Part shown: piece after piece, positions 1 through 64,000 of the stretch
Layout of the letters: every line of letters begins with the position of its first letter
Numbering within the stretch: position 1 is the first letter of the stretch
Made by a program: the position numbers and the translations under genes
Notes under the pieces: generated by a model
Told to the model about the DNA's origin: nothing
Seen by the model: the letters and a program-made list of their open reading frames with translations, nothing else
The model's database searches: none
Source of the DNA: a virus
Direction: 5' to 3' (one strand)
Length of the DNA stretch: 64,000 nucleotides
Virus record (IMG/VR): IMGVR_UViG_3300021962_000058
Coordinates: 1-64,000 of that record

Positions 1-5
1 AACTG

Positions 6-325
6 ATGACCAACAAAGAAATCCTTGAACTTGCTAAATCCTGTGGGTTTGATAGTTTTACTGGTGAAAAAGGTGATTACTGGGAGTGTTGGGAAGAACA
101 ACTCTTGGAGTTTGCTTGGGAAATCTATAGAAACTTTTGTGATGAAAAATGACTGAAACCAAATACCTAGTCAGTTGGAAATCAGACACTCAACGCACTC
201 GTAAAGAAGCATATTTTGATACTCTTTGGGGTGCTGAAACTTGGTATAATGAGAAACTAACGGAGGGTAAGAAACCAAAACTCTGGCAGGAAGAAACCAC
301 CACGATTTTGAGGAAACTACGATAA
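6..325 (+). CDS. two small hypothetical proteins (6..152, 48 aa; 149..325, 58 aa)
   Basis: Hand-translated ORFs below the track cut-off; ATGA/TAATG translational coupling with neighbours. Confidence 0.6.
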
Positions 326-519
326 TGCCATTCTTTCCAGACTGCTACGACGAGTGGGGACTTTATAAGATTACCTACGATGGAGACCACAAGATGTATG
401 AAATGCTATTTGAGGGCACAGAAGAAGAGTGTCGTCAATATGCTTATGATAACTATACAGACAAGGAGCAAACTAATATGTGCCTGATGGATTGGGAAGC
501 AAGGGAATGGGATGTATGA
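325..519 (+). CDS. hypothetical phage protein
   Basis: 64-aa ORF, coupled to neighbours. Confidence 0.7.
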   Translation: MPFFPDCYDEWGLYKITYDGDHKMYEMLFEGTEEECRQYAYDNYTDKEQTNMCLMDWEAREWDV

Positions 520-782
520 CTCTTGAAGAAATCCTAGAAGAATACGGACAGGAAGTATTAGACACATACTACGAACTGTTTCCCGATAAAGACCTAGAAA
601 GGTTTGGTGATAGGTTCTGTGGTCCTGTTGGTGATTATGCAGACTTTGTGTTAGACTGTTATTATTCAACTGGTAGTGATGAACTTGAGTCTATTGAAGA
701 CTTTGAAAACGGAGTCTTTCAAGAGTATTATTACTACGATCATAAAACCTCAACTGGATTTGTGTTTTACAATGAACGATGA
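516..782 (+). CDS. acidic hypothetical protein, weakly ArdA-like
   Basis: ATG 516 overlaps previous stop; very D/E-rich; segment FGDRFCGPVGDYADFV resembles ERFQGWYESEADFA of the ArdA-like ORF at 24115. Confidence 0.6.
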   Translation: MTLEEILEEYGQEVLDTYYELFPDKDLERFGDRFCGPVGDYADFVLDCYYSTGSDELESIEDFENGVFQEYYYYDHKTSTGFVFYNER

Positions 783-1557
783 TATGCCCTGGGTAGACCT
801 CACACCAGAAGAAATCCAAGAACTCCGCATTAAAAAACAAGAACTCACAGAATACGGCAAACAGAAAATCCGAGAACTTATGAATGATGGTAAGTTGAGG
901 TTTTATGATAAAGGAAAAGAAACTCTCACAATTGATGATAGTTCTTGTGGAAAAAACCAAACTCCAGAAATGAAACTAGAGGTCAAAGAAATGACACACG
1001 AAGAAATGCTTGAAGAAGCAGCAAAAAGAGAGAAAGAAAATGAAGTATTAAAGATTGCCATTGACTTTATTGAAGAGCATTCAGAAGCAATGAAACAACT
1101 TCGTAAGATTGAACATGAAGAACTGATTGAAGAACTACAAGCAAAGAAGAAAGAAAACTTCCAGCTGGTTGCTAATGCTTGTATGAAAGAATATGAGCAG
1201 AAGTATCATCGTGACGTATTTCCAGTAGATGAACACTGGGTTTATATGGTTTCTGAATACTTCGGAACTGGTGAAGGTCAAACCGTTTGTGTTATGATGA
1301 CACAGGCAAATCCTGGTCATCCTGAAGATTTTGAAACATCTACCAATAAGTATGTTGCTTGTACTACACAGCAATATCGTGCTGTTAGAGCATTCCACGA
1401 GCAGTTTGGCACTTGGTATCTTCATGGTCTCAGATTCCTCAGTAAAGAAGATTTCTTCGGTGAATATTCATACTACATTCCTCCTGCGATGATGAAGCTA
1501 CTCAATAGAAGTTGCTTTAAAGACTTCTACACCCGTGTTCACTATAACTTTTCATGA
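772..1557 (+). CDS. hypothetical phage protein
   Basis: Long ORF; ATG 772 preferred over 676 because it avoids a long overlap with the previous gene. Confidence 0.7.
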   Translation: MNDDMPWVDLTPEEIQELRIKKQELTEYGKQKIRELMNDGKLRFYDKGKETLTIDDSSCGKNQTPEMKLEVKEMTHEEMLEEAAKREKENEVLKIAIDFIEEHSEAMKQLRKIEHEELIEELQAKKKENFQLVANACMKEYEQKYHRDVFPVDEHWVYMVSEYFGTGEGQTVCVMMTQANPGHPEDFETSTNKYVACTTQQYRAVRAFHEQFGTWYLHGLRFLSKEDFFGEYSYYIPPAMMKLLNRSCFKDFYTRVHYNFS

Positions 1558-1850
1558 CTTACAAACTCAACGAAGAAGCAAAAGCATTCTCATATACTCG
1601 TGAAGAGTTGTTTGAATGTATCACTAAAATTGTAGCACATCCTCATAAGACTATCACAGAACACGATAAATCCCGTGCTATGGCAATCTTCCTGACCTTT
1701 TCCGATTACTTAGATAACTATACAGAAAGTGACAATAGTGGTGGATTCTGTGTTTATGAGAGTGACAATACTGACTTTGAAGGTTATGTAATGGGACTAA
1801 TGAATGAAGAACTTCACGGATATTTGAAAGCAGATGAGGTTTTGAAATGA
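1554..1850 (+). CDS. hypothetical phage protein
   Basis: 98-aa ORF, ATGA coupling. Confidence 0.75.
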   Translation: MTYKLNEEAKAFSYTREELFECITKIVAHPHKTITEHDKSRAMAIFLTFSDYLDNYTESDNSGGFCVYESDNTDFEGYVMGLMNEELHGYLKADEVLK

Positions 1851-2032
1851 GTCGTTTTACTGAAAATCCAGATGAAATTGTACTTCAAGACATTCAAATG
1901 TTTCATCTTGAAAGTATGAATGAACGTACACTTTGGATTGGGGTTTATGATGATGATGGTAAAATCTATCACTTGAATATTTCCGCAGATGGTGATAAAC
2001 TGAGATACTATTGGAGTGATGAAACGCCGTGA
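1847..2032 (+). CDS. hypothetical phage protein
   Basis: 61-aa ORF, ATGA coupling. Confidence 0.7.
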   Translation: MSRFTENPDEIVLQDIQMFHLESMNERTLWIGVYDDDGKIYHLNISADGDKLRYYWSDETP

Positions 2033-2250
2033 GGTTTGAAAATCCAACAAAACTTGAACTCTTCCTTGATGGTTTTCATAACTTCTGGTATGCTTTGGAT
2101 AGTTATGATACTATAGAGCACTTCCCTGATGACTTCTGGGAGGCACTTTCTTATGGATGGATGCAGATGGAAATTTATGATTATGATGACCCATTTAATC
2201 CATCTGTATTAAGTAAACAAAGGAAAATGTTGTATGGGATTTATGAATAA
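2029..2250 (+). CDS. hypothetical phage protein
   Basis: 73-aa ORF, GTGA coupling. Confidence 0.7.
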   Translation: MRFENPTKLELFLDGFHNFWYALDSYDTIEHFPDDFWEALSYGWMQMEIYDYDDPFNPSVLSKQRKMLYGIYE

Positions 2251-2260
2251 ATAAAAATAC

Positions 2261-2351
2261 CTAATTTGGTGGTTCTTTTTAGGTTGGGATAAAGCACCTT
2301 CGGGTGCTTTTCCTGTATAAATACTAATAACCACCAAATTAGAGTAGAACT
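2261..2351 (+). promoter_or_regulatory. T4-type late promoter (TATAAATA 2316-2323) inside an RBS-sequestering hairpin leader
   Basis: 14-bp inverted repeat 2261-2274/2329-2342; inner UUCG hairpin 2291-2310. Confidence 0.8.
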
Positions 2352-3011
2352 ATGGAAACTCCCAAGGAGTATTACTATACCTATTATTCTTATGAAGAAT
2401 GGGGTAGAGGTTATATAGGAAGTAGATTATGTTGCTGCTTACCTGAAGAAGATGTAAAGTATTTTGGTTCCTTCAAAGATAAAACATTCAAACCAACACA
2501 CAAAATAATACTCAAAAGTGGTTATTCCACAAGAGAGGAAGCATATGCTGATGAAATTATTTTGCAACATTATTATAAGGTAGTTGAAAATCCACATTTT
2601 GTTAATAAAGCATACCAAACCTCCACAAAATTTTATGTTCCAAGAAAACAAGCAATAGAATATGCTAAAAAAGGTGGATTAAAAAATAAAGAAAATCTTA
2701 CTGGTTTTTGTGGTCGCACAAAGGAAAAAATGAGAGAAGATGGAAAAAGAAATTATGAAATGGGTATAGGTATTCACGCACTAACTAAAGAAGAAAAAGG
2801 TGCTGCTGGTAAAAAGGGTGGATTAAAAAATAAAGAAAATGGAACTGGAATATGTGGTATTTCTTTAGAACAAAGGAGTAAAACTACTACAAAAACAAAT
2901 TTGCAAAGATGGATATGTACTGAAACTGGATTTGTAACTAATGCTGGAAATCTCTCAAGATATCAAAGAGCAAGAGGAATAGATACATCTAAAAGAAAAA
3001 GAATATCATAA
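2352..3011 (+). CDS. free-standing GIY-YIG (Seg-like) homing endonuclease
   Basis: N-terminal YTY...GYIGS motif, conserved E and N; GKKGG repeats; paralogous to 9101..9850. Confidence 0.75.
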   Translation: METPKEYYYTYYSYEEWGRGYIGSRLCCCLPEEDVKYFGSFKDKTFKPTHKIILKSGYSTREEAYADEIILQHYYKVVENPHFVNKAYQTSTKFYVPRKQAIEYAKKGGLKNKENLTGFCGRTKEKMREDGKRNYEMGIGIHALTKEEKGAAGKKGGLKNKENGTGICGISLEQRSKTTTKTNLQRWICTETGFVTNAGNLSRYQRARGIDTSKRKRIS

Positions 3012-3014
3012 GGG

Positions 3015-3073
3015 ATAGACGGTTCGCATACTGGAACATATCACTTGATTATGTGTTCTGCCTGTGTTATGAT
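3015..3073 (+). promoter_or_regulatory. box-type promoter (degenerate 24-bp palindrome, TTGATT-17-TATGAT)
   Basis: ATAGACGGTT-CGCA-TACTGGAACA ends 29 nt before TATGAT at 3068. Confidence 0.6.
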
Positions 3074-3095
3074 ACTTTCATAGATAAAAACAAAA

Positions 3096-3299
3096 ATGAA
3101 CTTTCTACTGCCATTATGGTATAAGTTTCAAGAGTGGAGATATGAAAGAAAATGTCTCAAACATCTTGGTATAAAACCCACAAAGATGTATGTAAGTAAA
3201 GAAGCATATGATGCTCTTATAGAAGCAATCAATAAACCACCAGAATATAACGAAAAGATTGCTAGATTATTAAGTCGTAAAGCACCTTGGGATGATTAA
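3096..3299 (+). CDS. hypothetical phage protein
   Basis: 67-aa ORF directly downstream of promoter. Confidence 0.65.
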   Translation: MNFLLPLWYKFQEWRYERKCLKHLGIKPTKMYVSKEAYDALIEAINKPPEYNEKIARLLSRKAPWDD

Positions 3300-3455
3300 A
3301 ATGTTTGAAACTAAAACATCTTGGTGGTTTGAAAAACAATACCGCAAAACTTGGTTAAATCGTGCTCAATCCAAACTAGAAGAAGTTGTAGAACGACACG
3401 ATGATGATATTGAACAGATTGGGCGAAGAATTCGTTATTTGGAGGATGAACTACC

Positions 3456-3671
3456 GTGACTACTGAACTACCTGAACTCTTTCAACAAACTTGTGACAAA
3501 CTGTATGATCGCCATCATTATAAGTTGGTGTATACTAATGGTCAGTCAGTCATTCTAGATGATTATATGGATGTACAAGCCCATTGGTTTCAAACACCAG
3601 CACAGTTTTTAAGTCACGTTGAAGTTCTTGACATTCCCCAAAAGAAAAGGAAAAGGAAGGGATTCCAATGA
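3456..3671 (+). CDS. hypothetical phage protein
   Basis: 71-aa ORF, coupled to a 52-aa ORF at 3301..3459. Confidence 0.7.
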   Translation: MTTELPELFQQTCDKLYDRHHYKLVYTNGQSVILDDYMDVQAHWFQTPAQFLSHVEVLDIPQKKRKRKGFQ

Positions 3672-3862
3672 TTTCTATCTACGATATTATGCACGATGAG
3701 CAACGTTATGGTTGGGTTGTAGACAAACGCTATGACTGGATTAATATGCTCACTAAAATGCAAAGGAACAACCCTCTTCGTTTCAAAGAGTTTAAGTATT
3801 CGCAAGAAACTATCTATCATTACTTAGATAGACTACAACAAGAACAAAATCTCTATGACTGA
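3668..3862 (+). CDS. hypothetical phage protein
   Basis: 64-aa ORF, ATGA coupling. Confidence 0.7.
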   Translation: MISIYDIMHDEQRYGWVVDKRYDWINMLTKMQRNNPLRFKEFKYSQETIYHYLDRLQQEQNLYD

Positions 3863-4043
3863 CACTGGATTTGAAAGTTGGTTTGATGAACTAGAAGGAT
3901 ACTCTTTTCGTTCTGAAAGATTTTATGATGACTTTGACTATGCAGCGAAGACAGGAGATTATAAAAAGATTATCAAGTGGTTGCAGGCTGCATATGATGT
4001 GGGATATAATGATGGACAACGACTTTATGGAGGAACAGAATGA
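3855..4043 (+). CDS. hypothetical phage protein
   Basis: 62-aa ORF. Confidence 0.7.
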   Translation: MTDTGFESWFDELEGYSFRSERFYDDFDYAAKTGDYKKIIKWLQAAYDVGYNDGQRLYGGTE

Positions 4044-4537
4044 ACTTTACCCCTGAACAATATAAACTAATCTTTACTGCTGTTCGTCGATATCAGTTTG
4101 AAAAGACTATTCTAGATAGTAAAGAATATCATGAATGTGGTGAAATACTTGACGAACTATTTAATGTAGTATACACACAAAAACAAGAACAAGTGACTTA
4201 AAATGCAATTTTCAAACGAAGAGATTGAACTTCTCATTGATGCCTCTTGGAGGCGGCAGAGGTGCTTTATTGCAGGGGATAGACGTTTCAAGGAGTATGG
4301 TGCTATACTGGATAAGTTACGGGCAATGATCCCGTACAACTACGTAATTGATGAGTTTAAGTGATGGATTACACCGAAGAATTTCCTTTTGATCAGTTTC
4401 CCTGGAAGTTGATCCATAAAGATGGAAAAGAAACACGCAAATGTTACTTTCAAACTGAAGAACATCGCAAGAAACACATTGAACGCTACAACCTTAAAAA
4501 GAAAGACATTCAATTGAGTTATAAGTATGACAACTAG
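4040..4537 (+). CDS. three small hypothetical proteins (4040..4201, 4203..4364, 4364..4537)
   Basis: Hand-translated 53, 53 and 57 aa ORFs tiling the + strand. Confidence 0.6.
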
Positions 4538-4635
4538 AACTTTTATCGACAAGAATGGAAATTCCTGGGAATGGGAAGAAACTCCTGAAACTATTGAGGC
4601 ACTGAAACAACTTCATGAAACTGTAAAGCAAGTAA

Positions 4636-4845
4636 ATGAGCGAAAAGAAACTAATTGACGAATGCTTCTATGTGGAGCAAAAAAGATATGGTCTTTGGGA
4701 TTCAACCGATCTTGAAGGTAAAGGACTGATCACATCTTTGACCGAAGAGGAATGTGTGAGAGCAACACGATTTTACTTAAAAGGACTCCAAGAGGGTTGG
4801 CCTGAAACTAAAACTTATGAAGGTCAAGTAGGTGGAAAACTCTGA
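4636..4845 (+). CDS. hypothetical phage protein
   Basis: 69-aa ORF. Confidence 0.7.
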   Translation: MSEKKLIDECFYVEQKRYGLWDSTDLEGKGLITSLTEEECVRATRFYLKGLQEGWPETKTYEGQVGGKL

Positions 4846-4992
4846 TTATCCATATCACGTTTTAGATCCTACTACTCCTTGGTATGAGTGGTTGTGTTAC
4901 TGTGAAATTTGTCATCAATTGAATGTTCCCAATCAACCAAAGTGGCAAAGATATGCTGCTTATCGTAACTATTTGAAAGAAGTCGGTGTTTT

Positions 4993-5208
4993 ATGAAAAA
5001 ATTCATTGAATGGTTTCTTTCTCCATCAATCGAACCAATCCTAGAAATTGATGATGTATATTCTAAACTTATTGAACTAGAAAATCGTATCATTAAGTTA
5101 GAAGAGGAAAATGTAGAAACTACAAACGAACTCTATCGTATGGAAAATTCTCTTGATGCTCGCATAGATATTCTTGCCGAGCATTGTAGGATTGATTACG
5201 ATGTATGA
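4993..5208 (+). CDS. hypothetical coiled-coil protein
   Basis: Heptad pattern LIELENRIIKLEEE. Confidence 0.7.
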   Translation: MKKFIEWFLSPSIEPILEIDDVYSKLIELENRIIKLEEENVETTNELYRMENSLDARIDILAEHCRIDYDV

Positions 5209-5380
5209 ACTAGATGACTTTGAAAAAGCACTTGCACATTTTGGAACAAGAGTAGATGTTATCATAGCAATGGAAATGGGGGGAAAGTTTGATGCTGAAA
5301 CTGCTTACAAAAATATTAAGATGGAACTCAAAGAACTCAAAAGAATTCGAAAGTCCATCAAAAAAGACAAGGATTTGTGA
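5200..5380 (+). CDS. hypothetical phage protein (start approximate, MYELDDF)
   Basis: Track ORF 5174..5380; internal ATG overlapping previous stop is more plausible. Confidence 0.6.
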
Positions 5381-5495
5381 TAAGTGTGGTGTAGAAAAAC
5401 CACTTGATAAAGATCATTATGATGTTGTAAAGTATTTCCGTGATGGATATTCGTATTACTGTCACGATTGTTCTAAACCAAAACCAAGAGATTGA
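5289..5495 (+). CDS. small CxxC...CxxC zinc-finger-like protein (start uncertain)
   Basis: CDKC...CHDC in the C-terminal part. Confidence 0.45.
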   Translation: MMLKLLTKILRWNSKNSKEFESPSKKTRICDKCGVEKPLDKDHYDVVKYFRDGYSYYCHDCSKPKPRD

Positions 5496-5642
5496 TGGAA
5501 GACACGCTTAAAATAACACAGAATGAGGATGGATCATTCACGATGGACTGGGATCCAAAAGACCCAAAGTGGGAATGGTTAAATGGGTTGACTTCCAAAG
5601 AAATCCAGGTTATTATGGAGGACGCAATCAAAGACTACATCA

Positions 5643-6191
5643 ATGACCTTTGACTATAAAAAGTATTCTCTTGAAAACTTGAAAACTTGGATGCAAGATG
5701 CTGTTTCTACTAGCGAGGCATCCCCACAAGAAATCTTTGATGTTATTAAAGAAGTAGTTCAAGAAGAATATTATACTTTCAAACACCACACATCACGTTG
5801 TTATGAACTTCTTTCTCTTCTGAATGGAAATGGTCAATCCTATGAAGATGTTATGAAAGAAAGAGAATACTATGAACCATCTATGCCACCTTGGGGTCAC
5901 AGTGATTTGGAAGCACTTCGTTATACCGAAGAAGAACTGAATGCGATGTGCGACAAAGCAGCATCGGACGAAGAAAAGCAGCAGTGTCAAGAATATAATC
6001 TGCGTGAGGCAGAATATTATGACAACAAAAAGAAATGGGTTCTTCCTGTTGAACTTGATGGTCCAAGTGGTGAGTATTTTATAACCTTTCCAGATGATTT
6101 GCAGCAAATTTCTGGAATCCATGAAGGTGATGAAGTGCAATGGATTGACAATAAAGATGGATCATATACACTACGCAAAGTTACCAAATAA
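5643..6191 (+). CDS. protein with C-terminal AbrB/MazE-like DNA-binding domain
   Basis: GEYFITFPDDLQQISGIHEGDEVQWIDNKDGSYTLRK fits the swapped-hairpin pattern. Confidence 0.65.
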   Translation: MTFDYKKYSLENLKTWMQDAVSTSEASPQEIFDVIKEVVQEEYYTFKHHTSRCYELLSLLNGNGQSYEDVMKEREYYEPSMPPWGHSDLEALRYTEEELNAMCDKAASDEEKQQCQEYNLREAEYYDNKKKWVLPVELDGPSGEYFITFPDDLQQISGIHEGDEVQWIDNKDGSYTLRKVTK

Positions 6192-6347
6192 TGGTAGAAA
6201 CTCTTATCTGTGGTTATAATATATTCTGTCATGTAAAAAATGTGATAGAATATCCAAGAATACAAACGCCTGTGATAAGATATTATGAACCAGGCAAATC
6301 CTGTTATGTAAACGGAACTTTTTATACTAAATGTGAGGACAGATTAA

Positions 6348-6578
6348 ATGGCATTAAGTGAATCAGTTGAACAAAGTTTGAAAGAAGCAGAAGCAAGTTT
6401 GCGTAACGCACTTGCATATGCCGCACGTCAAGAACGACCAATGGTTTGTAGTGTTGTTGCCGATATGATTTCTCGTATCGATACTCTGATGTCAACAGAT
6501 GCACTTCTGGATAAACTAGAAAATCGTAAACCTGGCGACTCTGGTATGTTTGGAAACTTTTTTCAAGATATGGGTTGA
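6348..6578 (+). CDS. hypothetical phage protein
   Basis: 76-aa ORF with GAGGA RBS. Confidence 0.75.
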   Translation: MALSESVEQSLKEAEASLRNALAYAARQERPMVCSVVADMISRIDTLMSTDALLDKLENRKPGDSGMFGNFFQDMG

Positions 6579-6829
6579 TGGCAACACCAAAAGACTTTGA
6601 TGGTAAGTTTACTTTAAAAAAAAGTAACGGACTTGACTTTCTACCAGAAGATGAAAGTGATGTATTCACTGTTTGGTTTTTTAGGAGAGAAAAAGAAACT
6701 AAATCTCTTAAAGAGTTTCTAAATGCTTTGGATCCAGAAAACATTGGATATGATAAACCATCAAATCAATTGTTTTATAGATCTCCATCTTCTAAACTGT
6801 ATCGCATAGATTTTACAGAAGTTAAATGA
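6575..6829 (+). CDS. hypothetical phage protein
   Basis: 84-aa ORF, coupled. Confidence 0.65.
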   Translation: MMATPKDFDGKFTLKKSNGLDFLPEDESDVFTVWFFRREKETKSLKEFLNALDPENIGYDKPSNQLFYRSPSSKLYRIDFTEVK

Positions 6830-7188
6830 CTGAACAACAACCTAATGATTTTGATAAATCACTAAAAGACTGGTGGGACTCTGATGCTTTCAAAGAAATG
6901 CAGAGAGCAAATCAAGAAGCAAAAGAACGAGCAATAGGAAAATACTTTATGCTATCTGAAAAAGATAGGATTGACATGGTAGAGGCAATCACTCATATTA
7001 TGTGCAAAGCAGAAAGTGAGGGAACTTCTCATCGTGGACTACAATCTGCATTAGGAATTTATCCTGCTGGTTTTTGGGTTGATCACTTGATGGATGTTCA
7101 CAATGCTTTGTGGTCTTATTATAATGATCAAAAGAAAGAACAAGAACTCAAAGATGATTTAGATGCTCTTGATGATTTTGTTAAGTAG
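6826..7188 (+). CDS. hypothetical phage protein
   Basis: 120-aa ORF, coupled. Confidence 0.75.
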   Translation: MTEQQPNDFDKSLKDWWDSDAFKEMQRANQEAKERAIGKYFMLSEKDRIDMVEAITHIMCKAESEGTSHRGLQSALGIYPAGFWVDHLMDVHNALWSYYNDQKKEQELKDDLDALDDFVK

Positions 7189-7273
7189 TGTAACGTGATC
7201 CCGAAGAAAACATTAAGTTTCTAGATAGTAGTATATTGAAATGCTAACATTGGGACACATCGCAAAAAAACAA

Positions 7274-7480
7274 ATGACTTTGCCGAAAACAAGCACCGAA
7301 ACTCTTACGGAAGAAGAGTGGAATGAACTTGTAGCACTAAAAGATGCGATTAGTTACGCTCCACAAACAGTTTCTGCTGAAAAAATGGAAAAGTTTGCAG
7401 AATTAATGGTTCGTACACTTGAAGGTAAATGTGATCCACCGCCACCTAAAAATTGGCGTGGTAATCCTTTGAGTGAATGA
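7274..7480 (+). CDS. hypothetical protein
   Basis: Track ORF 7241..7480; second ATG (MTLPK) more plausible. Confidence 0.65.
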   Translation: MTLPKTSTETLTEEEWNELVALKDAISYAPQTVSAEKMEKFAELMVRTLEGKCDPPPPKNWRGNPLSE

Positions 7481-7512
7481 AAAAAATAAATATATCATCA
7501 CGCTACAAAACT

Positions 7513-7725
7513 ATGGATAACATCGACCAACATATTCAGAAGGATGAAGATCTTCTGAGTGATCCTTTGATTTCTCCACAGTCAAGAAGACACACTGAGG
7601 AAGAATTGGAGGCGTTGAAAGCATACAAAGCAAATCACCCAGAAGATACTCACGATCCCACAGCATTGGAATTGTACTGTGATGCAAACCCAAATGCACT
7701 TGAATGTAGAGTTTACGAAGACTGA
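7513..7725 (+). CDS. cp12: CP12 Calvin-cycle inhibitor (cyanophage type)
   Basis: C-terminal LELYCDANPNALECRVYED signature; AATAAATA late-promoter-like element at 7485-7492. Confidence 0.93.
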   Translation: MDNIDQHIQKDEDLLSDPLISPQSRRHTEEELEALKAYKANHPEDTHDPTALELYCDANPNALECRVYED

Positions 7726-7757
7726 AAAATAAATAATTTTAGTTATTACATATAAAA

Positions 7758-7904
7758 ATGTCTAGATTCACTGATCTACTTCAAGAACCAACTCCTGCAC
7801 CAGAACCAACACCAGCACCAGAACCTGTAAAGGTTAATAATGTTGTAGAGTTGAAACCAAAGGCAGAAGTTAAGACTACAAAGAAAAATTTCACAATGGA
7901 CTGA
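7758..7904 (+). CDS. small Pro-rich hypothetical protein
   Basis: Hand-translated 48 aa (EPTPAPEPTPAPEP); AATAAATA at 7728-7735. Confidence 0.6.
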   Translation: MSRFTDLLQEPTPAPEPTPAPEPVKVNNVVELKPKAEVKTTKKNFTMD

Positions 7905-7963
7905 GTGACAGTCTAAAAAGTGGCACAAGGGGCATCCTGGTTCGCTGGGGTGCCCCTTATAAT
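7904..7963 (+). promoter_or_regulatory. box-type promoter with GC hairpin
   Basis: AGTGACAGTC-TAAA-AAGTGGCACA, hairpin AGGGGCATCC...GGGGTGCCCCT, TATAAT 30 nt after the box. Confidence 0.8.
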
Positions 7964-7988
7964 ATATGGGTAATCAACAAACGCCCCA

Positions 7989-8405
7989 ATGGCAACCCGC
8001 TCCCGCATTGGTATCGAACTCGCTGATGGTTCTATTCTTTCTGCTTATTCTCATTGGGATGGTTATCCTGAGTGGATGGGACGCATTCTTCGCACTCACT
8101 ATAACACCAAAGAGAAAGTAGCAGAACTGATTGACGGTGGTGATATGAGTTCTCCTTGGACTGAGGATCGTTGGAACAGTGAGACTAAGGCACAAGAATA
8201 CGGTCCTCAATACTATTCTCAGCGTGGTGAAGATTGCCCTCCCCGCCACGATGCCGACCTCTGTGAGTATCTTCTGCCTGCTAATGGTGAAGAGTATCAC
8301 TATGTCTTCCGCAATGGTGAATGGGTGTGCTACAATATGAACTGCTATGTGGAAAGCAAACTTCCCGAAATCGTTGAAATTCCTTCCGCTGCTCTTGCTG
8401 TTTGA
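7989..8405 (+). CDS. conserved phage hypothetical protein (TRS.IG...HWDGYP type)
   Basis: 138-aa ORF after promoter. Confidence 0.8.
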   Translation: MATRSRIGIELADGSILSAYSHWDGYPEWMGRILRTHYNTKEKVAELIDGGDMSSPWTEDRWNSETKAQEYGPQYYSQRGEDCPPRHDADLCEYLLPANGEEYHYVFRNGEWVCYNMNCYVESKLPEIVEIPSAALAV

Positions 8406-8408
8406 TCT

Positions 8409-8594
8409 ATGAAAACTTCTACTGCTCTTGGTATTGGATTTGGCATTCTTGTGATTGCCGTTGCCAGTGTATTCCTACAAACATGGGTGCTTGGCATTAT
8501 TCTGTCTTGGTTTAATGTGACCCTGACATTCTGGCAGAACTTCCTTATTATTCTGCTTGCTAACTCTTTCCGAACTAACGTATCTTCTAAGTGA
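8409..8594 (+). CDS. small membrane protein
   Basis: Two hydrophobic segments. Confidence 0.7.
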   Translation: MKTSTALGIGFGILVIAVASVFLQTWVLGIILSWFNVTLTFWQNFLIILLANSFRTNVSSK

Positions 8595-8596
8595 TT

Positions 8597-9001
8597 ATGA
8601 AACAACAAAACGGATTTGCTGACCCCGCAGTGGTCGCTATTGCTGTCGGTGTGGTTGTGATTGGTGGTCTTGCTTTTGGTCTCCCACAATACGGTGTTTA
8701 TACCAAAACCTTAAATGGTAAGGGTCAACTTTTAGAAGCAGAATATACCAGAAAAGTTTCTGTATTAGAAGCACAAGCAAAACTTGATTCTGCTGAAAAG
8801 TTGAAGCAAGTTCGTATTATTGAGGCACAAGCACTTGCCGAGTCTAATAAGATTATTGGAGCAAGTCTGAAGAATAATCCTGAATACCTGACTTTCCTTC
8901 AGATTCAAAATATTCAAGAGGGTGCAGAAAAAGGCAATAAGATTTACTTTGTTGCTCCTAATCAAGCGGGTGTTCCTGTTTTGACAGAACCAACTAAATA
9001 A
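8597..9001 (+). CDS. membrane-anchored SPFH/band-7-like coiled-coil protein
   Basis: N-terminal TM helix, EA-rich coiled coil, AESNKIIGASLKNNPEYL motif. Confidence 0.6.
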   Translation: MKQQNGFADPAVVAIAVGVVVIGGLAFGLPQYGVYTKTLNGKGQLLEAEYTRKVSVLEAQAKLDSAEKLKQVRIIEAQALAESNKIIGASLKNNPEYLTFLQIQNIQEGAEKGNKIYFVAPNQAGVPVLTEPTK

Positions 9002-9007
9002 TAATAC

Positions 9008-9100
9008 CTTGAGATGGTCGCACATTTAAGGTAGGAAGAGGGGTAGAAATGCCCCTTTTCTTGTATAAATATTTTTTGCGACTATCTTAAGAGTAGAACT
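9008..9100 (+). promoter_or_regulatory. T4-type late promoter (TATAAATA 9064-9071) inside an RBS-sequestering hairpin leader
   Basis: 15-bp stem 9008-9022/9077-9091 with two G-U pairs; inner GAAA hairpin 9036-9059. Confidence 0.8.
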
Positions 9101-9850
9101 ATGCAACCACGCATTTATACATATAAGATTACCTTTGAAGAGGTTCCTTACTATTACTACGGAAGTAAAAAGGAAAGATATTATAATCAACCATACTGGG
9201 GTTCTCCAAAAGTAAATAAATGGTGTTGGGAACTTTATACGCCGAAGAAACAAATATTAGAAGTATTTGATTATACTGATGATGGATATGAAGAATGTAG
9301 AAGAGTAGAGAATAGATTAATCAAACCAGTTCTTAATGATATTTGGTGTTTAAATGAAATGTGTGGAGGAACTTATTCAACTAAAATATTGAAAGAAAGT
9401 GGAAAGAAAGGTGGAAATAAGGCAAAAGAACTCGGTGTAGGTATTTGTGGATTTACAAGAGAACAAAGAAGTGCAAATGGTAGAAAAACAAAAGAACTTG
9501 GTGTAGGAATATATTCTATGACTACAGAAGAACGAAGAAAAATTGCTAAAAAGAATGAAGAGGGCAGAATTGGAATATTTGCATTAACTCCAGAAGAAAG
9601 GTCATTTAATTCATCACAATCTGGTAAAATATCTGGAAAAGTTTGTTTTGAAAAAAGAGTTGGAATTTTTGGAATGGATTCTTCTGATAAAAAAGAAGCA
9701 GAAAGAAAAGGAGGGAGAGTAACAGCATTAAACTTAAATTCTCAAAAATGGATGTGCCTTGAAACTGGACATATTACAACTTCTGGACCTTTAACAAGAT
9801 ATCAAAAAACAAGAAATATAGATACATCCAAAAGAATAAGGTTGCAATAA
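9101..9850 (+). CDS. free-standing GIY-YIG (Seg-like) homing endonuclease
   Basis: IYTYKI...YYYGS, YWGS, E..L, LN; C-terminus WMCLETG...RYQK.R.IDTSKR shared with 2352..3011. Confidence 0.75.
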   Translation: MQPRIYTYKITFEEVPYYYYGSKKERYYNQPYWGSPKVNKWCWELYTPKKQILEVFDYTDDGYEECRRVENRLIKPVLNDIWCLNEMCGGTYSTKILKESGKKGGNKAKELGVGICGFTREQRSANGRKTKELGVGIYSMTTEERRKIAKKNEEGRIGIFALTPEERSFNSSQSGKISGKVCFEKRVGIFGMDSSDKKEAERKGGRVTALNLNSQKWMCLETGHITTSGPLTRYQKTRNIDTSKRIRLQ

Positions 9851-9908
9851 GTGACACTTGAATAACTGGCACAAGACCCGCCACACAAGGCGGGTTTTTT
9901 GCTATAAT
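9850..9908 (+). promoter_or_regulatory. box-type promoter overlapping a terminator-like hairpin
   Basis: AGTGACACTT-GAAT-AACTGGCACA; ACCCGCC/GGCGGGT plus T-tract; TGCTATAAT 29 nt after the box. Confidence 0.8.
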
Positions 9909-9931
9909 GACAAGGTAGTTGAGGAACTCTC

Positions 9932-10057
9932 ATGGATCTCTCTGAAATGTTGGATGAACTGCGGGAAATTGAAATCTACGGATCAGAACCATCAGATTGG
10001 ATGGGATATATGGGTTCTGACGACTATTGGGTGCCAGATGAGGAACTGGCATACTGA
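9932..10057 (+). CDS. small acidic hypothetical protein (41 aa)
   Basis: Hand-translated MDLSEMLDEL...VPDEELAY; GAGGA RBS. Confidence 0.65.
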   Translation: MDLSEMLDELREIEIYGSEPSDWMGYMGSDDYWVPDEELAY

Positions 10058-10089
10058 CTACCTTAGGGGCGCTTCTGTGCCCCTATAAT
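10030..10089 (+). promoter_or_regulatory. box-type promoter
   Basis: GGTGCCAGAT-GAGG-AACTGGCATA; TATAAT 30 nt after the box. Confidence 0.8.
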
Positions 10090-10110
10090 ACGTTCATACG
10101 CAACCAAGCA

Positions 10111-10551
10111 ATGACTACCACCTTCGCTGACTACTCCGCCCAAGCAGAGGCACGGAAGAACATCGCAGAGGCAGTTCTGGGGCACACCTACGCTCTCTGT
10201 GAGGCACTTCGTCAGAACTTCATTGATTACAGCATCAAGTCTCATCAAAAGTTTGTGGATGATATTGATACTCACGAATACCATCAAAAGCAGATTGCTA
10301 AATTGAAAGAGGGTATTTGTGGTTATGAGTTCTACCCTGAGACTGGTCGCAAGTATCACAAGATCATTATGGTTGCCAATGGTTCCCGCAGTGTTAGTTG
10401 CTTTGTAGACAAGAAAACTGGAGAGATTTATAAAGCAGCGTCGTTTCGTGCTCCTGCCAAAGGTGTTCGTTACGATCTTCGCCTGATCAGTGATCGTGAA
10501 TGGTTGCTTGAAAATGCAGACTGGGCAGGTGCTTATCTTTACGCAAAGTGA
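10111..10551 (+). CDS. conserved phage hypothetical protein
   Basis: 146 aa; GRKYHKI...FVDKKTGEIYKAAS..APAKGVRY pattern. Confidence 0.8.
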   Translation: MTTTFADYSAQAEARKNIAEAVLGHTYALCEALRQNFIDYSIKSHQKFVDDIDTHEYHQKQIAKLKEGICGYEFYPETGRKYHKIIMVANGSRSVSCFVDKKTGEIYKAASFRAPAKGVRYDLRLISDREWLLENADWAGAYLYAK

Positions 10552-10695
10552 ATTATGTTGATGATCTTCTTCTGGTGGTTTGTTGCTATGCTTGGCGCAG
10601 TCGCCTTTAATTATGTTCTAATGCAATTTACTGATGACGAAGACTGACAAACTGATTTTTCTTGGTTCTTTTGTTTGGTTTCTTCACTGGGGGCA

Positions 10696-11172
10696 ATGTC
10701 TTACATCACAACTTCTGGATATGGTTATCGCAAACTCCTCTGTGAGGATGTTACCACTTGGTTTCTGAATAAGTTTCTTCCACGTCATAAGATTGATGTA
10801 GAGATTCTACATCGTGGTCTGGTAAGAGAGGGAGTTTATGGGTATTGTGATTTTATTGATGATTACAGGCGTCCAAGAATGTTTTTGATTGAACTTCATA
10901 CTCATATGGAGGAGGAGTTGTATATAAAAACTCTTTTGCACGAACTGACCCATCTGCGTCAGTGGGTGGTCGGTTCACTGCGGTTGCGTCGTGGAAAAAT
11001 GTGTTATGGAAAAGAAAGTGTCGAAGATTATGAGTATTGGTATCAACCACACGAAATAGAGGCAAGAGAACAAGAAGAAACGCTATATCTGGAGTACTTA
11101 TTTGATAAAAATGGGTGGACGGTTCCACAAGTGGCACAGTTCTTTGGTAACCGCTTGTGCTCTGCCGTATAA
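10696..11172 (+). CDS. putative HExxH zinc metallopeptidase
   Basis: TLLHELTHLRQW and downstream PHEIEA motif. Confidence 0.7.
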   Translation: MSYITTSGYGYRKLLCEDVTTWFLNKFLPRHKIDVEILHRGLVREGVYGYCDFIDDYRRPRMFLIELHTHMEEELYIKTLLHELTHLRQWVVGSLRLRRGKMCYGKESVEDYEYWYQPHEIEAREQEETLYLEYLFDKNGWTVPQVAQFFGNRLCSAV

Positions 11173-11173
11173 T
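11115..11173 (+). promoter_or_regulatory. box-type promoter inside 3' end of upstream gene
   Basis: GTGGACGGTT-CCAC-AAGTGGCACA; TATAAT 29 nt after the box. Confidence 0.75.
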
Positions 11174-11197
11174 ACGAGGACAATCAAGGAAACTGAA

Positions 11198-11698
11198 ATG
11201 ACTCCCGAAGAACGCTATCAGGCACTCTATGAGGAGATGTATCAACTCTGTGAAGAACAGGGTTGGGGTGATCCTTTCAGTTATGCACGTTCCCGTGAGA
11301 TTCATATGGCGGGAGTGTTGGGTCATCGCATTGCGGAAGATTATAGTGGTGCCGATGCTTATGATGAAGATGGTGGTGCAGAGTATAAGTCTACTATTGC
11401 AAATTCTATCAATGCAACTTATAATGGTATTAGTGTTCAAAACACTTGGGAAGAACAAGAGCGTTATCTGATTGAAGATAAGATTGGTAAGTACAAGAAC
11501 CACTATTATGCACGTTATGAAGGTGGTAAGATTGTGGAAGTGTGGAAGTTAGATTGTAACGATGTTCTTGCTATTATTCTTCCCAAAGCAAAGAAACAGT
11601 ATCCTCAGAAAAAGAATGGCAATGCAAAAGATCCTCGCATTGGCATTACTATCTCTAAAAAGGAGATCTATGCAGTTGGCAAATGTATCATTGGTTGA
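11198..11698 (+). CDS. putative PD-(D/E)XK restriction-type endonuclease
   Basis: E...GADA-x7-EYKST catalytic-like pattern; ATG 11198 follows promoter and AAGGA RBS; adjacent to MTase. Confidence 0.6.
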   Translation: MTPEERYQALYEEMYQLCEEQGWGDPFSYARSREIHMAGVLGHRIAEDYSGADAYDEDGGAEYKSTIANSINATYNGISVQNTWEEQERYLIEDKIGKYKNHYYARYEGGKIVEVWKLDCNDVLAIILPKAKKQYPQKKNGNAKDPRIGITISKKEIYAVGKCIIG

Positions 11699-11701
11699 GT
11701 T

Positions 11702-12271
11702 ATGATTGATTCCAGAAAAGTAGCATATTCTAGTGGTGGTGGAGATGAAGCATATACCCCTGCATATGGTGTAACTCCTATTCTCAAATACATCCCCAAA
11801 GATGCAAAGGTGTGGTGTCCATTTGATACCAAAGAGAGTGAGTTTGTCAAGCAGATTGGAGCACAAAATCTAGTCGTCTCCACACACATTTCAACTGGTC
11901 AAGATTTTCTTACTTACATTCCCGACTTTGAGTGGGATGTGATTGTATCTAATCCACCATTCACAAACAAGCGGAAGTTCTTTGAGCGGGCACTGTCTTT
12001 CAACAAACCATTTGCCCTGATTATGACTAACACCTGGTTGAATGATAGTGCTCCTAAGCAATTATTCAAGGATAAGGATCTACAACTGTTGATGTTTGAT
12101 AAGCGAATGAAGTTTCATAGTCCTGATGGACGCCCGAATGATAAGATCACGTTCAGTAGTAGTTACTACTGCTGGAACTTTCTACCAAAACAAATCATTA
12201 TGGAGAAACTGGATGTGCCAGCTTCCAAACTGGCACAACGCAGTCCAAGTGAGGCAGTGCTGCCCCTATAA
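11702..12271 (+). CDS. DNA amino-methyltransferase (N6-A/N4-C)
   Basis: DEAYTP, WCPFD, GQDF and catalytic SNPPF motifs. Confidence 0.85.
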   Translation: MIDSRKVAYSSGGGDEAYTPAYGVTPILKYIPKDAKVWCPFDTKESEFVKQIGAQNLVVSTHISTGQDFLTYIPDFEWDVIVSNPPFTNKRKFFERALSFNKPFALIMTNTWLNDSAPKQLFKDKDLQLLMFDKRMKFHSPDGRPNDKITFSSSYYCWNFLPKQIIMEKLDVPASKLAQRSPSEAVLPL

Positions 12272-12272
12272 T
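12214..12272 (+). promoter_or_regulatory. box-type promoter inside 3' end of MTase gene
   Basis: TGTGCCAGCT-TCCA-AACTGGCACA; TATAAT 29 nt after the box. Confidence 0.8.
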
Positions 12273-12298
12273 AAGAAGGTAATCGAGGCACTCCACCG

Positions 12299-12466
12299 AT
12301 GAAGACCTACCGAATGCTGATTGAGTATTGGGTTCCTGATGAGGATGAGAATCTCTTTGAAGAGAAGATCATTCAGTCCCGTTCTTCTTGTGGTAAGATT
12401 GCAGATGATTATCTGGCACAAGATCGTACTAATCTCATTCGCTCTGTTGAAGTCACTCCTGTTTGA
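12299..12466 (+). CDS. hypothetical protein (55 aa)
   Basis: Hand-translated MKTYRMLIEYWVPDEDE...; directly after promoter. Confidence 0.65.
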   Translation: MKTYRMLIEYWVPDEDENLFEEKIIQSRSSCGKIADDYLAQDRTNLIRSVEVTPV

Positions 12467-12469
12467 ATC

Positions 12470-12673
12470 ATGCAACTCTCCACACAATCTGTTTCTAAAA
12501 TTGCAGATGCACTCAAACCAGTAGTAATTGATTACATTCATGAAGATGAAGGTTATGTTGAGTATATGCAAACGGCAGTAATTGAAGGTATTCGTAATAC
12601 GATGGGTGATATGGATGAAGATTTACTTTTTGAACTGGGTATGCTAATCTTTGATAGGATCGAACTGAAATGA
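12470..12673 (+). CDS. hypothetical phage protein
   Basis: 67-aa ORF. Confidence 0.7.
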   Translation: MQLSTQSVSKIADALKPVVIDYIHEDEGYVEYMQTAVIEGIRNTMGDMDEDLLFELGMLIFDRIELK

Positions 12674-12906
12674 TGACTGAAAAGCAAAACAAAATCATTA
12701 AGTATGTTCTGGTCGGTGGAGTTGTTATCAATACGTTAATGTGTCTGAATCTTTACCGACAGATGCTCTCACTTCAATATCAATTTACACAACTTGAAAG
12801 CGATTCGATGAGTGCCATTCAATCATTGAGTCGTTATGTTTGGGAGATGAAGAATCCTCATCTGAATAATTCAAATAACTATCCTGCTGCTGGTGACTTT
12901 GAATGA
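12670..12906 (+). CDS. small membrane protein
   Basis: One TM segment, coupled. Confidence 0.65.
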   Translation: MMTEKQNKIIKYVLVGGVVINTLMCLNLYRQMLSLQYQFTQLESDSMSAIQSLSRYVWEMKNPHLNNSNNYPAAGDFE

Positions 12907-13217
12907 TTGAAACTCTAATTGCTGGTCTTGCATGTGGTGTTGCTACATACTACGGAATTGGTGACGGATTTCATGGACAAGTTACGGCAAATGGTGAGCG
13001 GTTTGATGCTTATCGTTGGACTGCAGCTCACCCTTATCTTCCTATGGGTTCACGCATACGGGTAACCAATCAGGATAACGGTAAGCAGGTGATCGTAAGA
13101 GTCAATGATCGTGGTCCTTATTCACATGCAGACCTAGATCTTTCTTATGCAGCATTTGCTCATATTTCTTCTACGTCAAAAGGTAACGCTACTGTTTGTT
13201 GGAGAGTGATCGGATGA
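12903..13217 (+). CDS. rlpA: RlpA-like lytic transglycosylase (double-psi beta-barrel)
   Basis: ATYYG...TANGE.FD...TAAHP.LP.GS...V.VRVNDRGP...DLS.AAF. Confidence 0.9.
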   Translation: MIETLIAGLACGVATYYGIGDGFHGQVTANGERFDAYRWTAAHPYLPMGSRIRVTNQDNGKQVIVRVNDRGPYSHADLDLSYAAFAHISSTSKGNATVCWRVIG

Positions 13218-13585
13218 AAAAACTAATTCTTCTTGCCACACTGATGCTGTCGTCTCCTGTCTATGCACAGACAGAATCGACCTATCGACCATTTCGTTAT
13301 GAAACCTCTTGTGCATTGATGAATGATGGTGAACCAATGACTGATCTGTGTGTGGTGATTGAAACTCGCAACAAGGGTGGATTTCTTCGCACTCGTAATA
13401 TCTTCTCCAATCGATTTGGTCTGACAATCAAATCGTGGTTTGATAAGGAGAAAGGATTTATGACTTGGGATAGTCATAATCAGTTTGCCTATAAGTGGGA
13501 ATATAAACTTGGTGAGGTTGGTGAACTTGGTAACTGGTCAAATGTAATGCCAGGATTTTTTGTACAAAATGTAAGTTGGGACTGA
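13214..13585 (+). CDS. hypothetical protein with signal peptide
   Basis: MKKLILLATLMLSSPVYA. Confidence 0.7.
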   Translation: MKKLILLATLMLSSPVYAQTESTYRPFRYETSCALMNDGEPMTDLCVVIETRNKGGFLRTRNIFSNRFGLTIKSWFDKEKGFMTWDSHNQFAYKWEYKLGEVGELGNWSNVMPGFFVQNVSWD

Positions 13586-13590
13586 AACAA

Positions 13591-13794
13591 ATGAAAGAAG
13601 TTAATGTAAGTTTAAATGTTCATGAAATCGGTGTGATTTTATCTGCACTACAAGAACTGAATCTACGTGAGGAAAATAGAATTGCACGTGAATATGGAAG
13701 TGTACCTGCACTGTATGCAAAACTTCACGATCTCTGGGAGCAGATGGACACTTCCGAAACTGGTCTACGGTACGATGTGGTGCCGTCGTTCTGA
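13591..13794 (+). CDS. hypothetical phage protein
   Basis: ORF ending in a box-encoded tail. Confidence 0.7.
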   Translation: MKEVNVSLNVHEIGVILSALQELNLREENRIAREYGSVPALYAKLHDLWEQMDTSETGLRYDVVPSF

Positions 13795-13802
13795 CCTATA
13801 CT
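13744..13802 (+). promoter_or_regulatory. box-type promoter (degenerate)
   Basis: ATGGACACTT-CCGA-AACTGGTCTA; TATACT 29 nt after the box. Confidence 0.65.
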
Positions 13803-13827
13803 ACAAAGGTAGTCAAGGGAACACCTG

Positions 13828-14031
13828 ATGAAACCCATTTCATTCACGTCTGGGCAACTGCTGGATCTGATTGCTCTTCTTGAAGAGAAAGAGGATGCTC
13901 TCTATGATGCAGAAGACAAGGGACTCTCCGCTTACTATATGCAAATGGGAGTGCAGTTTCAGCGAATGTATGATCGTCTGCAAAGTCTTCCTGGTGAAAA
14001 GCGTGTTGTCGAACTTGTAGCACAACAATGA
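13828..14031 (+). CDS. hypothetical phage protein
   Basis: 67-aa ORF after promoter. Confidence 0.7.
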   Translation: MKPISFTSGQLLDLIALLEEKEDALYDAEDKGLSAYYMQMGVQFQRMYDRLQSLPGEKRVVELVAQQ

Positions 14032-14170
14032 AAACGTCCTACTGGTTTCTGGGTGTCATTGCCATTCTGATGTGGAATGGAATGATTGCCCGACGTGATG
14101 CAGAACTGTTTCGGGCATATGATCAAATCTGTGCTCAACAACCACACAATCCACAGTGCATTTATTCCAA

Positions 14171-14353
14171 ATGAACGACGAAGACATTCGACAGTTTATG
14201 AATGCTTTTGAAGATTTCACCAAACATGTAGAGGTTGAAGAGTTCAATCATTCTGCCTGGACTGCTGCCCGACAGTATACGGATCACTTCTATGAGCAAA
14301 AAGCGGCAGAGTTAGAAGTGACGGTTGATTATTATATGCAGGAGTTTCTATGA
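14171..14353 (+). CDS. hypothetical phage protein
   Basis: ORF ending KAAELEVTVDYYMQEFL; coupled to small ORFs 14028..14174 and 14350..14520. Confidence 0.7.
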   Translation: MNDEDIRQFMNAFEDFTKHVEVEEFNHSAWTAARQYTDHFYEQKAAELEVTVDYYMQEFL

Positions 14354-14481
14354 CTGATGAAATGAAACTGATTCTTGCACTGATGCAGATTGAGAATCTG
14401 ACCAATCTGATTGAAGGAAATGAGTATCAAAAGTTTCTTTATGGACATCTCATTTCAGTGCAGGTTGAACTACAAAGACAG

Positions 14482-14510
14482 TTGACAAACCTAACTCATT
14501 CATCTAAAAT
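14482..14510 (+). promoter_or_regulatory. sigma70-type early promoter
   Basis: TTGACA-17-TAAAAT. Confidence 0.75.
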
Positions 14511-14533
14511 TAAGGAGTAATTTACCAAAAGAA

Positions 14534-14764
14534 ATGAAATCACTTTATATCGTTGACTACTGGGTGCCGTTTCCTTCTTCTGAATACGGTGGTGTAGTTT
14601 CTCTGATTGCCGAGAATGATACAGAGGCATTTGAATTGCTTTCTAATGAGGAAGGATTCGATGATCGTTATACGAATCTGATTATGCCCAATGTCGTCAA
14701 GGCACAGAAGTTTCAACTGGTAGATGATTATCAGTCTGGTATCATTGACGCATTTACGACCTGA
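14534..14764 (+). CDS. hypothetical phage protein
   Basis: 76-aa ORF after promoter. Confidence 0.75.
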   Translation: MKSLYIVDYWVPFPSSEYGGVVSLIAENDTEAFELLSNEEGFDDRYTNLIMPNVVKAQKFQLVDDYQSGIIDAFTT

Positions 14765-14770
14765 TTAACT

Positions 14771-14962
14771 ATGGAAAGACTCTATCGCATTGAAGAACTG
14801 TGTACAACTGGTTGGGAACTGGTTGATGAGAAGTATGTTGATATGACAAAGGAAAGAACGAAAGAAGTTCTTGATCAACTGATTGCAGACGGTTATAATC
14901 CGAATACACTGAGAGCAGTTCCAAATCCCCAACCACAAAACTTCATTCCCAGTGACAATTGA
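14771..14962 (+). CDS. hypothetical phage protein
   Basis: 63-aa ORF. Confidence 0.7.
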   Translation: MERLYRIEELCTTGWELVDEKYVDMTKERTKEVLDQLIADGYNPNTLRAVPNPQPQNFIPSDN

Positions 14963-15233
14963 ATTTCCACACACTGCACCACAAGGTTATTCTTATGAAT
15001 TCGTTCAGTTCAAAACTCATGTTATTGCAGTGTGGATTCATAATCATTACAGGTTTGTTTACAATGGTGGTGGCATCACTCGTAGTATCTGGGGATTCTA
15101 CAACACAAAGACAAAGTGCTACCACTCTCCTATCAACGCCAAGACAGTCGGTGATCAAGTAAAGATCGAACAAACAACTCCTTACTCTGCAATGATTATC
15201 AAACGTACACCATTAGAACTTGCGTATGTATAA
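14952..15233 (+). CDS. hypothetical phage protein
   Basis: 93-aa ORF. Confidence 0.7.
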   Translation: MTIEFPHTAPQGYSYEFVQFKTHVIAVWIHNHYRFVYNGGGITRSIWGFYNTKTKCYHSPINAKTVGDQVKIEQTTPYSAMIIKRTPLELAYV

Positions 15234-15480
15234 ACCAAGACTGAATGATTATGTCAAGTGGACAAAGGGTGTTGAGGGTTGGGTTTACTTCGTGGATCAA
15301 GAGTATATTACGATTGAGACAATGGTAGTGCCCAAAGATCCAATTAACATCGAACATTGTTCATTGCACAAGAATCATCGTCTTTTGGTTATTTGTTATC
15401 AGGAACAATGGAAAGAGTTGAATCAGATTGGGTATCGTACTGATAAGTATTCAGAGTCCATTATTCCCAAAGAGTTATGA
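15226..15480 (+). CDS. hypothetical phage protein
   Basis: ORF, ATG 15226. Confidence 0.7.
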   Translation: MYKPRLNDYVKWTKGVEGWVYFVDQEYITIETMVVPKDPINIEHCSLHKNHRLLVICYQEQWKELNQIGYRTDKYSESIIPKEL

Positions 15481-15728
15481 AGCATAGGAAAACAGTATGG
15501 CGTTTATGGGCAAAGGCAATCGGTGAAAAGGCAAGTAAAGATGACAGAGAATCAGATCACATTGCTCATATACGCACTGTTATATTTCTCACTTATCTCA
15601 TTACTAACGTATTCATTGTTGCAGGCGTAATTCGACATTGGAATGACAATCAAAATGAAATACCAGGTTGTATACTACAAATTGAAGAAGGACAACAAGA
15701 AAGCGAAACAAGAAGCAATTTTCTATAA
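15477..15728 (+). CDS. membrane-associated hypothetical protein
   Basis: WRLWAKAIGEKAS...TM...IRHW; its tail overlaps a further small ORF 15655..15810. Confidence 0.65.
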   Translation: MKHRKTVWRLWAKAIGEKASKDDRESDHIAHIRTVIFLTYLITNVFIVAGVIRHWNDNQNEIPGCILQIEEGQQESETRSNFL

Positions 15729-15806
15729 CATTGAGGATGCTACATTATGGGAACAACACGTGAAGAAACAAGGTTACCTGAACTCAGAGATCGTACCACT
15801 GTTTCA

Positions 15807-16022
15807 ATGAAGAATAGAGTTATCTACTATCCTTCATTAATCCTAATCAGTATTGTATCGTTTGCGTTAGGATCAAATGTATACAGAGAGTCAATCATTA
15901 ATGATACTTTGAAACTGTGTAATCAAAAGCAATTAGAGTGTAAGTTCAAGTATGATATGGTGATGTATCAAGAGACAGGTAAAGTACCTTATACTCAACC
16001 TACTAAAGATAAAACCAAATAA
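15807..16022 (+). CDS. small membrane protein
   Basis: N-terminal TM helix; ATG 15807. Confidence 0.6.
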   Translation: MKNRVIYYPSLILISIVSFALGSNVYRESIINDTLKLCNQKQLECKFKYDMVMYQETGKVPYTQPTKDKTK

Positions 16023-16812
16023 AACCTTTCCAGGTATAGCGACCTTTACTTTTTAATGCTTTTGTAAGACCAGTTCCTCTACTATTACCACCAACTTTTC
16101 TAATAGCATCAGCAATACTCTCAAAGTGATATTCTTCCCAAGTTACTTTATTGATAGCTTTAACTGCTTTTTTCTTACTTTTAGTTTCAAGTAATTTCCA
16201 TCTGTAACCATAACACTTATATCCCTTACGAGCAGATAAAAGGATATTGCTATTTTTATTACGGTCACCAGCAACTTCTTCTGCTGCATCACGAGCATTA
16301 TCCCATTCTCTGATTTCACCAGTTTCTATATTCAGTCCTTGTATCTTTATACCACAGTGCTTACCGTTACCTCTATTTTCATCTGTTAAGAATCCCCATG
16401 GTTGATATTTCGCTTTTTCGGTTAAAGTAGTTTTTATATTATTAACCTCTTCATCTGTTCTTTCTCTATTAGATGCTATTTCACTTAATTTTTGTTTTGT
16501 TTCATTACTGAATACTGGACGACTTCCACCGCTTGTTGCATTATAACCTTCTGCACTTTCAAAGGTATTGTATTTTTCTATCCAGTATTGTTCTTTTTCA
16601 TCTAATAAACTTTCATCACATTCATCTATTTCTTTAATCATGAAGTTGTGATTACCATACTTACGCATAGCACGATGTAATGGTTTATCACTCATTCTTA
16701 ATGCTTCTTGTATGTGTTGTTGCCACCTTTTATTCATACCTTGGGTGGTCTGTCCAACATATTTGTGTCCGTTCTGTTTATTGACGATGAGATAGATGAT
16801 TCCTTGGGACAT
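16003..16812 (-). CDS. GIY-YIG homing endonuclease with NUMOD-type C-terminal DNA-binding repeats
   Basis: GIIYLI.N..NG.KYVGQT, R, H, E, GYN; two F/W.S..DA...KG..W repeats; the only long minus-strand gene. Confidence 0.88.
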   Translation of the reverse strand: MSQGIIYLIVNKQNGHKYVGQTTQGMNKRWQQHIQEALRMSDKPLHRAMRKYGNHNFMIKEIDECDESLLDEKEQYWIEKYNTFESAEGYNATSGGSRPVFSNETKQKLSEIASNRERTDEEVNNIKTTLTEKAKYQPWGFLTDENRGNGKHCGIKIQGLNIETGEIREWDNARDAAEEVAGDRNKNSNILLSARKGYKCYGYRWKLLETKSKKKAVKAINKVTWEEYHFESIADAIRKVGGNSRGTGLTKALKSKGRYTWKGFIWFYL

Positions 16813-16991
16813 TTATATTTTAGATAACACTTTTAATATTTTATATATTCTTTATGTTATTTTATATTATTATTTTGGTTAATTTGTGATTAAATATTTT
16901 GTAATTCTCAATAAGGTTTTGTAATTGATAATAAATAACAGGTTTTATTGAGAATAATAAGAAAATGCTGAGTCTTGTTGCAGCCTTTGCC

Positions 16992-17020
16992 AGCGTAGCA
17001 TAAGACACGCAGTTTGTCAA
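16992..17020 (-). promoter_or_regulatory. leftward sigma70 promoter
   Basis: Minus strand TTGACA-17-TACGCT with extended TG. Confidence 0.7.
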
Positions 17021-17060
17021 GTCCACCGCCCGCGAAAATGCCACGAGACCCACACAAAAA

Positions 17061-17345
17061 CTCGACGAGATCCATACTAGACTTATGAGATCTCGACGAG
17101 ACCTTATGTTACGAGATGCACATAATTCTCGACGAGAGTACATATATATTGGTATGATTCTCGACGAGACACACATCTAGACTAGATTGTATCTTGTCGA
17201 GTTTTATGGTATAATACGAAAGCGTTCACACAATCTCGACGAGCTTATGTACGACGATTACGATCTCGACTATACGTATAGTAACGATTATGTAGATCTC
17301 GACGAGGACACATACCACGAGTATGGTATAACGGATCTCGACGAG
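17061..17345. repeat. seven copies of CTCGACGAG (iteron-like array)
   Basis: Exact copies at 17061, 17092, 17128, 17160, 17235, 17298, 17337 plus partial copies. Confidence 0.9.
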
Positions 17346-17402
17346 GATTATGCACGAGATACACAAGATTATAACGATCTTGCGTATCGTCATTATGCAT
17401 GA
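17247..17402 (+). CDS. small Asp/Tyr-rich hypothetical protein
   Basis: MYDDYDLDY...; TGGTATAAT upstream at about 17207-17215; repeats encode DLDE. Confidence 0.5.
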   Translation: MYDDYDLDYTYSNDYVDLDEDTYHEYGITDLDEDYARDTQDYNDLAYRHYA

Positions 17403-17432
17403 TATAATCTAGACACATCGCACTAGACACGT

Positions 17433-17585
17433 ATGTTAGCACAGAAGCGCCTAGTCACAGTCACACTCGACATCATGTGTTATGATGACCTGGATCTAGA
17501 CAATATTAACTGGCGAGATGTATTAGATCTCGAACCCAATGAGGATGTCCATTGTAAGATCCAGGAGCACGATATCGATTGGTAG
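17433..17585 (+). CDS. small acidic hypothetical protein (50 aa)
   Basis: Hand-translated MLAQKRLVTVTLDIMCYDDLD...DIDW. Confidence 0.55.
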   Translation: MLAQKRLVTVTLDIMCYDDLDLDNINWRDVLDLEPNEDVHCKIQEHDIDW

Positions 17586-17609
17586 TGTGCCAGTTTAAAT
17601 ATTGGCACA
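17551..17609 (-). promoter_or_regulatory. leftward box-type promoter
   Basis: Box TGTGCCAGTT-TAAA-TATTGGCACA 17586-17609; minus-strand TACAAT (17551-17556) 29 nt away. Confidence 0.6.
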
Positions 17610-17663
17610 GTACTTCATTCTCAATAAGCAACCCCTTATTGAGAATTCTAATATTTCATAATA

Positions 17664-17727
17664 TTTCAAGGCAGGGGGAGTGGCGATGTATTTTCGTCGG
17701 CAGGGATACCCTTCCCCTCATTGAATT
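17664..17727 (-). ncRNA. candidate leftward non-coding RNA, copy A
   Basis: Follows minus-strand promoter; homologous to 22756-22820; no credible ORF. Confidence 0.5.
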
Positions 17728-17733
17728 TCTTAT

Positions 17734-17830
17734 AAGATAGCAGGCGGCCGACCCCAATTGCAAGGGGTCTTGTGCCAGTTCTTCTAGTGGCACAATGTTG
17801 CCCCAAAGCACCCTGATCGGGGTTTATGTT
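17734..17830. promoter_or_regulatory. bidirectional box-type promoter
   Basis: Box 17771-17794; rightward TATGTT at 30 nt; leftward TTGCAA-18-TATCTT with the -10 at 31 nt. Confidence 0.75.
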
Positions 17831-17854
17831 GGTTTCGTTCAACACAAAACCCCG

Positions 17855-18058
17855 ATGATTTTCATCACTTACCCCGATCACGGTTGTGTATACACTCTGT
17901 CGCAGGAAGATGGGGATGAGTTGTATTATGCTCCAATCTACCAGAACGGTAGTATTAATCTAGAAGAATTTGCACCCGTTGATTTAGATTCAGCAGACAT
18001 GGATCAGATGGAATTGTTTGACATTCGTAACCGCCTGGTGGAGATGTGCCAGATCTAG
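17855..18058 (+). CDS. hypothetical phage protein
   Basis: ATG 17855 follows promoter leader. Confidence 0.7.
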   Translation: MIFITYPDHGCVYTLSQEDGDELYYAPIYQNGSINLEEFAPVDLDSADMDQMELFDIRNRLVEMCQI

Positions 18059-18129
18059 AAGTGGCACACGGGCACTTTACAAGTGCCCTCATCCGTTCTA
18101 CATTACATTCGTTCCTGAGGGATTCACCA

Positions 18130-18258
18130 ATGTTTGATGAGATGTGGCAGGAGATTCAAGATGCTCCTGGTGAGATCTTTGACATTCCCGAACTTCGTGA
18201 TCTGGATGATGACAAGTTCGATTACAATGAGTACATTCTCTCCAACATTGATTACTGA
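18130..18258 (+). CDS. small acidic protein
   Basis: MFDEMWQEIQD...; ATG after promoter. Confidence 0.65.
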   Translation: MFDEMWQEIQDAPGEIFDIPELRDLDDDKFDYNEYILSNIDY

Positions 18259-18259
18259 A

Positions 18260-18409
18260 ATGACCACCACTTCGTTGACATTTGAAGAACTGGATGCCAT
18301 TCTGGCATTGATTGAGTTTCACGATGATTGGGATGAAGTGAGTGAGATCGTGGGGGCAGATGTTCCTGCCCTCTATGAGAAACTGTCCGAAATGCGTGAT
18401 GAGGTCTGA
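18260..18409 (+). CDS. small acidic protein
   Basis: MTTTSLTFEELDAIL... Confidence 0.65.
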   Translation: MTTTSLTFEELDAILALIEFHDDWDEVSEIVGADVPALYEKLSEMRDEV

Positions 18410-18678
18410 TGTACCGCACACTTTCTGAACTTCGTGACTCTATCAATTCAATGATTGAGAGTCAAGGTGAGAACGCTCCCTGTGCTGCATTTGTATTCAC
18501 CAAAGAAGATGTGTTTGAGTATGATGTAGATGACAATGAGGACAAGTATTTTCCTACTGTCTTCACAGAAGATGTGCTCTGTGATGTAGGTGGATCATCT
18601 TACATTTACGAACAGGTAGGTGAGATGATTGATGATGCAATCCGCCTTCGTAAGAAACTCCCACTCTACGCTAACTGA
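18409..18678 (+). CDS. acidic hypothetical protein
   Basis: 89-aa ORF, TGATG coupling. Confidence 0.7.
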   Translation: MYRTLSELRDSINSMIESQGENAPCAAFVFTKEDVFEYDVDDNEDKYFPTVFTEDVLCDVGGSSYIYEQVGEMIDDAIRLRKKLPLYAN

Positions 18679-18866
18679 TGATGAACCGCACTGAACTCCA
18701 GGATCAACTCATTCAGCAGATGTTGGATGACATGGATCTCAAAACAATGACCCAACTTTGTTATGATTATCTGGATGAGGGTTATGCAAAGTATTCTGAT
18801 GAAGAATTGACCGAAGAGGTTAATCAATACTATCCTGAACTGCTGGATGGTGTGACAGTCGACTAA
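18678..18866 (+). CDS. acidic hypothetical protein
   Basis: 62-aa ORF, TGATG coupling. Confidence 0.7.
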   Translation: MMNRTELQDQLIQQMLDDMDLKTMTQLCYDYLDEGYAKYSDEELTEEVNQYYPELLDGVTVD

Positions 18867-18935
18867 GTGGCACAAGGGGGGTTGCAATGCCCCCTGATCT
18901 GGTCCATACTACTCAAGTCAACGCAACCGACCCCA

Positions 18936-19283
18936 ATGCGTAAGATCGAACAGCAAATGAACGCCGCCATTCGTGACTCCCGCGATTGGAAGTCTGGCAA
19001 CACTGAAGTTACTTTTGACTCTGAAACCAATGAGTCGAAAGTGTTCCTGCATGGCAACCACATTGCTACCATCGGTGATGACTTCGTGCAAATCTTTGAT
19101 GGTGGTTGGCAGTCTAACACCACCAAATCCCGCCTGAACGCTATTCTTCAAGATCACGGAATCAAGGGCGAATGTGTATTCCAGCGCAACTGGAATTGGT
19201 TCGTTCATAAGTTCATCGGGCAGGCAGGAACTTCTCCTGTGTTCAACGAACTCGAGTTCACCAACGGATTCGTGTTCGCCTGA
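18936..19283 (+). CDS. conserved phage hypothetical protein
   Basis: MRKIEQQM...V.LHGNHIA...GGWQS.TTKSRLNA; ATG after promoter leader. Confidence 0.8.
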   Translation: MRKIEQQMNAAIRDSRDWKSGNTEVTFDSETNESKVFLHGNHIATIGDDFVQIFDGGWQSNTTKSRLNAILQDHGIKGECVFQRNWNWFVHKFIGQAGTSPVFNELEFTNGFVFA

Positions 19284-19353
19284 CGAACTGGCACATCGGG
19301 TGCCCACACGGCACCCTCACCCCCTATACTACATTCGTTCACACAAAACACCA

Positions 19354-19920
19354 ATGGAAACCTTCCTCGAGACTTCCTTCCAGAACGTTCGTTCTTCCAA
19401 GCGTACTGATGAGTTTCATAAAGTTCTGCTGGATGAGATTCTGAACGCAAATCCTTCGTGGGCAGAGTATGATTGGAAGTTTGAGTATCAACTTCCCGTA
19501 GATGGTTTTGGTGGTACATTTGACATTGACATTGCTGGGTTTAGTAATGGTGAACTTAAGGTTGCTATTCTTGGCAAAGCACTCAACAGCAACATTAACA
19601 AAAACATCAAAAACTACGCTAACACTAGTGTAGGTGAAGCAGCACGTTTGATGTTCGCTCCTGACATTGAGATGGAAAAAGTGCTGTTCGTGAGTGTTCT
19701 TCCCCGTGTGGCACCACGTTTCAACAAAGCGGGTGAAGTTCAGGGTTTCGATGATGTCGTGAGTGCCAAAGAGCGTACCAAGATTAACCACGTTCTGCAA
19801 GCACAATACGATGGTATTGTTGAGGCAATCGACCTGTACTTTGACATTGAAGGTGTAAAGACTCTGCAAGAGTTCAACACCATTAGCATCAACAATCTGG
19901 ACACTCTGACTCTGGTGTGA
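19354..19920 (+). CDS. restriction-endonuclease-like (PD-(D/E)XK fold) protein
   Basis: FDIDIA...VAILGK...N..N.....GEA pattern; ATG after promoter leader. Confidence 0.45.
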   Translation: METFLETSFQNVRSSKRTDEFHKVLLDEILNANPSWAEYDWKFEYQLPVDGFGGTFDIDIAGFSNGELKVAILGKALNSNINKNIKNYANTSVGEAARLMFAPDIEMEKVLFVSVLPRVAPRFNKAGEVQGFDDVVSAKERTKINHVLQAQYDGIVEAIDLYFDIEGVKTLQEFNTISINNLDTLTLV

Positions 19921-20001
19921 CAGTCTGACAAGTGGAACACGGGGGGTTGAGTTCCCCCCTTCTTCGTGCCATACTACGTTCATCAGCAAACAACCCGACC
20001 A

Positions 20002-20250
20002 ATGCAACTCTACATCCTCAAAGAAGTTCTTTACGATTACACTGACGGAATGGCAGTTATCGCTGCTGAATCTATGCCTCAGTGTGAACAGATCTTTATG
20101 GAAGAGTTTGGGTATTTCACTGATCGTAATGGTGAACGGGTGAAGGATGAAAAGGTACAAAAAGAGTTCAACAATGCTAAGGTTACTATCATCGAAAGCG
20201 TAGGACTTGATGAGGCAGGTATTGTAGAATACGTTTACGGTGGGGGTTGA
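20002..20250 (+). CDS. hypothetical phage protein
   Basis: MQLYIL...YVYGGG; ATG after promoter leader. Confidence 0.75.
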   Translation: MQLYILKEVLYDYTDGMAVIAAESMPQCEQIFMEEFGYFTDRNGERVKDEKVQKEFNNAKVTIIESVGLDEAGIVEYVYGGG

Positions 20251-20893
20251 TAATGACACCATCTACCCGTGCAATCGTAACCACAAGAATGGCAACTCAC
20301 ACACAGAATACGCCAGTCAATTCTGAAGCATTTCGTGCTAATGAAACTGATACGATTGGACTGGTAGTTGTTCTCAGTGGTCTTGCTGTTATTTGTCTCT
20401 TCTCTGCTCTGATTGACTGATGACTGATTTTGTTTCTGAATCCGAAGTGAAGCAAATGATGCTCATTGAGGCACTTGAGTATTACATTCAAGGATTGAAA
20501 GATGATAATTGTAATCAGGCAGCGATTGATGCCTTCACCGACCTTTTGACTGAGATTGAGAATGACTAACGAACAAAAGATCCAAGCACTACCCACAATC
20601 CGTACCTTCCCATATACGATTGGTCTCCGTACATACTTCTCGGAAGAAGAATATCAAAAAGCACTCCACGATTTCCTGACTTGGAGAAACCATCAACAGA
20701 GCAAAAGGAACCGCACTAATGATGACTGACACAGACAAAGTAGAAGCACTGAGTGACCTTCTCTCTAATGTCATTCACTCTCTGGAGATGACAAAATATC
20801 TTATTGATGATGCAGATAAAGCATCATCGGTCGTTCGTGAAGCAGACAAGTTTCACCAACAAATGCTGAACATTCTTTACCCTGACGCCTGAA

Positions 20894-21223
20894 ATGATTA
20901 CCGCAACTGAACTGCTGGACTTTCTCACCAAAGCACAAAAAGTTTCTCCTTGTGGAGCAACCTTTCGTCAAACTGATGAAGGTTATAAAATCACTCTGTA
21001 TTGTGATTGGCACGATGATGGCAATAACTATAAACAATCTATTTTCATTGACAACGAAGGTGAATCCACTTGGAATAATGGAGGAGACTATGATTTCTAC
21101 ACAATGGATAACATTTTGGATGAAATGCTTGTGAAACAACAAGAGAAAGAAATCAAAGCACAAAAGCGTAAAGAACTGATTGAATCTCTCACACCAGAGC
21201 AAAGAGAACTGCTGGGGGTGTGA
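20894..21223 (+). CDS. hypothetical phage protein
   Basis: 109 aa, ends LTPEQRELLGV; several sub-60-aa ORFs fill 20253-20890. Confidence 0.75.
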   Translation: MITATELLDFLTKAQKVSPCGATFRQTDEGYKITLYCDWHDDGNNYKQSIFIDNEGESTWNNGGDYDFYTMDNILDEMLVKQQEKEIKAQKRKELIESLTPEQRELLGV

Positions 21224-21301
21224 CAGTTGACCTAGTGGCACACACCCCCTTGTGCTGCCTTCCCATTCGTGCCATACTACGTTCATCAGCAAACAACCAC
21301 G

Positions 21302-22201
21302 ATGCAAAACAAGCACCAAGAGCACCCCGAAGATACCATCCTCACGGGTGATTTGACCGTGCTCGACTGGTTCGTGACACCTGGCACCCTGAGCGTTAAG
21401 ATTGACGGAGCACCCGCAATCGTGTGGGGGATTGATCCTGCGACTGGTACGTTCTTCGTGGGTACAAAAGCAGTATTCAACAAAAAGAAGATTCGTATTG
21501 CACACTCTCACGATGAGATTGACCAACACTATGAAGGCAACGTTGCAGACATTCTGCACACTTGCTTTGACATTCTGCCCCGTACTGAGACAATCTATCA
21601 GGCAGAGTTCATCGGGTTTGGTGGATCTGATGAGTACACTTCCAACCTGATTACGTATCAGTTCCCTGAGATTGTCACTCAAACTATTATCATCGCTCCG
21701 CATACTTGCTATTATGCTGAGAATGATCTGCGTGAGGCAGTAGCGTATCCTGATCGTGCAACTTGGAATGATACTGAAACGGTCAAGTTTGTGAAACCTG
21801 ATGCCTACATTCTGCACGGTCAAGAATCGTTCGCTGATGTAGAAGAAGTGTGCAACTTTGCCCGCCAGATGGCAACCACCTGCCAGTTCGTTTCTAACAC
21901 CGAAGCGGCAAAGATTAAAGTTGCCATTAACGCTTGCATCCGTGAGCAACGTGAGATCGAAGATGATGCATTTGGATGTGATCCTAACCTGATTCGTTTG
22001 TGGAAACTGGTTAAATCTATCAAAGAGGATTGCCTATTCCTGTGCCGCAACAATGGTCCCGCAGCATACATCAAACAGGACCGAATTGATGCGGAAGGTT
22101 ACACAATGACCAATGAGTTTGGTATGTTCAAACTGGTGAAGCGTGAAGTGTTCTCCTACCACAACTTCACCAGCGGACGCTTTCAGTGTACCAGTGCCTG
22201 A
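21302..22201 (+). CDS. conserved T4-like phage protein with ligase/nucleotidyltransferase-like motifs
   Basis: KIDG, YQAEF, EGY and KLVK motifs; ATG 21302 after promoter leader. Confidence 0.65.
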   Translation: MQNKHQEHPEDTILTGDLTVLDWFVTPGTLSVKIDGAPAIVWGIDPATGTFFVGTKAVFNKKKIRIAHSHDEIDQHYEGNVADILHTCFDILPRTETIYQAEFIGFGGSDEYTSNLITYQFPEIVTQTIIIAPHTCYYAENDLREAVAYPDRATWNDTETVKFVKPDAYILHGQESFADVEEVCNFARQMATTCQFVSNTEAAKIKVAINACIREQREIEDDAFGCDPNLIRLWKLVKSIKEDCLFLCRNNGPAAYIKQDRIDAEGYTMTNEFGMFKLVKREVFSYHNFTSGRFQCTSA

Positions 22202-22270
22202 ACCGTCCACCTGAACCCGCAGGGGGGCACTGCTGCCCCCTATACTGATCTCAGTTCACAAGCGAACCCA

Positions 22271-22468
22271 ATGCCTAACACCGCTACCCTGATTGCCATC
22301 GGTGAAATGATCGTTAATGCATCTGAGACGTTGCCTGCAACCACCAATGCAAACATCCGCATTATGCAGGGTGAGAAGTGTGGCGCTGAGATTCTACGTC
22401 TGATCGTTCGTGATAACTTAGGTGGCGCTGCCAATGTTATCACCAATGCCCTTTGGGTCACTCGCTGA
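22271..22468 (+). CDS. hypothetical cassette protein
   Basis: 65 aa between two promoter repeats. Confidence 0.7.
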   Translation: MPNTATLIAIGEMIVNASETLPATTNANIRIMQGEKCGAEILRLIVRDNLGGAANVITNALWVTR

Positions 22469-22535
22469 ACTGGCACAGGGGGGACTGAGATCCCCCCACC
22501 AACCCCCTATACTGACTTCAGTTCAAACGAAACCA

Positions 22536-22697
22536 ATGCAACGCCTTGACGTGATTTGCCCCTCCGCTCCTTGGGAGAACACTACCACCGATGAGGATCG
22601 TGCCTGGGATCTGTGCCTGTCACTCTCTGAGGAATACGGTTACGCTCAGGTTCGCCAGAACGGTATGATCATCGGTGACTACACTGACGGTCGCTGA
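22536..22697 (+). CDS. hypothetical cassette protein
   Basis: MQRLDVICP...; ATG after leader. Confidence 0.7.
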   Translation: MQRLDVICPSAPWENTTTDEDRAWDLCLSLSEEYGYAQVRQNGMIIGDYTDGR

Positions 22698-22704
22698 ATG
22701 ATAC

Positions 22705-22736
22705 AAAAGGGGGAGCACATACGCTCCCTTTTTTTA
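22705..22736. terminator. bidirectional intrinsic terminator
   Basis: AAAAGGGGGAGC-ACATAC-GCTCCCTTTTTTT. Confidence 0.75.
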
Positions 22737-22755
22737 TACTTTTTCTTTTTTTTTA

Positions 22756-22820
22756 TTTCAAGGCTGCCCCCGTGACGACCTTTTTCGTCATCAGGGCTAC
22801 CCCGCCCCTCCTTCGCTTGT
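22756..22820 (-). ncRNA. candidate leftward non-coding RNA, copy B
   Basis: Follows minus-strand TATACT (22827-22832); homologous to 17664-17727. Confidence 0.5.
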
Positions 22821-22826
22821 GACCTT

Positions 22827-22922
22827 AGTATAAGGCCGCGGCAACCCCATACAACCCCCAGTGTGCCACTTTCTGAACTGGCACCCTACCCCCACCATCC
22901 TGCCCACTGCTGCCTCTATACT
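22827..22922. promoter_or_regulatory. bidirectional box-type promoter
   Basis: Box 22862-22885; TATACT 31 nt to the right and 29 nt to the left (minus strand). Confidence 0.8.
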
Positions 22923-22944
22923 GATCTCATCAGCAACGGACCCC

Positions 22945-23124
22945 GTGCAGACCCTCAAAGCAACCGCCATCGCCCTGCTAGTCATCACACTGGCAACCGC
23001 TGGTTACTTTGCTCTGCTTCGCAATGGCAATGCCCGCATCGAAGCGAAGTGCCAGGCATCAGGTGGGCAGGTGCTTGTGACACCTGGTCAAGTGTCCAAA
23101 TGCCTCCTGCCCGCTGCCCGCTGA
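22945..23124 (+). CDS. small membrane/secreted cassette protein
   Basis: GTG start after leader; TM helix followed by C...GG...C. Confidence 0.6.
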   Translation: MQTLKATAIALLVITLATAGYFALLRNGNARIEAKCQASGGQVLVTPGQVSKCLLPAAR

Positions 23125-23157
23125 CCCCTTATACTGATCTCAGTTCACACAACACCG

Positions 23158-23322
23158 ATGAGCACCGCAACCCGCCTCACCGCAAACCAGGCAAAGAGCG
23201 CCATCTACGATCTGGCGGATGACTTCTCATGGGAAACCGTTGCTAAGGAGATGGTCGCCCGCATGAGTGGTGATGAGGCACGGGACTTCCTCGAGGACTT
23301 CCAGCGCCTCTATGCCGACTGA
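23158..23322 (+). CDS. hypothetical cassette protein (54 aa)
   Basis: Hand-translated MSTATRLTANQAKSAIYDLADDF... Confidence 0.7.
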   Translation: MSTATRLTANQAKSAIYDLADDFSWETVAKEMVARMSGDEARDFLEDFQRLYAD

Positions 23323-23393
23323 GGCACTGGCACAAGGGGGGCACAGACCCCCCACCCCGACCCGCTACAATACTCTCACACGCAACCGATCCG

Positions 23394-23567
23394 ATGCGAA
23401 TCGAAGTCCGTTACCAGACCCCCTACAACGCTTGTGAGTGGCGGTCGCAGTGGTTCCCCACGCTGGCAGAGGCAGAGCGTATGGTAGAGTTCTACCGCTC
23501 CTGCGGATCGCCCTCTCACATCGCCCCCAGCAGCATGGCACAGTTCGCTCACCTGATTCCCGACTGA
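23394..23567 (+). CDS. hypothetical cassette protein (57 aa)
   Basis: Hand-translated MRIEVRYQTPY...F.TLAEAERMV.FY; followed by coupled ORFs 23567..23653 and 23650..23817. Confidence 0.7.
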   Translation: MRIEVRYQTPYNACEWRSQWFPTLAEAERMVEFYRSCGSPSHIAPSSMAQFAHLIPD

Positions 23568-23851
23568 TGATCACCGCAGCATTCTTCCTGATCGGTTACA
23601 CTATGGGAGCAGGGCACATCCTGCTCCTGCAACGTATCCTCCGCCACCGATGATCAACACCCTGACCCGCTCACGATCCCCTGAGTTTCACCGCGCCACA
23701 ATGCTCCGCCTGACAATCGCCGCGCTGCTACTCTGGGGGTTCTGGGGTCCACTGTACCCCGTCCGTAGTGTGACAGCAGACGTACTGTCCACTACCGCCG
23801 ACCTCCTGCGTCGCTGACCCCTTATACTGATCTCAGTTCACAAGCGAACCG

Positions 23852-24040
23852 ATGACCCGCACCAACGTCCTGCCCAACGACCTCTGCTCCATCACCCTGA
23901 CTGAGGCACAGTGGAGCACCATCCGCACCGCCGTGCTCTGCCTGGCAGTCGATTGCCGCGTTGCTGGTAAGGGTGCTGACGCAGACTACTACCTGAACGC
24001 CTACAACATCCTGCGGGATGCGATGGGGATGGACGCCTGA
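23852..24040 (+). CDS. hypothetical cassette protein
   Basis: 62 aa between repeats. Confidence 0.7.
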   Translation: MTRTNVLPNDLCSITLTEAQWSTIRTAVLCLAVDCRVAGKGADADYYLNAYNILRDAMGMDA

Positions 24041-24114
24041 GGCACTGGCACACGGGGGGTTCCACCCCCCTACCCTGACCCCTTATACTGATCTCAGTTC
24101 ACACCCGAACCCCA

Positions 24115-24543
24115 ATGACCGTCACTCTCACCGCTTCCTACCGCGACATGCTTGCCGCTGACACTGTAAGCAAGATCGACGAACTCCAGGAGGAGAACTA
24201 CTCCCTGGAGGACATGCTGGAGTTCATTGATACCTACAATGAGAATGATTTTATCGCATACTATGAGGAGTATGTGCGTTGTGGTGAAGCAATCGGTTAC
24301 GATGCTGTTGATGCTCTGATCGATGAAATGGGGTGCGTTTCTGACATTGAAGATTGTGATGAGCGTTTCCAAGGTTGGTATGAAAGTGAGGCAGATTTCG
24401 CTGAGCAGTTCTACTCTGATCTCTACGATGTCCCCTGTGCTCTGGTGATAGATTGGCAGGCAACCTACGATTCCTCCCTGCGTTACGATTTCACCTGCTG
24501 CGAGAAGTCCTACCGTCAGGTGGCAGTGTTTCGGGACTGCTGA
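24115..24543 (+). CDS. ardA: ArdA-like antirestriction (DNA mimic) protein
   Basis: Highly acidic; FQGWYESEADFAEQ...P....IDWQ....SL..DF matches the ArdA C-terminal pattern. Confidence 0.7.
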   Translation: MTVTLTASYRDMLAADTVSKIDELQEENYSLEDMLEFIDTYNENDFIAYYEEYVRCGEAIGYDAVDALIDEMGCVSDIEDCDERFQGWYESEADFAEQFYSDLYDVPCALVIDWQATYDSSLRYDFTCCEKSYRQVAVFRDC

Positions 24544-24629
24544 GGGACAGTTGAGGGGGTGGCACACTGCTGCCCCCACTGCCCCCACTCCTGCCCTTAT
24601 ACTGATCTCAGTTCACACCCGAACCACCA

Positions 24630-24890
24630 ATGGCAACCGCAACCTACCAGACCAACCTCACCGACCGCACCTACAACGGTTGGACTAACTACGAAACCTG
24701 GAACGTTGTGCTCTGGATTGAGAATGATGAGAGCATCTACAACTTCATTCAAGAGAATGACATTTGCTGCTATGAAGAACTGCTGGAAGCATTCTATGAT
24801 CACGGCAGCATTCAGACCCCTGATGGTGTGATGTGGAACGACCCTAAGATCAACCGCGCTGAGATCAACGGCGACGTGTTCGATTCCTAA
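24630..24890 (+). CDS. conserved phage hypothetical protein
   Basis: YNGWTNYETWNV.LWI.N.E motif. Confidence 0.75.
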   Translation: MATATYQTNLTDRTYNGWTNYETWNVVLWIENDESIYNFIQENDICCYEELLEAFYDHGSIQTPDGVMWNDPKINRAEINGDVFDS

Positions 24891-24958
24891 ACTGGCACAA
24901 GGGGGGCACCAACCCCCCATCCTGACCCCTTATACTGATCTCAGTTCAAACGAAACCG

Positions 24959-25129
24959 ATGACCGCTGACCTTGCTGCCTCCCTGCTCAACCGTGCCGCT
25001 AACGGTGCCGAACTGCTGAGCATCCTGGATACGATCGCCAACGACATTGCAGACGCCAACATCGCTGACTGCGCCGCCCATTATGCTCGCATCAGTGCCC
25101 AACCTACCCTGAGCGAAGTCCAGTTCTGA
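24959..25129 (+). CDS. hypothetical cassette protein (56 aa)
   Basis: Hand-translated MTADLAASLLNRAANGAELLSILD... Confidence 0.7.
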   Translation: MTADLAASLLNRAANGAELLSILDTIANDIADANIADCAAHYARISAQPTLSEVQF

Positions 25130-25198
25130 TAGTGGCACAACGGAGGGGGATGACCCTTCCCTTTTGCCTCTATACTGATCTCAGTTCAAACGACCACT

Positions 25199-25405
25199 AT
25201 GTGCCCAATCGACGCCTTTGAGATCCACCTGCAACTGTGTGAGGATCTCTACGATCTGGCAAACGCCATCGCCGCTGAGATGTATGGTTGCGATCTGCAC
25301 CGCCTGGACCCCTCTGAGATCGAATGGTACAATGAGCGGGTGACCGCCGACAATCTGGAGGAGATGGCAAACGACCTTGCCGCTGCCGCTTGGCAGTCCT
25401 ACTGA
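25199..25405 (+). CDS. acidic cassette protein
   Basis: 68 aa between repeats. Confidence 0.7.
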   Translation: MCPIDAFEIHLQLCEDLYDLANAIAAEMYGCDLHRLDPSEIEWYNERVTADNLEEMANDLAAAAWQSY

Positions 25406-25442
25406 TCTGCTACAATACTCTCAGTTCACAAGCAACCGACCC

Positions 25443-25613
25443 GTGTTCATCACCAACGACACTGCTGCCAACGACCCCGCCTGCCAGGCAGCGATGAAAG
25501 CATACGCCGCCCAACTCAAGCGGGAGGAGGAGCGCCGCCAGCAGATCCTGGCAGGCACCTACATCCCCTGCCCTGTCCAATCTACGGTCTGGCACATCAG
25601 CGACCGCGACTGA
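25443..25613 (+). CDS. hypothetical cassette protein
   Basis: GTG start after leader. Confidence 0.6.
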   Translation: MFITNDTAANDPACQAAMKAYAAQLKREEERRQQILAGTYIPCPVQSTVWHISDRD

Positions 25614-25655
25614 CCCCACCGACCGACTAGGATACTCTCAGTTCAAACGAAACCA

Positions 25656-25841
25656 ATGACCACCACTCAGAACCTCCGCTCCCTGATCGCTCACACCCTG
25701 ACTGAGATCGACCGTGAGTTTCACGGTTGGACCTTTACCGCTGATGACTTCGCTGGTGAGTCGATCCACGATCTGCGGGAGTTCTGCTACCGCCACCACT
25801 CCCCCATCGTTCGGGCACTGCCCACGACGGTGATGATCTGA
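25656..25841 (+). CDS. hypothetical cassette protein
   Basis: 61 aa between repeats. Confidence 0.7.
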   Translation: MTTTQNLRSLIAHTLTEIDREFHGWTFTADDFAGESIHDLREFCYRHHSPIVRALPTTVMI

Positions 25842-25894
25842 GGGGTCCGCCCCTTTATCTGCTACAATACTCTCAGTTCACAAGCAACCGACCG

Positions 25895-26095
25895 ATGACC
25901 CGCCCCAACCTGGAAACCGAACTGATCAACGCCCTGAATGATCTCACCCCAGCAGAGCGCCAGGCATTGGCCGCGGCAACCCCTGCCGACTGGGCTGAGG
26001 CAGGTGCTGAAGTTCTGAATGACCCCACCTTCTGGGGTGAGATCGCTGCCGCTTTTGCTGAGGGTTTCACACGCGGTTTTGAGAATCGCCGCTGA
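25895..26095 (+). CDS. hypothetical cassette protein
   Basis: 66 aa between repeats. Confidence 0.7.
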   Translation: MTRPNLETELINALNDLTPAERQALAAATPADWAEAGAEVLNDPTFWGEIAAAFAEGFTRGFENRR

Positions 26096-26146
26096 TCTGA
26101 CCCGCTGATCTGCTACAATACTCTCAGTTCAAACGACCCCAGACCG

Positions 26147-26347
26147 ATGACCGAAGCATACGCGATCTTCACCACTGGCACCGACTACTACGACCGCCCC
26201 GAACTGTTCGGACTCTATGTTTCCGCTGAGAAGGCAGAGGCAGAGGCAGCGGTGCTCCGCGAGCGCCTGGAGGATCCCGACTGTGCAGAATTCGAAGGGC
26301 AGCGCCTCTACGATCAGGTGACCGTGACCTACGTTCCGATCCGCTGA
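26147..26347 (+). CDS. hypothetical cassette protein
   Basis: 66 aa between repeats. Confidence 0.7.
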   Translation: MTEAYAIFTTGTDYYDRPELFGLYVSAEKAEAEAAVLRERLEDPDCAEFEGQRLYDQVTVTYVPIR

Positions 26348-26415
26348 GATCCGATGGGGGGTTGACCGATCGCCCCCCTACCCTCTACAATTCTCTCAGT
26401 TCACAACCCGAACCG

Positions 26416-26604
26416 ATGAACGACACCTTCGCTCAGATCCTCTGGAACGCCACCAACCCTGAGACTGGTACGATCCGATTCTCCACCGCCGCTCAGGCAG
26501 CAAAGGAACATGGTCTGTGGGATGACTTCCGCAGCGACTATGCCACCCTCTCTCAGTTCGGCGGTGTTGATACTGGTGAGTTCCTGGAGTGGTTGGGGTA
26601 TTGA
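26416..26604 (+). CDS. hypothetical cassette protein
   Basis: ATG after TTGACC-18-TACAAT promoter. Confidence 0.7.
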   Translation: MNDTFAQILWNATNPETGTIRFSTAAQAAKEHGLWDDFRSDYATLSQFGGVDTGEFLEWLGY

Positions 26605-26654
26605 CCCCTGCCCCCTGATGCCTTACAATTCTCTCAGTTCACACCCCACCGATC

Positions 26655-26840
26655 ATGGCAATCTACTCCGCCTGCTCCAACCTTGAAACCCGCGAAACCA
26701 TGTGGGTTGCACGCAAGACTGATGACGCCCCCCAGTACACGTTCGCTGGTCAGATCAACCCCGTAGAGGGTTGGTGGTTGGCAGGTGTCTCCGCCGATCG
26801 CTACGCTTCGGACGTGGTGGCACCCCAGTGGGAGGGGTGA
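26655..26840 (+). CDS. hypothetical cassette protein
   Basis: ATG after TTGACC-17-TACAAT promoter (26601-26629). Confidence 0.7.
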   Translation: MAIYSACSNLETRETMWVARKTDDAPQYTFAGQINPVEGWWLAGVSADRYASDVVAPQWEG

Positions 26841-26928
26841 CCCCCCATCCTAGCACACGGGCAGTGGGTGCGTGGGATGCAGGTCCCCCGCCGCCCGCCC
26901 CGTGCGGTCGCGGCGCGTGATGGGGGGT
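26840..26928. other. very GC-rich fold-back element closing the cassette array
   Basis: ACCCCCCATC pairs with GATGGGGGGT, enclosing about 70 nt of GC-rich non-coding sequence. Confidence 0.55.
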
Positions 26929-27079
26929 TGTTATAAAAACCCCTAACTACCCTAACCTACAAAGTGTTACGGACGCGAGAGAAATATCAGACTCATTAAA
27001 CATCGAAAATCAAAAAATTTTTCGCCAATAAAAAGTTCTCATAAGGTTGATATATAAAAAATAAAAAAATATCAAAAGA

Positions 27080-27250
27080 ATGAGAAAAAAATCCGGAGAA
27101 GAAAAACGCCCCATAGAAGTCGATCCGATCAGTGGGGAGTATTCGATTAAACTACCAGAATGGATGGTCAATGAGCTTTCGTGGTACGAGGATACTGAGA
27201 TTACGTTTACCTTAGAGGGTAGTGAACTTATACTTTCAGAATCCGAATGA
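27080..27250 (+). CDS. AbrB/MazE-like small DNA-binding protein (56 aa)
   Basis: Hand-translated IEVDPISGEYSIKLPEWMVNELSWYEDTEITFTLEGSELILS. Confidence 0.65.
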   Translation: MRKKSGEEKRPIEVDPISGEYSIKLPEWMVNELSWYEDTEITFTLEGSELILSESE

Positions 27251-27405
27251 AAAAATATGATATCTATGTAAAAGATAGATGTATCTTTCATTCAGTAACT
27301 GAAAGTGAATTCAAAACGACATGGAGCACTTTGAATATTATGGTCGGAATTATGAAGACTGAATACTGTTCAGAGGACCTCCATTACAAAGAAGTAGTTG
27401 ATTGA
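27247..27405 (+). CDS. hypothetical protein (52 aa)
   Basis: Hand-translated MKKYDIYVKDRCIFHSVTESEF; similar to 28210..28374. Confidence 0.65.
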   Translation: MKKYDIYVKDRCIFHSVTESEFKTTWSTLNIMVGIMKTEYCSEDLHYKEVVD

Positions 27406-27430
27406 CAATCACTACATAATACTGTATGAT
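27402..27430 (+). promoter_or_regulatory. sigma70-type promoter
   Basis: TTGACA-17-TATGAT. Confidence 0.8.
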
Positions 27431-27452
27431 ATGACTGAAAATTAATCAAGTT

Positions 27453-28208
27453 ATGACAAAAGGATTTACTGTAAAGGCAAAGAGTCCAGTAGTCACCAAA
27501 GAACCTGAATGGGACTACGACAAGGCAAGAGAAATGGTACGTGGAAAGACAATTGTATTTTGTCTTCCTGGACGTGGTGTTTCCTATACATATCTGAAAA
27601 ACTTTGTACAACTTTGTTTTGATCTTGTACAAGCAGGTGCAAGTATTCAGATCTCACAAGATTATAGTTCAATGGTGAACTTTGCACGTTGTAAGTGTCT
27701 GGGTGCAAATGTTCTGCGCGGTCCTGATCAAAAGCCTTGGGATGGAAAACTGAATTATGATTGGCAACTGTGGATTGATAGTGATATCGTCTTTAACAGT
27801 GAAAAGTTCTGGCAACTCGTTCTGATGGATCAAGACATTGCCGCTGGTTGGTATTGTACCGAAGATGGTATGACCACCTCAGTTGCACACTGGTTGGATG
27901 AAGATGATTTCAGAGGCAATGGTGGTGTCATGAATCACGAAACTCTGGAAAGCATTCAGAAGCGTCGGAAACCATTTACTGTTGATTACACTGGATTTGG
28001 TTGGGTTCTGATCAAGAACGGTGTGTTTGAGCACGAAGAGATGAAGTATCCTTGGTTTGCACCGAAGATGCAGGTCTTTGAATCTGGTGAAGTTCAAGAC
28101 ATGTGTGGAGAAGATGTATCCTTCTGTTTGGATGCAAAAGAAGCAGGATTTGAAATCTGGTGCGATCCTCGCATTCGCGTCGGTCACGAAAAGTCACGTA
28201 TTATCTAA
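27453..28208 (+). CDS. GT-A fold glycosyltransferase-like protein
   Basis: WIDSDIVF DxD motif, GFG..LI...VF, GEDV.FC, GH.K. Confidence 0.75.
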   Translation: MTKGFTVKAKSPVVTKEPEWDYDKAREMVRGKTIVFCLPGRGVSYTYLKNFVQLCFDLVQAGASIQISQDYSSMVNFARCKCLGANVLRGPDQKPWDGKLNYDWQLWIDSDIVFNSEKFWQLVLMDQDIAAGWYCTEDGMTTSVAHWLDEDDFRGNGGVMNHETLESIQKRRKPFTVDYTGFGWVLIKNGVFEHEEMKYPWFAPKMQVFESGEVQDMCGEDVSFCLDAKEAGFEIWCDPRIRVGHEKSRII

Positions 28209-28209
28209 G

Positions 28210-28374
28210 ATGGCACAAGAGCGGTATAATATTCTCTGTAACGGTCGGAAAATATACCAAAACCTTACAGAGGAAGAATACTTCGATACTATGGAGGATC
28301 TGTCCCAACAGTTTTATGAGACAGGTTCTCCAAGTCCAAGCGAACTTGAAACTGAAATTTATTTGGAGAATTAA
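28210..28374 (+). CDS. hypothetical protein
   Basis: ATG 28210 (MAQERYNI...). Confidence 0.7.
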   Translation: MAQERYNILCNGRKIYQNLTEEEYFDTMEDLSQQFYETGSPSPSELETEIYLEN

Positions 28375-28377
28375 ACA

Positions 28378-28533
28378 ATGGCTGCAAAATCCAGTGGTGG
28401 TCTCAACAAAAGAACGTCTTATATTCCTGGACCTCCTAAAAAGTCTCGCCAAGGCGATGGCATGGGAACCAAATATGCCGCGTCTTCTCGCAATGGAGCA
28501 CGTAAAAAGTATAGAGGACAAGGTAAAGGATAA
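28378..28533 (+). CDS. small basic protein (51 aa)
   Basis: Hand-translated PKKSRQG...KKYRGQGKG; GGAG RBS. Confidence 0.7.
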   Translation: MAAKSSGGLNKRTSYIPGPPKKSRQGDGMGTKYAASSRNGARKKYRGQGKG

Positions 28534-29168
28534 TGGCATATTTAAACCATAGTCTTCCTGATTGGTCTTGTTATATTCGTAATGAATTCTTATTCAACCA
28601 TAAAAAGGGACATGGTGAAGTAACCAAATGTGATGTACATTCGGTCGCAAGTATTGAGAAAAGAGTTCCTCTATTTGAGGCATTTCTTGAAAATGGCGTG
28701 AATTGGACTCGGCGTCCTCTTCACGCTTTTTGCTGGAAACCCGATGCTGCAATCGAACCTCTTGAAGATATTATGTATTGGGATTGCTTTTCACCATATA
28801 TTGATGTGCAAAAACGTGCTCGTCTTGCTGGATTACAGGCAGAATTGATTCGTCCAGATGGAAAAAAGGTTCTTGGAACCTATATGTTCACTCTTGATTG
28901 GTCATGGGAGAACAAAGGAGTTCCAGATCTTAATTTTTCAGAAACTCCTGAGCATAAATGTGCTCATTTGTTCAAAGTTGAGACTGGAAATTACTATGCT
29001 TATCCAAATAATCGCATTATTTGGTATGATAATGCCTGGACTTTTAATCGAATTAATAAAAATCCTGGATATGAGATTGATTTAACGACATATTCGGTCG
29101 AAAATAAGAGAAAACTTGAAACTTCCGACCATTATATGTACGAAATTACAGATTTGGATCAGAAATAA
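28533..29168 (+). CDS. conserved phage hypothetical protein
   Basis: 211 aa; WDCFS, HKC.H, YPNNR motifs. Confidence 0.8.
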   Translation: MAYLNHSLPDWSCYIRNEFLFNHKKGHGEVTKCDVHSVASIEKRVPLFEAFLENGVNWTRRPLHAFCWKPDAAIEPLEDIMYWDCFSPYIDVQKRARLAGLQAELIRPDGKKVLGTYMFTLDWSWENKGVPDLNFSETPEHKCAHLFKVETGNYYAYPNNRIIWYDNAWTFNRINKNPGYEIDLTTYSVENKRKLETSDHYMYEITDLDQK

Positions 29169-29206
29169 ATAAATTTTTTAATCAAACTGAGTTGAAACAA
29201 TATTCG

Positions 29207-29533
29207 ATGGGCAAGCACCTGCTCCTAGAGGTGTATGATGTGGATTTTGAAGCGATTAATGACGTAGAATCGCTTCAAAATGCAATGATTAGAGGTATTA
29301 ATCGTGCCAAAATGACGATTTTGAACACTTTTTCACATTGTTTCATACCACAAGGGTGTACAGTCGTCATTGCACTTGCAGAAAGTCACGTTTCTTGCCA
29401 CACTTGGCCAGAAAATGGGTGTTTGGCAGTAGATGTGTACACTTGTGGAGATGGAAACCCACGACTAATTGCTCTTGAAATCTTAAAATATCTCAATTCA
29501 GACTCATATTCACTTCGTGAAGTCGATCGTTAA
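29207..29533 (+). CDS. speD: S-adenosylmethionine decarboxylase proenzyme
   Basis: MGKHLL...LAESHVSCHTWPE...DVYTCG; start could be TTG 29192. Confidence 0.93.
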   Translation: MGKHLLLEVYDVDFEAINDVESLQNAMIRGINRAKMTILNTFSHCFIPQGCTVVIALAESHVSCHTWPENGCLAVDVYTCGDGNPRLIALEILKYLNSDSYSLREVDR

Positions 29534-29600
29534 ATAGACATAAGGAGATAGCAACCTCCTTTATAAAAGTTCTGTTTTATTCATTAAAACAGGAGCTAAA

Positions 29601-29843
29601 ATGTCGAATTTACCAGTCGATAGAGACTCAAACTACATGTATCAGATGTGGGGAACCACTAGACTTACAAGTGATTATGGTAGTTTAGAGGAAAAAAGGG
29701 TGATTCAAGAGGTCATACACGATCTTGCACCTAGACATGATTTAAAAAAACAAGAAGAATTGCATGAAAAGATTCGTAATGATGAAGATTATGATGATTG
29801 GGAGTATGGAACAGAGCCAACATATGGAATTCCTTGGAAATAG
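29601..29843 (+). CDS. hypothetical protein
   Basis: 80 aa with AGGAG RBS. Confidence 0.75.
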   Translation: MSNLPVDRDSNYMYQMWGTTRLTSDYGSLEEKRVIQEVIHDLAPRHDLKKQEELHEKIRNDEDYDDWEYGTEPTYGIPWK

Positions 29844-29875
29844 CGAATAAATAATCTGAGAAAATCTATATCTCA

Positions 29876-30274
29876 ATGGCAGTTACAAGAATATCCAGAG
29901 GATATAAAGATATTAGTCTTTCTTTTGATCCACATCCTGTGACAAAAGATTTACCTACTTTGACGAATGAGAGAGCAATTTCAAGATCTGTCCGTAATTT
30001 GGTTGAAACTAACTTGACGGAAAGATTTTTTAATCCCTTTCTCGGATCGAATGTACGTAGATCTTTATTCGAATTTATTGATTATGGTACTGCATCTGCA
30101 ATCCAAGATCAAATTGTAACTACCATTGAGAACTTTGAACCAAGGGTTAATAATGTTCGGGTTGAGGTAGAACCAAGACCTGATGAAAATACTTTTGAAG
30201 TGGCAGTTTTTTTTGATATTATTGGAGAAACTTTAAGACAACAATTTTCATTCTTATTAGAGGCAACAAGATAA
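29876..30274 (+). CDS. gp25: baseplate wedge subunit gp25
   Basis: YKDISLSF..HP.T.D, ER.F.P..GS, FEPRV; AATAAATA at 29846. Confidence 0.92.
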   Translation: MAVTRISRGYKDISLSFDPHPVTKDLPTLTNERAISRSVRNLVETNLTERFFNPFLGSNVRRSLFEFIDYGTASAIQDQIVTTIENFEPRVNNVRVEVEPRPDENTFEVAVFFDIIGETLRQQFSFLLEATR

Positions 30275-30275
30275 A

Positions 30276-32201
30276 ATGCCTTTTACACAGTTTACGAATC
30301 TAGATTTCGATCAAATTAAGACTCAAATCAAGAGTTATCTCCGTGCAAATTCAAATTTCACGGATTTTGATTTTGAGGGATCAAACTTTTCTGTGTTGAT
30401 TGACACGTTAGCGTATAACACGTATATTACGGCATTCAACTCTAATATGATCGTGAATGAATCCTTCTTGGATTCTGCCGTTTTAAGAGAAAACGTTGTT
30501 TCGCTAGCAAGAAATATTGGTTACGTACCACGTTCCAGAAGCGCCGCTAGGGCGTCTATTACGTTTGATGTACCAACTAATACCTCCAGTCCTTTCATCA
30601 CTCTACAAGCGGGTCTGGTGTGTGTTGGCGTATCAGATGACACTTCATATAGATTCTCAATTTCTGAGGATATTACTACAACAGTAAAGGATGGAATTGC
30701 AAGATTTGGATCTTCTTCATCTCCTATCTTAGTCTATCAAGGAACATACCTGACCAAACAATGGGTAGTTGATGGATCCCAAGATCAAAGATTTATTTTA
30801 GAAAATTCTGGAATTGATACTTCCAGAATTGTTGTGTATGTAAGAGGTATCAATGATAGTGGATTAGGAAGAGAATATTTCAAAGTTGATAATATTTTAA
30901 ATATTGATAAGAATTCTGAAATTTATTTAATACAAGAAGTTCAGGATGAGAAGTATGAACTTCTTTTTGGTGATGGATATTTTGGCAAAAAACTTGAAAA
31001 TAATGCAGTAATCACTGCACGATATATTGTGACAGAGGGAGTGGACGGAAATGGAGCGTCTTCTTTTGCATTTCAAGGAAATTTTGTTGACGCATCTGGT
31101 GTAAAAGTTATTCCATCAAGACGCATTAGTATTAATACGATTGATAGGGCTAGAAATGGTGGGGACATAGAACCCATTTCATCCGTAAAATATTTTGCGC
31201 CTAGACTATACTCATCACAATATAGAGCAGTTACTTCAAGAGACTATGAGGCGATTATACAATCAATATATTCAAATACAGAATCTGTCGCTGTTGTTGG
31301 TGGAGAAGAACTAAGTCCACCAGAATTTGGAACAGTTCAGATTAGTATTAAACCAAAAAATGGTACATATGTTTCAGATTTTGATAAGCAAAATATTCTT
31401 TCAAAATTGAAGCAGTATTCGATTGCAGGAATTAATCAAAAGATAGTCGATCTTAAAATTCTTTATGTCGAAATTGATAGTTCCATTTACTATAATGCAA
31501 ATCAAGTTTCGAATGTTAACGAGTTAAGGACTCTGATTATCAATTCATTAACTGATTACTCTAAAAATATTGACATTAATAGATTTGGTGGAAGATTCAA
31601 GTATAGCAAAATAGTTCAATTGATTGATAGGGTTGATTCTGCAATCACTTCTAATATTACAAAGGTTAAGATTAGAAGAGATATGAAGGCACTGGTGAAT
31701 CAATTTGCCCAGTATGAATTATGTTTCGGCAATCGTTTTCATATTAACCCACAAGGATATAATATAAAGAGTACAGGATTTACCGTACAAGGTTCTGATG
31801 ATATTGTTTACTTTACAGACGTTCCAAATAAAGATGCAAACGGCAATCTAGATGGAAGTGGTAAAGGTGTCTTGGCGGTAATTAGACAAACTGATAGAGG
31901 TCAAAGTCAGGTTATTTTAAAATCTATCGGAACAGTTGATTACACTAATGGGGAAATATTAGTCAATACTATTAATATTACTTCAACAGTTGCTGAAAAT
32001 GATATCATTGAAGTTCAGGCATTCCCAGATTCAAATGATGTTATCGGTCTAAAAGATTTGTATTTAAGTTTTAATGTTTCCACCAGCAAGATAAATATGC
32101 TTAAGGATGTTATTGCCTCCGGAGAGGATATCTCTGGGGTTACTTTTACAAGAGATTACTACACTTCAAGCTATTCTAACGGAGCAATCGAGAGGGAATA
32201 A
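30276..32201 (+). CDS. gp6: baseplate wedge subunit gp6
   Basis: LDFDQIK, DFDFEGS, ESFLDSA, RAVT..DY. Confidence 0.93.
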   Translation: MPFTQFTNLDFDQIKTQIKSYLRANSNFTDFDFEGSNFSVLIDTLAYNTYITAFNSNMIVNESFLDSAVLRENVVSLARNIGYVPRSRSAARASITFDVPTNTSSPFITLQAGLVCVGVSDDTSYRFSISEDITTTVKDGIARFGSSSSPILVYQGTYLTKQWVVDGSQDQRFILENSGIDTSRIVVYVRGINDSGLGREYFKVDNILNIDKNSEIYLIQEVQDEKYELLFGDGYFGKKLENNAVITARYIVTEGVDGNGASSFAFQGNFVDASGVKVIPSRRISINTIDRARNGGDIEPISSVKYFAPRLYSSQYRAVTSRDYEAIIQSIYSNTESVAVVGGEELSPPEFGTVQISIKPKNGTYVSDFDKQNILSKLKQYSIAGINQKIVDLKILYVEIDSSIYYNANQVSNVNELRTLIINSLTDYSKNIDINRFGGRFKYSKIVQLIDRVDSAITSNITKVKIRRDMKALVNQFAQYELCFGNRFHINPQGYNIKSTGFTVQGSDDIVYFTDVPNKDANGNLDGSGKGVLAVIRQTDRGQSQVILKSIGTVDYTNGEILVNTINITSTVAENDIIEVQAFPDSNDVIGLKDLYLSFNVSTSKINMLKDVIASGEDISGVTFTRDYYTSSYSNGAIERE

Positions 32202-32204
32202 AAT

Positions 32205-35200
32205 ATGTCGAATTTTGAGAAGAGAGTACAAATCAATAAAATTATTGAGAGTCAACTTCCAGAATTTTTAGTTTCTGATTTTCCAAAGGCAGTAGAATTT
32301 TTAAGACAATACTACATTTCTGAGGAATTTCAAGGTGGTAATGTAGATCTTGCTGATAACCTAGATCAGTACCTGAAACTTGATAATCTAGTTCCAGAAG
32401 TTATTGTAGGCGAAACAAAACTAACTTCTAATATTTCAGCATCTGCTGGAATTGTTACTGTTACATCAACAAAAGGATTTCCATCTGAGTATGGACTTCT
32501 GAAAATCGATAATGAAATTATTACCTACACTGGTATAACCACAAATACTTTTACTGGTTGTATTCGTGGATTTAGTGGAGTTACTGGATATAATTATCTG
32601 TCTAAGTTTGATATAGATGATGGATCAAACAAAAAATCTTTGGTATTTGAGGACACTGATTCTTCGAGTCATACATCTGGATCTACCGTTAAGAATCTAA
32701 GTGTTTTATTCTTACAAGAATTTTACAAGAAGTTAAAATATACCTTTACGCCAGGACTAGAAAATAATGATTTTGTTTCCGATTTAGATGTAGGAAATTT
32801 TATTAAACATGCAAGAGATTTTTACCAGTCAAAAGGAATTGAAGAATCGGTAAAAATTCTGTTTAAAGTTCTTTATGGTGTAAATGCGGATGTCATCGAC
32901 TTAGAAAGTAGATTAATTAAACCATCATCTGCAAACTACATACGCAGAGAAATCGTTACTGCTAAAAATATTTCTGGCGATCCCCTCAAATTAGAAGGAC
33001 AAACTATATTCAAGTCTAGTGATATCAATACAAATGCTGCGGTATCAAACGTAGAAATTTTAACAAGAGATAATGAAACTTTCTATAAATTAGAACTTTT
33101 TGTCGGATATGATGAAAAAGATTTAATTAATGGAACTTTCACAGTTCCTGGAAAAACAAAAGTACTTGAAAATGTTTCAATTGGATCTTCAATAATTTCA
33201 GTCGATTCAACCATTGGTTTCTCAGAGTCTGGAACTTTAAACTTAATTAGTAGTGGAAACTCTATAAAGTATACTTCGAAATCAGTCAATCAGTTCTTTG
33301 GATGTTCTGGAGTTGTTTCATTAATTCCTCTTGGATCTGATCTCAGATCTGATGAAACAATATATGGTTATGAAAATGGAAATATCAACAAAAGAGTTGA
33401 TCTAAGAATTACTGGTGTTATTTCTGATCTTGTATCTGTTGATGATAGTTTATTAATAGATGAGGGTGAAGAGATTTTAGTAAGAAATCTTGGAAATATT
33501 ATTGAAAATCCACCAAATGGAGAAAAAACATATAAAGAAGTATTTGCAAATACTTGGATCTACAACACAAGTACTAGATATCAAGTAAGATCTATTGTAG
33601 GGTCAACTTTCACATTATACAGTTATATTGATAAATCTAGTCTTAGTGTAGGTGATAATGTTGATATTTTAGTCAGATCTAGTAATACAGTTGTTTTTAG
33701 TAATGCAACAGTAACTAGTATCAATACTGCTGTAAATCAAATTATTTTAAGTGGAATAACTGGATTTACTCCCCAACCTCTGGTTGAATATGATATAAGA
33801 AGAAAAATAAAGAAATCTAGTAGTTTAAACGTAAATATTGATGCTGGAAATAATTCTTATATTTCAAATGTACTGAATCTATATACCGACAAAGAATATG
33901 GATATGTTGTTTCCAATTCTTTACCATCATATCAAATTAATGACGAATTAATTGAATCTTCCATACCAAATGGTTCTACATTGTATCTTTCTGGTTCAAA
34001 TGATGATCGTAAAGCATACTCTAGTATAAAATTTCCACAAAATGTTAGATTCATTGATGGAGATATTGTAATATATACTTCTTCTCAACCTTTGAATGGG
34101 TTAACTTCTGGATCAAAATATTATGTAAGATTACTTCAACCCAATGAGATAAGATTATATGAATCAAGATCACTATTGGATGCGGTAAACTTAACTGATA
34201 TCAGTGGAAACGTTATAGTTCCATATCTATTTTTTGGAAATACACAGAGTTTAAATACATCCAGTCACAGATTTACATTAGCAAAGCAAGAAAATAGAAA
34301 TATATCAGCAAATAAAATATTAAGAAAGTTTCCACTACAATCCACAAAAATTAATAATAGTGAACCAGTAAAAAGATCTATTGAAACAATTTCTGGTGGA
34401 ATAGGAGTTTTAATCGACGGTGTTGAAATTACAAATCCAGAATCAATAGAAAAAATATATTATGGACCACTAAAACAATTTGACGTTCTTAATAGTGGAA
34501 ATAATTATGATATTGTCAATCCTCCCAAAATTGTAATATCAACGGGTGCTGGCACAACCGCTTTGGTTGAACCAGTAATCAATGGAAATGTTAAAAATGT
34601 TTTTGTTGATGTTCAAGATTTTGATGTTGATGATGTTGTATCAATATCTTTAACAGGAGCAAATGGATCTGGTTGTATTTTAGAACCAGTCATAGGTGAA
34701 AGGTTTAGAGAAGTTGAATTTGATAGTAGGTCACTTAATGTAGGTGGTGGAGTAGATATTAGTGATGAGACTATTACATTTTTGAAACCACATAATTTTT
34801 ATGATGGCGAACCTATCATTTATAATCAGAATGGAAATCCTGCAATATTGACAGGAAGTTTCCAAGATATATCAAATACTGTAACTGGATCATTGGTCAC
34901 TAATGACCAATACATTGCAAAATTTGTTAACACAAGAACGATTAGACTTTTTAACAACATAAATGATTTTAATGCTGGAATTAATACTGTTGGATTCTCA
35001 ACATTAACTACATTCGGAGGAATTCATAAATTTAGAACTTTACCTAGAAGGACACTAAGATCGGTAAAAGTTTTAAATGGAGGATCCGGATACACTTATA
35101 GGAAATTAAGAGTCAAACCAACTGGAATATCCACAGATTATAGTACTGTTAATTATGAAAACCATGGATTTTCTACAGGAGAAGTCATCCACTATTCGAC

Positions 35201-38200
35201 AACAGGTACAGCAATTGTGGGTCTATCTACCCTTAATAGTTATTCTGTTGATGTAGTTAATACTGATAGTTTTAAACTTATTAATGTTGGAATTGGTGCA
35301 ACATTCCAAGATGACCTTGCCAAAAATAAACACGTTTCCTTACAATCAACAGGATCTGGATATCATATTTTTGAATATCCACCTATTACAATAACGGCAA
35401 ACGTTTCTTACGGATCAACTTTTACAGGTTCTTTTAATTTTACTCCAATAGTTACTGGAAGCATCGTTGATGCATACCTATATGAAAGTGGATCTGGATA
35501 TGGATCAACTACTTTAAATCTACACAAAAAACCAACAGTTACAGTCAAAAATGGAAAAAATGCCGAACTAAAACCAATCATATCTAATGGTAGAGTAATA
35601 GAAGTACAAATATTAAGTTCTGGATATGATTATTACTCCATACCTGAAATTTCTGTTCAGGGAAACGGGTCTGGTGCGATTATTAGACCAGTTATTTCAA
35701 ATGGATTAATTGTTGATGCGATTGTATTAAATCAGGGAATTGGATATGATTCCTTAACTACAACAATTAATGTTATTCCAAGAGGATCTGGTGCTATTTT
35801 TGATTTAAGAGTTAGAGATCTTACTCTAAATGATGCTGAAAGATATGCAAAGCACGCTAGAACAAGAACTCCAAAGATATTTTCAAGTCTGACTAATAAT
35901 AAAAAAGACGACTCTTTGGTATATGGAATTTATGGATATTCACAAGATTTGGCAAATAATTATCTTGATACTGGAAATTCACACTCACCGATTATAGGAT
36001 GGGCATATGATGGAAATCCAATATATGGTCCATATGGATATTCTAAACCAGATGATGTTCAGTCTGGAGTTAGACTTATAAATTCAAGTTATGTTTTAGA
36101 TCCATCTTCTGTTTTTGATAGACCTCCTTCTTTCCCATCAGGATTTTTTATCGATGATTATCGTTATGCAAGTAATGGAGACCTTGATGTGCATAATGGA
36201 AGATTTTGCAAAACACCAGAATTCCCTAAAGGAATATATGCATATTTTGCATCTGTTAAAACAAGTAGTCTATCCAATACATTAGAACCTGGATATCCCT
36301 ATTTCATAGGTAATACTTTTAAGTCAACTTTTATTGAAGAAAATTCTTATCTTGACCATTCATTTGACTTCAATAACTCAAATCTTATTAGAAATACTTA
36401 TCCATATAAAATTAATGATAGATACGCTGGTTATGATTTTCTATTAGAACCATATGAAAGATTTTCGCAAGTATCTGTTGTAGAATCTGTCAGTAAAGGT
36501 TTTGTAAAAGATATTAAGGTTAATGACGGTGGATCTGGTTATAATATAGGTGATCGAGTTATCTTTGACGAATCTAATACGGGTGGATATGGACTAAGAG
36601 CAGAAGTTTCAGAACTAATTGGAAAAAATGTTACAAAGATAGAAACAAGTTTAGAATCATATACACCATGTGTCCTTGTTTGGGATGATGATAATTATAT
36701 TTCAGCTTATTACAGACCTGGATTTAATTTAAGAGATAATGATACTGTTTTAGTTGGAAGCATTTCAACTTCCATCAGTGATGTTCTTGGATCTAAAAAA
36801 GTAGGATTCAGCACGCAAACTATCGGACTTGCTGCGTCTATGACTAGTTACTCTGATCCATCCGGTAAAGTAGAAGATATTTTTACAAGTTCAAGTGCCA
36901 CTATTTCTATCGGAAATAGTATTTCCATTCAATCCGGTTTGGGTAGTGAAATTATAAGAGTGCTTAATGTATATGATAATGGAATACTTAGAGTAAAAAG
37001 ATTTGGTACTACTGGTGTAGCACACTCTTTTGGAACTCAACTTAATATTTTAAGTGATAAAATTAAAATACCTGCCAAGACTACAAAATTTACCTCAGAA
37101 GTAGATAATTTAATCTACTTTAATGCAAAAAATTCAGTGGGAATTGGAACAACTCTTGGCGGCGCGGTATCGAAAACATTTACGATAGGTGGTATTTCAC
37201 AAACAATTTCTATTCCATATAGAAGCATTTACATACCCAATCATCCATTTAAAACTGGTCAAAGACTAACCTTTGAAAAATCAACCTATCCAGGCATTGA
37301 TTCTTTAATAGTTGGTGATAATCCATCCAATTTAAATACTTTCCAAATTCCAGATGCAACTTCATCTGTTTATGTCATTAATAAAGGAAAAAATTATATT
37401 GGATTAGTAACTCAGGTTGGATTGACAACTAATAGTGAAGGACTATTTTTCTACAGTGATGGATCTAATAATTCCGAATATTCACTAGAAACAAACTTAA
37501 CTCAAATTACAGCAGAAATTAGTAAAGTTGTCTCCACAATAAGTGTTGGACAGACTCATGGGTTATCAGAATTTGATACTATCAAATTGAACGTGGTTCC
37601 AAATACTGTTGTTGGACTTGGTACAACTGGACCAGTTTCTGTTAAATTTAATGAATTTGGTAAAAAACTCCTGATTAATTCTATCGGTATTAATTCTTCA
37701 CAAATTAATACTGTTACCAACACTATTACCATTCCAAATCATGGGTACAATACAGGTGATAAGGTGTTTTATGATAGTGCAGAAGTTGCTTCTGGACTAT
37801 CAACAGGATCTTACTTTGTAGTTAAGACAGGAACAAATACGTTTAAGTTAGCAGAAACTCTATATGAATCCCAACCAGAAACAGAAAATGTAGTAAACAT
37901 TGTTGGAACAGGAGCATCAGTTCATAACATTGGTCTCATTAATCCCCAAATTAATGTTGTTAGAAATTCTACTTTAAAATTTGACATTTCCGACTCATCT
38001 TTACGAGGATATAATTTTAAGATTTATCAGGATAAAGAATTTAAAAATGAATTTTTATCAACTACTGATAACAATGATTTTAATGTAACTGGAATTGGAA
38101 CAATTGGTTTTGGAACAGCATCATTGTCAATTAAGTACACCCAAAATGTTCCATCAAAATTATATTATACGTTAAAAAAATCAGGATACATTAGCACTGC

Positions 38201-41200
38201 AGATAACTATTTTTCGAATCATTCAGAAATTAATTATGTCAACAGTGAGTACAATGGAACATATTCCGTTTTTGGAATATCGACAAGTAGTTTTAAAATT
38301 ACACCTACAAGAGTTCCAAGTGTATTAACTTATACTAGTGATCAAGTAGAAAAAATAGAGTATTCAACTAAATCATCAACTGCTCTTAATGGTTCTATTG
38401 GAAAACTCAAGATTATTTCCGAAGGATTTGGATTCAAAAAACTTCCAAAATTTGTTGAAGTAATTAGTAATAAAGGTTCTGATGCTAATTTAGTTGCGAT
38501 ATCTACAGATATTGGAAAAATTAAAGAAACCAGATTTAAAGCAATTGCATATGAGTATCCATCTGACAAGACTTTAAATCCAGAAGCAGTTGTTTCTCCA
38601 ATCATTACTTTGGATAATTTTGATACAATAGGAGAAATAGATATCGTTTCTGGTGGATCAAGATATGTCAATGCACCTGATCTGTTACTATTTGATGATA
38701 CAACTAAACAAGTTGTAGATAGATTATCTTTAATTGCAGTAACTCCAAGTGGAGCAATTGCGGATGTAACACAAGTAGCACCAATATATGGATTAAAATC
38801 TAATCCACATAAAATAATTGCAATTAATAATTCAAATGGTGTTGGTATAAGTTCAATGGTTACCGATAGTACTTCGGGAATTGCCACTTGTACATTGTCA
38901 ACTCCAATTCTTGGATTCTCTTCTCCATTGTTTAATGTTGGTGATGAAATTTATGTAGAAGGAATACAACTTGTAAATGGTTCGACTGGAACAGGATATA
39001 ATTCTGATAACTATGGATATAGATTTTTCAAAGTTGCTTCTTACACTAATACAAATCCTGCAATATTATCTTTTGCTGTTGTAGATGAACTAGGTGTTGG
39101 ACTATCAACAAATCCAGGAATAGCTAAAACTTTCCAGTCTGGATATGCAACTATTATAAACAAAAAACATTATCCAGTAATTAATGTTATCAAGAAGAGA
39201 GGTAAATTCTTAGATAATGAGCAACTTTTTGTTGATAGTGGCAGAGGATTTTTGGAAGAAGATCTTCATGTTAAGAGTTCCAGAGATGAATTCATTAAAG
39301 TAACTGGAACATATAATTTAAAACCAGGTAATAAAGTTAGGGGAAGATCGACAGGAGTAGTTGCAGAAGTTGTTTCATCGTCCGCAAATACATCCAAATT
39401 TAGATACAAAATCGATTATTCTACAAAACAAAACATTGGATGGTCCGATGATGTTGGCAAGATTAGTGAGGATTATCAGGTAACCCCAGACAATGATTAT
39501 TATCAGAATTTATCATACACAATTAAGAGTCCTATAACTTGGGATAAGTTATCAGGACCAGTGAACAGTATTATACACCCTGCTGGACTCAAAAATTTTG
39601 CAGATGTTGGTATAGTATCATCGACAGGTGCAATTGGTCTTTCTGGAACAACAAACAGTTTAGTCATACTTGATGTTATTGAAGAGAAACGGGTAGATAC
39701 TATTAATAATTTTGATAATACCGTAGATTATGATGTTAGAACTAATCCAGATAGATCAAAATATTTAAAACTACAAAATAGAAAGTTAACAGACTACACA
39801 GAATGTAGAACTAATAGAGTGATTATTCACGATGATATTAGTAATAGATTTTCAAGTAGAGGATTTGAGGATCCTTTTGTAGAAATTGAAGAGATTGATG
39901 TCGCAGATACTCACGTTAGATATGTTATTCAGGTTGTAGACCCTGATACCTTCGAATGTCAAATATCAGAATTGGTATTACAGACAACTACCCTTGATTC
40001 TATATTATTTGAAAAATACACAGAATATTCAAAAGAAATTTTAGGATATTTCAGTGCCAATGTAGATCTTTCTGGAAGAAAAACATTAGTCTTCACTCCA
40101 ACAAACAGATTTACACGAGATCATGATATCAAAATTTTAAAGAAAACTTTTGATTTCGGTCCTTCGTCTGGAATTGGAACTCAAAGTTTTGGTTCTGTCA
40201 ATTTGATAGGAAGTAATATTATTGGAATTTCTAGTATTGGTGGTACTGATAATGTAAAAACTATTGCTCAATTTTCGTCTAATAATTTTAATGGATTATT
40301 TGCAAACATTGAAATAATTAATAATATTACCAGAGAAGTAAATTATATTGATGCTACTTTAGATTTTGATGGATCAAATACATATCTTAGTGAGTATTAT
40401 TTTGATAGTGCTCTCCAAGGTTACAGTTCTTCATCAATTGGATTAGTAACTGCAATCTATGATTCAACATCAGGAATAGTTTCTTTCAGAGTAAGAAATG
40501 AAGAGGATTATACAATTGATGTCAGGACAAGTATTGTTGGATTTGGCAGTACAGGTTCTGGTGGTTCTGGTATTGGAACATATAGATTTTTAGTTCCTGG
40601 ACAACCATATGGTTCCGAAAGGAGTGCAAGATTAGAATCAACGGTTGGATTTGGTACAAATAAAGTAAGAGTAGGAATATTTGAATCTGATCTCATTTCA
40701 TCATTAACATCTATTGTTAGAGTTTCTTGTGGAAATAGTTCAGCAATACATCAAGTTTCCTTAGTAAAGGGTGGGCAAGATATCATTGTTTCTCCTGGAC
40801 CATTTGCTGCAACAAACAATACAACTGGTTTAGGAACTTTTGGATCTGAAGTTATTGGAAATCAATTCTTATTGAATTTCTACCCAGATTTTTCAAATAC
40901 AAACAATACTATTCAAGCATTTAATGAAGTTTTCTACACATTCAGTGATTTTGAAAATGCACCTATTGATTTAAATTACGGTAAGAGTTCTCAAAAAGTA
41001 TTCCTTTCAGCTTATGATGGTATCAATGGAGCTCGTGCAAATAAAGTCAATTTTAACTTGACACATAATGGCAGACCGATTTATAAAAAAGTTTTCAATC
41101 CTTCTGATTCTACCGTAGTTGATTTTGCAACTGGTATTTTCACCATTATTGATCACATGTTTAATACTGGTGAAGAACTAATTTATACTCCAAAATCATC

Positions 41201-44200
41201 ATTTATTGGAGTTGGTCAAAGCGCAATAGGAATAGGATCAACTGCAAATTACTTGGGTATTGTTACTAATAGGTTGCCTGAAAGAGTATATCCAATTGCT
41301 CTTACACCAGACACATTTAAACTAGCAACTAGAAGATCTTATGCAAATCTAGGAATTGCTGTCACTTTTACTGATGCTGGATTAGGTAATGCTCATGAAT
41401 TTGAAATGACAAAGAAACTATCAAAGAGTGTAGTTTCTCTGGATGGAATAGTACAGCAACCGATTACATTTACTCCAATATCTCACACACTTCAATATAA
41501 TAGTGGTTCTATTTCTGTCGGCATAGCAACTTTCAATCTTAGTGGAATAACTTCTATTCAACCAAGAGACTTGATAAAAATTGATGATGAATATATGAAA
41601 GTTGTTGAAGTTGGTTTTAGCACTAATGTTGGCGGAGCTCTTCTTGGACCAATTAATGGTATTATTCAAGCAGGAACAGCAGCAACTATTCCAACAATTT
41701 CTGTTGTAAGAGCTTCTGTTGGTAGTGCTGCAACCACTCATAGTGATGGTGCCAATGTTCAAGTTTATAGAGGATCATTTAATATTATTGGTTCTGAAAT
41801 TTGGTTTATTGATCCACCAAAAGGTAACACAAGATCAAGAAGAGACGAAAGTAATCTACCATATGTAAGAGCTCAATATGCAGGAAGAACTTTCCTGAGA
41901 TCAAACTATGATACTAATATGGTATTTGATGATATTTCTGATCAATTTACTGGTATAGGTAAAACATATACAATGACAGTTGAAGGTATTAATACCACCG
42001 GTGTTTCCATTGGAAATGGTATACTCTTTATTAATGGAGTTTTCCAAACACCAACTACTATTAATAATTCTGGAAATAATTATGAATTCCAAAATGACAA
42101 TATTGCCGGAATTTCTAGTGTTGTATTTACTGGAATTACATCAATAGATGGTACTTATATTAAATCAGATTTTGATATCAACCAAAATCAACTACCAAGA
42201 GGTGGATTAATTGTATCACTCGGTTCTACACCTGGTCTTGGATATGCACCACTATTGGGTGCAAAGGTTAGAGCAAATCTTGATGGATCTGGTTCTATCG
42301 TAAGTATTACTGGAATTTCCCACACTGGTCCGGGTCAATCAATTAGTACTGCATCATATAATAATCAAACTGGTATTGTTGAAATTACAACAACTACTGA
42401 TCACAACTTTGTTGGTGGAGATAGAATTAAGTTAGTTGGATTAGGATTTACTTGCCCATCTGGAGCTGGAATAGTATCTTACTTCCCATCAACAGGACTA
42501 GATTATTCTTATGATATTGCTGGTATTATATCGGCAAGAACTTTCATTGCAAAAGTAGGAACTAGCACTTTACCCCATTCTTATATTGGATTTGGAACCG
42601 TATTCCCATGGTATGACTTAACAGAAGGTTCTGGATATAGAAGTCCAGTTTCTATTGGAATTACAGATCCTAATCATACTGGTGCGGCGGCAAGTATTAC
42701 TGCGGTTGTTGGTGCTGGTGGAACACTTGGATTTATAGTTAATAGTGGTGGATCTGGATATGTTAATCCTTATATTAAAATTCCTGAACCAAATTATGAA
42801 AATATTCAAGTTGTTGGTGTTTCAAGAGTTGGAGTAGGTTCAACATCCAAAACTGGATCTAATTTACTATTAAACATTAAAATTGGACCTGCACGTGGAA
42901 ACGTTGGAATTGGATCTACATTAGGAGGAATCTCATATGGTGCAGATCCACAATTTGAATTACAAAGACGTGCAAGCACTGATGTAAAACAAACCGATAT
43001 ATCTTATAGTGTTGGAACTGGATCAACTCTATTCCAAGTTGAATCATTTGAAATTGCAAGAAATGGTTATGCATTCCAAGTTGGAGATGTTTTCAAACCA
43101 ATCGGTCTTGTAACTGCAAAGGGACTATCAGAACCAATATCTGAGTTTAAATTAGAAGTAGTAGAGACATTCCAGGATTATTTCTCTGCTTGGTCTTTTG
43201 GTGAAATGAATTATATTGACAGTACAGCAAGCCTACAAAATGGATCTAGAACTAGATTCCCACTGATTTATAACGGACAATTATTAAGTTTTGAAATTGA
43301 TCCTAATAATCCACTTTCTAGTTCAATTGACTTAGACGCTGTTCTGATCATCTTTGTTAATGGTGTAATACAAGAACCAGGATATGCCTATAAGTTTATA
43401 GGAGGAACTTCATTTGAATTCACTGAGGCACCAAAGGCATCTGATAAAGTAGATATTTTCTTCTATCTTGGTCAAAATGGAGTTGATATTACCTTTATTG
43501 ATGTCAATGAAACAATTAAAATTGGTGATGAAGTTTTTGTTGGAAAACATCCAAACTATCAATTAATTCCTGTACAAGATAGAGATAGAACTATTTTAGA
43601 TATTACTGGATCAGACATTATTGAAACTGATAATTATGTTGGTTTCGGAATTAATGAATCTGATTTCAGGCCAATAGAGTGGACAAAACAAAAGAAAGAC
43701 AAGTACATTAAAGGTGATGTTGTTTACAAATCAAGAGATTCAATTGAACCATTTATTTACCCAACAGCGAAAATTATAGGAAATATTGATTCTGCAAGTT
43801 CTCAGATATTTGTAGATGATGCTCAATTCTTTAATTTTGAAGAAAATAATTATGGAATTACTATAACTTCATTTGATGCTTTAATTGTCGATTCAAACGA
43901 TCCAGTTTCCGCAGCATTTACTGCAACAGTTTCTATTGCTGGAACTATTTCAAATATTACAATTACAAATGCTGGACTAGGTTATTCAACAGCGACAATT
44001 CCAGTTAAAATTTCAGCTCCACCATTAATTGGTGTTGGTGTTGGAACAACGGCAACTGCAACAGCAACTATTTCTAACGGTAGCGTGGTATCCGTCTCAA
44101 TCTCTAATCCTGGACTTGGATATACTATTGCTCCTAAATTGATAGCGGAAATTCCCAAATCAAAAACTGAACTTATTAAAACAGTTGCAAATGTTCAAGG

Positions 44201-44708
44201 ATTTTCTGGAATTATTACTGGCATTACTACAACAACAGGTATTGGTGGACATCCATTAGCACTAAAAATTAATTTCCGTGCAAATGCGTCAGATGCAAAT
44301 GATCTTCAAGTAGGTTATCCAATACTTGTATACAATACGAAAGTTGGAAATGGAGTAACTTCAGTAGATAGTGGAAACACATCTATTGTAGGAATAGGAA
44401 CTAGTTTCCTTGACAATGTTTACATTGTTAATTCGAAAACAAATGCTGGACCAAACGCAGAAATAATCTGCAATATACATAGTTCGACTACTATTTCTGG
44501 AATTCCAACAACAGGATCTTTAACTTTACCATTAGGAAACATTTCTTGGGGTAGAATTTACAATTTCAGTTCTAGGGTGAATCCAGTTTCTATTGGAGTT
44601 ACTGGTTTGACTGTGGATTCTGGTCTTTCCACTTTCCCAACAATTCAAAGGAGAACTTTTGGATTGAGAAATAGTGGTGCGATCAGAAAACTTTCCAATC
44701 TTCCTTAA
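32205..44708 (+). CDS. gp7: giant baseplate wedge initiator / virion structural protein (gp7-like, 4167 aa)
   Basis: Position between gp6 and gp8; QLPEF, FYQSKG..S..ILF, YYQ.LSY.IKS, HPAG motifs; GxGY repeats. Confidence 0.75.
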   Translation: MSNFEKRVQINKIIESQLPEFLVSDFPKAVEFLRQYYISEEFQGGNVDLADNLDQYLKLDNLVPEVIVGETKLTSNISASAGIVTVTSTKGFPSEYGLLKIDNEIITYTGITTNTFTGCIRGFSGVTGYNYLSKFDIDDGSNKKSLVFEDTDSSSHTSGSTVKNLSVLFLQEFYKKLKYTFTPGLENNDFVSDLDVGNFIKHARDFYQSKGIEESVKILFKVLYGVNADVIDLESRLIKPSSANYIRREIVTAKNISGDPLKLEGQTIFKSSDINTNAAVSNVEILTRDNETFYKLELFVGYDEKDLINGTFTVPGKTKVLENVSIGSSIISVDSTIGFSESGTLNLISSGNSIKYTSKSVNQFFGCSGVVSLIPLGSDLRSDETIYGYENGNINKRVDLRITGVISDLVSVDDSLLIDEGEEILVRNLGNIIENPPNGEKTYKEVFANTWIYNTSTRYQVRSIVGSTFTLYSYIDKSSLSVGDNVDILVRSSNTVVFSNATVTSINTAVNQIILSGITGFTPQPLVEYDIRRKIKKSSSLNVNIDAGNNSYISNVLNLYTDKEYGYVVSNSLPSYQINDELIESSIPNGSTLYLSGSNDDRKAYSSIKFPQNVRFIDGDIVIYTSSQPLNGLTSGSKYYVRLLQPNEIRLYESRSLLDAVNLTDISGNVIVPYLFFGNTQSLNTSSHRFTLAKQENRNISANKILRKFPLQSTKINNSEPVKRSIETISGGIGVLIDGVEITNPESIEKIYYGPLKQFDVLNSGNNYDIVNPPKIVISTGAGTTALVEPVINGNVKNVFVDVQDFDVDDVVSISLTGANGSGCILEPVIGERFREVEFDSRSLNVGGGVDISDETITFLKPHNFYDGEPIIYNQNGNPAILTGSFQDISNTVTGSLVTNDQYIAKFVNTRTIRLFNNINDFNAGINTVGFSTLTTFGGIHKFRTLPRRTLRSVKVLNGGSGYTYRKLRVKPTGISTDYSTVNYENHGFSTGEVIHYSTTGTAIVGLSTLNSYSVDVVNTDSFKLINVGIGATFQDDLAKNKHVSLQSTGSGYHIFEYPPITITANVSYGSTFTGSFNFTPIVTGSIVDAYLYESGSGYGSTTLNLHKKPTVTVKNGKNAELKPIISNGRVIEVQILSSGYDYYSIPEISVQGNGSGAIIRPVISNGLIVDAIVLNQGIGYDSLTTTINVIPRGSGAIFDLRVRDLTLNDAERYAKHARTRTPKIFSSLTNNKKDDSLVYGIYGYSQDLANNYLDTGNSHSPIIGWAYDGNPIYGPYGYSKPDDVQSGVRLINSSYVLDPSSVFDRPPSFPSGFFIDDYRYASNGDLDVHNGRFCKTPEFPKGIYAYFASVKTSSLSNTLEPGYPYFIGNTFKSTFIEENSYLDHSFDFNNSNLIRNTYPYKINDRYAGYDFLLEPYERFSQVSVVESVSKGFVKDIKVNDGGSGYNIGDRVIFDESNTGGYGLRAEVSELIGKNVTKIETSLESYTPCVLVWDDDNYISAYYRPGFNLRDNDTVLVGSISTSISDVLGSKKVGFSTQTIGLAASMTSYSDPSGKVEDIFTSSSATISIGNSISIQSGLGSEIIRVLNVYDNGILRVKRFGTTGVAHSFGTQLNILSDKIKIPAKTTKFTSEVDNLIYFNAKNSVGIGTTLGGAVSKTFTIGGISQTISIPYRSIYIPNHPFKTGQRLTFEKSTYPGIDSLIVGDNPSNLNTFQIPDATSSVYVINKGKNYIGLVTQVGLTTNSEGLFFYSDGSNNSEYSLETNLTQITAEISKVVSTISVGQTHGLSEFDTIKLNVVPNTVVGLGTTGPVSVKFNEFGKKLLINSIGINSSQINTVTNTITIPNHGYNTGDKVFYDSAEVASGLSTGSYFVVKTGTNTFKLAETLYESQPETENVVNIVGTGASVHNIGLINPQINVVRNSTLKFDISDSSLRGYNFKIYQDKEFKNEFLSTTDNNDFNVTGIGTIGFGTASLSIKYTQNVPSKLYYTLKKSGYISTADNYFSNHSEINYVNSEYNGTYSVFGISTSSFKITPTRVPSVLTYTSDQVEKIEYSTKSSTALNGSIGKLKIISEGFGFKKLPKFVEVISNKGSDANLVAISTDIGKIKETRFKAIAYEYPSDKTLNPEAVVSPIITLDNFDTIGEIDIVSGGSRYVNAPDLLLFDDTTKQVVDRLSLIAVTPSGAIADVTQVAPIYGLKSNPHKIIAINNSNGVGISSMVTDSTSGIATCTLSTPILGFSSPLFNVGDEIYVEGIQLVNGSTGTGYNSDNYGYRFFKVASYTNTNPAILSFAVVDELGVGLSTNPGIAKTFQSGYATIINKKHYPVINVIKKRGKFLDNEQLFVDSGRGFLEEDLHVKSSRDEFIKVTGTYNLKPGNKVRGRSTGVVAEVVSSSANTSKFRYKIDYSTKQNIGWSDDVGKISEDYQVTPDNDYYQNLSYTIKSPITWDKLSGPVNSIIHPAGLKNFADVGIVSSTGAIGLSGTTNSLVILDVIEEKRVDTINNFDNTVDYDVRTNPDRSKYLKLQNRKLTDYTECRTNRVIIHDDISNRFSSRGFEDPFVEIEEIDVADTHVRYVIQVVDPDTFECQISELVLQTTTLDSILFEKYTEYSKEILGYFSANVDLSGRKTLVFTPTNRFTRDHDIKILKKTFDFGPSSGIGTQSFGSVNLIGSNIIGISSIGGTDNVKTIAQFSSNNFNGLFANIEIINNITREVNYIDATLDFDGSNTYLSEYYFDSALQGYSSSSIGLVTAIYDSTSGIVSFRVRNEEDYTIDVRTSIVGFGSTGSGGSGIGTYRFLVPGQPYGSERSARLESTVGFGTNKVRVGIFESDLISSLTSIVRVSCGNSSAIHQVSLVKGGQDIIVSPGPFAATNNTTGLGTFGSEVIGNQFLLNFYPDFSNTNNTIQAFNEVFYTFSDFENAPIDLNYGKSSQKVFLSAYDGINGARANKVNFNLTHNGRPIYKKVFNPSDSTVVDFATGIFTIIDHMFNTGEELIYTPKSSFIGVGQSAIGIGSTANYLGIVTNRLPERVYPIALTPDTFKLATRRSYANLGIAVTFTDAGLGNAHEFEMTKKLSKSVVSLDGIVQQPITFTPISHTLQYNSGSISVGIATFNLSGITSIQPRDLIKIDDEYMKVVEVGFSTNVGGALLGPINGIIQAGTAATIPTISVVRASVGSAATTHSDGANVQVYRGSFNIIGSEIWFIDPPKGNTRSRRDESNLPYVRAQYAGRTFLRSNYDTNMVFDDISDQFTGIGKTYTMTVEGINTTGVSIGNGILFINGVFQTPTTINNSGNNYEFQNDNIAGISSVVFTGITSIDGTYIKSDFDINQNQLPRGGLIVSLGSTPGLGYAPLLGAKVRANLDGSGSIVSITGISHTGPGQSISTASYNNQTGIVEITTTTDHNFVGGDRIKLVGLGFTCPSGAGIVSYFPSTGLDYSYDIAGIISARTFIAKVGTSTLPHSYIGFGTVFPWYDLTEGSGYRSPVSIGITDPNHTGAAASITAVVGAGGTLGFIVNSGGSGYVNPYIKIPEPNYENIQVVGVSRVGVGSTSKTGSNLLLNIKIGPARGNVGIGSTLGGISYGADPQFELQRRASTDVKQTDISYSVGTGSTLFQVESFEIARNGYAFQVGDVFKPIGLVTAKGLSEPISEFKLEVVETFQDYFSAWSFGEMNYIDSTASLQNGSRTRFPLIYNGQLLSFEIDPNNPLSSSIDLDAVLIIFVNGVIQEPGYAYKFIGGTSFEFTEAPKASDKVDIFFYLGQNGVDITFIDVNETIKIGDEVFVGKHPNYQLIPVQDRDRTILDITGSDIIETDNYVGFGINESDFRPIEWTKQKKDKYIKGDVVYKSRDSIEPFIYPTAKIIGNIDSASSQIFVDDAQFFNFEENNYGITITSFDALIVDSNDPVSAAFTATVSIAGTISNITITNAGLGYSTATIPVKISAPPLIGVGVGTTATATATISNGSVVSVSISNPGLGYTIAPKLIAEIPKSKTELIKTVANVQGFSGIITGITTTTGIGGHPLALKINFRANASDANDLQVGYPILVYNTKVGNGVTSVDSGNTSIVGIGTSFLDNVYIVNSKTNAGPNAEIICNIHSSTTISGIPTTGSLTLPLGNISWGRIYNFSSRVNPVSIGVTGLTVDSGLSTFPTIQRRTFGLRNSGAIRKLSNLP

Positions 44709-44713
44709 TGGGA

Positions 44714-44721
44714 TATAAATA
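44714..44721 (+). promoter_or_regulatory. T4-type late promoter
   Basis: TATAAATA shortly before the gp8 start. Confidence 0.85.
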
Positions 44722-44738
44722 CATAAAAAAGTTTAAAA

Positions 44739-46292
44739 ATGTCCGCAATTGTTACTGATCAATTCAGAATTTTGAATGCTGGTAATTTTGTAGATTCTGT
44801 TGGGTCTATGACCAATTCATATTATGTTACTGTCGGATTACCTAATCCTACTGTGGTGGGGTTTGGCAGATCTACTGCCTGGAATACAAATACTCCGGCA
44901 CCAATTGATAATTTATCATATTTGAGTCATTATGGAGATACAATTTTATACGGTAAAAAAATAACCTCAGAAAATATTAGAAGAATAATCAGAAGAATTC
45001 AGTGGACTCCTGGAAGCAGATACGAAATGTATCGAGATGATTATAGTATTGTCAATCCAAGCCCTCTGACAAATTCTTCTAGATTATATGATGCAAATTA
45101 TTATGTAATGAACCAAGATTATAGAGTTTACATATGTATAGAGAATGGTTCTAGCGGTTCTAATACACGTGGTAACGTTTCTCAGGATGAACCAACGTTT
45201 ACCGATTTGGAGCCATCAAGAGCTGGTACTAGTGGTGATGGGTATGTATGGAAATATCTATTCTCAGTTTCCCCAAGTGATGTTGTTAAGTTTGATTCGA
45301 CAGAATATATAACTGTTCCTAATAATTGGTTGTCTTCTACAAACTCTCAGATACAGGCAATTAGGGAATCTGGTGATTCAACTTTAAATAATAACCAAAT
45401 TAAAACAGTTTATATTGAAAAATCAGGTTCGAACTACTCTAACGGATTGGGTCAAGAACTATCAATCATTGGTGATGGTACGGGTGGTAGAGTAAGGGTT
45501 GATGTTGAAAATGGTAAGATAACGAATACGATAGTAACTTCTGGCGGCAGAGATTATAGTTATGCTCTGGTTGATCTTGGATCAATAAACATAAACTCAG
45601 TTGGAACTAGTGCAAAGTTAGTTCCAATTATACCTCCGTCAAGAGGACATGGATATGATATTTACAATGAATTAGGAACCGATAGGGTATTAATTTATGC
45701 AAGATTTGACGATTCAACAAAGGATTTTCCAGTAGATACTAGTTTTGCACAAGTATCGATCATAAAAAATCCAACCTCAATAGGTTCAACATCAGTTTAT
45801 AATGGAGACACTTTCACTAGTTTATCATCATTAAAGTTCTCACTGATTTCTGGTACTCCAACAATTGGTGAAAAAATAGAACAAATTGTTACTGGTGGAA
45901 GAGCATATGGTTATGTTGCTTCGTGGGATACTGAAACAAAGGTTCTAAAATATTTTCAGGATAGATCACTTTATTATAACCAGACAACACTTGATCAACA
46001 AGATTATGTTGGAATTTCCACAAATGGAAGACCATTTGCATTCGAATCATCATCGAACCAAATTCTTGGAAAATCTTCTGGATTTTCAGCCTCTATTGAT
46101 ACTCAATTTGATGGTAGAACAACTAATCCAACAGGATCAAAATTAATTGATCTTGGTGTCAATTTCCAAGATGGATTAGCAGGACCTGAAATAAATAAAG
46201 GATCAGGCGATGTAATTTACGTTGATAATCGCCCAACAATTAGTAGAAATTCGCGCCAAAAAGAAGACATTAAAATTGTACTGGAATTTTAA
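44739..46292 (+). CDS. gp8: baseplate wedge subunit gp8
   Basis: YYVMN..Y.VY.C..N, DGYVWKYL, R...QKEDIKIVLEF. Confidence 0.9.
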   Translation: MSAIVTDQFRILNAGNFVDSVGSMTNSYYVTVGLPNPTVVGFGRSTAWNTNTPAPIDNLSYLSHYGDTILYGKKITSENIRRIIRRIQWTPGSRYEMYRDDYSIVNPSPLTNSSRLYDANYYVMNQDYRVYICIENGSSGSNTRGNVSQDEPTFTDLEPSRAGTSGDGYVWKYLFSVSPSDVVKFDSTEYITVPNNWLSSTNSQIQAIRESGDSTLNNNQIKTVYIEKSGSNYSNGLGQELSIIGDGTGGRVRVDVENGKITNTIVTSGGRDYSYALVDLGSININSVGTSAKLVPIIPPSRGHGYDIYNELGTDRVLIYARFDDSTKDFPVDTSFAQVSIIKNPTSIGSTSVYNGDTFTSLSSLKFSLISGTPTIGEKIEQIVTGGRAYGYVASWDTETKVLKYFQDRSLYYNQTTLDQQDYVGISTNGRPFAFESSSNQILGKSSGFSASIDTQFDGRTTNPTGSKLIDLGVNFQDGLAGPEINKGSGDVIYVDNRPTISRNSRQKEDIKIVLEF

Positions 46293-46295
46293 AAA

Positions 46296-49200
46296 ATGCC
46301 ACAAAAGACTAACCTAAACATAAATCCTTATTATGATGATTTCAATAAGGATGACAATTATTATAGAGTTCTGTTCAAACCTGGTAGACCAGTTCAGGCG
46401 AGAGAATTAACAGGCCTCCAGTCAATTTTACAAAATCAAATAGAATCCTTTGGAAGTCATATATTCAAAGAAGGATCTATGGTAATTCCTGGTGGAGTTA
46501 CTTGTGATAATGCATTTACTACTGTTAAAGTAAATAAAGATCATCTAGGTATTGATGTTACTGTATACTTAGATGCTATCACAAATTATAATAATGGAAG
46601 AGGAACAAAAGTAAAAGGCGTAAAATCTGGGGTAGTTGGAACGTTAAAGGGATATTTACTACCACCAGAAGAAGGAGTAGAAGATATTACACTTTTTGTA
46701 AAATATGTGGATGGTGGAAATGACGGACAAACATCACAATTTTCAGATGGTGAAATTTTAACCCTTGAAGAAAATATTACCTATGGTAATACTTCTTTAA
46801 ATATCGGTGATAGTGTACTTACCCTAGTTTCAATTGATGCTACTAAAACTGGATATGCAGTTGGTGTATCAAAGGGTGTCTATTTTATTAGAGGAGTTTT
46901 TGTCGATGTTCCAAATACTCAAATTGTTTTAGACCCATATAATAATGAACCATCATATCGTGTAGGTTTTGATGTTTTAGAAGAAATTGTTACTTCGAAT
47001 GATGATCCAGATTTAAATGATAATGCCAGAGGATTTACAAACTTTGCAGCTCCTGGTGCAGATAGATTAAAAATCAGTGTTAAACTTGCTAAAAAACAAT
47101 TAACAGATTTTGATGACGTAAACTTTATTGAACTCGTCAAAGTTGATCAAGGTAAAATTAAAAAATTACAAAATAAATCAGAATATAGCATAATTAAAGA
47201 ATACTTTGCAAAAAGGACATTTGAAGAATCAGGAAACTATGCATTAAAACCATTTACAGTATCTGTTGCAAATTCGTTAAACAACGAAACTGGTAATGGC
47301 GGACTTTACAGAGAAGGTCAGAGAACAGAACAAGGTAATCTTCCAAATGATAACTTAATGTCTGTTACTGTTTCATCTGGAACAGCATATGTTAAAGGGT
47401 TTGATATTGATCTTGTTGGAACAACAGTTGTTGATGTCGAAAAACCAAGATCTGTTAAAACGGTTGATGGTGCATTAGTACCATTTGCTATGGGAAGTTT
47501 GTTAAAAGTAAATAATGTCTATGGTGTTCCATATATCAACATTGGAGCATCGTCGAGTGGAGCACAGACAACTCAGGCTAACATTATAGAACTCTACAAC
47601 AGAAGAAGGGATGGTGCTGGTACAGGGGGTACAGTTGCAAATGCTTCTGGACTAGGAACTAAAATTGGTGAGGCAAGAGTATATTGGTATGGAGTTGCTG
47701 ATGCCCCATACACTGCCAATAACACCGAATGGGACTTATATCTATTCGATGTTCAAACATATACAACTCTCTATCTTGGAAGATCATATACTACAACTGA
47801 AGTTCCACTAACATCATTTGTTAGAGGTCTTTCTAGTGGAGCAACTGGTTATTTGGCAGCAAAACCAAATGGCGCTGCATTTAGTTTATCGCAAACTTCT
47901 GGAACATTTTTAGTTGGTGAGCAAATCATTATTAATGAAAATCCAGAATTAAAAGTTGGCGTCAGTGCTATAAACGTTTATACAACAGAGGATATTAAAT
48001 CTGTATATCAAGATGCATCAACTATAAGTGGATTATCAGTTGATTTTCTAGCAGATACAGTTCTTTATGAGAGAACACCTCCAAATTTTGCAATCACTGA
48101 CAAATTGAGAATTACCAGTAGTACTGGCGTATCTCGTGCTCCTGGTAGATTTTTCTCAGGAGCAACTGGGATTAAAACAGAATCTATTATAAAGTATCAG
48201 GAAGGAACAAATACTGATCCAACATTTAATAGAATAGCATCAATAAACACAACAGGAACTGAGATAACTCTTGCTGCAACTGGCGCTGCAGTTGCTGGTG
48301 TTTGTGATAATGGAATAGCGGCAGCAGATACTGAATCTGTATTTTCTTTAATGGAACCAAAGATTGTTAATTTGGTTTCTTCTGGACTTTATACTAATCT
48401 GCCAAGACCTAATATAGCATCTGTTGATCTATCCTCATCGGAACTTACTATTTCTAGACAAGTTACTGGAAAATCAACAGATGCCAATGGACAATTAACA
48501 CTAACTACTTCCGATGTTCTGGATGTTAGTGCTGGAATCAGTAGTGTATTTTTTGAATCTTTCGATGCTGAAAGGTATTCCGTACACTATTCGGATGGAA
48601 CAACTGATCAATTGACGGCTAGTAAATTTACACGTAGCATTGATGGTTCGTCAATTACATTTACAAAATTAACAGCAAATCAAACTAATAATGTAACTGT
48701 TAATGTTACTCTTAAAAAGAGAGCAGTTACAAATAAGTCGAAAGATTTTATAAGAAGTAGGCAAGTATCTATTACAAGAACAAGTGGTATTTCCACTCAA
48801 TCTGGACCAACTTCAAGTGGACTTTCTACCAGTAAATATTATGGATTAAGAGTAGAAGATGCTGAGATATGTCTGAATGTTCCTGATGTTGTAAATATCA
48901 GGGCTGTTTATGAGTCTACAAACACTTCAGCACCTGTTTTAGATAAGTTGGTTTTTGCGAGTGGATTAAATCTAGATAATAATGTTATTGTTGGTGAAAA
49001 AATTGTAGGTGAGGATAGTAGAGCAGTTGCTCAGGTTGTAACTAAAACATCTACAACAGTAGAATTTGTATATTTAAACCAAAATAATTTTAAAGTTGGA
49101 GAACTGGTTAAATTTAACGAGTCTTCATTAAATATAGCAATTCAATCAATAACAGAAGGTAGCTATATTGATAAGACTTCAAATTATGTTCTAGATAAAG

Positions 49201-52200
49201 GACATAAAGATCAATATTGTGACTATTCAAAAATAAGAAGGAGAGCAGGAAGTGCGCTTCCAGCTCGTCAACTATTAGTTATTTTTGATTATTATAAGGT
49301 TGCATCTGGAAATAATGGAGACATATTTACAGTAAATTCATATACCGAAGACAGATATTCTAGTGATATTCCATCTGTTCCAGATGGAACACGTGTTTCG
49401 GATATGATTGATTTTAGACCAAGAGTAGTTGAATTTGATCCAGCAACGGCAACTACATCTCCATTTGCATTTAGTTCTAGATCATATGAAAGTACTTATA
49501 GATATGTAATATCACCAGATGAAACTTCTTTCGTAGGATATAGTTACTACTTACCAAGAGTTGACTTGGTAACAGTAAATCGTTTTGGTGAAGTTGAAAT
49601 TGTTAAAGGAGAATCTAGTGATACTCCACGTGCCCCAATCCTAGCCGATGATGCTATGGAATTGGCTCAAATTAGTTATCCACCATACCTCTTCAATCCA
49701 CGTAAAGATCCCAGAATTCTATTAAGAGATAATAGAAGATTTACAATGAGGGACATTGCAAAATTAGAAGAGAGAATTGAAAATCTAGAAGAAGTTACCA
49801 GTTTAAGTATGCTTGAACTGAAAGCACAAACTCTAGAAGTTCTCGATGCCAACGGAAATAATAGATTTAAATCAGGTTTTATTGTTTCTAGTTTTAAAGA
49901 TAAGTCACTTTGTGATCAAAGATATAGCACAATTGATGTTAGTGCATCTGAGGCACTAGGAATTGCTCCTATTGATTTCTGGTCACTTCAAGCAGAATTG
50001 GCATTAGATCCTGCAATTGATAAGACAACAGCAGATCTTACTCAAAATCTCAAATTATTAGATCCAAATATCCAAAAGACTGGTGATTTACTAACTCTTA
50101 AATATGAAGAAGTAGGTTGGATCGAACAACCACATGCCACAACAGTTGAAAATGTCAATCCATTTAATGTTATTGTTTTCGTTGGTGGTGTTGTATTAGA
50201 TCCTGCATCTGATAACTGGGTAAGAACAATTTATATTGATGATCAAAGAATTGAATCAACTGGTGCTGAATGGAAGCAACAGGCAAAAACTAAGGTTGAT
50301 GTAGATACTAAAACTGAAAAAGAAACATATAAGAAGGGTGGTAATAGAAGTGAGAAGGGAGTAAGAAATGTAACAACTACAACTACAACCACGACTACAA
50401 AATATAAACCGGTTTTAAAAGGTCCATCAAGAGAATTTGATTATGTTGAAGATGTAAAAATTAGTGGCACTGTTGATCCATTCATGCGTTCTAGAAACGT
50501 ATATTTCGCAGCAAATGGACTTAAACCATTTACAAAGCATTATCATTATCTGGATAGTCAAGAAGTTGATATTATTCCAAAACTTTGTGAAATTGAAATG
50601 CAGTCAGGCACATTCCAAATTTATGAAAATGCCAGAATTTATTTGGCTGGAAAGCAAATAGGATATATCAGAATACAAAAACCAAAACATAAATTTGGCG
50701 ATACTGGTAGACCTGATATTGGTGCAGGATTAGGATCTCTATCAGTTCTTGTTGAAGAATACAGTGTTGATCCATATGATAGAACTAGACCTGGACCTGG
50801 AGATGCTTATTCTGCAACATCAAAGTTAATTAATTTTGGTGTTAGAGTTTTGGCAACTGAACCAGAAAAGTATTATGGTTATGTTGCCGAAGGTGCAACA
50901 GTTGTCGGTGAAACTAGTGGAGCAACTGCAAGAATAATTAGAGCTGAATTAATTTCAGACAACTGGGGAGATGTTATTGGAAACTTCTTCTTCAGAGATC
51001 CAAATACAAATCCACCACCACCAGTAAGAGTCACTAGTGGAACAAAAACTGTAAAAATTACGGCGGTTCCTCCTGGCGTTACACCATTACCAGGATCAAC
51101 GGTATTTGCGAGTGAAGCTATTGGAACTTATAGTGGATCTGGAACAATTTTAACACAAGAAACGAGTAGAGTTTCTGTAAGGAATCCACCCAAACCAGCA
51201 GCTTTACCAACAGATGTTAAAGTTGAAGTTAAGGCACCACATAGAGATCCATTAGCTCAATCATTTACAGTTGATGGTAAAGGTGCATTCTTAACCTCAT
51301 TTGATCTTTATTTTGCAACCAAAGATCCATCTGCAAAAATTTATGTTGAACTAAGAACCGTTGAACTTGGCACCCCAACTCAATTCCTTGTTCAAGATTA
51401 TACACAAGTAGCTTTAAATCCAAATGATATAAACATTGCTGAGGATTCTTTTGAAGTTAAGAGTATGGCAGGATTCGATGATGCTGCTAGCGGATTTACT
51501 CCTGGACGGTTTGGTTATGAACAGGACTATCCTTATGCAAAATCACTTGGTTTCTCTGATGCGGATATTAGATATTTCTTAGAAAATGTCTATAAAGGTG
51601 TAATCGGTCCTAAGATGCAAGATGTATTAAAGGATCCAAATTGGGGTAGATATAAGAGAAAGAGTATGGTAGGATTCGATGATGCTGCCAGTGGATTTAC
51701 TCCTGGACAGTTTGGTTATGAACAGGACTATCCTTATGCAAGATCACTTGGTTTCTCTGATGCAGATATCAGATATTTCTTAGAGAATGAATATAATGGG
51801 ATAATTGGTCCTAAGATGCAAGATGTATTAAAGGATTCAAATTGGGGTAGATATGAAAGACCACGTATACCAGAACCAGTTCCAACAAGAGTTCGTTTCC
51901 CATCCCCAGTTTACTTAGAAGCTGGTAAAGAATATGCAATTGTTATTTTATCACCAGCATCGGATGGTTATGAAATGTGGACTGCCACTATGGGAGAGAA
52001 GACTGTTAAAACTAAAAATCTTCCAGATGTTCAAAATGTTGTTGTTACTAAACAATACATTGGTGGATCGTTGTTCAAGTCACAAAATGGAACGATTTGG
52101 ACAGCAAGTCAATATCAAGATCTTACCTTTAAACTTTACAAAGCAAAGTTTGTTCCTTCTGGTACTTTAACATTCTATAATACTGATATTAACACCTTTG

Positions 52201-54119
52201 GAACAAATGTATCTACCCTGCAAAATAATCCAATTGAAGGATTACCAAGAAAACTAATGATTCCTATTACAGGAACACTAAATGCTGCTGTTGTTCCTGG
52301 AACTAAAATTGGTCAGGGATCTAGTCCAAGTGTAACTGGAATTGTTGAAAATCTTGGTGGTCCTGTTGGTGTTGTAACTGTTATTAGTGGTGGATCTGGT
52401 TATCCAGCGTCTGGAACTACAAATAATGTTCCCCTATACTCTATTAGTGGAAAAGGAACTGGTGCAACGGCAAATGTTACCGTAAGTAATGGTAAAGTAA
52501 TTTCAGTTACTCCAACTGCAACAACTGGAAGTGGTTATGTAAATGGAGAAATTCTTGGAATTACTACAAGTAATATTGGTAGTGGTTCAGGAGCAAGAGT
52601 TTCTGTTGCATCTCGTGGTGCTGCTAACACAATTTACTTGACAGGTGTTCAAGGTGAAAACTTTACAAATACATCATCCATTGTTTATTACACAAATCCA
52701 ACAAATGAATCTTCTAGAACAACTAGTGGGGCAACAGTAAGTGCAAACTCAACACTTATTGACGATAAATTCTCTGGAAATGTTTTTAGAATTAAACAAT
52801 ATAATCATGCACATCATGGCGGAAACAATGTAATCGAAGTCAAAGATGTTCTACCTGATAGAGAAAATATCCAACTCACTGTACCTGTTGGATTGAACGA
52901 CACTGTTGTTTCTGTTGCAAATACAACTGTTTTTGCAAGGTTTGAGGGAATAACAACTAGTCGTGGATATGCGTTAATAAACAATGAAGTTGTATCTTAT
53001 AGTGGAATAACACAAACTTCTGGTGATAGTGGAACACTTATCATCGATGGAAGAGGATTAAATGGTAGTGCTAAAGTAGCACATACTATTGGATTTGTAA
53101 CTCCATATGAAGTTAATGGTGTTTCTCTAATGAGAATTAATAAAACACATAATATTCCTGCAACTTATTATAATTTGGAAAACTCCAACCTGGATAATTA
53201 TTTCTTAGAATTTGATAGGACAACACCAACTGTCAGAAGTACAGGAACTTCAATGCTTAATTTCGAATCTCAAAAGGGATTTGGTGGAAATAGTGTTAAA
53301 ATTTCCCAAAACCATCAATTTAGTTCTATTGAACCAATATTCAATATAATTACTCCTGGAAAAGGTACAGCAGTTTCTTCACAGATAAGAACTATTTCTG
53401 GAACTAGTGCAGGTGGAACGGAAGTATCATTCTTAGATCTTGGATATGAACCAATTCAGTTAAATAGAGTTACACATTTCCCAACTCCAAGACTAGTTGC
53501 CTCTAAGGTAAATGAAAATGCCAGATTGACAACACTTCCATCAAATAAATCTCTAACATTAAGAGTTGATTTTGTCACTGAGGATGAAAACCTGTCTCCA
53601 GTTATGGATTTGCAAAATTCAACCTTTATACTTGGTAGAAATAGAGTCAATAAACCAATTTCTGATTATGTTCTTGATTCTAGGACGAATGAAATTAATG
53701 GAGATCCTCATGGAGCAGTATTTGTAACTCAGATTATTTCTCTGGCACAACCAGCTACCAGTTTAAAAGTTTTAGTTGCAGCAAACAGACAACCAGAGGC
53801 AGACATTAGAGCATTTTATAGATTATTCAAGGCAGATTCTAGTGACGTTCCACAAAGTTATGTTCCATTCCCTGGATATGATAATTTATCAGATACTGAT
53901 GGTGATGGATTTGGTGATTTAATTTTAGATCTGTCCGCAAACAGTGGAAGACCTGATGCATTTGTAAATCCAGACGGACCAGAATCTTTTTCAGAATATC
54001 AGTTTAGTGTAAACAATCTAGAACAGTTCAATGGATTCTCAATTAAAATTGTAATGTCTTCAACCAATGAGTCAACACCAGTAAAACTTAAAGATTTTAG
54101 ATGTATTGCCTTAGCATAA
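46296..54119 (+). CDS. large virion structural protein (VrlC/DUF4815-like, 2607 aa)
   Basis: NLN..PYYDDF, VLFKPG.PVQARELT, APGADRL, DPLAQSF, F.SPVYL. Confidence 0.8.
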   Translation: MPQKTNLNINPYYDDFNKDDNYYRVLFKPGRPVQARELTGLQSILQNQIESFGSHIFKEGSMVIPGGVTCDNAFTTVKVNKDHLGIDVTVYLDAITNYNNGRGTKVKGVKSGVVGTLKGYLLPPEEGVEDITLFVKYVDGGNDGQTSQFSDGEILTLEENITYGNTSLNIGDSVLTLVSIDATKTGYAVGVSKGVYFIRGVFVDVPNTQIVLDPYNNEPSYRVGFDVLEEIVTSNDDPDLNDNARGFTNFAAPGADRLKISVKLAKKQLTDFDDVNFIELVKVDQGKIKKLQNKSEYSIIKEYFAKRTFEESGNYALKPFTVSVANSLNNETGNGGLYREGQRTEQGNLPNDNLMSVTVSSGTAYVKGFDIDLVGTTVVDVEKPRSVKTVDGALVPFAMGSLLKVNNVYGVPYINIGASSSGAQTTQANIIELYNRRRDGAGTGGTVANASGLGTKIGEARVYWYGVADAPYTANNTEWDLYLFDVQTYTTLYLGRSYTTTEVPLTSFVRGLSSGATGYLAAKPNGAAFSLSQTSGTFLVGEQIIINENPELKVGVSAINVYTTEDIKSVYQDASTISGLSVDFLADTVLYERTPPNFAITDKLRITSSTGVSRAPGRFFSGATGIKTESIIKYQEGTNTDPTFNRIASINTTGTEITLAATGAAVAGVCDNGIAAADTESVFSLMEPKIVNLVSSGLYTNLPRPNIASVDLSSSELTISRQVTGKSTDANGQLTLTTSDVLDVSAGISSVFFESFDAERYSVHYSDGTTDQLTASKFTRSIDGSSITFTKLTANQTNNVTVNVTLKKRAVTNKSKDFIRSRQVSITRTSGISTQSGPTSSGLSTSKYYGLRVEDAEICLNVPDVVNIRAVYESTNTSAPVLDKLVFASGLNLDNNVIVGEKIVGEDSRAVAQVVTKTSTTVEFVYLNQNNFKVGELVKFNESSLNIAIQSITEGSYIDKTSNYVLDKGHKDQYCDYSKIRRRAGSALPARQLLVIFDYYKVASGNNGDIFTVNSYTEDRYSSDIPSVPDGTRVSDMIDFRPRVVEFDPATATTSPFAFSSRSYESTYRYVISPDETSFVGYSYYLPRVDLVTVNRFGEVEIVKGESSDTPRAPILADDAMELAQISYPPYLFNPRKDPRILLRDNRRFTMRDIAKLEERIENLEEVTSLSMLELKAQTLEVLDANGNNRFKSGFIVSSFKDKSLCDQRYSTIDVSASEALGIAPIDFWSLQAELALDPAIDKTTADLTQNLKLLDPNIQKTGDLLTLKYEEVGWIEQPHATTVENVNPFNVIVFVGGVVLDPASDNWVRTIYIDDQRIESTGAEWKQQAKTKVDVDTKTEKETYKKGGNRSEKGVRNVTTTTTTTTTKYKPVLKGPSREFDYVEDVKISGTVDPFMRSRNVYFAANGLKPFTKHYHYLDSQEVDIIPKLCEIEMQSGTFQIYENARIYLAGKQIGYIRIQKPKHKFGDTGRPDIGAGLGSLSVLVEEYSVDPYDRTRPGPGDAYSATSKLINFGVRVLATEPEKYYGYVAEGATVVGETSGATARIIRAELISDNWGDVIGNFFFRDPNTNPPPPVRVTSGTKTVKITAVPPGVTPLPGSTVFASEAIGTYSGSGTILTQETSRVSVRNPPKPAALPTDVKVEVKAPHRDPLAQSFTVDGKGAFLTSFDLYFATKDPSAKIYVELRTVELGTPTQFLVQDYTQVALNPNDINIAEDSFEVKSMAGFDDAASGFTPGRFGYEQDYPYAKSLGFSDADIRYFLENVYKGVIGPKMQDVLKDPNWGRYKRKSMVGFDDAASGFTPGQFGYEQDYPYARSLGFSDADIRYFLENEYNGIIGPKMQDVLKDSNWGRYERPRIPEPVPTRVRFPSPVYLEAGKEYAIVILSPASDGYEMWTATMGEKTVKTKNLPDVQNVVVTKQYIGGSLFKSQNGTIWTASQYQDLTFKLYKAKFVPSGTLTFYNTDINTFGTNVSTLQNNPIEGLPRKLMIPITGTLNAAVVPGTKIGQGSSPSVTGIVENLGGPVGVVTVISGGSGYPASGTTNNVPLYSISGKGTGATANVTVSNGKVISVTPTATTGSGYVNGEILGITTSNIGSGSGARVSVASRGAANTIYLTGVQGENFTNTSSIVYYTNPTNESSRTTSGATVSANSTLIDDKFSGNVFRIKQYNHAHHGGNNVIEVKDVLPDRENIQLTVPVGLNDTVVSVANTTVFARFEGITTSRGYALINNEVVSYSGITQTSGDSGTLIIDGRGLNGSAKVAHTIGFVTPYEVNGVSLMRINKTHNIPATYYNLENSNLDNYFLEFDRTTPTVRSTGTSMLNFESQKGFGGNSVKISQNHQFSSIEPIFNIITPGKGTAVSSQIRTISGTSAGGTEVSFLDLGYEPIQLNRVTHFPTPRLVASKVNENARLTTLPSNKSLTLRVDFVTEDENLSPVMDLQNSTFILGRNRVNKPISDYVLDSRTNEINGDPHGAVFVTQIISLAQPATSLKVLVAANRQPEADIRAFYRLFKADSSDVPQSYVPFPGYDNLSDTDGDGFGDLILDLSANSGRPDAFVNPDGPESFSEYQFSVNNLEQFNGFSIKIVMSSTNESTPVKLKDFRCIALA
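51459..51854 (+). repeat. in-frame tandem duplication, 201-bp period
   Basis: KSM.GFDDAASGFTPG.FGYEQDYPYA.SLGFSDADIRYFLEN.Y.G.IGPKMQDVLKD.NWGRY twice. Confidence 0.95.
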
Positions 54120-54122
54120 AAT

Positions 54123-54344
54123 ATGGAAGATTCAAATTTCATTCCCGTTGAGGGACACAACAACCTTTTTAGAGATCGACAAACAGGTGCAATTTTGAAT
54201 AAAGATAAATCAGCATACCTCAATTATATGAGGTTAAATGAGATCAAAGAAAAGGAAAAAAATGAAATTAATGAAATTAAAAAAGATATTGACGAGATTA
54301 AATCTTTATTAAAGGAACTTATTAATGGACCCAGACAAAATTAA
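54123..54344 (+). CDS. hypothetical protein
   Basis: VEGH.NL.RD..TGAI.N plus coiled coil. Confidence 0.8.
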   Translation: MEDSNFIPVEGHNNLFRDRQTGAILNKDKSAYLNYMRLNEIKEKEKNEINEIKKDIDEIKSLLKELINGPRQN

Positions 54345-54525
54345 TCTAGAAAATTTAAGTAAGAGTTTTGAATACTATAAGGCAGCATCAGAAATTGATG
54401 CCATTGATTCTGTTGATACTCTTAGAAATATTGCAAAATCTTATGTGAAACTTTATTTTAAACAACAAGAGGTTATCTCATCATTTGGATCTTCAATTGA
54501 ACCTTTTGGATTCAATGAAGTATAA
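54325..54525 (+). CDS. hypothetical protein
   Basis: 66-aa ORF. Confidence 0.75.
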   Translation: MDPDKINLENLSKSFEYYKAASEIDAIDSVDTLRNIAKSYVKLYFKQQEVISSFGSSIEPFGFNEV

Positions 54526-54528
54526 ATA
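54521..54528 (+). promoter_or_regulatory. T4-type late promoter
   Basis: TATAAATA. Confidence 0.8.
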
Positions 54529-54554
54529 TATTTTAGATCCTGAACTGTTTATAA

Positions 54555-54782
54555 ATGGCAGAAATTAAGGTCAGAGTAGGACAACAACCTGCGGTAAAAG
54601 TTATATCTTCACTTGCTGGTGCTCAAGGTCTTTCTTTGTCTGAGCTTAGTGATGTTAATGCCACAAATTTACTTGATGGTATGGTTCTTGTTTATAATGG
54701 TGCCACTAGAAAATGGGACGCTACACTAACCCTTACACCAGGGGCAACACAGAATTTAGACATCAACGGGGGAAATTTCTAA
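54555..54782 (+). CDS. small virion-associated protein
   Basis: LSELSDV, G.VLVYN...KW, INGGNF; late promoter. Confidence 0.7.
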   Translation: MAEIKVRVGQQPAVKVISSLAGAQGLSLSELSDVNATNLLDGMVLVYNGATRKWDATLTLTPGATQNLDINGGNF

Positions 54783-56456
54783 ATGGCAAGTATTATCAGG
54801 ATCAAAAGATCCTCAGGTACTAATAAACCTTCTAGTCTAAATTGGGGTGAATTAGCATACGTAACTGGTATTGGTAGTTATGGTGGTATTAACCAGTACA
54901 AAGATAGAATTTTTGTAGGTGATGATGGCAACAATGTAAATCCAGTCGGTGGATATTACTATGCTTCTATGATGGAGCATTCGCCAGGAGCAATCGCTGG
55001 CGTAACAAATACAAGGAATAGTGATGGTGGTATTGTTGCTATTCTTGATAGCAATAGAAAAGTAGATCAGTGGAACGTTGATAATTTAAGACTCGATTTA
55101 AATACTTTATCATCTACTAATACTGATGGTGATATTGTTTTAGATCCAAACGGAACTGGTGAGATTAATATTGTCGATGATACGTACTTATCATTTGGTA
55201 ATGATAAAGACGTTAAAATGCGTTATGATGAAGCAACTGATAATAGATTTGAAATTGAGGGAGCTGACTGGGCATTTGCCAATGGTGTAGCAATTAATAT
55301 TGGCGATGTTACAGAATCTGGTGATAAAGATAGTGGTGCCCTTGTCGTTGAGGGTGGAGTAGGAATTGAAAAAAATCTGAATGTAGGTGGAACAATAGGT
55401 GTTAGTGGTTTCGCCACAATTGATCAGATCAAGATAAAGGATAATGTAATATCAACTATTTCCGGCAATGAATTATACTTAGATCCATATCCAGATGGAT
55501 TAAGTAATGAAGGAACAGTTATTGTAAAAGGAAATTTACAAGTAGATGGAACTACAACATCTGTAAATTCAACAACTGTCGATTTAAATGATCCTATTAT
55601 TGTTCTTGGTGATGTAACAAGCACAACAACAGTAATGACTACTGTTGTTGCTGGTGTAAGCACAATTAGATTAGATTCTGTTACAGGAATCAATACTGGT
55701 GACGTAGTTAGTGGAAATGCCGCCCTTTCAGTATCGGGGGTAAATACAATAACTTCTTATGATACTGTTAATAAAATTATAACTTTAACAGATGCGACTA
55801 TTGCTCCTGGAATTTCTACAACTACACAATTAACAATTACCCACGCATACGATACTAATACTGATCGTGGTGTTGCATTTAATTATAATACAAGCACTGG
55901 AACTGCAAATAATAAAATTGGATTCTTTGGATATACTGATCAAAATAATGTTGGAAGTGCTGCCACTGCAAGATCTTGGACCTATATCCCAGATGCAACT
56001 ATCACCAATAGTGTAGTAACTGGAACCAGAGGATACCTTGATATTAAAGGTATTTACTATCAAACTGGCGACTTCAATACTCACGGTGTTGTATATTTTG
56101 ATGCTGATGGATTACAAACTTCCACAAATAATCCAGCATCCCCTGCCATTACTTCAAAGCAGATTCTAACTGCTATTACAAAGGTTACTTTATCACTCCC
56201 AACATCGATTACAGTATCTACCGGAGACATAATTAGACAAGATACAAGCAACGCTTATGGTGTTGTTGAAACTGGTGGAACATTAACCACATTAAATCTT
56301 ATTGGTGTTGAAGGAACATTTGTTAATACTTATAACATTATAAAAGAAGGTGATAATGGATCTGTACAAAATCTATCAGTAATTCCTTCCTCAGTTTCGA
56401 CAATATATACTAATAAACCACACTGGACATCAACCCTTGACGGAGGAACATTCTAA
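54783..56456 (+). CDS. fibre-like virion structural protein
   Basis: IRIKRS....P..L..GELAY N-terminus, GALVV.GGVGI.KNL.VGG, LDGGTF end. Confidence 0.7.
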   Translation: MASIIRIKRSSGTNKPSSLNWGELAYVTGIGSYGGINQYKDRIFVGDDGNNVNPVGGYYYASMMEHSPGAIAGVTNTRNSDGGIVAILDSNRKVDQWNVDNLRLDLNTLSSTNTDGDIVLDPNGTGEINIVDDTYLSFGNDKDVKMRYDEATDNRFEIEGADWAFANGVAINIGDVTESGDKDSGALVVEGGVGIEKNLNVGGTIGVSGFATIDQIKIKDNVISTISGNELYLDPYPDGLSNEGTVIVKGNLQVDGTTTSVNSTTVDLNDPIIVLGDVTSTTTVMTTVVAGVSTIRLDSVTGINTGDVVSGNAALSVSGVNTITSYDTVNKIITLTDATIAPGISTTTQLTITHAYDTNTDRGVAFNYNTSTGTANNKIGFFGYTDQNNVGSAATARSWTYIPDATITNSVVTGTRGYLDIKGIYYQTGDFNTHGVVYFDADGLQTSTNNPASPAITSKQILTAITKVTLSLPTSITVSTGDIIRQDTSNAYGVVETGGTLTTLNLIGVEGTFVNTYNIIKEGDNGSVQNLSVIPSSVSTIYTNKPHWTSTLDGGTF

Positions 56457-56459
56457 AAT

Positions 56460-56672
56460 ATGTCAAATGAAAGTGAAGTCGATATCAATATTTTAGTGCG
56501 TTTATATAATCAAAAATTAGCAGCACTAACAAACCAAAATATATTGCTAGAAGCAAAGTTGCAAACATTATCAGACGATTTTGCAAAAGAAAAAAATGAG
56601 CTTCTAGCAGTAAACCTTGATTTACAAAACAAATATGATGAATTGAAAAAGTCTAAAAAACCTGAAGCGTAA
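56460..56672 (+). CDS. small coiled-coil protein
   Basis: 70 aa heptads. Confidence 0.75.
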   Translation: MSNESEVDINILVRLYNQKLAALTNQNILLEAKLQTLSDDFAKEKNELLAVNLDLQNKYDELKKSKKPEA

Positions 56673-56677
56673 CAAAA

Positions 56678-57520
56678 ATGGCAAAACCAGCAAGTAGGCA
56701 AGAACTAATTGATTACTGTCTAAGGCGTCTAGGAGCGCCTGTGCTGGAAATTAACGTTGATGATGACCAAATAGATGATCTAGTGGACGATGCCCTTCAA
56801 TACTTCAATGAGCGCCACTTTGATGGTGTAGAGAGAATGTATTTGAAGTATCAGATAAGTCAAGCAGATATTGATAGAGGGTCGGCAAAAGGTAAAAATG
56901 GTGTTGGAATTGTTACAACAACAGGAACATCCAATGTAATTGGATATGGTACAACATCATTTAACTTCTATGAAACATCAAACTATATTCAAGTTCCAGA
57001 TTCAGTCATAGGTATTGAAAAGATATTTAAGTTTGATACTAGTTCCATTTCTGGTGGAATGTTTAGTATTAAGTATCAACTATTTTTAAATGATCTATAT
57101 TATTTCAACTCAGTTGAACTTTTACAATATGCTATGGTTAAAAGTTATCTTGAAGATATTGACTTCTTACTAACAACTGATAAGCAAGTTAGATTTAACA
57201 AAAGACAGAATAGATTATATCTGGACCTTGATTGGGGAGCACAGTCTGCTGGTAATTTTTTAGTTTTAGATTGTTACAGAATTTTAGATCCAACTACTCA
57301 TACCAAAGTTTATAATGATAGTTTCTTAAAAAGATATCTTACAGCACTAATTAAGAGACAGTGGGGTCAAAACTTAATTAAATTTAGAGGAGTTAAACTT
57401 CCTGGTGGTATTGAATTTAATGGCAGAGAAATTTATGAAGACGCAGAAAGAGAACTAGATGAAATAACTAAGAGAATGTCAATGGATTATGAACTTCCAC
57501 CATACGACTTTATTGGGTAA
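56678..57520 (+). CDS. gp13: neck protein gp13
   Basis: LR.LGAPV.EINV, QWG.NL.K..G..LPGG. Confidence 0.93.
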   Translation: MAKPASRQELIDYCLRRLGAPVLEINVDDDQIDDLVDDALQYFNERHFDGVERMYLKYQISQADIDRGSAKGKNGVGIVTTTGTSNVIGYGTTSFNFYETSNYIQVPDSVIGIEKIFKFDTSSISGGMFSIKYQLFLNDLYYFNSVELLQYAMVKSYLEDIDFLLTTDKQVRFNKRQNRLYLDLDWGAQSAGNFLVLDCYRILDPTTHTKVYNDSFLKRYLTALIKRQWGQNLIKFRGVKLPGGIEFNGREIYEDAERELDEITKRMSMDYELPPYDFIG

Positions 57521-58947
57521 TGGCACTTAATCCATTTTTCCTACAAGGAACATCATCTGAACAGAGATTGATTCAGGACTTAATAAATGAGCATCTTAGG
57601 ATGTATGGTGTTGAAGTCATTTATATACCAAGAAAATTTGTAAATAGAAAAACTATCATAGAAGAAGTTCAATCTTCAAGATTTGATGATAATTTTGCGA
57701 TTGAAGCATATGTAAATACTTACGATGGTTATTCTGGTGCGGGAGATATTTTAACAAAATTTGGAATGAGTCTTAGAGATGAATTATTGATTACAATATC
57801 AAAAGAAAGATTTGAAGATTTTATCGCTCCATTTATGGGAGCATTAGATGATGGAAGTGGTGAAGGTGAAATTATATTATCTACTCGCCCAAGAGAGGGG
57901 GACTTAATTTACTTTCCACTTGGAGAAAGAATTTTTGAAGTTAAGTTTGTTGAACATGAAAATCCTTTTTATCAACTAGGTAAAAATTATGTTTATGAAT
58001 TGAAGTGTGAACTATTTGAATATGAGGATGAAATTATTGATACTTCTATTGAAGAAGTAGATACACAAGTTGAAAATGAAGGATATATTACTACACTAAA
58101 ACTGATTGGTGTTGGTAGAACTGCAACAGCATCTGCCACAATTGGTAGTGGATATGTTAGGGAAATTTTCCTTAATAATGATGGATATGGATATACTTCC
58201 ACACCTGTAGTTGCTATAAGTAGTTCTCCCACTGGACAACCAGGAGATAATGCAACAGCGGTTGCACTAATGTCAGTTAGAAATGGAATTAGATCTGTTG
58301 ATAGAATTTATTTGACTAATGCAGGTGCTGGATATAGCACTCCACCAACTATAAGAATTACTGGTGGTGGTGGAGCAGGTGCTGCTGCTACTTGTTCAAT
58401 CGAAACTTCATATAATGGTGTAGTTAGATTTATTGTTAATGATAATGGTGTTGGATATGGTACTGCCCCCGTCGTTACAGTTTCAGCACCAGGACAAACT
58501 GGAATAGGTAGAACTGCTGTTGGTATTGCCTCTATTGGACTTGTCGGATCTGATAGCGTAGTTCGTTTAGTATACGTTGCAAATCCAGGAATAGGATACA
58601 CTTCAAATCCAACTGTGGTTATTGCAAATCCAGAAACACTTACGGGTATTGGAACTTTCTTATTCAACGAAGTCGTTAGAGGATCTAGATCTCAAATTAG
58701 AGCAAGAGTTAAATCGTGGGATAAAGATACCAACATTCTCAAGGTTGCTAATTTAGGTATTGGAGCAACACAACCATTATTTTTACCAGGCGAAAATATT
58801 ATTGGAACAGAGTCGGGAGCGATATTTACTGTTCAATATTTTGATCAAATGGATACATATGATAAATATAGTCAAAATGATGAGATTGAAGAAGAAGCAG
58901 ATCTCATTTTAGACTTTACAGAATCAAATCCATTTGGTACTTATTAA
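57520..58947 (+). CDS. gp14: neck protein gp14 (with Gly-rich insertion)
   Basis: EQ.L..DL..E, P.EGDLIYFP, FYQLGK, E.NPFG. Confidence 0.92.
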   Translation: MALNPFFLQGTSSEQRLIQDLINEHLRMYGVEVIYIPRKFVNRKTIIEEVQSSRFDDNFAIEAYVNTYDGYSGAGDILTKFGMSLRDELLITISKERFEDFIAPFMGALDDGSGEGEIILSTRPREGDLIYFPLGERIFEVKFVEHENPFYQLGKNYVYELKCELFEYEDEIIDTSIEEVDTQVENEGYITTLKLIGVGRTATASATIGSGYVREIFLNNDGYGYTSTPVVAISSSPTGQPGDNATAVALMSVRNGIRSVDRIYLTNAGAGYSTPPTIRITGGGGAGAAATCSIETSYNGVVRFIVNDNGVGYGTAPVVTVSAPGQTGIGRTAVGIASIGLVGSDSVVRLVYVANPGIGYTSNPTVVIANPETLTGIGTFLFNEVVRGSRSQIRARVKSWDKDTNILKVANLGIGATQPLFLPGENIIGTESGAIFTVQYFDQMDTYDKYSQNDEIEEEADLILDFTESNPFGTY

Positions 58948-59747
58948 TGTTAGGAACGTACTATTATCACGAAATCATAAGAAAGACTATAATAGCTTTC
59001 GGAACATTATTTAACCAAATTCACATTCGCCATACCGATCAAAACGGTAATAGCATAAGTGATATGAGAGTTCCTATCGCTTATGGTCCGAGACAAAAGT
59101 TTCTTGCAAGAATTCAACAGCAACCAGAATTAAATAAAGCGACTCAGATTTCACTGCCAAGAATGTCATTTGAGATGACTTCTATACAATATGATCCAAG
59201 TAGAAAGTCGAGTGTTGTTCAAACTTTCAAGACCTGTGATGTTAATGGTAATGTAAAAAAAGTTTTTATGCCAGTTCCCTATAATATTGGGTTTGAACTT
59301 AATATTTTAACTAAATTAAATGATGATGCTCTACAAATTATTGAGCAAATTTTACCATATTTCCAACCAGGATTTAATGTAACAATAGATATGATTGAAT
59401 CTATTGGTGAGAAAAAAGATGTTCCGATGGTTTTGGAAAGTATAAATTTTCAGGATGATTATGAAGGTGATTTTTCAACAAGAAGAGCGTTAATATATAC
59501 ATTATCATTCACAGCAAAAACATATCTGTTTGGTCCAGTTGCTGATAGTACTGATGGACTAATTCGTAAGATTCAAGTTGATATGTACACCAGTACAGAT
59601 ACAGAAAATGCTAAAAGAGAACTTAGATATACATTACGTCCAATTCCAACTGATGCAGGTCCAGATGATAACTTTGGATTTGACGAAAGATGGGAATTCC
59701 TCGATGATTCGAGAGAATATAGTCCAACACGCAAAATAGATGTTTGA
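58947..59747 (+). CDS. gp15: tail sheath stabilizer/terminator gp15
   Basis: FG.LFN.I, LPRMSF, PVPY, QIIEQILPYFQP. Confidence 0.93.
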   Translation: MLGTYYYHEIIRKTIIAFGTLFNQIHIRHTDQNGNSISDMRVPIAYGPRQKFLARIQQQPELNKATQISLPRMSFEMTSIQYDPSRKSSVVQTFKTCDVNGNVKKVFMPVPYNIGFELNILTKLNDDALQIIEQILPYFQPGFNVTIDMIESIGEKKDVPMVLESINFQDDYEGDFSTRRALIYTLSFTAKTYLFGPVADSTDGLIRKIQVDMYTSTDTENAKRELRYTLRPIPTDAGPDDNFGFDERWEFLDDSREYSPTRKIDV

Positions 59748-59753
59748 TAGATT

Positions 59754-60176
59754 ATGTCAGAAAATTATGATAGTATCGATAACGCTTTAAACATTAAGAG
59801 TGAAATCGTAAACGTAGAGAAAGAAACTCCTATCGTTAAAGTAGAATCTACTAGCGATGGAGATATTAGAAAAGATTATGAGTATACTAGGGCAAACTTA
59901 TATTCTCTTATAGAAAAGGGTCAAGAAGCAATTAATGGAATAATGGAGCTTGCTGCTGAAAGTGATCAACCAAGAGCATATGAAGTTGCGGGTCAATTAA
60001 TTAAAAGTGTTGGAGATGTAACTGATAAACTTATTGATTTACAAAAGAAACTCAAAGATGTTGAAGAAGATGTGGTAAAAACAACAAATAATGTTACTAA
60101 CAATGCGGTGTTTGTTGGTTCAACATCAGAACTGTCTAAACTTCTGAAACAAGGTTTTCTAAATAATAAAGAGTAA
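59754..60176 (+). CDS. gp16: terminase small subunit gp16
   Basis: DYEY.R, PRAYEV, FVGST.EL; position after gp15. Confidence 0.92.
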   Translation: MSENYDSIDNALNIKSEIVNVEKETPIVKVESTSDGDIRKDYEYTRANLYSLIEKGQEAINGIMELAAESDQPRAYEVAGQLIKSVGDVTDKLIDLQKKLKDVEEDVVKTTNNVTNNAVFVGSTSELSKLLKQGFLNNKE

Positions 60177-60189
60177 ACTTTTCAGATGT

Positions 60190-62211
60190 ATGAGTTGGTC
60201 TAATGATTACAAAAAATCAATAGACTGTAAAAATCCAAAGGGTTTTTCTCAAAAGGCACATTGTGCTGCCAGAAAGAAAAGACAAAGAGGCGAAGAGACA
60301 AAATCAATGTCACCATTTAACGAAGACGTGCAAAGTGTAAAGAAGATTAAGTTCTCCAAATTTACACACAAAACTCCCCATCTAAAAGGCGGTCAACACG
60401 TTTTAGATCCAAATGTGGATTTAAAGCAATTAGTTCATCACGCAACTGTTCAGTATCTTGATCGTGATGCTGATGGTGATATTGACATCTATGATGCTTC
60501 TAGTAAAAAAACACCTGATGAAAATGTTATGAGTGCTCCTGGTGAAGCACAAAAGAGATCTTTGAAACTAATTGCAAAGCAAAAAGGTGAAATGCTTCAT
60601 ACAAAAAGAGGCTCAGCATTTGAAGGTGTTGAAATGAGATATTGCAAACTTTGCAGAAAAATGGAAGCAAGAACGGATTGTTCATATGGACCTACAATGT
60701 GGGATAAGTATTCGGTAGCAAAAGTTCATCCAGCCAACGAAGCGAAAGATCACGAGTATTCAATGGCTCGTTCGGAACTCTCTACCATTGTTAATGGTGC
60801 CAAGAGACTTCAGAAAAAAATGAAGAAAGGTGAAGGTGAGATTGAGGCTTGGGTTCAGTCAAAAATCACCAAAGCAGCAGATTATATTGATTCGGCAGCA
60901 GATTATGTTGATAGTGGTGAAATGAATAAGGAAGAAGTTGAAATATTAGAAGGTAAAAGAGACGGTAAATCTGCAAAGGATCCTGGTTATTCATTAAGAG
61001 ATTGGTTTAAAGGTGGTGGATGGGTTCAGGCAGGTGGTAAGTATGATGGTAAACCTTGTGCCAAACAACCAGGTCAAAAAACAAAGCCATTCTGCCGCGA
61101 TGCCGATGATCGTGCTGCAATGAGCAAATCTGAAAGAACAAGAAGAGCAGCAAAAAAGCGTAAAGAAGATCCAAATCCAAATAGAAGTGGAAAAGCAAAA
61201 TTTGTAAGTGCTTCTTATGAACCACAAGGTCAGCAACTTGATGAGTTATGGGGAAAGGTTGCTCTTGGTGCAGGTGCAATGTTTATTCCATATCTTTTGA
61301 AAAAATTTGCAAAACCTGCTGTAGATAAAGTAATTAATGAACCAGCAACTGGATCTGGAACTTTAGTTGATAAATTAAAGCAGAAAAGAGATACTATCAA
61401 TCAGATGAATTCTTATGAATTACAAGGTGAAGTGATTGATGAAGCAGGAAAAAAATGCTGGAAAGGATATAAGAAGGCAGGAACTCAAACACTTTTTGGA
61501 AAAACTTATAATCGCTGCGTAAAGGAAGAAGTTTGTCCCGTTTGTGGATATGATCCCTGCGAATGTTTAGAAGGATCTCTCCAAGAGAAAAAAGATGCTT
61601 GCTATCATAAAGTAAAGTCACGTTATAAAGTTTGGCCAAGTGCATATGCATCTGGTGCATTAGTTAAGTGTCGTAAAGTTGGAGCAGATAGTTGGGGAAC
61701 TAAATCAGAAAGCACTGATGCACTTGGATATGATTGGGATACACCAATTAGAGAAAGACCAGATAGATATTGCCCCAAATGTGAAAAACTAGAACTAAGA
61801 AATGAATGTAAATATGGAACTAGATACTGGGATATGTTTTCACTTCCAGCAGAATTGATCGGATCAAAAAAAGAATATAATATAACTATGCCTTATGCAG
61901 GCAATGTGAAAGAAAAATATCAGTTTTCAAATTGGAGAGAAGAACTTGCAGAGGACTGGCAAAAAGTTAATCGTCAAGACAAAACTGATGGATTAAGTCC
62001 CGCTGCAGTAAAAGCATATCGTCGTGAGAATCCAGGTTCAAAACTTCAAACTGCAGTAACTGAAAAGAAACCAAAAGGTAAGAGAGCAAAGCGTCGTGCA
62101 TCATTCTGCCGCAGAATGAAGGGTATGAAGTCTAAACTGACTTCTGCAAAAACTGCAAGAGATCCAGATTCAAGAATTAACAAAGCACTACGTCGTTGGA
62201 GGTGTAACTAA
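60190..62211 (+). CDS. large modular basic protein (possible head-internal polyprotein)
   Basis: 673 aa of short K/R/C-rich modules. Confidence 0.75.
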   Translation: MSWSNDYKKSIDCKNPKGFSQKAHCAARKKRQRGEETKSMSPFNEDVQSVKKIKFSKFTHKTPHLKGGQHVLDPNVDLKQLVHHATVQYLDRDADGDIDIYDASSKKTPDENVMSAPGEAQKRSLKLIAKQKGEMLHTKRGSAFEGVEMRYCKLCRKMEARTDCSYGPTMWDKYSVAKVHPANEAKDHEYSMARSELSTIVNGAKRLQKKMKKGEGEIEAWVQSKITKAADYIDSAADYVDSGEMNKEEVEILEGKRDGKSAKDPGYSLRDWFKGGGWVQAGGKYDGKPCAKQPGQKTKPFCRDADDRAAMSKSERTRRAAKKRKEDPNPNRSGKAKFVSASYEPQGQQLDELWGKVALGAGAMFIPYLLKKFAKPAVDKVINEPATGSGTLVDKLKQKRDTINQMNSYELQGEVIDEAGKKCWKGYKKAGTQTLFGKTYNRCVKEEVCPVCGYDPCECLEGSLQEKKDACYHKVKSRYKVWPSAYASGALVKCRKVGADSWGTKSESTDALGYDWDTPIRERPDRYCPKCEKLELRNECKYGTRYWDMFSLPAELIGSKKEYNITMPYAGNVKEKYQFSNWREELAEDWQKVNRQDKTDGLSPAAVKAYRRENPGSKLQTAVTEKKPKGKRAKRRASFCRRMKGMKSKLTSAKTARDPDSRINKALRRWRCN

Positions 62212-62528
62212 TGAAATCTTTTAGAGAGTTTCTTTCCGAAAGTGTAAATATAGCAGGTGACTTTAATGGAAACCTTTATATTAATGGTTCTGAACAACAA
62301 TCAGAACCTGTTGGAGAATCTTTCTTTGCTGACGTAGTTTGGGAAGGAAAGATGTATCGTTTAGAAGTTGAAGGTAAGATGATGCATAAAAATGAACTTG
62401 CTGAACAAATTCAAGAAGAATATCCTGGTGCAATTGTTCATAACATTTATCCTTCACAATCACAAAGTTCTTTAAGAATCAAAAATTCACAAAGATATCA
62501 ACCAGAAAGACTGACTTGGACTGATTAA
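62211..62528 (+). CDS. hypothetical protein
   Basis: MKSFREFLSE N-terminus resembling T4-like capsid-targeting leaders. Confidence 0.75.
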   Translation: MKSFREFLSESVNIAGDFNGNLYINGSEQQSEPVGESFFADVVWEGKMYRLEVEGKMMHKNELAEQIQEEYPGAIVHNIYPSQSQSSLRIKNSQRYQPERLTWTD

Positions 62529-62530
62529 TT

Positions 62531-63865
62531 ATGGCACAATGGAATAAGAATACACAGGACTTTCTGAATCAAGAAAGAACTTTATTTGAAGTTAATGGTG
62601 TTGCTACCAGAGACGGAAAAATTGTAGATAAATTTAATCGGTTTCCAGTAGATGTTCTTCCAGCAAATGCAGATGCTTTTGGAAGAACAAGAGTATCAAA
62701 CCCATTAACACTTTTCGATTCATCTCATAGGTACAGAGATAATAACCTGTGGGATAGTTTAATAGTTGGAACTGGTTCTACTGTTGGATTTGCAACTACA
62801 GCAGGTTTGGTTGATATGACTGTTGGTGTTGGAAGCACCGCATCAGTTATCAGAGAAACTACAAAAGTATTTTCATATCAACCAGGAAAATCTCTGTTGA
62901 CTATGAATACTTTTATATTGAATCCACCAAAAGAAAATCTAAGGCAAAGAGTTGGGTATTTTGGTGCCGATAATGGAATATATTTTGAGGTTGATGGTAC
63001 TACAGCATATTTTGTAGAAAGAAGTTTGTCATTAGGAACAGAAACAAGAGTTGCTCAATCAAATTGGAATATTGATAAGTTAGATGGAACAGGTGTTTCT
63101 GGAATTACCTTAGACCTATCCAAAGCACAAATTCTTTGGATGGATATTGAATGGTTAGGACTTGGAAATGTAAGACTTGGATTTATAATTAATGGAAATT
63201 TTATTCACGCACATACTTTCCAACACGCAAATATAATTCAATCAACATATATTACAACAGCATCACTTCCTTTGAGGTATGAAATTAGCAACACTGGAAT
63301 TACAACGAGTACAAGCACACTAAAACAAGTTTGTTCTACAGTAATTTCCGAAGGCGGATACGAACTTCGTGGATTGCAGCAAGCAGTTTCAACACCTATT
63401 ACAGCACCAGTAGATTTGCCAACTCCTGCTGGGACATATTATCCAGTCATTTCCATTAGACTTAAAGCACCAATTAATGGACAACCAGATAGATTAGATG
63501 CAATTGTTATTATGACGGCACTATCAATTATGGGAACTGGAAATGGTCCCCAATATAATTGGCAGGTGAGAGCAAGTGCAACTACATCGGGAGGAACTTG
63601 GGTGAGTGCTGGAACAGACTCTGCGATTGAATATAAAATAGATGGTGGAACCGTTAGTGGTGGAAGAGTCCTAGCATCTGGATTCCTTACGTCGGCAAAC
63701 CAATCATCACAATCAGTAGATATTCTTAAAGAAGCACTCTTCAAGTTTCAGTTAGAAAGAAATGGATTAACTAAAACTCCATATGAACTAACGTTAGTTG
63801 CGGCATCTGATACTGCGGGTGCTGATATTTTTGCTTCATTAGACTGGGAAGAAATTAGTAGGTAA
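62531..63865 (+). CDS. probable virion structural protein (beta-rich)
   Basis: DAFGR.RVS.P.TLFD, YQPGKS, EWLG.G, SEGG. Confidence 0.7.
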   Translation: MAQWNKNTQDFLNQERTLFEVNGVATRDGKIVDKFNRFPVDVLPANADAFGRTRVSNPLTLFDSSHRYRDNNLWDSLIVGTGSTVGFATTAGLVDMTVGVGSTASVIRETTKVFSYQPGKSLLTMNTFILNPPKENLRQRVGYFGADNGIYFEVDGTTAYFVERSLSLGTETRVAQSNWNIDKLDGTGVSGITLDLSKAQILWMDIEWLGLGNVRLGFIINGNFIHAHTFQHANIIQSTYITTASLPLRYEISNTGITTSTSTLKQVCSTVISEGGYELRGLQQAVSTPITAPVDLPTPAGTYYPVISIRLKAPINGQPDRLDAIVIMTALSIMGTGNGPQYNWQVRASATTSGGTWVSAGTDSAIEYKIDGGTVSGGRVLASGFLTSANQSSQSVDILKEALFKFQLERNGLTKTPYELTLVAASDTAGADIFASLDWEEISR

Positions 63866-63871
63866 TTAATT

Positions 63872-63895
63872 ATGAGTGAAGTTTATCTTGTATAA
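63872..63895 (+). pseudogene. truncated 5' end of terminase large subunit gp17 (MSEVYL, then insertion)
   Basis: Expected gp17 position; cyanophage gp17 N-termini read M..(V/I)YLGNPNL; sequence switches to TATAAATA after CTT-G. Confidence 0.5.
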
Positions 63896-63920
63896 ATATT
63901 TTTTAGATTGGGATTGAAAT

Positions 63921-64000
63921 GTGTCTGCTATTATTAAAGTTCCAAGAGAAAGATTAAGTCCTAAAACAGTAAGAAATATTGCTCGCAAAAATTGGGGATT
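63921..64000 (+). CDS. partial ORF after late promoter, probably an inserted endonuclease
   Basis: TATAAATA 63891-63898; GTG-initiated open frame VSAIIKVPRERLSPKTVRNIARKNWG to window end. Confidence 0.4.
   Translation, partial: MSAIIKVPRERLSPKTVRNIARKNWG

Follow-up and report, generated by a model that had tools for sequence, protein, structure and literature searches.

The question raised by this phage DNA is which protein, if any, reads a 24-bp palindromic box that recurs at a fixed distance upstream of -10-like hexamers, and whether the box and hexamer together form a promoter. The window, i.e. the whole stretch of DNA analysed, covers positions 1 to 64,000 of a 91-kb virus record, IMGVR_UViG_3300021962_000058, of which the completeness is only about 42%.

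Palindromic boxes on the phage DNA

The box carries the consensus TGTG[AC]CA[GC]TT-N4-AA[CG]TGGCACA, consisting of two arms with the half-sites arranged head-to-head across a 4-nt gap, and the right half is the better conserved arm. All 24 boxes of the original prediction were located at their positions by a check of the 64-kb window. By searching for the consensus with up to three mismatches, a total of 24 matches was obtained on both strands, against 0.02 expected from shuffles, and 12 of the listed sites were recovered. A whole-record motif scan, as had been proposed earlier, was performed with a matrix trained on the 24 listed sites, which is circular if used as a detector; the listed sites scored 12.8-30.8 and the rest of the record at most 11.4, apart from two further boxes past the window end, at 86747 and 88969, making a total of 26. 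The boxes are clearly clustered along the phage DNA, and, in line with the absence noted earlier for the structural half, the matrix scan gave no box scoring above 10.8 between 26 and 64 kb. The cassettes in the window are as follows (coordinates, strand, box, spacer, -10-like hexamer and start codon).

3015-3073, + strand: cassette; degenerate box, right half best; 29 nt; TATGAT; ATG 3096
7904-7963, + strand: cassette; box; 30-nt spacer with 13-bp hairpin; TATAAT; ATG 7989
9850-9908, + strand: cassette; box; terminator-like hairpin and T run in spacer; TATAAT; ATG 9932
10030-10089, + strand: cassette; box; hairpin; TATAAT, whose TAA is the upstream ORF stop; ATG 10111 (DUF7717)
11115-11173, + strand: cassette; left half variant GTGGACGGTT; TATAAT; ATG 11198
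12214-12272, + strand: cassette; near-perfect box; TATAAT; ATG 12299
13744-13802, + strand: cassette; degenerate box; TATACT; ATG 13828
17551-17609, - strand: leftward cassette; box 17586-17609; 29 nt; TACAAT; faces minus-strand block including a GIY-YIG endonuclease gene
17771-17830, + strand: cassette; box; 30 nt; TATGTT; ATG 17855
17734-17794, - strand: box 17771 in leftward orientation; 31 nt; TATCTT; followed by a conserved ORF-free unit (about 100 nt)
18045-18104, + strand: cassette; box; hairpin; TACATT; ATG 18130
18851-18910, + strand: cassette; box; upstream stop codon in box spacer; hairpin; CATACT; ATG 18936 (Kyano_Gp96)
19272-19330, + strand: cassette; right half-site only; hairpin; TATACT; ATG 19354
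19916-19975, + strand: cassette; box, TGA of TGTGAC being the upstream stop; hairpin; CATACT; ATG 20002
21219-21278, + strand: cassette; box; CATACT; ATG 21302 (DUF6267); box kept at the homologous place in S-SRM01
22187-22246, + strand: cassette; right half variant AACCGTCCAC; hairpin; TATACT
22454-22513, + strand: cassette; box; hairpin; TATACT
22862-22922, + strand: cassette; near-perfect box; C-rich spacer, no hairpin; TATACT
22827-22885, - strand: box 22862 in leftward orientation; 29 nt; TATACT; followed by a conserved ORF-free unit (about 110 nt), two-way terminator at its end
23076-23135, + strand: cassette within upstream frame; degenerate box; TATACT
23311-23371, + strand: cassette; strong right half; hairpin; TACAAT
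23769-23828, + strand: cassette within upstream frame; degenerate box; TATACT
24029-24089, + strand: cassette; strong right half; hairpin; TATACT; ATG 24115
24543-24603, + strand: cassette; box; C-rich spacer; TATACT
24876-24936, + strand: cassette; right half only; hairpin; TATACT
25116-25176, + strand: cassette; box; hairpin; TATACT; ATG 25199

The cassettes serve small accessory-region ORFs, most of which lack a known fold; two of the boxes stand before larger genes, one a 714-aa ORF and the other a cobS-like AAA ATPase.

Promoter geometry of the cassettes

A -10-like hexamer (TATAAT, TATACT, CATACT, TACAAT, TATGAT, TACATT and TATGTT were accepted) begins 29-31 nt past the box end at 25 of the 26 sites, and boxes reduced to the right half keep the same distance. 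The hexamer had been claimed for every box; the claim fails for box 17586 on the + strand, which offers only GAGAAT. On the - strand, TACAAT stands at exactly 29 nt, and this box therefore faces left, to the minus-strand ORF block 16003-17442. The -35 is usually poor, as had been stated: over spacings of 16-18 bp, the best agreement with TTGACA is on average 2.6 of six positions, compared with 2.2 of six in shuffled spacers, and reaches four or more at 6 of 25 sites. In 24 of the 26 cassettes, the ATG lies 21-26 nt past the -10; among the remaining two, the distance to the start is 32 nt at 88969, and no + strand ORF follows 17586. The sequence between box and -10 is unrelated between copies, and the leader is nearly identical among the cassettes at 22-25 kb.

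The box is located at the 3' end of the preceding gene, of which the reading frame often ends within the box or at the TAA of TATAAT. Boxes 23076 and 23769 indeed lie within coding sequence, and the stop codons of the upstream frames are found 46 nt after the cassette start. As there is no constraint on its sequence, the spacer can often accommodate the G+C-rich hairpin of the upstream gene; a stable hairpin (z below -2), positioned between the dyad and the -10, was detected in 15 of the 26 spacers, and would end or stabilise the transcript of the upstream gene. Homology with S-SRM01 spans the 21219 cassette and breaks off at the next start codon (one border compared).

Conservation of the box as sequence

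If the palindrome served as a hairpin, its mirror positions should covary. Positions 8 and 17, however, are complementary less often than independence predicts (188 versus 291), and about a third of the sites have a mispair at position 5. The box is conserved as sequence and not as a hairpin, and is a predicted protein site rather than a hairpin because the mirror positions lack hairpin covariation. Positions 8 and 17 favour identical bases, which a simple symmetric dimer would not predict.

Distribution among T4-like cyanophages

The box unit was found in at least 120 IMG/VR contigs. TAnnnT is present at an offset of 29-31 in 416 of 642 right half-site occurrences (120 IMG/VR loci), so that hundreds of sites of other phages keep the distance from box to -10, and the left half is still strongly conserved in sites picked by the right half and the -10 alone. 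The pattern of half-site plus -10 exceeded its reversed control in Syn9 (13 versus 2), P-SSM2 (21 versus 4) and S-PM2 (18 versus 0), and was not enriched over this control in T4 (2 versus 4) or KVP40 (7 versus 10). Full boxes in Syn9 are located within the small-ORF block gp60-gp93. The box plus -10 unit is, as a promoter predicted from sequence, a real cassette common to T4-like cyanophages.

Doron et al. reportedly described in 2016 (ISME J 10:1437) an abundant and conserved "novel regulatory element" of early genes in T4-like cyanophages (Syn9, P-TIM40). To our knowledge, no reader protein was named for that element. The phage box is probably the same element. In two respects the original prediction has to be corrected. 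The promoter class is not an undescribed one, given the element reported in 2016 and the unit in Syn9, P-SSM2 and S-PM2. Nor is the proposed regulon private to the phage, since the box is also found in host yfr2 promoters.

The box in host yfr2 promoters

Of 401 genomes of the cyanobacterial phylum, 16 were matched by a degenerate box pattern, against five for the reversed control, and at nine of the 16 matched loci the Yfr2 RNA (Rfam Cyano-1) begins exactly 40 nt past the box, with the -10 at 30 nt. When 29 yfr2 genes of small cyanobacterial genomes were located by the RNA model alone, the best match of the window-derived matrix ended 40-47 nt before the GUGAGGA motif in 26. The half-site TGTG[AC]CAGTT / AACTG[GT]CACA (9-10 bp) is common to phage and host, as are the distances from the box end to the -10 (about 30 nt) and to the RNA start (about 40 nt), and the lack of a consensus -35. 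The arrangement in many cyanobacteria is identical to the head-to-head form of the phage box. In high-light Prochlorococcus it is the right half, better conserved in the phage, that is degenerate.

Lambrecht et al. (2018, PMC6191309) recovered the GntR-type regulator PlmA (PMM1637) in a pull-down with the yfr2 promoter. PMM1637 shifts this promoter in EMSA, where the R50A mutant does not, and raises the activity of the yfr2 and yfr4 promoters in an E. coli GFP reporter (PMC6191309). Exactly one gene with a GntR domain is carried by each of four yfr2-bearing small cyanobacterial genomes, and a search for the domain gave none in Syn9, P-SSM2, S-PM2 and this phage fragment. A search of the available literature found no paper linking PlmA or CGRE1 to cyanophages.

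The published CGRE1 of marine picocyanobacteria is a palindrome of 21-22 nt with GTTG or GTTA flanks (PMC6191309). The only sequence in the fetched yfr2 promoters that fits it, CAACTGTCAC(A)TGTGACAGTTG, consists of the same half-sites in everted order. CGRE1 appears to be an everted pairing, placed one half-site further upstream than the phage box. Its promoter-proximal half falls on the left half of the phage-type box, and this is the only overlap. The phage box itself is not an everted CGRE1 of 21-22 nt, since its half-sites are head-to-head with a 4-nt gap and a third half-site, sought upstream of the phage boxes, was absent. No further CGRE1 is reported from the MED4 genome outside these promoters (PMC6778093), in contrast to the 26 phage sites, which stand before protein genes.

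A host factor as the likely activator

The explanation that we favour, with confidence only a little above even, is that the cassettes are host-polymerase promoters without a -35, at which a host dimeric factor, most likely PlmA, activates from a yfr2-promoter-like box. The phage site would be a copy of the upstream element of host yfr2 small-RNA promoters. The 24-bp box would occupy about -66 to -43, centred near -54; the free spacer of 29-31 bp would take the place of the -35, followed by the -10 and a short leader. PlmA (PMM1637 in Prochlorococcus MED4) would bind the box as a dimer or higher oligomer and then activate, and the phage could thus express the box genes upon entry without having to supply an activator. 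These would be small early-type genes of T4-like cyanophages. We infer PlmA as reader, PlmA as activator and the box genes as early, the last by analogy with Syn9. The predicted dimer near -54 helping the host polymerase agrees with every test run (sequence conservation, fixed spacing and yfr2 likeness); what has to be changed is the phage regulon, as the likeliest reader is a host protein.

The same site and geometry in front of host yfr2 imply that a host reader exists, and this weighs against a reader encoded by the phage, delivered with the virion or made by modification of a host factor, for which the box genes would form a delayed-early or middle regulon and the yfr2 likeness would be incidental or competitive. 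In addition, three complete box-bearing phages lack a GntR domain, and no phage protein co-occurring with the box was identified. MotA/AsiA of T4, lacking in cyanomyoviruses (PMC2984593), are nevertheless a precedent; a phage-encoded reader may lie outside the incomplete record, most small ORFs have no known fold, and the 714-aa ORF and the cobS-like ATPase need not be immediate-early. We consider this phage-borne reader unlikely. Slightly less likely still is that the box is an operator of a host or phage repressor, silencing the promoters for instance at an early-to-middle switch. Most GntR-family proteins are repressors, and in some marine Synechococcus yfr2 promoters the -35 to -10 region is covered by an additional everted site, as is the case at -20 in MIT9313 (PMC6191309). 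A site near -54 upstream of a -35-less promoter is, however, in an activator position, the poor -35 of most cassettes means that some activation is needed, and PMM1637 raised yfr2 promoter activity in the reporter (PMC6191309).

The palindrome could also act as an RNA or single-stranded DNA hairpin, which would terminate the upstream transcript, affect its processing or stability, or be a hot spot of recombination, with the spacing left by copying of whole cassettes in the manner of PeSLs. Up to 10 bp can form between the arms, the box is placed where the upstream gene ends, shuffling by PeSLs is known in T4-type phages (PMC4122927), and both the S-SRM01 border and the near-identical leaders at 22-25 kb would fit. 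This is nonetheless very improbable: mirror positions avoid complementarity, half-boxes keep the spacing, sequence and not pairing is conserved across unrelated phages and hosts, and in 15 of the 26 cassettes the terminator would be a separate hairpin, variable in sequence. Copying alone does not explain the spacing, since the spacer sequence is unrelated between copies.

Extending the host-factor explanation, it is conceivable, although we lean somewhat against it, that T4-like cyanophages begin infection via the host PlmA-yfr2 stress circuit, their early promoters being PlmA-dependent copies of yfr2. If so, early phage expression would be tied to the light and nitrogen state of the host, and dozens of phage sites could draw PlmA off yfr2. 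The leftward unit of about 100 nt without ORF behind the same box is conserved here and in four other contigs, and could be a candidate phage small RNA in this circuit. The host regulator PlmA is a testable candidate for turning on these virus genes.

Comparison with known promoter elements

The assignment to the 2016 early-gene element accords with the phage group, T4-like cyanomyoviruses, and with abundance and conservation, which the abstract states of the element and which the box shows across T4-like cyanophage genomes and metagenomes. The box differs from CRP (TGTGA-N6-TCACA) and NtcA (GTA-N8-TAC) sites, as had been noted, the TGTGA arms being 14 bp apart instead of 6. T4 middle promoters are alike in that an activator site in place of the -35 is paired with a sigma-70-type -10. 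The MotA box is, however, a non-palindromic 9-bp sequence centred at -30 that needs MotA and AsiA, both lacking in cyanomyoviruses (PMC2984593), whereas the phage dyad of 24 bp is centred near -54 and the cassette spacer is unconserved around -30.

PeSLs, known from T4, RB49/phi1 and KVP40/nt-1 (Arbiol 2010, PMC2839356; Comeau 2014, PMC4122927), combine a terminator with a promoter and bring about shuffling in T4-type phages (PMC4122927). They are built of a -35 and a -10 separated by N17, an upstream region rich in AT and a stem-loop upstream of the promoter (PMC2839356; PMC4122927). The phage cassette has the -10 and no sigma-70-like -35 at N17 (match of 2.6 versus 2.2 shuffled), and differs in its G+C-rich conserved dyad upstream and in its hairpin, which lies inside the promoter between dyad and -10. 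Like a PeSL, the phage cassette is packed between small ORFs and ends with the start codon of the gene that follows; it may likewise combine a terminator with a promoter in a hyperplastic region, and both are plausibly seams for gene shuffling.

Box and -10 Hexamer in the Source Record

The box, an imperfect 24-bp palindrome (TGTG[AC]CA[GC]TT-N4-AA[CG]TGGCACA), was originally predicted to recur 24 times between 3015 and 25176, each copy at a fixed distance upstream of a -10-like hexamer, and both its repetition and its spacing were confirmed. Upon search with the consensus at up to three mismatches, 12 of the listed sites were recovered, as compared with 0.02 matches expected from shuffles. 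When the 24 listed sites themselves were used to build a scoring matrix, they scored 12.8-30.8 and the rest of the 91-kb record gave scores of 11.4 or less, save two new boxes located beyond the window at 86747 and 88969. Among the total of 26 sites, a -10-like hexamer begins 29-31 nt past the box in 25, the exception being 17586, for which the minus strand carries TACAAT at 29 nt. This cassette (box, spacer, -10 hexamer, and short leader) faces the region's only minus-strand gene block, which includes a GIY-YIG endonuclease gene. The -35 had also been described as poor, and the best match indeed averages 2.6 of 6 positions, against 2.2 for shuffled spacers. A start codon is located 21-26 nt past the -10 in 24 of the 26 cassettes. 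The two cassettes outside the window lead into a 714-aa ORF that belongs to no Pfam family and into a cobS-like gene for an AAA ATPase, indicating that the class is not confined to tiny orphan genes.

Features of the source phage and of other cyanophage contigs
16003-16812, minus strand: GIY-YIG endonuclease gene, located past the leftward promoter at box 17586; no other leftward gene in the accessory region is sizeable
17624-17741, minus strand: leftward unit, in a gap without plus-strand ORF
22715-22832, minus strand: leftward unit, in a gap without plus-strand ORF
86747-86805 and 88969-89027 of the whole record (G000; L298), outside the window: cassettes with box and TATAAT
L090:3040-3157, L108:2199-2316, L004:12406-12523 (minus strand), and L065:5073-5190, other cyanophage contigs: the same leftward unit, with box and -10

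The source record, 91 kb in length with the window as its first 64 kb, is about 42% complete (CheckV) and belongs to a T4-like cyanomyovirus. Within the window, identity to P-SSM2 is about 73% in the structural part, and the accessory part includes short blocks common to several Synechococcus phages. Dozens of small ORFs, almost all on the plus strand, are packed in the first 26 kb. The segment 22000-26000, with a G+C content of 56% as compared with 31-38% across most of the phage, is crowded with one-gene cassettes carrying the common leader TATACTGATCTCAGTTCA. A near-identical leader is common to the 22-25-kb cassettes, and these features suggest that the island was duplicated recently, or was imported from a Synechococcus phage of high G+C. 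At 26842-26927, ARAGORN identified a tRNA-Cys(GCA) of 86 nt, exceeding the usual length of tRNA-Cys, with the anticodon at position 38; no tRNA match was obtained there in Rfam at gathering score.

Packing of Cassettes and Nature of the Box

The frame upstream of a cassette either ends at the box, inside it or immediately ahead of it, or extends into the cassette by 46-56 nt. In three cassettes within 10030-12272, the TAA of TATAAT also serves as the upstream stop, which falls at +55 or +56 counting from the start of the box. Other upstream frames stop on the TGA of TGTGAC or within the 4-nt box spacer, and the overlap of coding and control signals is extremely tight in 10030-12272. The spacer between box and -10 forms a G+C-rich hairpin of variable sequence in 15 of the 26 units (z < -2), accompanied in several cases by a T run. 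A terminator-like role would be that of this separate hairpin, not of the box.

Pairing between the two halves of the box was examined for a set of 644 sites picked without regard to the left arm. At mirror positions 8 and 17, the same top-strand base was found in 160 (C..C) and 196 (G..G) sites, and complementary bases in 124 (G..C) and 47 (C..G); pairable combinations numbered 188 as compared with 291 expected under independence. At position 5, A stands opposite G in about one-third of these sites. Within the window, positions 8 and 17 are identical in 15 and complementary in 6 of the 24 boxes. This preference for identical bases breaks the dyad systematically over all sites. Since the mirror positions avoid complementarity and the boxes with only a right half retain the -10 spacing, the conserved feature of the box is its sequence, not pairing.

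Leftward Units without ORF

The two leftward units each carry a near-perfect box on the opposite strand, a -10 at 29-31 nt, about 100 nt of sequence, and a terminator hairpin, and share the core GAGGGG..GGGTA.CCCTG..GACGAAAA..CG.CAC, with a compensatory pair in one small hairpin. The same unit was found in four other cyanophage contigs. Neither a conserved ORF nor an Rfam match was detected in these units, and assignment to Cyano-1 was rejected, as both units gave no match even at E = 10. On the basis of sequence, the leftward unit is a candidate phage small RNA.

Distribution among Cyanophages

By exact-pattern scan, the box was identified in at least 120 IMG/VR loci, many of which carry several copies. 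Within these loci, 416 of the 642 right half-sites have TAnnnT at an offset of 29-31. When sites are selected by the right half and -10 only, strong conservation of the left half persists; this set carries a bias, amounting to one site per locus, since the full pattern had been used to collect the loci. The combination of half-site and -10 is enriched in Syn9 (13 vs. 2), P-SSM2 (21 vs. 4), and S-PM2 (18 vs. 0), and no enrichment was detected in T4 and KVP40. Pelagiphage HTVC008M, chosen as a negative control, gave an equivocal result: 15 matches as compared with 2 for the control, but located on both strands of its AT-rich genome and without TATAAT-type hexamers. The full boxes of Syn9 are located within the small-ORF block gp60-gp93.

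Host yfr2 Promoters and PlmA

The matches listed upon search of bacterial genomes for CTGGCACA-N29-31-TATAAT were chance matches in unrelated bacteria, with no cyanobacterial locus among them. A degenerate box pattern, applied to a sample of 401 genomes of the cyanobacterial phylum that were reached via a Melainabacteria match, was found in 16, as compared with 5 for the reversed control, and the unspecified positions of these 16 matches fit the box as well. In nine of the 16 host loci, the Rfam Cyano-1 RNA starts exactly 40 nt past the box, with the -10 at 30 nt; the RNA contains GUGUGAGGAGU, which we take to be the mark of the Yfr2 family. The conserved motif of Yfr2 is complementary to that of Yfr1. 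A second set of yfr2 genes was collected from small genomes, likely of Prochlorococcus and Synechococcus, with the RNA model as the sole means of detection. When the 120 nt upstream of each were scored with the window-derived matrix, the best match was found to end 40-47 nt ahead of the GUGAGGA motif in 26 of 29 genes, often with a score far over control windows.

According to Lambrecht et al. 2018 (PMC6191309), the yfr2 promoter of MED4 pulled down PMM1637, a GntR-type homologue of PlmA, which gives a specific shift of this promoter that is lost in the R50A mutant; in an E. coli GFP reporter, wild-type PMM1637 raises the activity of the yfr2 and yfr4 promoters. Exactly one GntR-domain gene, 335-358 codons in length, is present in each of four yfr2-bearing small genomes, and none was found in Syn9, P-SSM2, S-PM2, or the source-phage fragment (about 42% complete). 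The CGRE1 element of the same paper is a palindrome of 21-22 nt with GTTG or GTTA on its flanks (PMC6191309), and the sole sequence that fits it in the promoters examined is CAACTGTCAC(A)TGTGACAGTTG (cyanobacterial loci L274, L278, L280, and L286). This host sequence consists of the same half-sites as the phage box but in everted order, its promoter-proximal half standing where a phage-type box has its left half; no third half-site was found upstream of phage boxes. The head-to-head form of the phage is that present at yfr2 of many other cyanobacteria and some picocyanobacteria (L264, L270, and L272).

Proposed Mechanism

The activator reading of the box, as in the original prediction, is plausible, and PlmA is the named candidate for the reader of the box. 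In the likeliest scheme, the -10 would be recognised by the polymerase of the host carrying its primary sigma factor, and the role of the -35 would be taken by a dimeric protein, also of the host and probably PlmA, that binds at about -66 to -43; the spacer, free in sequence, would host the 3' hairpin of the upstream gene. The PlmA link is the part of the finding worth testing. T4-like cyanophages rank with the most abundant viruses of the ocean. How early transcription is launched in these phages without Alt/Mod, MotA, and AsiA has been a question since the first genomes (PMC2984593), and a promoter of rigid layout and wide conservation, copying a host promoter whose activator is known, opens this question to simple experiments. 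If PlmA reads the phage boxes, infection would be tied to light and nitrogen sensing of the host. In addition, the rule of box plus -10 is of use in annotation, as it predicts with high precision where the transcription units of small orphan genes lie and where their start codons are.

Comparison with Known Systems

No motif other than the sigma-70-like, late, Pho, and NtcA types is mentioned in Sullivan 2010 or in the 2010 cyanophage review. The packing of the box cassettes resembles that of the PeSL cassettes of other T4-type phages (PMC4122927), and by this analogy the box units may be recombination seams; at the single border compared, homology to S-SRM01 extends across the 21219 cassette as far as the following start codon. 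The units depart from PeSL in the -35 and in the position of the hairpin, between box and -10. A sigma-54 promoter was rejected, as TGGCAC is present but without TTGC at the right distance and in the wrong position, and so were an UP element, as the box is not A/T-rich, and, on sequence, LexA, CRP, and NtcA boxes. Rfam gave no match in the window at the gathering threshold; of the other Rfam candidates, RF01116 is Yfr1 and RF01117 is unrelated. A novel regulatory element, reportedly described by Doron et al. in 2016, is said to control transcription of early genes in Syn9 and P-TIM40 and to be abundant and conserved among T4-like cyanophages. Papers citing Doron et al. 2016 that were examined contain no description of the motif. 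The box is probably this early element, and the class would thereby be one already known in cyanophages.

Follow-up and report, generated by a model that had tools for sequence, protein, structure and literature searches.

A conserved array of short palindromes at an early promoter of T4-like cyanophages, with features of an operator array and of a replication origin

The array locus in the window

The window analyzed here is a stretch of 64,000 nt and represents the first 64 kb of a 91,149-base IMG/VR virus record. The source phage is a T4-like cyanophage (a Kyanoviridae Gp96 domain is encoded at 18867-19283), and its nearest named relative at the locus described below is the Synechococcus phage S-SRM01. 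The genes of the window lie nearly all on the + strand, and the GC skew climbs monotonically along it. The control region examined here is located between a leftward homing endonuclease gene and two rightward genes for small acidic proteins, designated orfA and orfB (Table 1).

A preliminary description of this DNA had pointed to an interrupted palindrome, CTCGACGAG, repeated seven times beside an AT-rich tract. The seven exact copies were recovered, all on the + strand, at positions 17061, 17092, 17128, 17160, 17235, 17298, and 17337, with the start-to-start spacings originally given (31, 36, 32, 75, 63, and 39 nt), whereas shuffled sequence contained a mean of 0.10 copies. The impression that the motif is confined to this place also held for the whole record, because CTCGACGAG occurred only within 17061-17345 and had no other copy in the 91,149 bases. 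The inverted near-copy noted earlier was likewise found, at 17193-17201. A degenerate site lies in each of the two long gaps of the series (CTAGACTAG at 17177, CTCGACTAT at 17265), and the actual spacing of the sites is therefore approximately 29-42 nt.

A pattern scan of IMG/VR yielded 221 instances of the motif in 45 low-GC contigs, from which the extended motif rATCTCGACGAGa was derived. The full site is ATCTCG-A-CGAGAT, with CTCGACGAG as its core, and degenerate copies and lone half-sites are interspersed among the exact ones. The central base was A in 193 sites and T in 33, and never G or C. Given this A/T-only center and the extended motif, the site can be described as two inverted WCGAGAT half-sites with a common central base pair. 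Half-sites were concentrated approximately 40-fold in the control regions (5.2 per kb, vs 0.12 per kb elsewhere), and the ACGAGA sequence showed a strong strand bias there, with 281 occurrences on the + strand and 49 on the − strand.

Database searches gave little further information on the motif. No Rfam family was detected in the window or in 16500-18500 (E-value up to 1), and megablast against phage records returned a 36-nt match and nothing more. When prokaryotic genomes were scanned for two spaced copies, the matches listed were chance occurrences in GC-rich and mostly coding DNA, with no cyanobacterium among them, and the scan therefore offered no lead toward a host regulon. An explanation by restriction or methylation was rejected, since TCGA is merely mildly depleted and the motif is neither avoided nor enriched genome-wide. 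Full-text literature searches on the motif and on terms for cyanophage promoters and origins turned up no phage paper that describes the array, which is also not mentioned in the S-SRM01 genome paper.

Several other elements surround the array. The 10-mer TTCTCAATAA occurs just four times in the 64 kb, each time flanking the array module; because its arms recur only as an inverted pair at 16905/16945, besides the hairpin at 17617-17646, the module can be regarded as bracketed. The hairpin itself looks like a terminator closing the orfA-orfB unit. The TGTGCCA-N10-TGGCACA box, with 13 copies in the window at up to two mismatches, is a separate element.

TABLE 1 Positions of the features at the array locus and of the candidate binder gene (window coordinates)
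Feature	Position	Strand	Remarks
GIY-YIG homing endonuclease gene	16003..16812	-	269 aa; Pfam GIY-YIG, E-value 1.6e-11; PHROG homing endonuclease
AT-rich tract	16811..16960		Leader/upstream region of the endonuclease cassette
Left bracket	16899..16960		Inverted repeat built on TTCTCAATAA; arms 16899-16914 and 16945-16960
Leftward sigma70-type promoter	16992..17020	-	-35 TTGACA 17020-17015; -10 TACGCT 16997-16992; 17-nt spacer
Lone half-site ACGAGA	17043..17048	+	Others at 17111-17116 and 17354-17359
Four exact upstream sites	17061..17168	+	Starts 17061, 17092, 17128, 17160; 31-36 nt apart
Promoter-like element	17129..17158	+	TCGACG-N18-TATGAT, extended -10; overlaps site 3; weaker than the main promoter
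Degenerate palindromic site	17177..17185	+	CTAGACTAG
Early sigma70 promoter of orfA-orfB	17187..17215	+	-35 TTGTAT 17187-17192; -10 TATAAT 17210-17215; extended -10 TG 17207-17208
Leader site	17235..17243	+	Ends 3 nt ahead of the orfA start codon
orfA	17247..17402	+	51 aa, very acidic; N-terminus MYDDYD, C-terminus LAYRHYA; sites 17265 (degenerate), 17298, and 17337 inside
orfB	17433..17585	+	50 aa, acidic; phrog_12516; conserved, in-frame indels
TGTGCCA-N10-TGGCACA box copy	17586..17609	+	Window-wide promoter-associated palindrome
Right bracket	17617..17646	+	12-bp hairpin with TTCTCAATAA arms, then T-rich tail
AbrB/MazE/SpoVT-like ORF (candidate binder)	27080..27250	+	56 aa; phrog_661; end of the GC-richer early-gene island

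Conservation of the array in related phages

Relatives were collected in a motif-independent manner, by scanning with the orfB protein alone, which matched 517 contigs, of which 80 were retained. Exact copies of the palindrome lay ≤400 nt upstream of orfB in 78 of the 80, so that the syntenic conservation raised in the preliminary description as a check was indeed found. The array is a genuine feature, shared by hundreds of related phages. Named phages carrying it are P-SSM2 (in front of PSSM2_098, its orfA, at record positions of about 65,990-66,250), P-SSM5, S-SRM01 (in which orfA is unannotated), S-SKS1, and S-T4.

The orfA protein is conserved among more than 70 unique sequences, whose indels keep the reading frame, and in the relatives orfA and orfB are always adjacent. 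The public data contain 1651 sequence clusters of orfB, none of them named, and a search for a Pfam family or a fold match for orfA and orfB found none.

The geometry of the sites is conserved. Their centers keep constant distances from the orfA ATG (−181, −147, −114, −82, −49, −8, +55/58, and approximately +91), and the commonest spacings in the relatives (31-33, 42, 21, and 60-66 nt) are near-helical, as in iterons. The positions are constant to the nucleotide with respect to both promoter and start codon among relatives whose orfA proteins share 40-100% identity.

Arrays also occur at further places in some genomes. S-SRM01 has 11 copies of the palindrome in 240 kb, all in three arrays inside one 5.5-kb early region. 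In the second of these, the sites flank an unrelated box-type promoter and the last site lies 6 nt before an ATG, a geometry like that in the window; the third is adjoined by an HNH gene. Some secondary arrays in relatives follow a stop codon and precede a terminator hairpin, or lie where two genes converge. In DSL-LC03 the orfA-orfB-like pair is inverted; its orfB-like gene is a weak match, and no array is present.

Constraint on the sites at the nucleotide level

The preliminary description stated that the last copies are embedded in a small ORF, in which they are read as DLDE. They do read this way; the gene, however, starts at ATG 17247, not at TTG 17187. The repeats could in principle be the mere DNA image of a repeated DLDE peptide, and three copies in orfA do read (D)LDE or DLDY, but at least five copies are not within a conserved ORF. 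Conservation of the peptide with synonymous changes had been named earlier as an outcome that would speak against the array. The opposite was found, in that the codons are fixed: within the LDE stretches of orfA, CTC was used in 112/125, GAC in 116/125, and GAG in 117/125 cases (90-94%), whereas the same amino acids elsewhere in orfA were encoded by CTC, GAC, and GAG in 37%, 33%, and 47% of cases, respectively.

Two phages with a different type of site provide further evidence. The relative L200 keeps orfA and orfB and has no palindrome; instead, at least 13 lone half-sites, ACGAGATC, occupy the same positions in the promoter spacer, the leader, and the gene. The orfA peptide of L200 is altered to carry these half-sites, and where the site has moved, the leftover LDE is encoded by other codons. 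Similarly, S-SKS1, which belongs to a different genus, has nine or more half-sites, ACGAGATAC, instead of palindromes. The codon bias and the half-site replacements in L200 and S-SKS1 together exclude the peptide-repeat explanation, to which we attach practically no credence. Selection on the array acts at the nucleotide level, and because the type of site has changed in concert while the positions have stayed, a trans-acting reader of the sequence is indicated.

The same observations bear on the idea that the array serves no cellular function and is a selfish or recombination-prone repeat, such as a cassette boundary or a homing hot spot in a hyperplastic early region. The hairpins on either side of the module are identical and, within the window, unique to it; a homing endonuclease stands alongside in half of the relatives, as does the HNH gene at the third S-SRM01 array; and the inverted pair in DSL-LC03 points the same way. 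A repeat of this kind is nevertheless hard to reconcile with sites that are fixed to the nucleotide while orfA diverges to 40% identity, with codons that are held in place, and with the concerted swap of the motif in L200 at retained positions. We consider this explanation very improbable.

The early promoter and an operator-like reading

A rightward promoter within the array, which the preliminary description overlooked, is conserved. In 65 of 69 unique upstream regions of the relatives, TTGNNN-N17/18-TANNNT occurs at one fixed place, with mainly TTGCAT or TTGCAA as the -35 hexamer and TACAAT or TATAAT as the -10 hexamer, and an extended -10 is present in 59/69. The sites are closely fitted to this promoter. 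In the window, the inverted near-site occupies the upstream half of the -35/-10 spacer; in 64/69 relatives, the spacer site begins directly after the -35 hexamer, in one orientation or the other, and in 60/69 the last site ends 2-4 nt ahead of the ATG. As expected for an operator, a site thus overlaps the core promoter in these 64 relatives as well as in the window, the leader site lies at about +17 of the predicted transcription start, and the dyad symmetry (ATCTCG-W-CGAGAT) is suited to a dimeric binder. Three leftward promoters had also been proposed. The one at approximately 17020 is backed by conservation, with TTGACA-N17-TAnnnT present in about 60 of 68 relatives, and those at 17556 and 17739 were looked at by consensus scan alone.

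From the sites, their conservation, their geometry, and their constraint at the nucleotide level, we infer protein binding and a direction of regulation as follows. A sequence-specific and probably dimeric protein would bind WCGAGAT half-sites, most sites being an inverted pair that shares the central A/T. Relative to the predicted orfA-orfB transcription start, the sites would lie at approximately +17, −24, −57, −89, −122, and −156, with two more at approximately +80 and +119 within orfA. Repressors classically sit at positions such as the spacer and +17, and with both −24 (in the spacer, beside the -35) and +17 occupied by the protein, the host RNA polymerase would be kept out or trapped; the phased sites on the flanks would make binding cooperative. 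Because bound −24 and +17 sites would block the polymerase while the flanks cooperate, the array may serve as a multi-operator of an immediate-early orfA-orfB unit. The most likely direction is that the unit is shut off after the early phase, and the divergent leftward promoter may be switched along with it. In our judgment, the locus is best read as an operator-like array on which a dimeric DNA-binding protein would dock, although we hold this reading tentatively.

Arrays of operators are familiar from phages and plasmids, such as OR/OL of lambda with CI/Cro, the Arc/Mnt system of P22, and parC of plasmid R1 with ParR. The cyanophage array resembles those of the lambda OR/OL type in its short dyad sites, one of which is in or next to the promoter core, in its phased neighbors, and in a shared divergent control region. 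It differs from them in having 8-12 sites over approximately 300 bp, reaching +120 in the coding sequence; lone half-sites can substitute for the palindromes; the binder is here a candidate; and the host phage is a lytic T4-like phage with no lysogeny module. Some features also fit the operator reading poorly. A simple operator would not ordinarily have sites within a gene, as here at +80 and +119, and would not be expected at the secondary arrays next to terminator hairpins or between convergent genes. An origin would account at least as well for the conserved leftward promoter, the extreme AT-rich tract, and the DnaA boxes clustered in some relatives.

The element might alternatively act at the RNA level, with the sense-strand motif in leaders, coding sequence, and 3' regions recognized by a nuclease or an RNA-binding protein, or with the copies pairing into processing structures. 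The strong sense-strand bias of ACGAGA would suit this, as would the copy directly adjoining the start codon in almost every relative, and a single strand of the region folds far better than shuffled sequences (z-scores of −5.5 and −4.5). The fold score is, however, a trivial outcome of repeated palindromes, and covariation is impossible because the motif is invariant. Metatranscriptome contigs that span orfA and orfB provide weak additional evidence, but they are short, come from relatives, carry neither strand nor ends, and may represent DNA carry-over. The best-conserved site is located in the promoter spacer, which is untranscribed from that promoter, and is found in both orientations; moreover, dyad symmetry would be useless to an RNA motif. 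The dyad symmetry, the A/T-only center, and the acceptance of either orientation in the spacer therefore argue for recognition of DNA rather than RNA, and we regard action at the RNA level as unlikely.

A candidate binding protein

The reader of the array might be the 56-aa AbrB/MazE/SpoVT-like protein at 27080-27250, which we put forward as a candidate, that is, as a lead and not a finding. Swapped-hairpin regulators of the AbrB/MazE/SpoVT type bind DNA as dimers at repeated or palindromic sites over promoters, and some of them, such as MazE, are acidic. The 27080-27250 protein resembles them in its length of about 50 aa, in the strand-strand-helix-strand-strand arrangement of its low-confidence structural model (pLDDT 63), and in its top Foldseek matches, which are MazE, AbrB, SpoVT, C56, and C68, all weak (E-values of 0.3-2.5). 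The best Z-score in a VIA comparison was 3.0. It had no match to the SpoVT/AbrB profile (PF04014) or any other in Pfam even at E-values up to 5; given this and the weak scores, its membership of the family is tentative. PHROG assigned it to phrog_661 alone, a family of unknown function. Its homologue in S-SRM01 is annotated as a DNA-binding domain protein.

The gene lies 3-10 kb downstream of the array in the window and in S-SRM01, S-SKS1, P-SSM2 (as PSSM2_102), P-SSM5, and S-T4, and, while rare in deposited phages (13 records), it is present in every named phage found to carry the array. Conversely, a scan with the AbrB-like protein recovered the array in 10 of 10 unique loci having at least 9 kb of upstream DNA. 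The phage Sf-CH8 has the AbrB-like gene and lacks the array, and the co-occurrence could be explained by plain synteny.

A Pfam screen of 81 early-region ORFs revealed no clear DNA-binding domain. The ORF at 3096-3296 showed a sub-threshold match to a TacA-like (ribbon-helix-helix) family. The orfB product was considered as a ribbon-helix-helix or AbrB-like binder and rejected: its model (pLDDT 86) has almost no secondary structure, no PDB match was obtained with Foldseek or VIA, and a match to MazE came from only 1 of 52 homologues (E-value 0.15). In addition, its sequence does not follow the type of site, since the orfB proteins of S-SKS1 and the relative L101 are similar while their sites differ.

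The AT-rich tract and the possibility of a replication origin

The preliminary description interpreted the array as an origin or another nucleoprotein assembly site. An assembly site is well supported by the fixed positions, the palindromes, the rough helical phasing, and the constraint at the nucleotide level; an origin is neither shown nor excluded. In the origin reading, the array would be a part of a replication origin, with the sites as iterons. The protein that binds the sites, together with host DnaA in some relatives, would assemble on the phased sites, and transcription from the divergent early promoters would open or prime the adjoining AT-rich tract, as in T4 oriE/oriF or ori-lambda. 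Such a role could coexist with promoter control. The two readings are not mutually exclusive, and we rank the operator first and the origin second, as a possibility of distinctly lower probability.

The AT-rich stretch to the left of the array, as described earlier, is prominent: 16811-16960 has an A+T content of 86% and is the richest 150 nt of the 64-kb window. In 26 of 30 loci, the AT maximum was found 200-800 nt upstream of the orfA ATG, and the conserved leftward promoter would fire into it. The relatives have an equally AT-rich tract at the same place with a different sequence, such that the composition is conserved and the sequence is not. In the window, the tract adjoins the GIY-YIG endonuclease gene, a mobile insert beside the control region whose cluster (C14) is found in 21 of 41 unique loci. 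The contig L131, otherwise near-identical, is without the endonuclease, and its homology to the window ends at approximately 16990; the AT-rich tract of the window therefore belongs to the endonuclease cassette, and this cassette-specific sequence weighs against the tract as part of an origin.

DnaA boxes give a similarly divided picture. Clusters of two to five DnaA-type boxes (TTTTCCACA or TTATCCACA) occupy the position of the AT tract in 11 of 68 unique relatives. At this position in S-SKS1, three of the nine DnaA boxes in the 208-kb genome fall inside 50 bp. Both findings would favor an origin. The window, however, has no DnaA box (≤1 mismatch) between 14971 and 21999, and the clusters are mostly in endonuclease-bearing loci, upstream of the late-type promoter (TATAAATA) of the endonuclease gene. 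For G000 and S-SRM01, GC skew and coding-strand profiles run monotonically and show no sign of an origin; because the genome is transcribed in one direction, the skew is uninformative on this point.

The phasing of the sites at approximately 32, 42, and 21 bp is in keeping with an origin, and there are precedents for such an architecture. In-gene iteron origins are known from ori-lambda, in lambda O, and from gene 38 of SPP1, where the gene hosting the repeats encodes the initiator that binds them. The cyanophage locus is similar to these in its palindromic repeats at near-helical spacing, partly in coding sequence, in its AT-rich neighbor, and in the nearby transcription of the kind that activates such origins. 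It is unlike them in that the gene hosting the array encodes a 51-aa acidic peptide; an initiator gene beside the repeats was not found, the neighbors being acidic proteins of 50-51 aa, and no replication-initiator family was detected among the 81 early-region ORFs.

T4 oriE combines iterons with an early promoter and two ORFs of approximately 50 aa (repEA/repEB), and the role of its iterons is unproven (PMC3016281). These iterons are direct repeats of 12 nt that lie inside gene 5 in antisense orientation (PMC3016281; T4 record). Both loci have an iterated short motif, an early host-type promoter, two ORFs of about 50 aa, and syntenic conservation in relatives. The cyanophage array differs from oriE in that its repeats are palindromic and accompany a promoter within an early-gene island, and in its other genomic position. 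BLASTP of orfA against RepEA gave no alignment, and a repeat finder run on the T4 record for the oriE iterons gave no useful output for a side-by-side comparison.

Two further observations weigh against an origin. The three S-SRM01 arrays within 5.5 kb suit a local regulon better than three origins, and the sites keep a strictly fixed place in the -35/-10 spacer and leader of the rightward sigma70 promoter. If the control region were nonetheless an origin, it would be the first one identified in T4-like cyanophages, of iteron-like type, placed in an early promoter region, fired by divergent host-type transcription into the AT-rich tract, with host DnaA recruited to the box clusters in some lineages, and with its repeats inside the codons of a tiny gene, an outcome that we consider possible but doubtful.

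Significance for T4-like cyanophages

The array is a widespread and sharply defined cis-element, with its linked gene in approximately 500 IMG/VR contigs, and a clean case of a DNA signal that takes precedence over codon choice in its host gene and even over the sequence of the encoded peptide. To our knowledge, T4-like cyanophages are without the MotA/AsiA middle-mode system of T4. The array bears on how these phages time their early genes and on where their replication starts, and both questions are directly testable because the array is present in the culturable phage P-SSM2, as well as in S-SRM01, S-SKS1, and S-T4.

Elements surrounding the orfA-orfB unit

In related loci, DnaA-type boxes (TTTTCCACA or TTATCCACA) were clustered, with 2–5 boxes per cluster, 310–500 nt upstream of orfA, the first gene of the small early unit orfA-orfB, and some of these boxes abutted directly; the GIY-YIG gene was present in most of the loci with such clusters. 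Tandem repeats of approximately 20 nt, each containing one TATAAA(T/C) late-promoter-like word, were located 250–400 nt upstream of orfA in relatives, flanked by the DnaA boxes on one side and the leftward promoter on the other, and their sequence varied from lineage to lineage. The GIY-YIG homing-endonuclease cassette showed a clean presence/absence polymorphism between the window and the near-identical phage L131, with the right-hand break-point lying within the −10 element of the leftward promoter. On the 3′ side of the orfA-orfB terminator, a conserved, G/C-rich and structured-looking element was shared with the cyanophage S-SRM01, and it matched no family in Rfam.

A second palindrome, TGTGCCA-N10-TGGCACA, which differs from that of the array, occurred in 13 copies (≤2 mismatches) between positions 7904 and 23334, invariably on the + strand, against 0.24 in shuffled sequences. 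Copies stand ahead of small early genes, and the motif probably serves a further regulator as its site.

Coordinates of the features described
Feature	Location	Strand	Remarks
TGTGCCA-N10-TGGCACA	window, e.g., 12214, 17586, 17771, 18045	+	pattern match, ≤2 mismatches
DnaA-type box clusters	relatives L092, L054, L110, L023, L193, L099, L124; S-SKS1 record 151414–151464		
~20-nt tandem repeats with TATAAA(T/C)	e.g., L009 2410–2520, L054, L124		
GIY-YIG cassette	window 16003–16990		present here, absent from L131
G/C-rich structured-looking element	window 17670–17720; L008 6030–6080		
67-aa ORF	window 3096–3296		
orfB-like gene pair	L347 (DSL-LC03) 9761–10147		
GC-rich island	window 22000–27000		
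tRNA-Cys	window 26842–26927		ARAGORN prediction
Giant ORF, 4167 aa	window 32205–44708		structural region
Giant ORF, 2607 aa	window 46296–54119		structural region

Other features of the genome

The 67-aa ORF, which has a homologue in S-SRM01, gave a sub-threshold match to TacA-like (ribbon-helix-helix) proteins (E = 9e−4; 19.6 bits vs a cut-off of 21), and is a possible second small DNA-binding protein. The related contig L347 carries a weak orfB-like gene and an upstream partner on the strand opposite to every neighbor, with no array there, and a gene annotated AbrB/MazE/SpoVT lies 4 kb from this pair.

Within the GC-rich island (52–60% G+C vs ~35% elsewhere), GC skew is negative and long ORFs are scarce, and the island ends abruptly near 26.9 kb; positions 85–95 kb of S-SRM01 form a milder counterpart. 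The predicted tRNA-Cys was not confirmed by Rfam. Judging by how genes are arranged in P-SSM2 and S-T4, the giant ORFs probably encode baseplate (gp7-like) or fiber proteins.

Across the whole 91-kb record and S-SRM01, the 4-mers GGCC, CCGG, CATG, and AGCT were strongly avoided (observed/expected, 0.12–0.4), as were GTCGAC and CTCGAG, a pattern of word usage consistent with escape from host restriction.

Follow-up and report, generated by a model that had tools for sequence, protein, structure and literature searches.

Two homologous stretches in the DNA of a T4-like cyanophage, ‘A’ (about 17658–17730) and ‘B’ (about 22750–22822), both on the minus strand, are copies of a previously undescribed and widely conserved element with the character of a small structured RNA gene, the copies being directly observed and their transcript predicted from sequence. 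They lie in a window of 64,000 nucleotides, positions 1 to 64,000 of the IMG/VR virus record IMGVR_UViG_3300021962_000058. The homology of the two copies, the size of their family, the geometry of their promoters, a covarying hairpin with its strand, and the lack of coding constraint can all be read from the alignments described below.

A large share of the picocyanobacteria of ocean and lakes die from infection by cyanomyoviruses. Almost nothing is known of how the early transcription and replication of these phages are controlled, and very few RNAs encoded by them are known. The present family adds a structured RNA that has a clear predicted promoter, a hairpin with good support and two paralogues that are maintained. 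It is common to freshwater phages and more diverged in marine Prochlorococcus phages, and it offers a concrete molecule for the culturable systems S-SRM01, DSL-LC03 and P-SSM2. Because palindromic box promoters are predicted to fire both ways, a ‘one gene, one promoter’ view of the early region may have to be reread.

Two copies and their relatives

A sequence-only reading had pointed out both look-alike stretches, and both were found where it placed them. A and B are 66% identical, with 48 of 73 columns of the model alignment in common. Over the whole 91,149-base record the covariance model R1 matches these two and no others: B at 22750–22821 on the minus strand (86.5 bits, E 1.7e-19) and A at 17658–17730 on the same strand (77.2 bits, E 4.6e-17); the third-best match has an E value of 0.57. 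The AT-rich tract and the hairpin said to follow each element are likewise present: the tract beside A (17647–17663) is 88% A+T and that beside B (22729–22756) is 93%, and hairpins occur at 17617–17646 and 22711–22728. The predicted RNAs (Table 1) fit the roughly 110 nt proposed earlier. Base composition steps at A and B, from 34% to 44% to 56% G+C.

Table 1. Features of elements A and B (positions in the window)
Feature	Position	Strand	Details
Predicted RNA A	17612..17727	-	at least ~116 nt, 3′ end uncertain; R1 match 77.2 bits
AU-rich hairpin	17617..17646		TTCTCAATAAG/CTTATTGAGAA; between RNA A and box 17587
Unpaired tail of A	17662..17686	-	UCGCCAC, UCCCCCU, GCCUUGAAAUA; alignments A2 to A4
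Hairpin H1 of A	17702..17717	-	GGGGA / loop AGGGUA / UCCCU
-10 hexamer, RNA A promoter	17734..17739	-	TATCTT; 32 nt from box
Palindromic box, A	17772..17793		GTGCCA-N10-TGGCAC, perfect match
Predicted RNA B	22703..22820	-	~116 nt; R1 match 86.5 bits and terminator-like hairpin
Stem-loop shared with convergent gene 22422–22697	22711..22728	both	listed on both strands
Unpaired tail of B	22754..22778	-	UCGUCAC, variable 7-mer, GCCUUGAAAUA; near-invariant columns
Hairpin H1 of B	22793..22808	-	GGGGC / loop GGGGUA / GCCCU
-10 hexamer, RNA B promoter	22827..22832	-	TATACT; 30 nt from box
Palindromic box, B	22863..22884		GTGCCA-N10-TGGCAC, perfect match

Across 100 sources R1 found 135 matches, of which 114 are distinct, and a further 59 loci yielded 16 more. 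Among named phages it matches Synechococcus phages DSL-LC03 (81.9 bits) and S-SRM01 (two copies); its matches in Prochlorococcus phages P-SSM2 and P-SSM5 are weaker, and in every case the DNA is intergenic and unannotated. The family has no cellular copy: a scan of 185,579 species genomes gave a single match, on a cyanophage-like contig from the bin of a Flavobacteriales MAG. Copies number from one to four per genome and fall into two paralogous types, T1 (B-like) and T2 (A-like), which usually occur together and on one strand. T1+T2 pairs, 1–5.3 kb apart, make up 27 of the 32 two-copy loci, and in 31 of the 32 both copies share a strand. The neighbors of B-type copies differ between contigs. 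In 44 loci a GIY-YIG gene lies 1.3 kb downstream on the same strand; the GIY-YIG gene has a TTGACA-N17-TACGCT of its own upstream. A covariance search against Rfam 15 gave no family match: the window has none at the gathering score, and around A and B (17500–23000) nothing appears even at E values up to 10.

Predicted promoters on both sides of a palindromic box

Each palindromic box is common to the promoter of a rightward gene and to the predicted leftward promoter of the RNA; since the same box serves both, RNA and gene would be made together. The minus-strand -10 that had been noticed at both boxes does have the spacing of the plus-strand box promoters, in which the box, 30–32 nt and then a -10 precede about a dozen genes. 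Transcription is predicted to start on the minus strand at about 17727 for RNA A, and for RNA B at an A at about 22820. Among relatives, 117 of 118 copies have a TAnnnT hexamer 12–31 nt upstream, most often at 16, 18 or 22 nt, and 82 of the 118 have a TGGCAC half-box some 30 nt above the hexamer (modal box spacer, 30 nt). Counted back from the core, 92 distinct close homologues have T(76) A(72) T(75) A(60) N T(68) at positions -23 to -18 and TGGCAC at -59 to -54; conservation in close homologues begins at the predicted +1, and the 30-nt box spacer is variable. TATCTT is the commonest hexamer; TATACT, TATAAT, TAGGAT, TACAAT, TAGAAT and others also occur. This conservation of position, with the hexamer itself free to vary, supports the earlier proposal that the RNAs are read leftward from two-way box promoters. 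There is no -35 hexamer; what is conserved upstream is the palindromic box, at 30 nt from the -10, and a promoter so built looks activator-dependent. Beyond A comes a second leftward TAnnnT, at 30 nt from box 17587. In this phage the spacer of the box promoters contains a hairpin.

A covarying hairpin and a conserved tail

The only conserved structure supported within the element is a hairpin, ‘H1’, a stem of 5 bp (sometimes 6 bp) around a conserved 6-nt RRGGUA loop. Its cells are paired in 99.6% of cases, and four of its five pairs have compensatory changes (RNAalifold and pair counts). Compensatory cells number 85, against 25.4 ± 3.5 after shuffling, a value that none of 500 shuffles reached, though many copies are close relatives and independent substitutions are well below the cells counted. 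Slid controls paired at 24–85%. A and B themselves differ by a compensatory change, the closing pair being A:U in A and C:G in B, and by our reading of the alignments the one loop is carried on no fewer than 15 different stems. Relatives carry stems such as AGUCU, GGCAGU and AGAGCG, so G-richness is not conserved. Single-sequence folds of A and B did not recover H1. Of 114 copies, 102 have G:U as the first pair; the plus strand would give A·C there, and since G:U is allowed on the minus strand only, H1 is predicted to form on that strand. As sequence evidence, the covariation is equally compatible with an RNA and with a displaced non-template DNA strand.

Strong covariation, strand-specific G:U pairs and the lack of an Rfam match bear out the suggestion of a new small RNA family; the structure that went with it has needed revision. 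The sequence-only reading described two hairpins. Of these, GGG-N3-CCC is real but was set in the wrong register, being a 5-bp GGGGN/NCCCU stem with a 6-nt loop. The other, GACGA/TCGYC, is present in A and B but is not a conserved structure in relatives, and we rejected it: in 63 of 82 copies one of its pairs has given way to A·C, and the left arm is missing in a CUACUGA-ACAA subgroup. An outer stem can indeed be seen in A only, and it is not conserved.

Beyond H1, an unpaired tail, AUCGCCAC-N7-GCCUUGAAAUAAU, is conserved across the family, as read from alignments A2, A3 and A4. What follows the tail is less uniform. At B, the stem-loop is a strong terminator on the plus strand and a weaker one on the minus strand, where the terminator-like hairpin of RNA B (22728–22711) ends in a CCTTTTGT tail. 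At A, the hairpin is of 12 bp, with a compensatory change in one relative (L087), and no U tract follows it on the minus strand. A 3′ stem-loop occurs in 95 of the 119 copies examined; four or more U residues follow the stem in 34 of these 95, and an A run precedes it in 70. With 34 U tails against 70 A runs, the stem-loop is mainly the terminator of the other strand, and the scarcity of U tracts leaves the 3′ end of the RNA uncertain.

What the elements might do

Of the functions considered, an early regulatory RNA is the most likely. We propose, tentatively and at somewhat less than an even chance, that each element is a non-coding RNA gene of about 110–120 nt with a leftward box promoter, acting in trans. 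The RNA, made leftward from the GTGCCA-N10-TGGCAC box promoter, would comprise in order a leader of about 12–14 nt, the RRGGUA-loop hairpin, a linker, the conserved tail, an A/U-rich stretch and the stem-loop of the convergent gene. Its loop and tail would serve to recognize a partner, protein or RNA, of phage or host. The diverged paralogues T1 and T2 are both kept in most genomes. For a trans-acting RNA the promoter is conserved; a terminator-like site is present at B, and none with a U tract at A. The window yielded no complementary target.

It is very improbable that the element is instead the gene for a tiny peptide. A 12-codon frame (MTKKVVTGAALK) follows AAGGAG, H1 and an AUG in B and closes at a conserved UAA; B and many T1 copies keep this frame open, with its stop within a conserved AAAUAA, and the hairpin could join Shine–Dalgarno sequence and AUG, as one does in T4 gene 38. 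However, AAG, AGG, UAG or ACG replaces the AUG in many T1 copies, every T2 copy is out of frame by 1 nt and has no start codon, the 7-mer switches Gly-Ala to Pro-Pro, and invariant bases fall at all three codon positions. A 1-nt indel between two conserved blocks separates T1 from T2, and one relative (L125) carries an in-frame UAA; on these grounds we regard the element as non-coding. A cis-acting leader is less far-fetched, though still unlikely. Hairpin and linear motif would then act on the transcribing polymerase or the transcript, or as a 5′ stabilizer, and leftward transcription would continue beyond the convergent terminator, antisense to neighboring early genes, at A toward a palindrome array and the GIY-YIG gene. 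Phages lambda (nutL/nutR) and HK022 (putL/putR) have two homologous copies of such sites per genome. The present elements resemble these in having two paralogous one-strand copies, each just after a conserved -10 and box, at the start of a predicted early transcript, and in combining a short covarying hairpin and conserved loop with a linear motif, the anatomy of boxB plus boxA. The likeness to boxB (5-bp stem, RRGGUA loop, four of five pairs compensatory) is one of form only. The terminator-type stem-loop that comes next, mostly without a U tract, the second TAnnnT beyond A and the downstream GIY-YIG gene would also suit a leader. But that gene has its own TTGACA-N17-TACGCT upstream, and the genes past B are convergent for kilobases, with none on the same strand downstream, so that nothing obvious needs read-through. 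The family has no sequence likeness to nut or put, its hairpin precedes the linear motif, and a boxA consensus (CGCUCUUUA-like, such as CGCUCUU) beside the hairpin is absent, by eye, from the A3 consensus. HK022 put RNA, with two adjacent stem-loops in about 70 nt, was rejected as a model, only H1 being supported here. The phage, moreover, is T4-like and, to our knowledge, its cyanobacterial hosts lack Rho.

The covariation would fit a non-template DNA strand equally well, and two further explanations, each of which we think improbable, draw on this or on DNA-level features. One is that the RNAs are cyanomyovirus origin transcripts: the structured, G-rich 5′ part would stay on the template as an R-loop primer and open the adjacent A/T tract, much as at T4 oriF (uvsY) and oriG (gene 34), with either the RNA or the displaced strand forming the hairpin. 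The layout agrees, with a seemingly activator-dependent promoter (no -35, box at 30-nt spacing), a G-rich start (GGAGGGGCGGGG) and then a tract of 88–93% A+T, and so does the number of copies (one to four per genome) in a T4-like phage; A, in addition, would be transcribed toward a CTCGACGAG palindrome array at 17061–17345. Yet the T4 transcripts have no conserved structure and, as far as we know, T4 origins need none, whereas an RNA-like hairpin and tail are conserved here. G-richness is not kept in relatives, most of the A/T tract is the A run belonging to the terminator on the opposite strand, no palindrome array lies near B, and GC skew has no interpretable switch apart from a high-GC island. 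Beyond the promoter-plus-AT-tract layout, nothing here favors the primer. Were it correct, these would be the long-sought cyanomyovirus origin transcripts, the T1/T2 pair would be the counterpart of oriF/oriG with a conserved fold recognized by a phage replication protein, and opening at A would adjoin the array. The other explanation is that the element works as DNA only, either as a protein-binding operator downstream of the promoter or as a conserved promoter–terminator cassette (PeSL-like) retained as a site of recombination joining gene modules, any RNA being a by-product. In its favor are the position of A and B at the steps in G+C content, the varying neighbors of B-type copies, and the GACGA/TCGYC arms, which form an inverted repeat, have transitions poorly suited to either RNA strand, and share their pentamers with the CTCGACGAG array. 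PeSL cassettes, known in T4-type phages, are sigma-70 early promoters (-35, 17 nt, -10; TTGACA-N17-TATAAT-type) fused to stem-loops (PMC2839356, PMC4122927); these papers leave cyanophages untreated. PeSL/PmSL modules resemble the present arrangement as composite promoter-plus-terminator units repeated in variable early regions, and the box promoters with a hairpin in the spacer fit that picture. PeSLs, however, have no conserved transcribed RNA block like that of the two copies here, whose strongest conservation falls after +1, outside the promoter; a PeSL cassette proper was rejected, the palindromic box at its 30-nt distance from the -10 standing in place of a -35 hexamer. Pairing kept while sequence changes is not what a protein site would predict, and the G:U of the first pair is strand-specific.

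Known cyanophage and host RNAs

The antisense RNA CfrI of S-PM2, Yfr1, PhotoRC, glnA, manA and wcaG are likewise small RNAs or motifs of cyanomyoviruses or their hosts. The Rfam families among them (PhotoRC, glnA, manA, wcaG) differ from the present one in that neither A nor B is matched by any Rfam model. Yfr1 has an unpaired C/U-rich motif between stem-loops; a Yfr1-like ACUCCUC occurs in a few copies only of the present family, within the variable 7-mer.

The elements and the box promoters

The window comes from a T4-like cyanomyovirus (IMG/VR record, 91 kb), whose nearest named relatives at the DNA level are Synechococcus phages S-SRM01, S-H9-1 and S-T4. The plus strand between ~7.9 and 24.5 kb carries many small genes, and about a dozen promoters of one layout. 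Each comprises a ‘box’, GTG(C/A)CA-N10-TGGCAC; a spacer of 30–32 nt, often rich in G+C and able to form a hairpin; a −10 hexamer (TATAAT, TATACT, CATACT or TACAAT); and ~25 nt of C/A-rich leader, followed by the start codon. The right half-site is better conserved than the left, which is frequently GTGACA, breaking the palindrome. The leaders lack a Shine–Dalgarno sequence and follow a common pattern, TCA..CAAC...ACCAATG. Because the spacer usually holds a G+C hairpin, and sometimes a full terminator (9851), each box promoter is a composite of terminator and promoter.

Elements A and B, which share 48 identities over ~73 aligned columns, are each flanked by a hairpin to the left and by a perfectly palindromic box to the right. 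Read leftward, the distance from box to hexamer is that of the plus-strand promoters. The predicted RNAs contain a 5-bp hairpin, ‘H1’, with a 6-nt RRGGUA loop, and a conserved unpaired stretch 3′ of it, the ‘tail’. The sequence-only reading had located both elements correctly, and the AT-rich tracts that it described beside A and B (88% and 93% A+T) are present, as are the hairpins beyond them. Two copies of the AU-rich hairpin TTCTCAATAAG/CTTATTGAGAA are present less than 700 bases apart, and one relative, L087, shows a compensatory change in it (TTCGCAATAAG/CTTATTGCGAA).

Positions of the elements and of neighbouring features in the window
Feature	Position	Strand	Remarks
Element A	17659-17730	minus	A-like paralogue (T2)
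Element B	22750-22822	minus	B-like paralogue (T1)
Box beside A	17772		minus strand: 32 nt, then TATCTT
Box beside B	22863		minus strand: 30 nt, then TATACT
Box promoters	7905-24565	plus	about a dozen
Small acidic gene	17433-17585		T2 neighbour, downstream of RNA
Gene across box	17795-18058		T2 neighbour
GIY-YIG endonuclease gene	16003-16812	minus	T2 neighbour, same strand as RNA; PF01541, E 1.6e-11
Putative promoter of GIY-YIG gene	~17020-16990		TTGACA-N17-TACGCT
AU-rich hairpin	17617-17646; ~16905-16955
CTCGACGAG palindromes	17061-17345		seven perfect copies, 320-660 bases beyond RNA A as it would be transcribed
High-G+C island	17000-27000		stepwise; GC skew reversed
Likely second leftward promoter	17551-17608	minus	box 17587-17608; TACAAT (17556->17551), exactly 30 nt away, within small acidic gene

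Relatives and distribution

Three motif scans of IMG/VR yielded 92 distinct homologues, and a covariance model with one helix, R1, was built from a 77-row alignment (A3). Within the phage record itself R1 detects two copies and no others; across 100 sources it gives 135 matches, 114 of them distinct. It found 16 further copies on 59 other loci, including diverged ones at 30–43 bits. Among named phages, Synechococcus phage DSL-LC03 matches at 81.9 bits, S-SRM01 has two copies on a single strand, separated by 1.55 kb, and the Prochlorococcus phages P-SSM2 and P-SSM5 match at about 29–30 bits; neither S-SKS1 nor S-T4 matched at E up to 0.1. These four carriers were revealed only by short-query searches (E up to 10) and by the model; blastn against named phages at E 0.01 returned nothing. 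In every named genome the site is intergenic DNA without annotation.

One genome per species was scanned for 185,579 prokaryote species, with a single match (L208:6040-6200; NZRO01000035.1), on a contig assigned to a Flavobacteriales MAG. Besides a box and a TATCTT hexamer, this contig has a complete copy of the RNA, whose H1 stem is GGUGG/CCACU. Because it has box, hexamer and hairpin, it is itself cyanophage-like, and almost certainly of cyanophage origin and mis-binned. A host origin of the RNA was rejected, this being the sole match among the 185,579 species scanned.

The hairpin H1 and the tail

RNAalifold, applied to 82 close homologues, returns one helix only, GGGGN/6-nt loop/NCCCU. Its closing pair is C:G in 47, A:U in 28 and U:A in five, and A and B differ here by a compensatory change. 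Diverged members have other stems: GAGGC/GCCUU in DSL-LC03, and elsewhere GGUGG/UCACC, GGUGA/UCACU, GGAGC/GCUCU, GGAGA/UCUCU, AGUCU/GGACU, GCGGU/ACCGU, GGGCU/GGCCU, AGAGCG/CGCUCU, GGCAGU/ACUGCC and CCGGC/GCCGG. Their loop remains one of GGGGUA, AGGGUA, GAGGUA or AGGGUC, and with these diverged members the case for H1 is strong. On A4, an alignment that is biased toward structure because it was fitted to the model, 99.6% of H1 cells are paired and four of the five pairs show changes on both sides; slid controls reach just 24–85% pairing. Compensatory cells on A4 number 85, versus 25.4 ± 3.5 in shuffles (0 of 500 reach 85); many rows are close relatives, so independent events are far fewer than these counts, and by our own reading there are at least 15 distinct stem sequences. 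MAFFT with RNAalifold gave this helix too.

Single-sequence folds of A and B miss H1 and disagree with each other, and we therefore prefer the comparative structure. Neither of the other pairings raised in the sequence-only reading holds up among the relatives. In its GACGA/TCGYC hairpin, the second pair becomes A.C in 63 of 82 copies when read on the minus strand, and another becomes C.A in 22 of 82 on the plus strand. Double changes are seen at none of the pairs, and the whole ‘CUACUGA-ACAA’ subgroup, like some others, lacks the left arm. Its outer stem (AGGGGG with CCCCU) involves a hypervariable 7-mer and often cannot form. The same 7-mer is often unable to form the GCCCU:GGGGC stem preferred by the single-sequence fold of B, and, as read from A3, the leader does not pair consistently across subgroups with either the AUCGCC region or UUGAA.

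The conserved tail, unpaired, consists of AUCGCCAC, the hypervariable 7-mer, and GCC(U/A)U(G/A)AAAUAAU. The window holds no complements of the tail, AUCGCCAC or the loop apart from the elements themselves. The CTCGACGAG palindromes contain the pentamers GACGA/TCGTC, as does the unsupported inverted repeat of A and B. None of these palindromes lies near B, and the tie is weak and could be chance.

Strand, promoter and 3′ end

Three independent lines point to the minus strand as the one read: hexamer geometry, the onset of conservation at the predicted +1, and strand-specific wobble pairs. They agree with the leftward transcription first proposed. Across the 92 distinct close homologues the hexamer is T(76) A(72) T(75) A(60) N T(68). 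It ends 17 nt upstream of the AGGGG core, or 18 nt from where H1 pairing starts, and TGGCAC is found 30 nt further upstream. When all subgroups are taken together, 117 of the 118 distinct copies have a TAnnnT that ends 12–31 nt before H1, the distance being almost always 16, 18 or 22 nt; in 82 of the 118, a half-box (one mismatch at most) is located 28–34 nt upstream of it (mode 30). The hexamers vary (TATCTT, TATACT, TATAAT, TATGAT, TAGGAT, TAGACT, TACAAT, TAGAAT and others) within the TAnnnT frame, and the plus strand has no promoter-like reading at these positions. The 30-nt spacer varies between copies, and sequence conservation sets in at the predicted +1 (ACAAnC...). The predicted leader resembles the first bases of box-driven mRNAs, so part of its conservation may be attributable to promoter context. 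The first H1 pair is G:U in 102 of 114 copies, and the closing position has further wobble pairs, both U:G and G:U; the plus strand would have A.C mismatches in their place, which favours the minus. A plus-strand reading was rejected on this A.C first pair and on the confinement of TAnnnT to the minus strand.

A downstream stem-loop is found in 95 of 119 distinct copies, mostly ending 80–110 nt after the start of H1. It is preceded by an A run in 70 of the 95, which marks it as a terminator of the convergent plus-strand gene; only 34 have at least four U in the 8 nt that follow on the RNA's own strand. The stem-loop of B has a U-rich tail (CCUUUUGU) and is terminator-like on both strands, giving a predicted RNA of ~116 nt. 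RNA A would extend at least to a 12-bp AU-rich hairpin, which lacks a U tract.

Function and novelty

The comparisons establish a predicted RNA element that is promoter-proximal, strand-specific and structured, with a conserved loop and unpaired tail, and kept as two paralogues. Our tentative preference, held at slightly less than an even chance, is for a small RNA that would act in trans or bind a protein, and would be expressed together with the genes served by the shared box. A cis-acting leader of the nut/put type, or a stabilizer of long antisense transcripts, is unlikely, and is weakened by B, downstream of which there is no same-strand feature. An R-loop primer, as at an origin, had been suggested from the G-rich 5′ part; this is quite improbable, and is weakened by G-richness not being conserved among relatives. 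Equally doubtful is a DNA-only site or recombination cassette, given the compensatory changes and G:U pairs in H1. A peptide is very improbable indeed. Flanked by a conserved block on each side, the T1 linker differs from that of T2 by a single base. B and many T1 copies have an open frame of 12 codons. It has no start codon in many other T1 copies and all T2, is interrupted by UAA in one relative (L125), and shows no third-position pattern; a peptide was rejected as the common function.

Rfam was searched for A and B at the gathering score and at E up to 10, and no described family matches. Neither Rfam 15 nor the annotation of any of the five named carrier genomes contains the family, and we found no description naming it or the box in the searchable literature. 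Phage-encoded small structured RNAs are not new as a kind; what is new is the architecture (divergent from a palindromic box), the breadth and the paired paralogues.

Genome context

Both copies are on the same strand in 31 of 32 two-copy loci, and 27 of the 32 pair a T1 with a T2, spaced 1–5.3 kb apart; one contig has four copies. T2 neighbours are kept and T1 neighbours change. The GIY-YIG gene lies 1.3 kb downstream of T2-type copies in 44 loci; this homing-endonuclease gene is on the minority strand and has a TTGACA-N17-TACGCT of its own. G+C content is ~34% in bulk, 44% at 17–22 kb and ~56% (55–58%) at 22–27 kb, with A and B at the left edge of each step. The stepwise island suggests imported gene modules.

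Two relatives (L148:10429-10500 and L168) have H1 and leader duplicated in inverted orientation and fused directly to a box (GTGCCGCTTCTACAACTGGCAC then AGGGTTACCCC...), a rearranged partial copy. In many others (L038, L015, L118, L005, L067, L128, L121 and more; in S-SRM01, L183:2575-2700), a covarying hairpin with a conserved CACCAC loop follows the RNA; beyond it come a promoter of TGnTAGAAT type and another hairpin, whose loop is CAAACCC(U/C)UU. This arrangement, absent from the window, is possibly another conserved RNA gene. Near element A, box 17587-17608 also has a leftward hexamer, inside the small acidic gene, which in relatives is TACAAT, TAGACT, TAGCAT, TATAAT or TAACAT. Because these vary yet keep TAnnnT, a second conserved leftward antisense promoter is likely here.

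What the first reader, a model, noticed from the sequence alone, without database searches (positions are those of the whole stretch)
17771..26840. One-gene-one-promoter cassette array built from a repeated regulatory module
Seen: about 22 units in 9 kb, mostly [box][G-run/C-run hairpin][-10][GTTCA leader][one 45-140 aa ORF]. Near-identical tracts link the units: TATACTGATCTCAGTTCA x7, ATCTGCTACAATACTCTCAGTTCA x3 (near 25406, 25858, 26109) and a 33-bp identity TTCGTGCCATACTACGTTCATCAGCAAACAACC before both 20002 and 21302. The ORFs are unrelated to each other. Known: repeated promoter-stem-loop cassettes (PeSLs) mediate modular gene shuffling in some T4-type coliphages. Inference: recombination between the repeats excises, duplicates and swaps single-gene cassettes, giving an integron-like reservoir of host-takeover/anti-defence genes. 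No recombinase gene is visible in this window.
Basis: partly seen in the sequence, partly recalled or inferred. Interest (0 to 1): 0.82.

Follow-up and report, generated by a model that had tools for sequence, protein, structure and literature searches.

The report
Cyanophage early-gene promoter cassette array
A T4-like virus of cyanobacteria carries about 32 tiny early genes in 22 units that each start with the same promoter module, and comparison with related viruses shows single genes gained or lost by crossovers inside those modules, as already known for T4-type coliphages.

Summary
Window 17.8-26.9 kb has 22 promoter modules heading 32 unrelated small ORFs, and every quoted repeat is exact. 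The window is part of a 91-kb IMG/VR contig of a T4-like cyanomyovirus (Kyanoviridae). The array is the GC-rich hyperplastic early region upstream of baseplate genes gp25/gp6.

The same module occurs in more than 119 viral contigs and in cultured phage S-PM2. Its parts are a 22-bp dyad box, a G-run/C-run hairpin in place of a -35, a -10 hexamer, a conserved leader and the start codon. The box ends 30-32 nt before the -10. Boxed promoters almost never carry a -35 or an extended -10; unboxed ones often do. The box is therefore a promoter element.

Gene order differs greatly between relatives. Three cassette gain/loss junctions (g15, g23, g29) switch parent exactly inside the shared -10/leader repeat of 13-32 nt. 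This is the PeSL mechanism in a cyanophage version. It is not integron-like: no integrase was found and every cassette has its own promoter. Some indels lie outside modules.

This scan met the same promoter type on other genomes. I could not check whether the box was published in 2016 (Doron et al., not held).

The parts
17586..17609 (.). Dyad box just outside the array. A leftward -10 (TACAAT) lies 30 nt from its left arm.
17615..17734 (-). Candidate small RNA, copy X1. It is transcribed leftward from the bidirectional box at 17772-17793 (-10 TATCTT, 32 nt from the box).
17771..18058 (+). Unit 1: bidirectional dyad box 17772-17793, C-run/G-run hairpin, -10 at 17825, g1 (17855-18058).
18046..18866 (+). 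Unit 2: dyad box 18046-18067 straddling the g1 stop, hairpin, -10 at 18099, operon g2-g5.
18852..19283 (+). Unit 3: dyad box straddling the g5 stop, G6/C5 hairpin, -10 at 18905, g6 (Kyano_Gp96, PF23790).
19284..19920 (+). Unit 4: right half-box at 19289, hairpin, -10 at 19325, g7 (phrog_21547).
19917..21223 (+). Unit 5: box variant (TGGAAC), G6/C6 hairpin 19941-19959, -10 near 19971, operon g8-g13. The 33-nt repeat starts at 19963.
21220..22201 (+). Unit 6: dyad box straddling the g13 stop, -10 near 21274, g14 (DUF6267). The 33-nt repeat starts at 21266.
22202..22468 (+). Unit 7: G6/C5 hairpin, -10 at 22241, g15. The cassette is flanked by a 13-nt direct repeat (22236 and 22503). It is absent from L095, whose junction switches parent inside that repeat.
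22469..22697 (+). Unit 8: half-box at 22471, G6/C6 hairpin, -10 at 22508, g16.
22705..22734 (.). Bidirectional intrinsic terminator. It ends unit 8 on the + strand and the leftward RNA X2 on the - strand.
22700..22824 (-). Candidate small RNA, copy X2. It is transcribed leftward from the bidirectional box 22863-22884 (-10 TATACT, 30 nt from the box). It contains a covarying 5-bp stem.
22863..23124 (+). Unit 9: bidirectional dyad box, -10 at 22917, g17 (small hydrophobic protein).
23125..23322 (+). Unit 10: short module whose box variant (TGTCCA) lies inside the g17 coding end, -10 at 23130, g18.
23323..23817 (+). Unit 11: half-box at 23328, G6/C6 hairpin, -10 at 23366, operon g19-g21.
23818..24040 (+). 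Unit 12: short module whose box variant lies inside the g21 coding end, -10 at 23823, g22.
24041..24543 (+). Unit 13: half-box at 24046, hairpin, -10 at 24084, g23 (ArdA-like anti-restriction protein, phrog_36653). It is flanked by 32-nt exact direct repeats (24080 and 24594). It is absent at this site in L071/L075 and sits elsewhere in L095, L082 and L119.
24544..24890 (+). Unit 14: box at 24560, -10 at 24598, g24 (DUF7249).
24891..25129 (+). Unit 15: box at 24893, G6/C6 hairpin, -10 at 24931, g25.
25130..25405 (+). Unit 16: box at 25133, hairpin, -10 at 25171, g26. It is absent from L095, where g25 joins g27 through one module.
25406..25613 (+). Unit 17: no box, extended -10 (TG before the hexamer at 25411), g27.
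25590..25841 (+). Unit 18: half-box inside the g27 coding end, 32 nt before a -10 at 25628, g28.
25842..26095 (+). Unit 19: no box, extended -10 at 25863, g29. It is flanked by 24-nt exact repeats (25857 and 26108). It is absent from L115, whose junction matches the left parent on one side of the repeat and the right parent on the other in the printed alignment.
26096..26347 (+). Unit 20: no box, extended -10 at 26114, g30.
26348..26604 (+). Unit 21: no box, -35-like TTGACC at 26362, -10 at 26386, g31.
26601..26840 (+). Unit 22: no box, -35-like TTGACC at 26601, -10 at 26624, g32.
26841..26935 (+). GC-rich fold-back at the right edge of the array (-65 kcal/mol, z -2.45). ARAGORN calls it tRNA-Cys, but Rfam gives no tRNA match at E<=1.

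Best explanation
The array is the early-gene hyperplastic region of a T4-like cyanophage.

Each unit starts with a composite module. The module has five parts: a 22-bp dyad box that often overlaps the stop codon of the gene before it; a GC hairpin where a -35 would sit; a -10 hexamer 30-32 nt after the box; a conserved stretch around the predicted transcription start with a short leader lacking a Shine-Dalgarno sequence; and the start codon.

Inferred: host RNA polymerase starts at each module. At boxed modules it is helped by a dimeric factor bound to the box. The hairpin damps read-through from the unit before.

Neighbouring modules share exact repeats of 13-37 nt. Homology-driven exchange (T4-type recombination or replication slippage) between two modules removes, inserts or swaps the cassette between them and leaves one chimeric but working promoter. 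Shown: the repeats, the fixed geometry, the spread of the module in the family, and three parent-switching junctions. Inferred: promoter and terminator activity, the factor that binds the box, and the enzymology of exchange.
For: 1. Repeats are exact and absent from shuffles. Modules share 13-37 nt of exact identity.
2. The array lies upstream of gp25/gp6 as in S-PM2. Both flanks are conserved in L075.
3. The 18-mer occurs in more than 119 IMG/VR contigs including S-PM2. S-PM2 has at least 10 such modules at 21.5-24.8 kb.
4. At 1342 TGGCAC sites, a TAnnnT hexamer follows at offsets 30/31/32 in 145/204/108 cases, against about 12 at other offsets. The left arm is conserved, with C at position -12 in 99% of 98 modules.
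5. A -35-like TTGA or an extended -10 occurs in 3/91 boxed and 77/190 unboxed modules (p=1.5e-12).
6. The spacer folds at -9.7 kcal/mol against -5.0 when shuffled.
7. Homology ends fall in module spacers 65% of the time, although spacers are 21% of the length. Gene adjacency is fluid: g14 occurs in 60 loci and is never followed by g15.
8. Junctions L095 g14|g16, L071 g22|g24 and L115 g28|g30 switch parent inside the shared core. A g17-like cassette in L095 is flanked by direct repeats of at least 33 nt.
Against: Most hairpins lack a U-tract and are not canonical terminators.

Breakpoints also occur at promoter-less gene junctions, with 4x enrichment per base. The g9-g13 block and a 159-nt ORF in L095 are not module-bounded.

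The one spontaneous deletion watched in a cultured cyanophage, S-PM2d, joined coding DNA at a 7-nt microhomology.

The comparison contigs are metagenome assemblies, so repeats of 24-32 nt could in principle mislead an assembler. The 13-nt case is too short for that.

Modules are related by descent, so the Fisher test overstates independence.
Confidence: 0.72

Rival explanations
1. The modules are only conserved early promoters kept alike by selection for expression. Cassette turnover comes from illegitimate or microhomology recombination anywhere, and selection then keeps only events that leave genes intact. The repeats have no special role.
For: Promoter-less gene junctions are breakpoints too. 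g3, g5 and g21 never have their own promoter, yet their neighbours change. The g9-g13 insertion and the extra ORF in L095 are outside modules. The S-PM2d deletion used 7 nt of microhomology in coding DNA. An earlier scan note on another genome reached this view (e1-5882366).
Against: Three junctions switch parent exactly within the shared 13-32 nt. A fourth cassette is flanked by repeats of at least 33 nt. Module junctions collect about 2.8 times more homology ends per junction than tight junctions. T4-type recombination is reported to need under 50 bp of homology (PMC2839356 discussion).
Confidence: 0.2
2. This is an integron-like system: a dedicated site-specific recombinase recognises the box or hairpin and moves single-gene cassettes.
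For: The dyad box and the GC hairpin are conserved, symmetric and sit at cassette borders. Only about 42% of the genome is in hand.
Against: No Phage_integrase or Resolvase match in the 91-kb record. Crossovers map to the -10/leader core, not the box or hairpin. The g28|g30 junction involves box-less modules. The box is phased to the -10 on either strand and is mutually exclusive with -35 or extended -10 elements, which points to transcription. Each cassette has its own promoter, unlike integron cassettes.
Confidence: 0.04
3. Assembly artefact: a GC-rich block from another organism was joined into a low-GC phage contig, with repeats created or collapsed by the assembler.
For: GC jumps from about 35% in the flanks to as much as 60% inside. 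The contig is metagenomic.
Against: The same GC-rich island between low-GC flanks is seen in dozens of independent contigs and in the cultured phage S-PM2. Both flanks of the array are colinear with L075.
Confidence: 0.02

Closest known systems
PeSLs (promoter-early stem-loops) and PmSLs of T4-type phages RB49/phi1, T4/PST and KVP40/nt-1 (Arbiol et al. 2010, PMC2839356; Comeau et al. 2014, PMC4122927)
   Same: Both are repeated intergenic promoter-plus-stem-loop cassettes, and RB49/phi1 stems are also polyG...polyC. Both are concentrated in hyperplastic regions of small unknown genes. Indels between relatives are bounded by the elements, with crossovers between the -10 and the ATG. No dedicated recombinase is known. 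The nt-1 PmSLs likewise pair an activator box with a -10.
   Different: There is no -35, no AT-rich upstream tract and no Shine-Dalgarno sequence. A 22-bp dyad box sits at a fixed 30-32 nt from the -10. The region is GC-rich inside an AT-rich genome. The start-site and leader sequence is hyperconserved. Mini-circles and promoter/terminator activity, which were shown for RB49/phi1, are untested here. I found no paper in the held library that describes PeSLs in cyanophages; Puxty et al. 2015 (PMC4503421) considered and dismissed them for the S-PM2 ORFanage.
Early-gene promoter element of T4-like cyanophages (Doron et al. 2016, ISME J 10:1437; recalled from memory and from earlier scan notes, paper not held)
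   Same: Probably the same upstream element. It is shared by S-PM2, P-SSM2, Syn9 and many uncultured Kyanoviridae.
   Different: I could not read the paper, so identity of the motif is unverified. Nothing I could read says whether it addresses the cassette-exchange junctions.
Integron gene cassettes
   Same: Arrays of single, unrelated small genes that can be gained and lost.
   Different: No IntI and no attC. Every cassette has its own promoter. Exchange maps to plain sequence homology.
CGRE1 / PlmA-type GntR site before host yfr2 sRNA genes (Lambrecht et al. 2018, PMC6191309)
   Same: Both are dyads of about 22 bp upstream of -10-type promoters, including sRNA promoters.
   Different: As published, CGRE1 starts at -55 to -57, has GTTG/GTTA flanks and a central GTG(T)ACAC. 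The phage box spans about -65 to -44 and has other arms. There are no phage-type boxed promoters in five picocyanobacterial genomes.

Membership tests
PeSL (promoter-early stem-loop cassettes of T4-type phages) | [quoted passage not shown] | tested here: met
   22 modules of 33-86 nt lie between stop and start.
PeSL (promoter-early stem-loop cassettes of T4-type phages) | Sigma-70-type -10 hexamer | tested here: met
   TAnnnT-type hexamers (CATACT before g6, g8 and g14) lie 23-33 nt before each start codon. T1, A2 and T6 are kept across variants.
PeSL (promoter-early stem-loop cassettes of T4-type phages) | Consensus -35 hexamer with an AT-rich upstream tract | tested here: not met
   Only the g2, g31 and g32 modules pass a -35/-10 scan. 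Boxed modules have TTGA at -35 in 2/91 cases. The upstream DNA is GC-rich.
PeSL (promoter-early stem-loop cassettes of T4-type phages) | Stable stem-loop, often polyG...polyC, within or beside the promoter | tested here: met
   G5-6/C5-6 hairpins lie between box and -10. Mean MFE is -9.7 against -5.0 kcal/mol when shuffled, over 98 modules.
PeSL (promoter-early stem-loop cassettes of T4-type phages) | Shine-Dalgarno sequence at the 3' end | tested here: not met
   Leaders are A/C-rich with no GGAG-like motif.
PeSL (promoter-early stem-loop cassettes of T4-type phages) | Concentrated in hyperplastic regions of a T4-like genome | tested here: met
   The array lies upstream of gp25/gp6, as does S-PM2 p063-p243. 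Adjacency is highly variable.
PeSL (promoter-early stem-loop cassettes of T4-type phages) | Indels or replacements between relatives bounded by the elements, leaving a chimeric element | tested here: met
   Junctions g14|g16, g22|g24 and g28|g30. 65% of homology ends fall in modules. The rule is not exclusive.
PeSL (promoter-early stem-loop cassettes of T4-type phages) | Measured promoter and terminator activity; mini-circle formation | not testable with these tools
This needs wet-lab work or raw reads.
Integron | IntI tyrosine recombinase next to the array | tested here: not met
   No PF00589 or PF00239 match in the 91-kb record, which is about 42% complete.
Integron | Promoter-less cassettes with attC sites read from one common promoter | tested here: not met
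   Each unit has its own -10 and leader.
CGRE1 (PlmA/PMM1637 site of yfr2 promoters) | 21-22-nt palindrome starting at -55 to -57 with GTTG/GTTA flanks | tested here: not met
   By the published text, arms and position differ. There are 0 phage-type sites in five picocyanobacterial genomes. The logo itself could not be seen.
Cyanophage early-promoter element (Doron et al. 2016) | Motif upstream of mapped early transcription starts in Syn9 | not testable with these tools
   The paper is not held. Syn9 has 17 phased sites against 2 in the control.

The most novel reading that the evidence does not exclude
The dyad box is the operator of a still unidentified dimeric activator, either a phage immediate-early product or a host factor. 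That would give Kyanoviridae, which lack MotA/AsiA, a two-tier early programme. Box-less promoters with a -35 or an extended -10 would fire first. Boxed, -35-less promoters would follow, including two leftward small RNAs driven by the same bidirectional boxes. The same modules would double as the homology patches that shuffle the early-gene pool across the family.
Probability: 0.3. Interest if true: 0.7.

Novelty: new member of a known kind. Interest (0 to 1): 0.5.

Why it matters
T4-like cyanophages are among the most abundant viruses in the sea and in lakes. Their small early genes, which include the anti-restriction gene here, probably decide which hosts they can take over.

If these genes sit in self-expressing cassettes that are swapped at promoter repeats, that gives a concrete mechanism for how the accessory gene pool is shared across the family.

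The phased dyad box also makes an old open question testable: how cyanomyoviruses time early and middle transcription without MotA/AsiA. It could be tested by pull-down or by reporter assays with and without the box.

Tried and rejected
- Rfam: no family matches anywhere in the array, at gathering threshold or at E<=1. The ARAGORN tRNA-Cys at 26842-26927 is therefore treated as a false call.
- Pfam/PHROG on 20 ORFs: only family names of unknown function, plus one ArdA-like hit. No DNA-binding candidate for the box emerged.
- Host-regulator lead from earlier scan notes (PlmA/CGRE1): the published description does not fit the arms or the position. Five picocyanobacterial genomes hold no phage-type boxed promoter. 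The lead is left unverified, not disproved.
- Doron et al. 2016 could not be read by DOI or PMC id.
- S-PM2d deletion endpoints, checked as a possible real-time example: they are not in modules.
- Comparing module junctions with tight junctions by gene adjacency did not separate the two classes.
- Recent foreign origin of the GC-rich block: rejected, because the GC island is family-wide.

Full report
**What the window is.** The window is the first 64 kb of a 91-kb IMG/VR viral record estimated to be 42% complete. Nucleotide matches go only to T4-like cyanomyoviruses: S-SRM01, P-SSM2, P-SSM5, S-PM2 and S-H9-1. The stretch just downstream matches S-SRM01 over its baseplate wedge genes. In S-PM2 the homologous small-gene region (p063-p243) lies directly upstream of gp25/gp6. 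The finding is therefore the hyperplastic early-type region upstream of the baseplate module of a member of the Kyanoviridae.

**The observation.** All three quoted repeats are exact and none occurs in shuffled sequence. I read 32 + strand ORFs of 28-299 aa (g1-g32). They are headed by 22 intergenic modules. Three units are operons: g2-g5, g8-g13 and g19-g21. No two ORFs are related at blastp E<1e-3. Named families are:
- Kyano_Gp96 (g6), DUF6267 (g14) and DUF7249 (g24);
- an ArdA-like anti-restriction PHROG (g23);
- several PHROGs of unknown function.

**Anatomy of the module.** Reading 5' to 3':
- A 22-bp dyad box, consensus GTG(C/A)C(A/G)-N8-A(C/G)TGGCAC. Its left arm or loop often contains the stop codon of the preceding gene.
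- A 30-32-nt spacer that usually forms a G-run/C-run hairpin.
- A -10 hexamer (TATACT, TACAAT or CATACT).
- A conserved CTCAGTTCA around the predicted start.
- An A/C-rich leader of about 20 nt without a Shine-Dalgarno sequence, then the start codon.

Only three modules pass a classical -35/-10 scan. Canonical intrinsic terminators exist only at 17617-17646 and 22705-22734, with two weaker terminator-like hairpins at 19941 and 25142.

**The module is family-wide.** The exact 18-mer occurs in more than 119 IMG/VR contigs, among them S-PM2. S-PM2 has at least ten such modules at 21.5-24.8 kb. Nearly all g-genes have homologues in these contigs. The GC-rich island (0.50-0.60) between low-GC flanks (0.30-0.42) recurs in dozens of contigs and in S-PM2. 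It is therefore a lineage trait, not a recent import or a misassembly.

**The box is a promoter element.** Four lines of evidence support this:
1. Over all loci there are 1342 TGGCAC sites. A TAnnnT hexamer follows at offsets 30, 31 and 32 in 145, 204 and 108 cases, against about 12 at other offsets. A control word shows no such peak.
2. In 98 distinct boxed modules the left arm is conserved, with C at -12 in 99%.
3. The box works in both directions. The dyads at 17772 and 22863 also have a -10 at 30-32 nt on the minus strand, and so does the dyad at 17587.
4. Among 332 distinct modules, a -35-like TTGA or an extended -10 occurs in 3 of 91 boxed and 77 of 190 unboxed modules (Fisher p=1.5e-12). 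This fits a box that replaces those elements. The modules are related by descent, so the p value is generous.

The phased pattern is found genome-wide, compared with a reversed-pattern control:
- own record: 22 against 0;
- S-PM2: 12 against 0;
- P-SSM2: 19 against 2, with a cluster at 54-69 kb;
- Syn9: 17 against 2.

**Cassette turnover.** Gene adjacency is very fluid. Homologues of g14 occur in 60 loci and are never followed by g15; they are followed by g2 (11 loci), g19 (7) or g16 (6). Of 758 homology ends from 99 loci:
- 65% fall in module spacers, which are 21% of the length;
- 11% fall at promoter-less gene junctions, which are 2.7% of the length;
- 24% fall in coding DNA, which is 76% of the length.

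Modules share exact repeats of up to 37 nt. Three junctions are decisive:
- In L095, g14 is joined to g16. The junction follows the window's g14-g15 module up to a shared 13-mer and the g15-g16 module from there on.
- In L071/L075, g22 is joined to g24, and the switch lies inside a 32-nt repeat. This removes the ArdA-like g23, which sits elsewhere in other genomes.
- In L115, g28 is joined to g30. In the printed alignment the junction matches the g28-side module up to the shared 24-mer and the g30-side module from it onward.

In L095 a g17-like cassette is itself flanked by direct repeats of at least 33 nt. Of about ten structural differences between the window and L095, at least five end in the -10/leader core.

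**Limits.**
- Two differences are clearly outside modules: a 159-nt ORF between g3 and g4 in L095, and the g9-g13 block inserted straight after the g8 stop.
- Promoter-less junctions also break.
- The spontaneous 9.5-kb deletion of S-PM2d (PMC4503421) joins coding DNA at a 7-nt microhomology, not at modules.
- The modules are therefore favoured exchange sites, not the only ones.
- The comparison contigs are assemblies. No reads could be examined.

**Comparison with known systems.**
- PeSLs were defined in RB49/phi1 and extended to T4/PST and KVP40/nt-1 (PMC2839356, PMC4122927). The features met here are: a repeated stop-to-start element, a -10, a polyG/polyC stem-loop, a location in a hyperplastic region, and chimeric junctions.
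- The features not met are: a -35 with an AT-rich tract, and a Shine-Dalgarno sequence.
- The nt-1 PmSLs, which pair a Mot box with a -10, are the nearest analogue of the boxed form.
- I found no paper in the held library that describes PeSLs in cyanophages.
- Integron membership fails. There is no integrase and each cassette has its own promoter.

**Earlier notes of this scan.** Notes on other genomes report the same promoter type. They recall that Doron et al. 2016 described it, and they propose the host regulator PlmA. I could not read that paper. The published CGRE1 description does not match the arms or the position of this box. Five picocyanobacterial genomes hold no phage-type boxed promoter.

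**Side result.** Each of the two bidirectional boxes also drives a leftward unit of about 120 nt. It is conserved in 41 aligned copies. It contains a 5-bp stem that is paired in 100% of cells, with compensatory changes in 4 of 5 pairs (covariation 0.43 against 0.13 in shuffles, 0 of 500 shuffles as high). The closing G-U pair fits the minus strand only. It matches no Rfam family.

**Verdict.** I rate it a new member of a known kind, of moderate interest.

Noticed in passing
window 22700-22824 (-) and 17615-17734 (-): Two homologous leftward units of about 120 nt are driven by the bidirectional dyad boxes. X2 ends at the bidirectional terminator at 22705-22734; X1 runs into the 17617-17646 hairpin, which has no U-run on the minus strand. 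41 copies aligned. A 5-bp stem is paired in every copy, with compensatory changes in 4 of 5 pairs, and a G-U closing pair fits the minus strand. No Rfam match. Candidate cyanophage small RNA family.
   Followed up: partly
window 17000-27000 and loci L016, L025, L075, L083, L102, L127: The early-gene region is a GC-rich island (0.50-0.65) with a ramp, set in 0.30-0.42 GC flanks. This holds in dozens of cyanophage contigs and in S-PM2. My unverified guess is that early genes are tuned to host codon use before the phage tRNAs are made.
   Followed up: partly
window 7905-7963, 9851-9908, 11132-11173, 12215-12272; G000 86764-86805, 88986-89027: The same dyad box, phased 30-31 nt before a TATAAT hexamer, heads genes outside the array in low-GC DNA. 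Some copies have a full terminator hairpin in the spacer, and the leader consensus differs.
   Followed up: partly
window 26842-26927: ARAGORN calls an 86-nt tRNA-Cys here, but Rfam finds no tRNA at E<=1. The stretch is a long GC-rich fold-back (-65 kcal/mol) at the sharp GC cliff that ends the array.
   Followed up: yes
L128 (S-PM2 record 22974-23770): S-PM2 has modules with downstream ATG starts at about 23243, 23483 and 23769. The record annotates no + strand gene there, and one minus-strand gene (p074). Small early genes are probably missed or called on the wrong strand.
   Followed up: no
window 23110-23130, 23803-23823, 24064-24084, 24911-24931: The module segment just before the -10 contains TGA. 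In short modules this TGA is the stop codon of the upstream gene (g17, g21). In full modules the same letters are non-coding. The module can thus supply a stop to whatever ORF is fused to it.
   Followed up: no
window 16813-17609: Minus-strand genes (16003-16812, 16862-17176) lie left of the array, and a leftward boxed promoter at 17551-17592 points toward them. L095 carries a similar repeat tract next to its g23-like gene.
   Followed up: no
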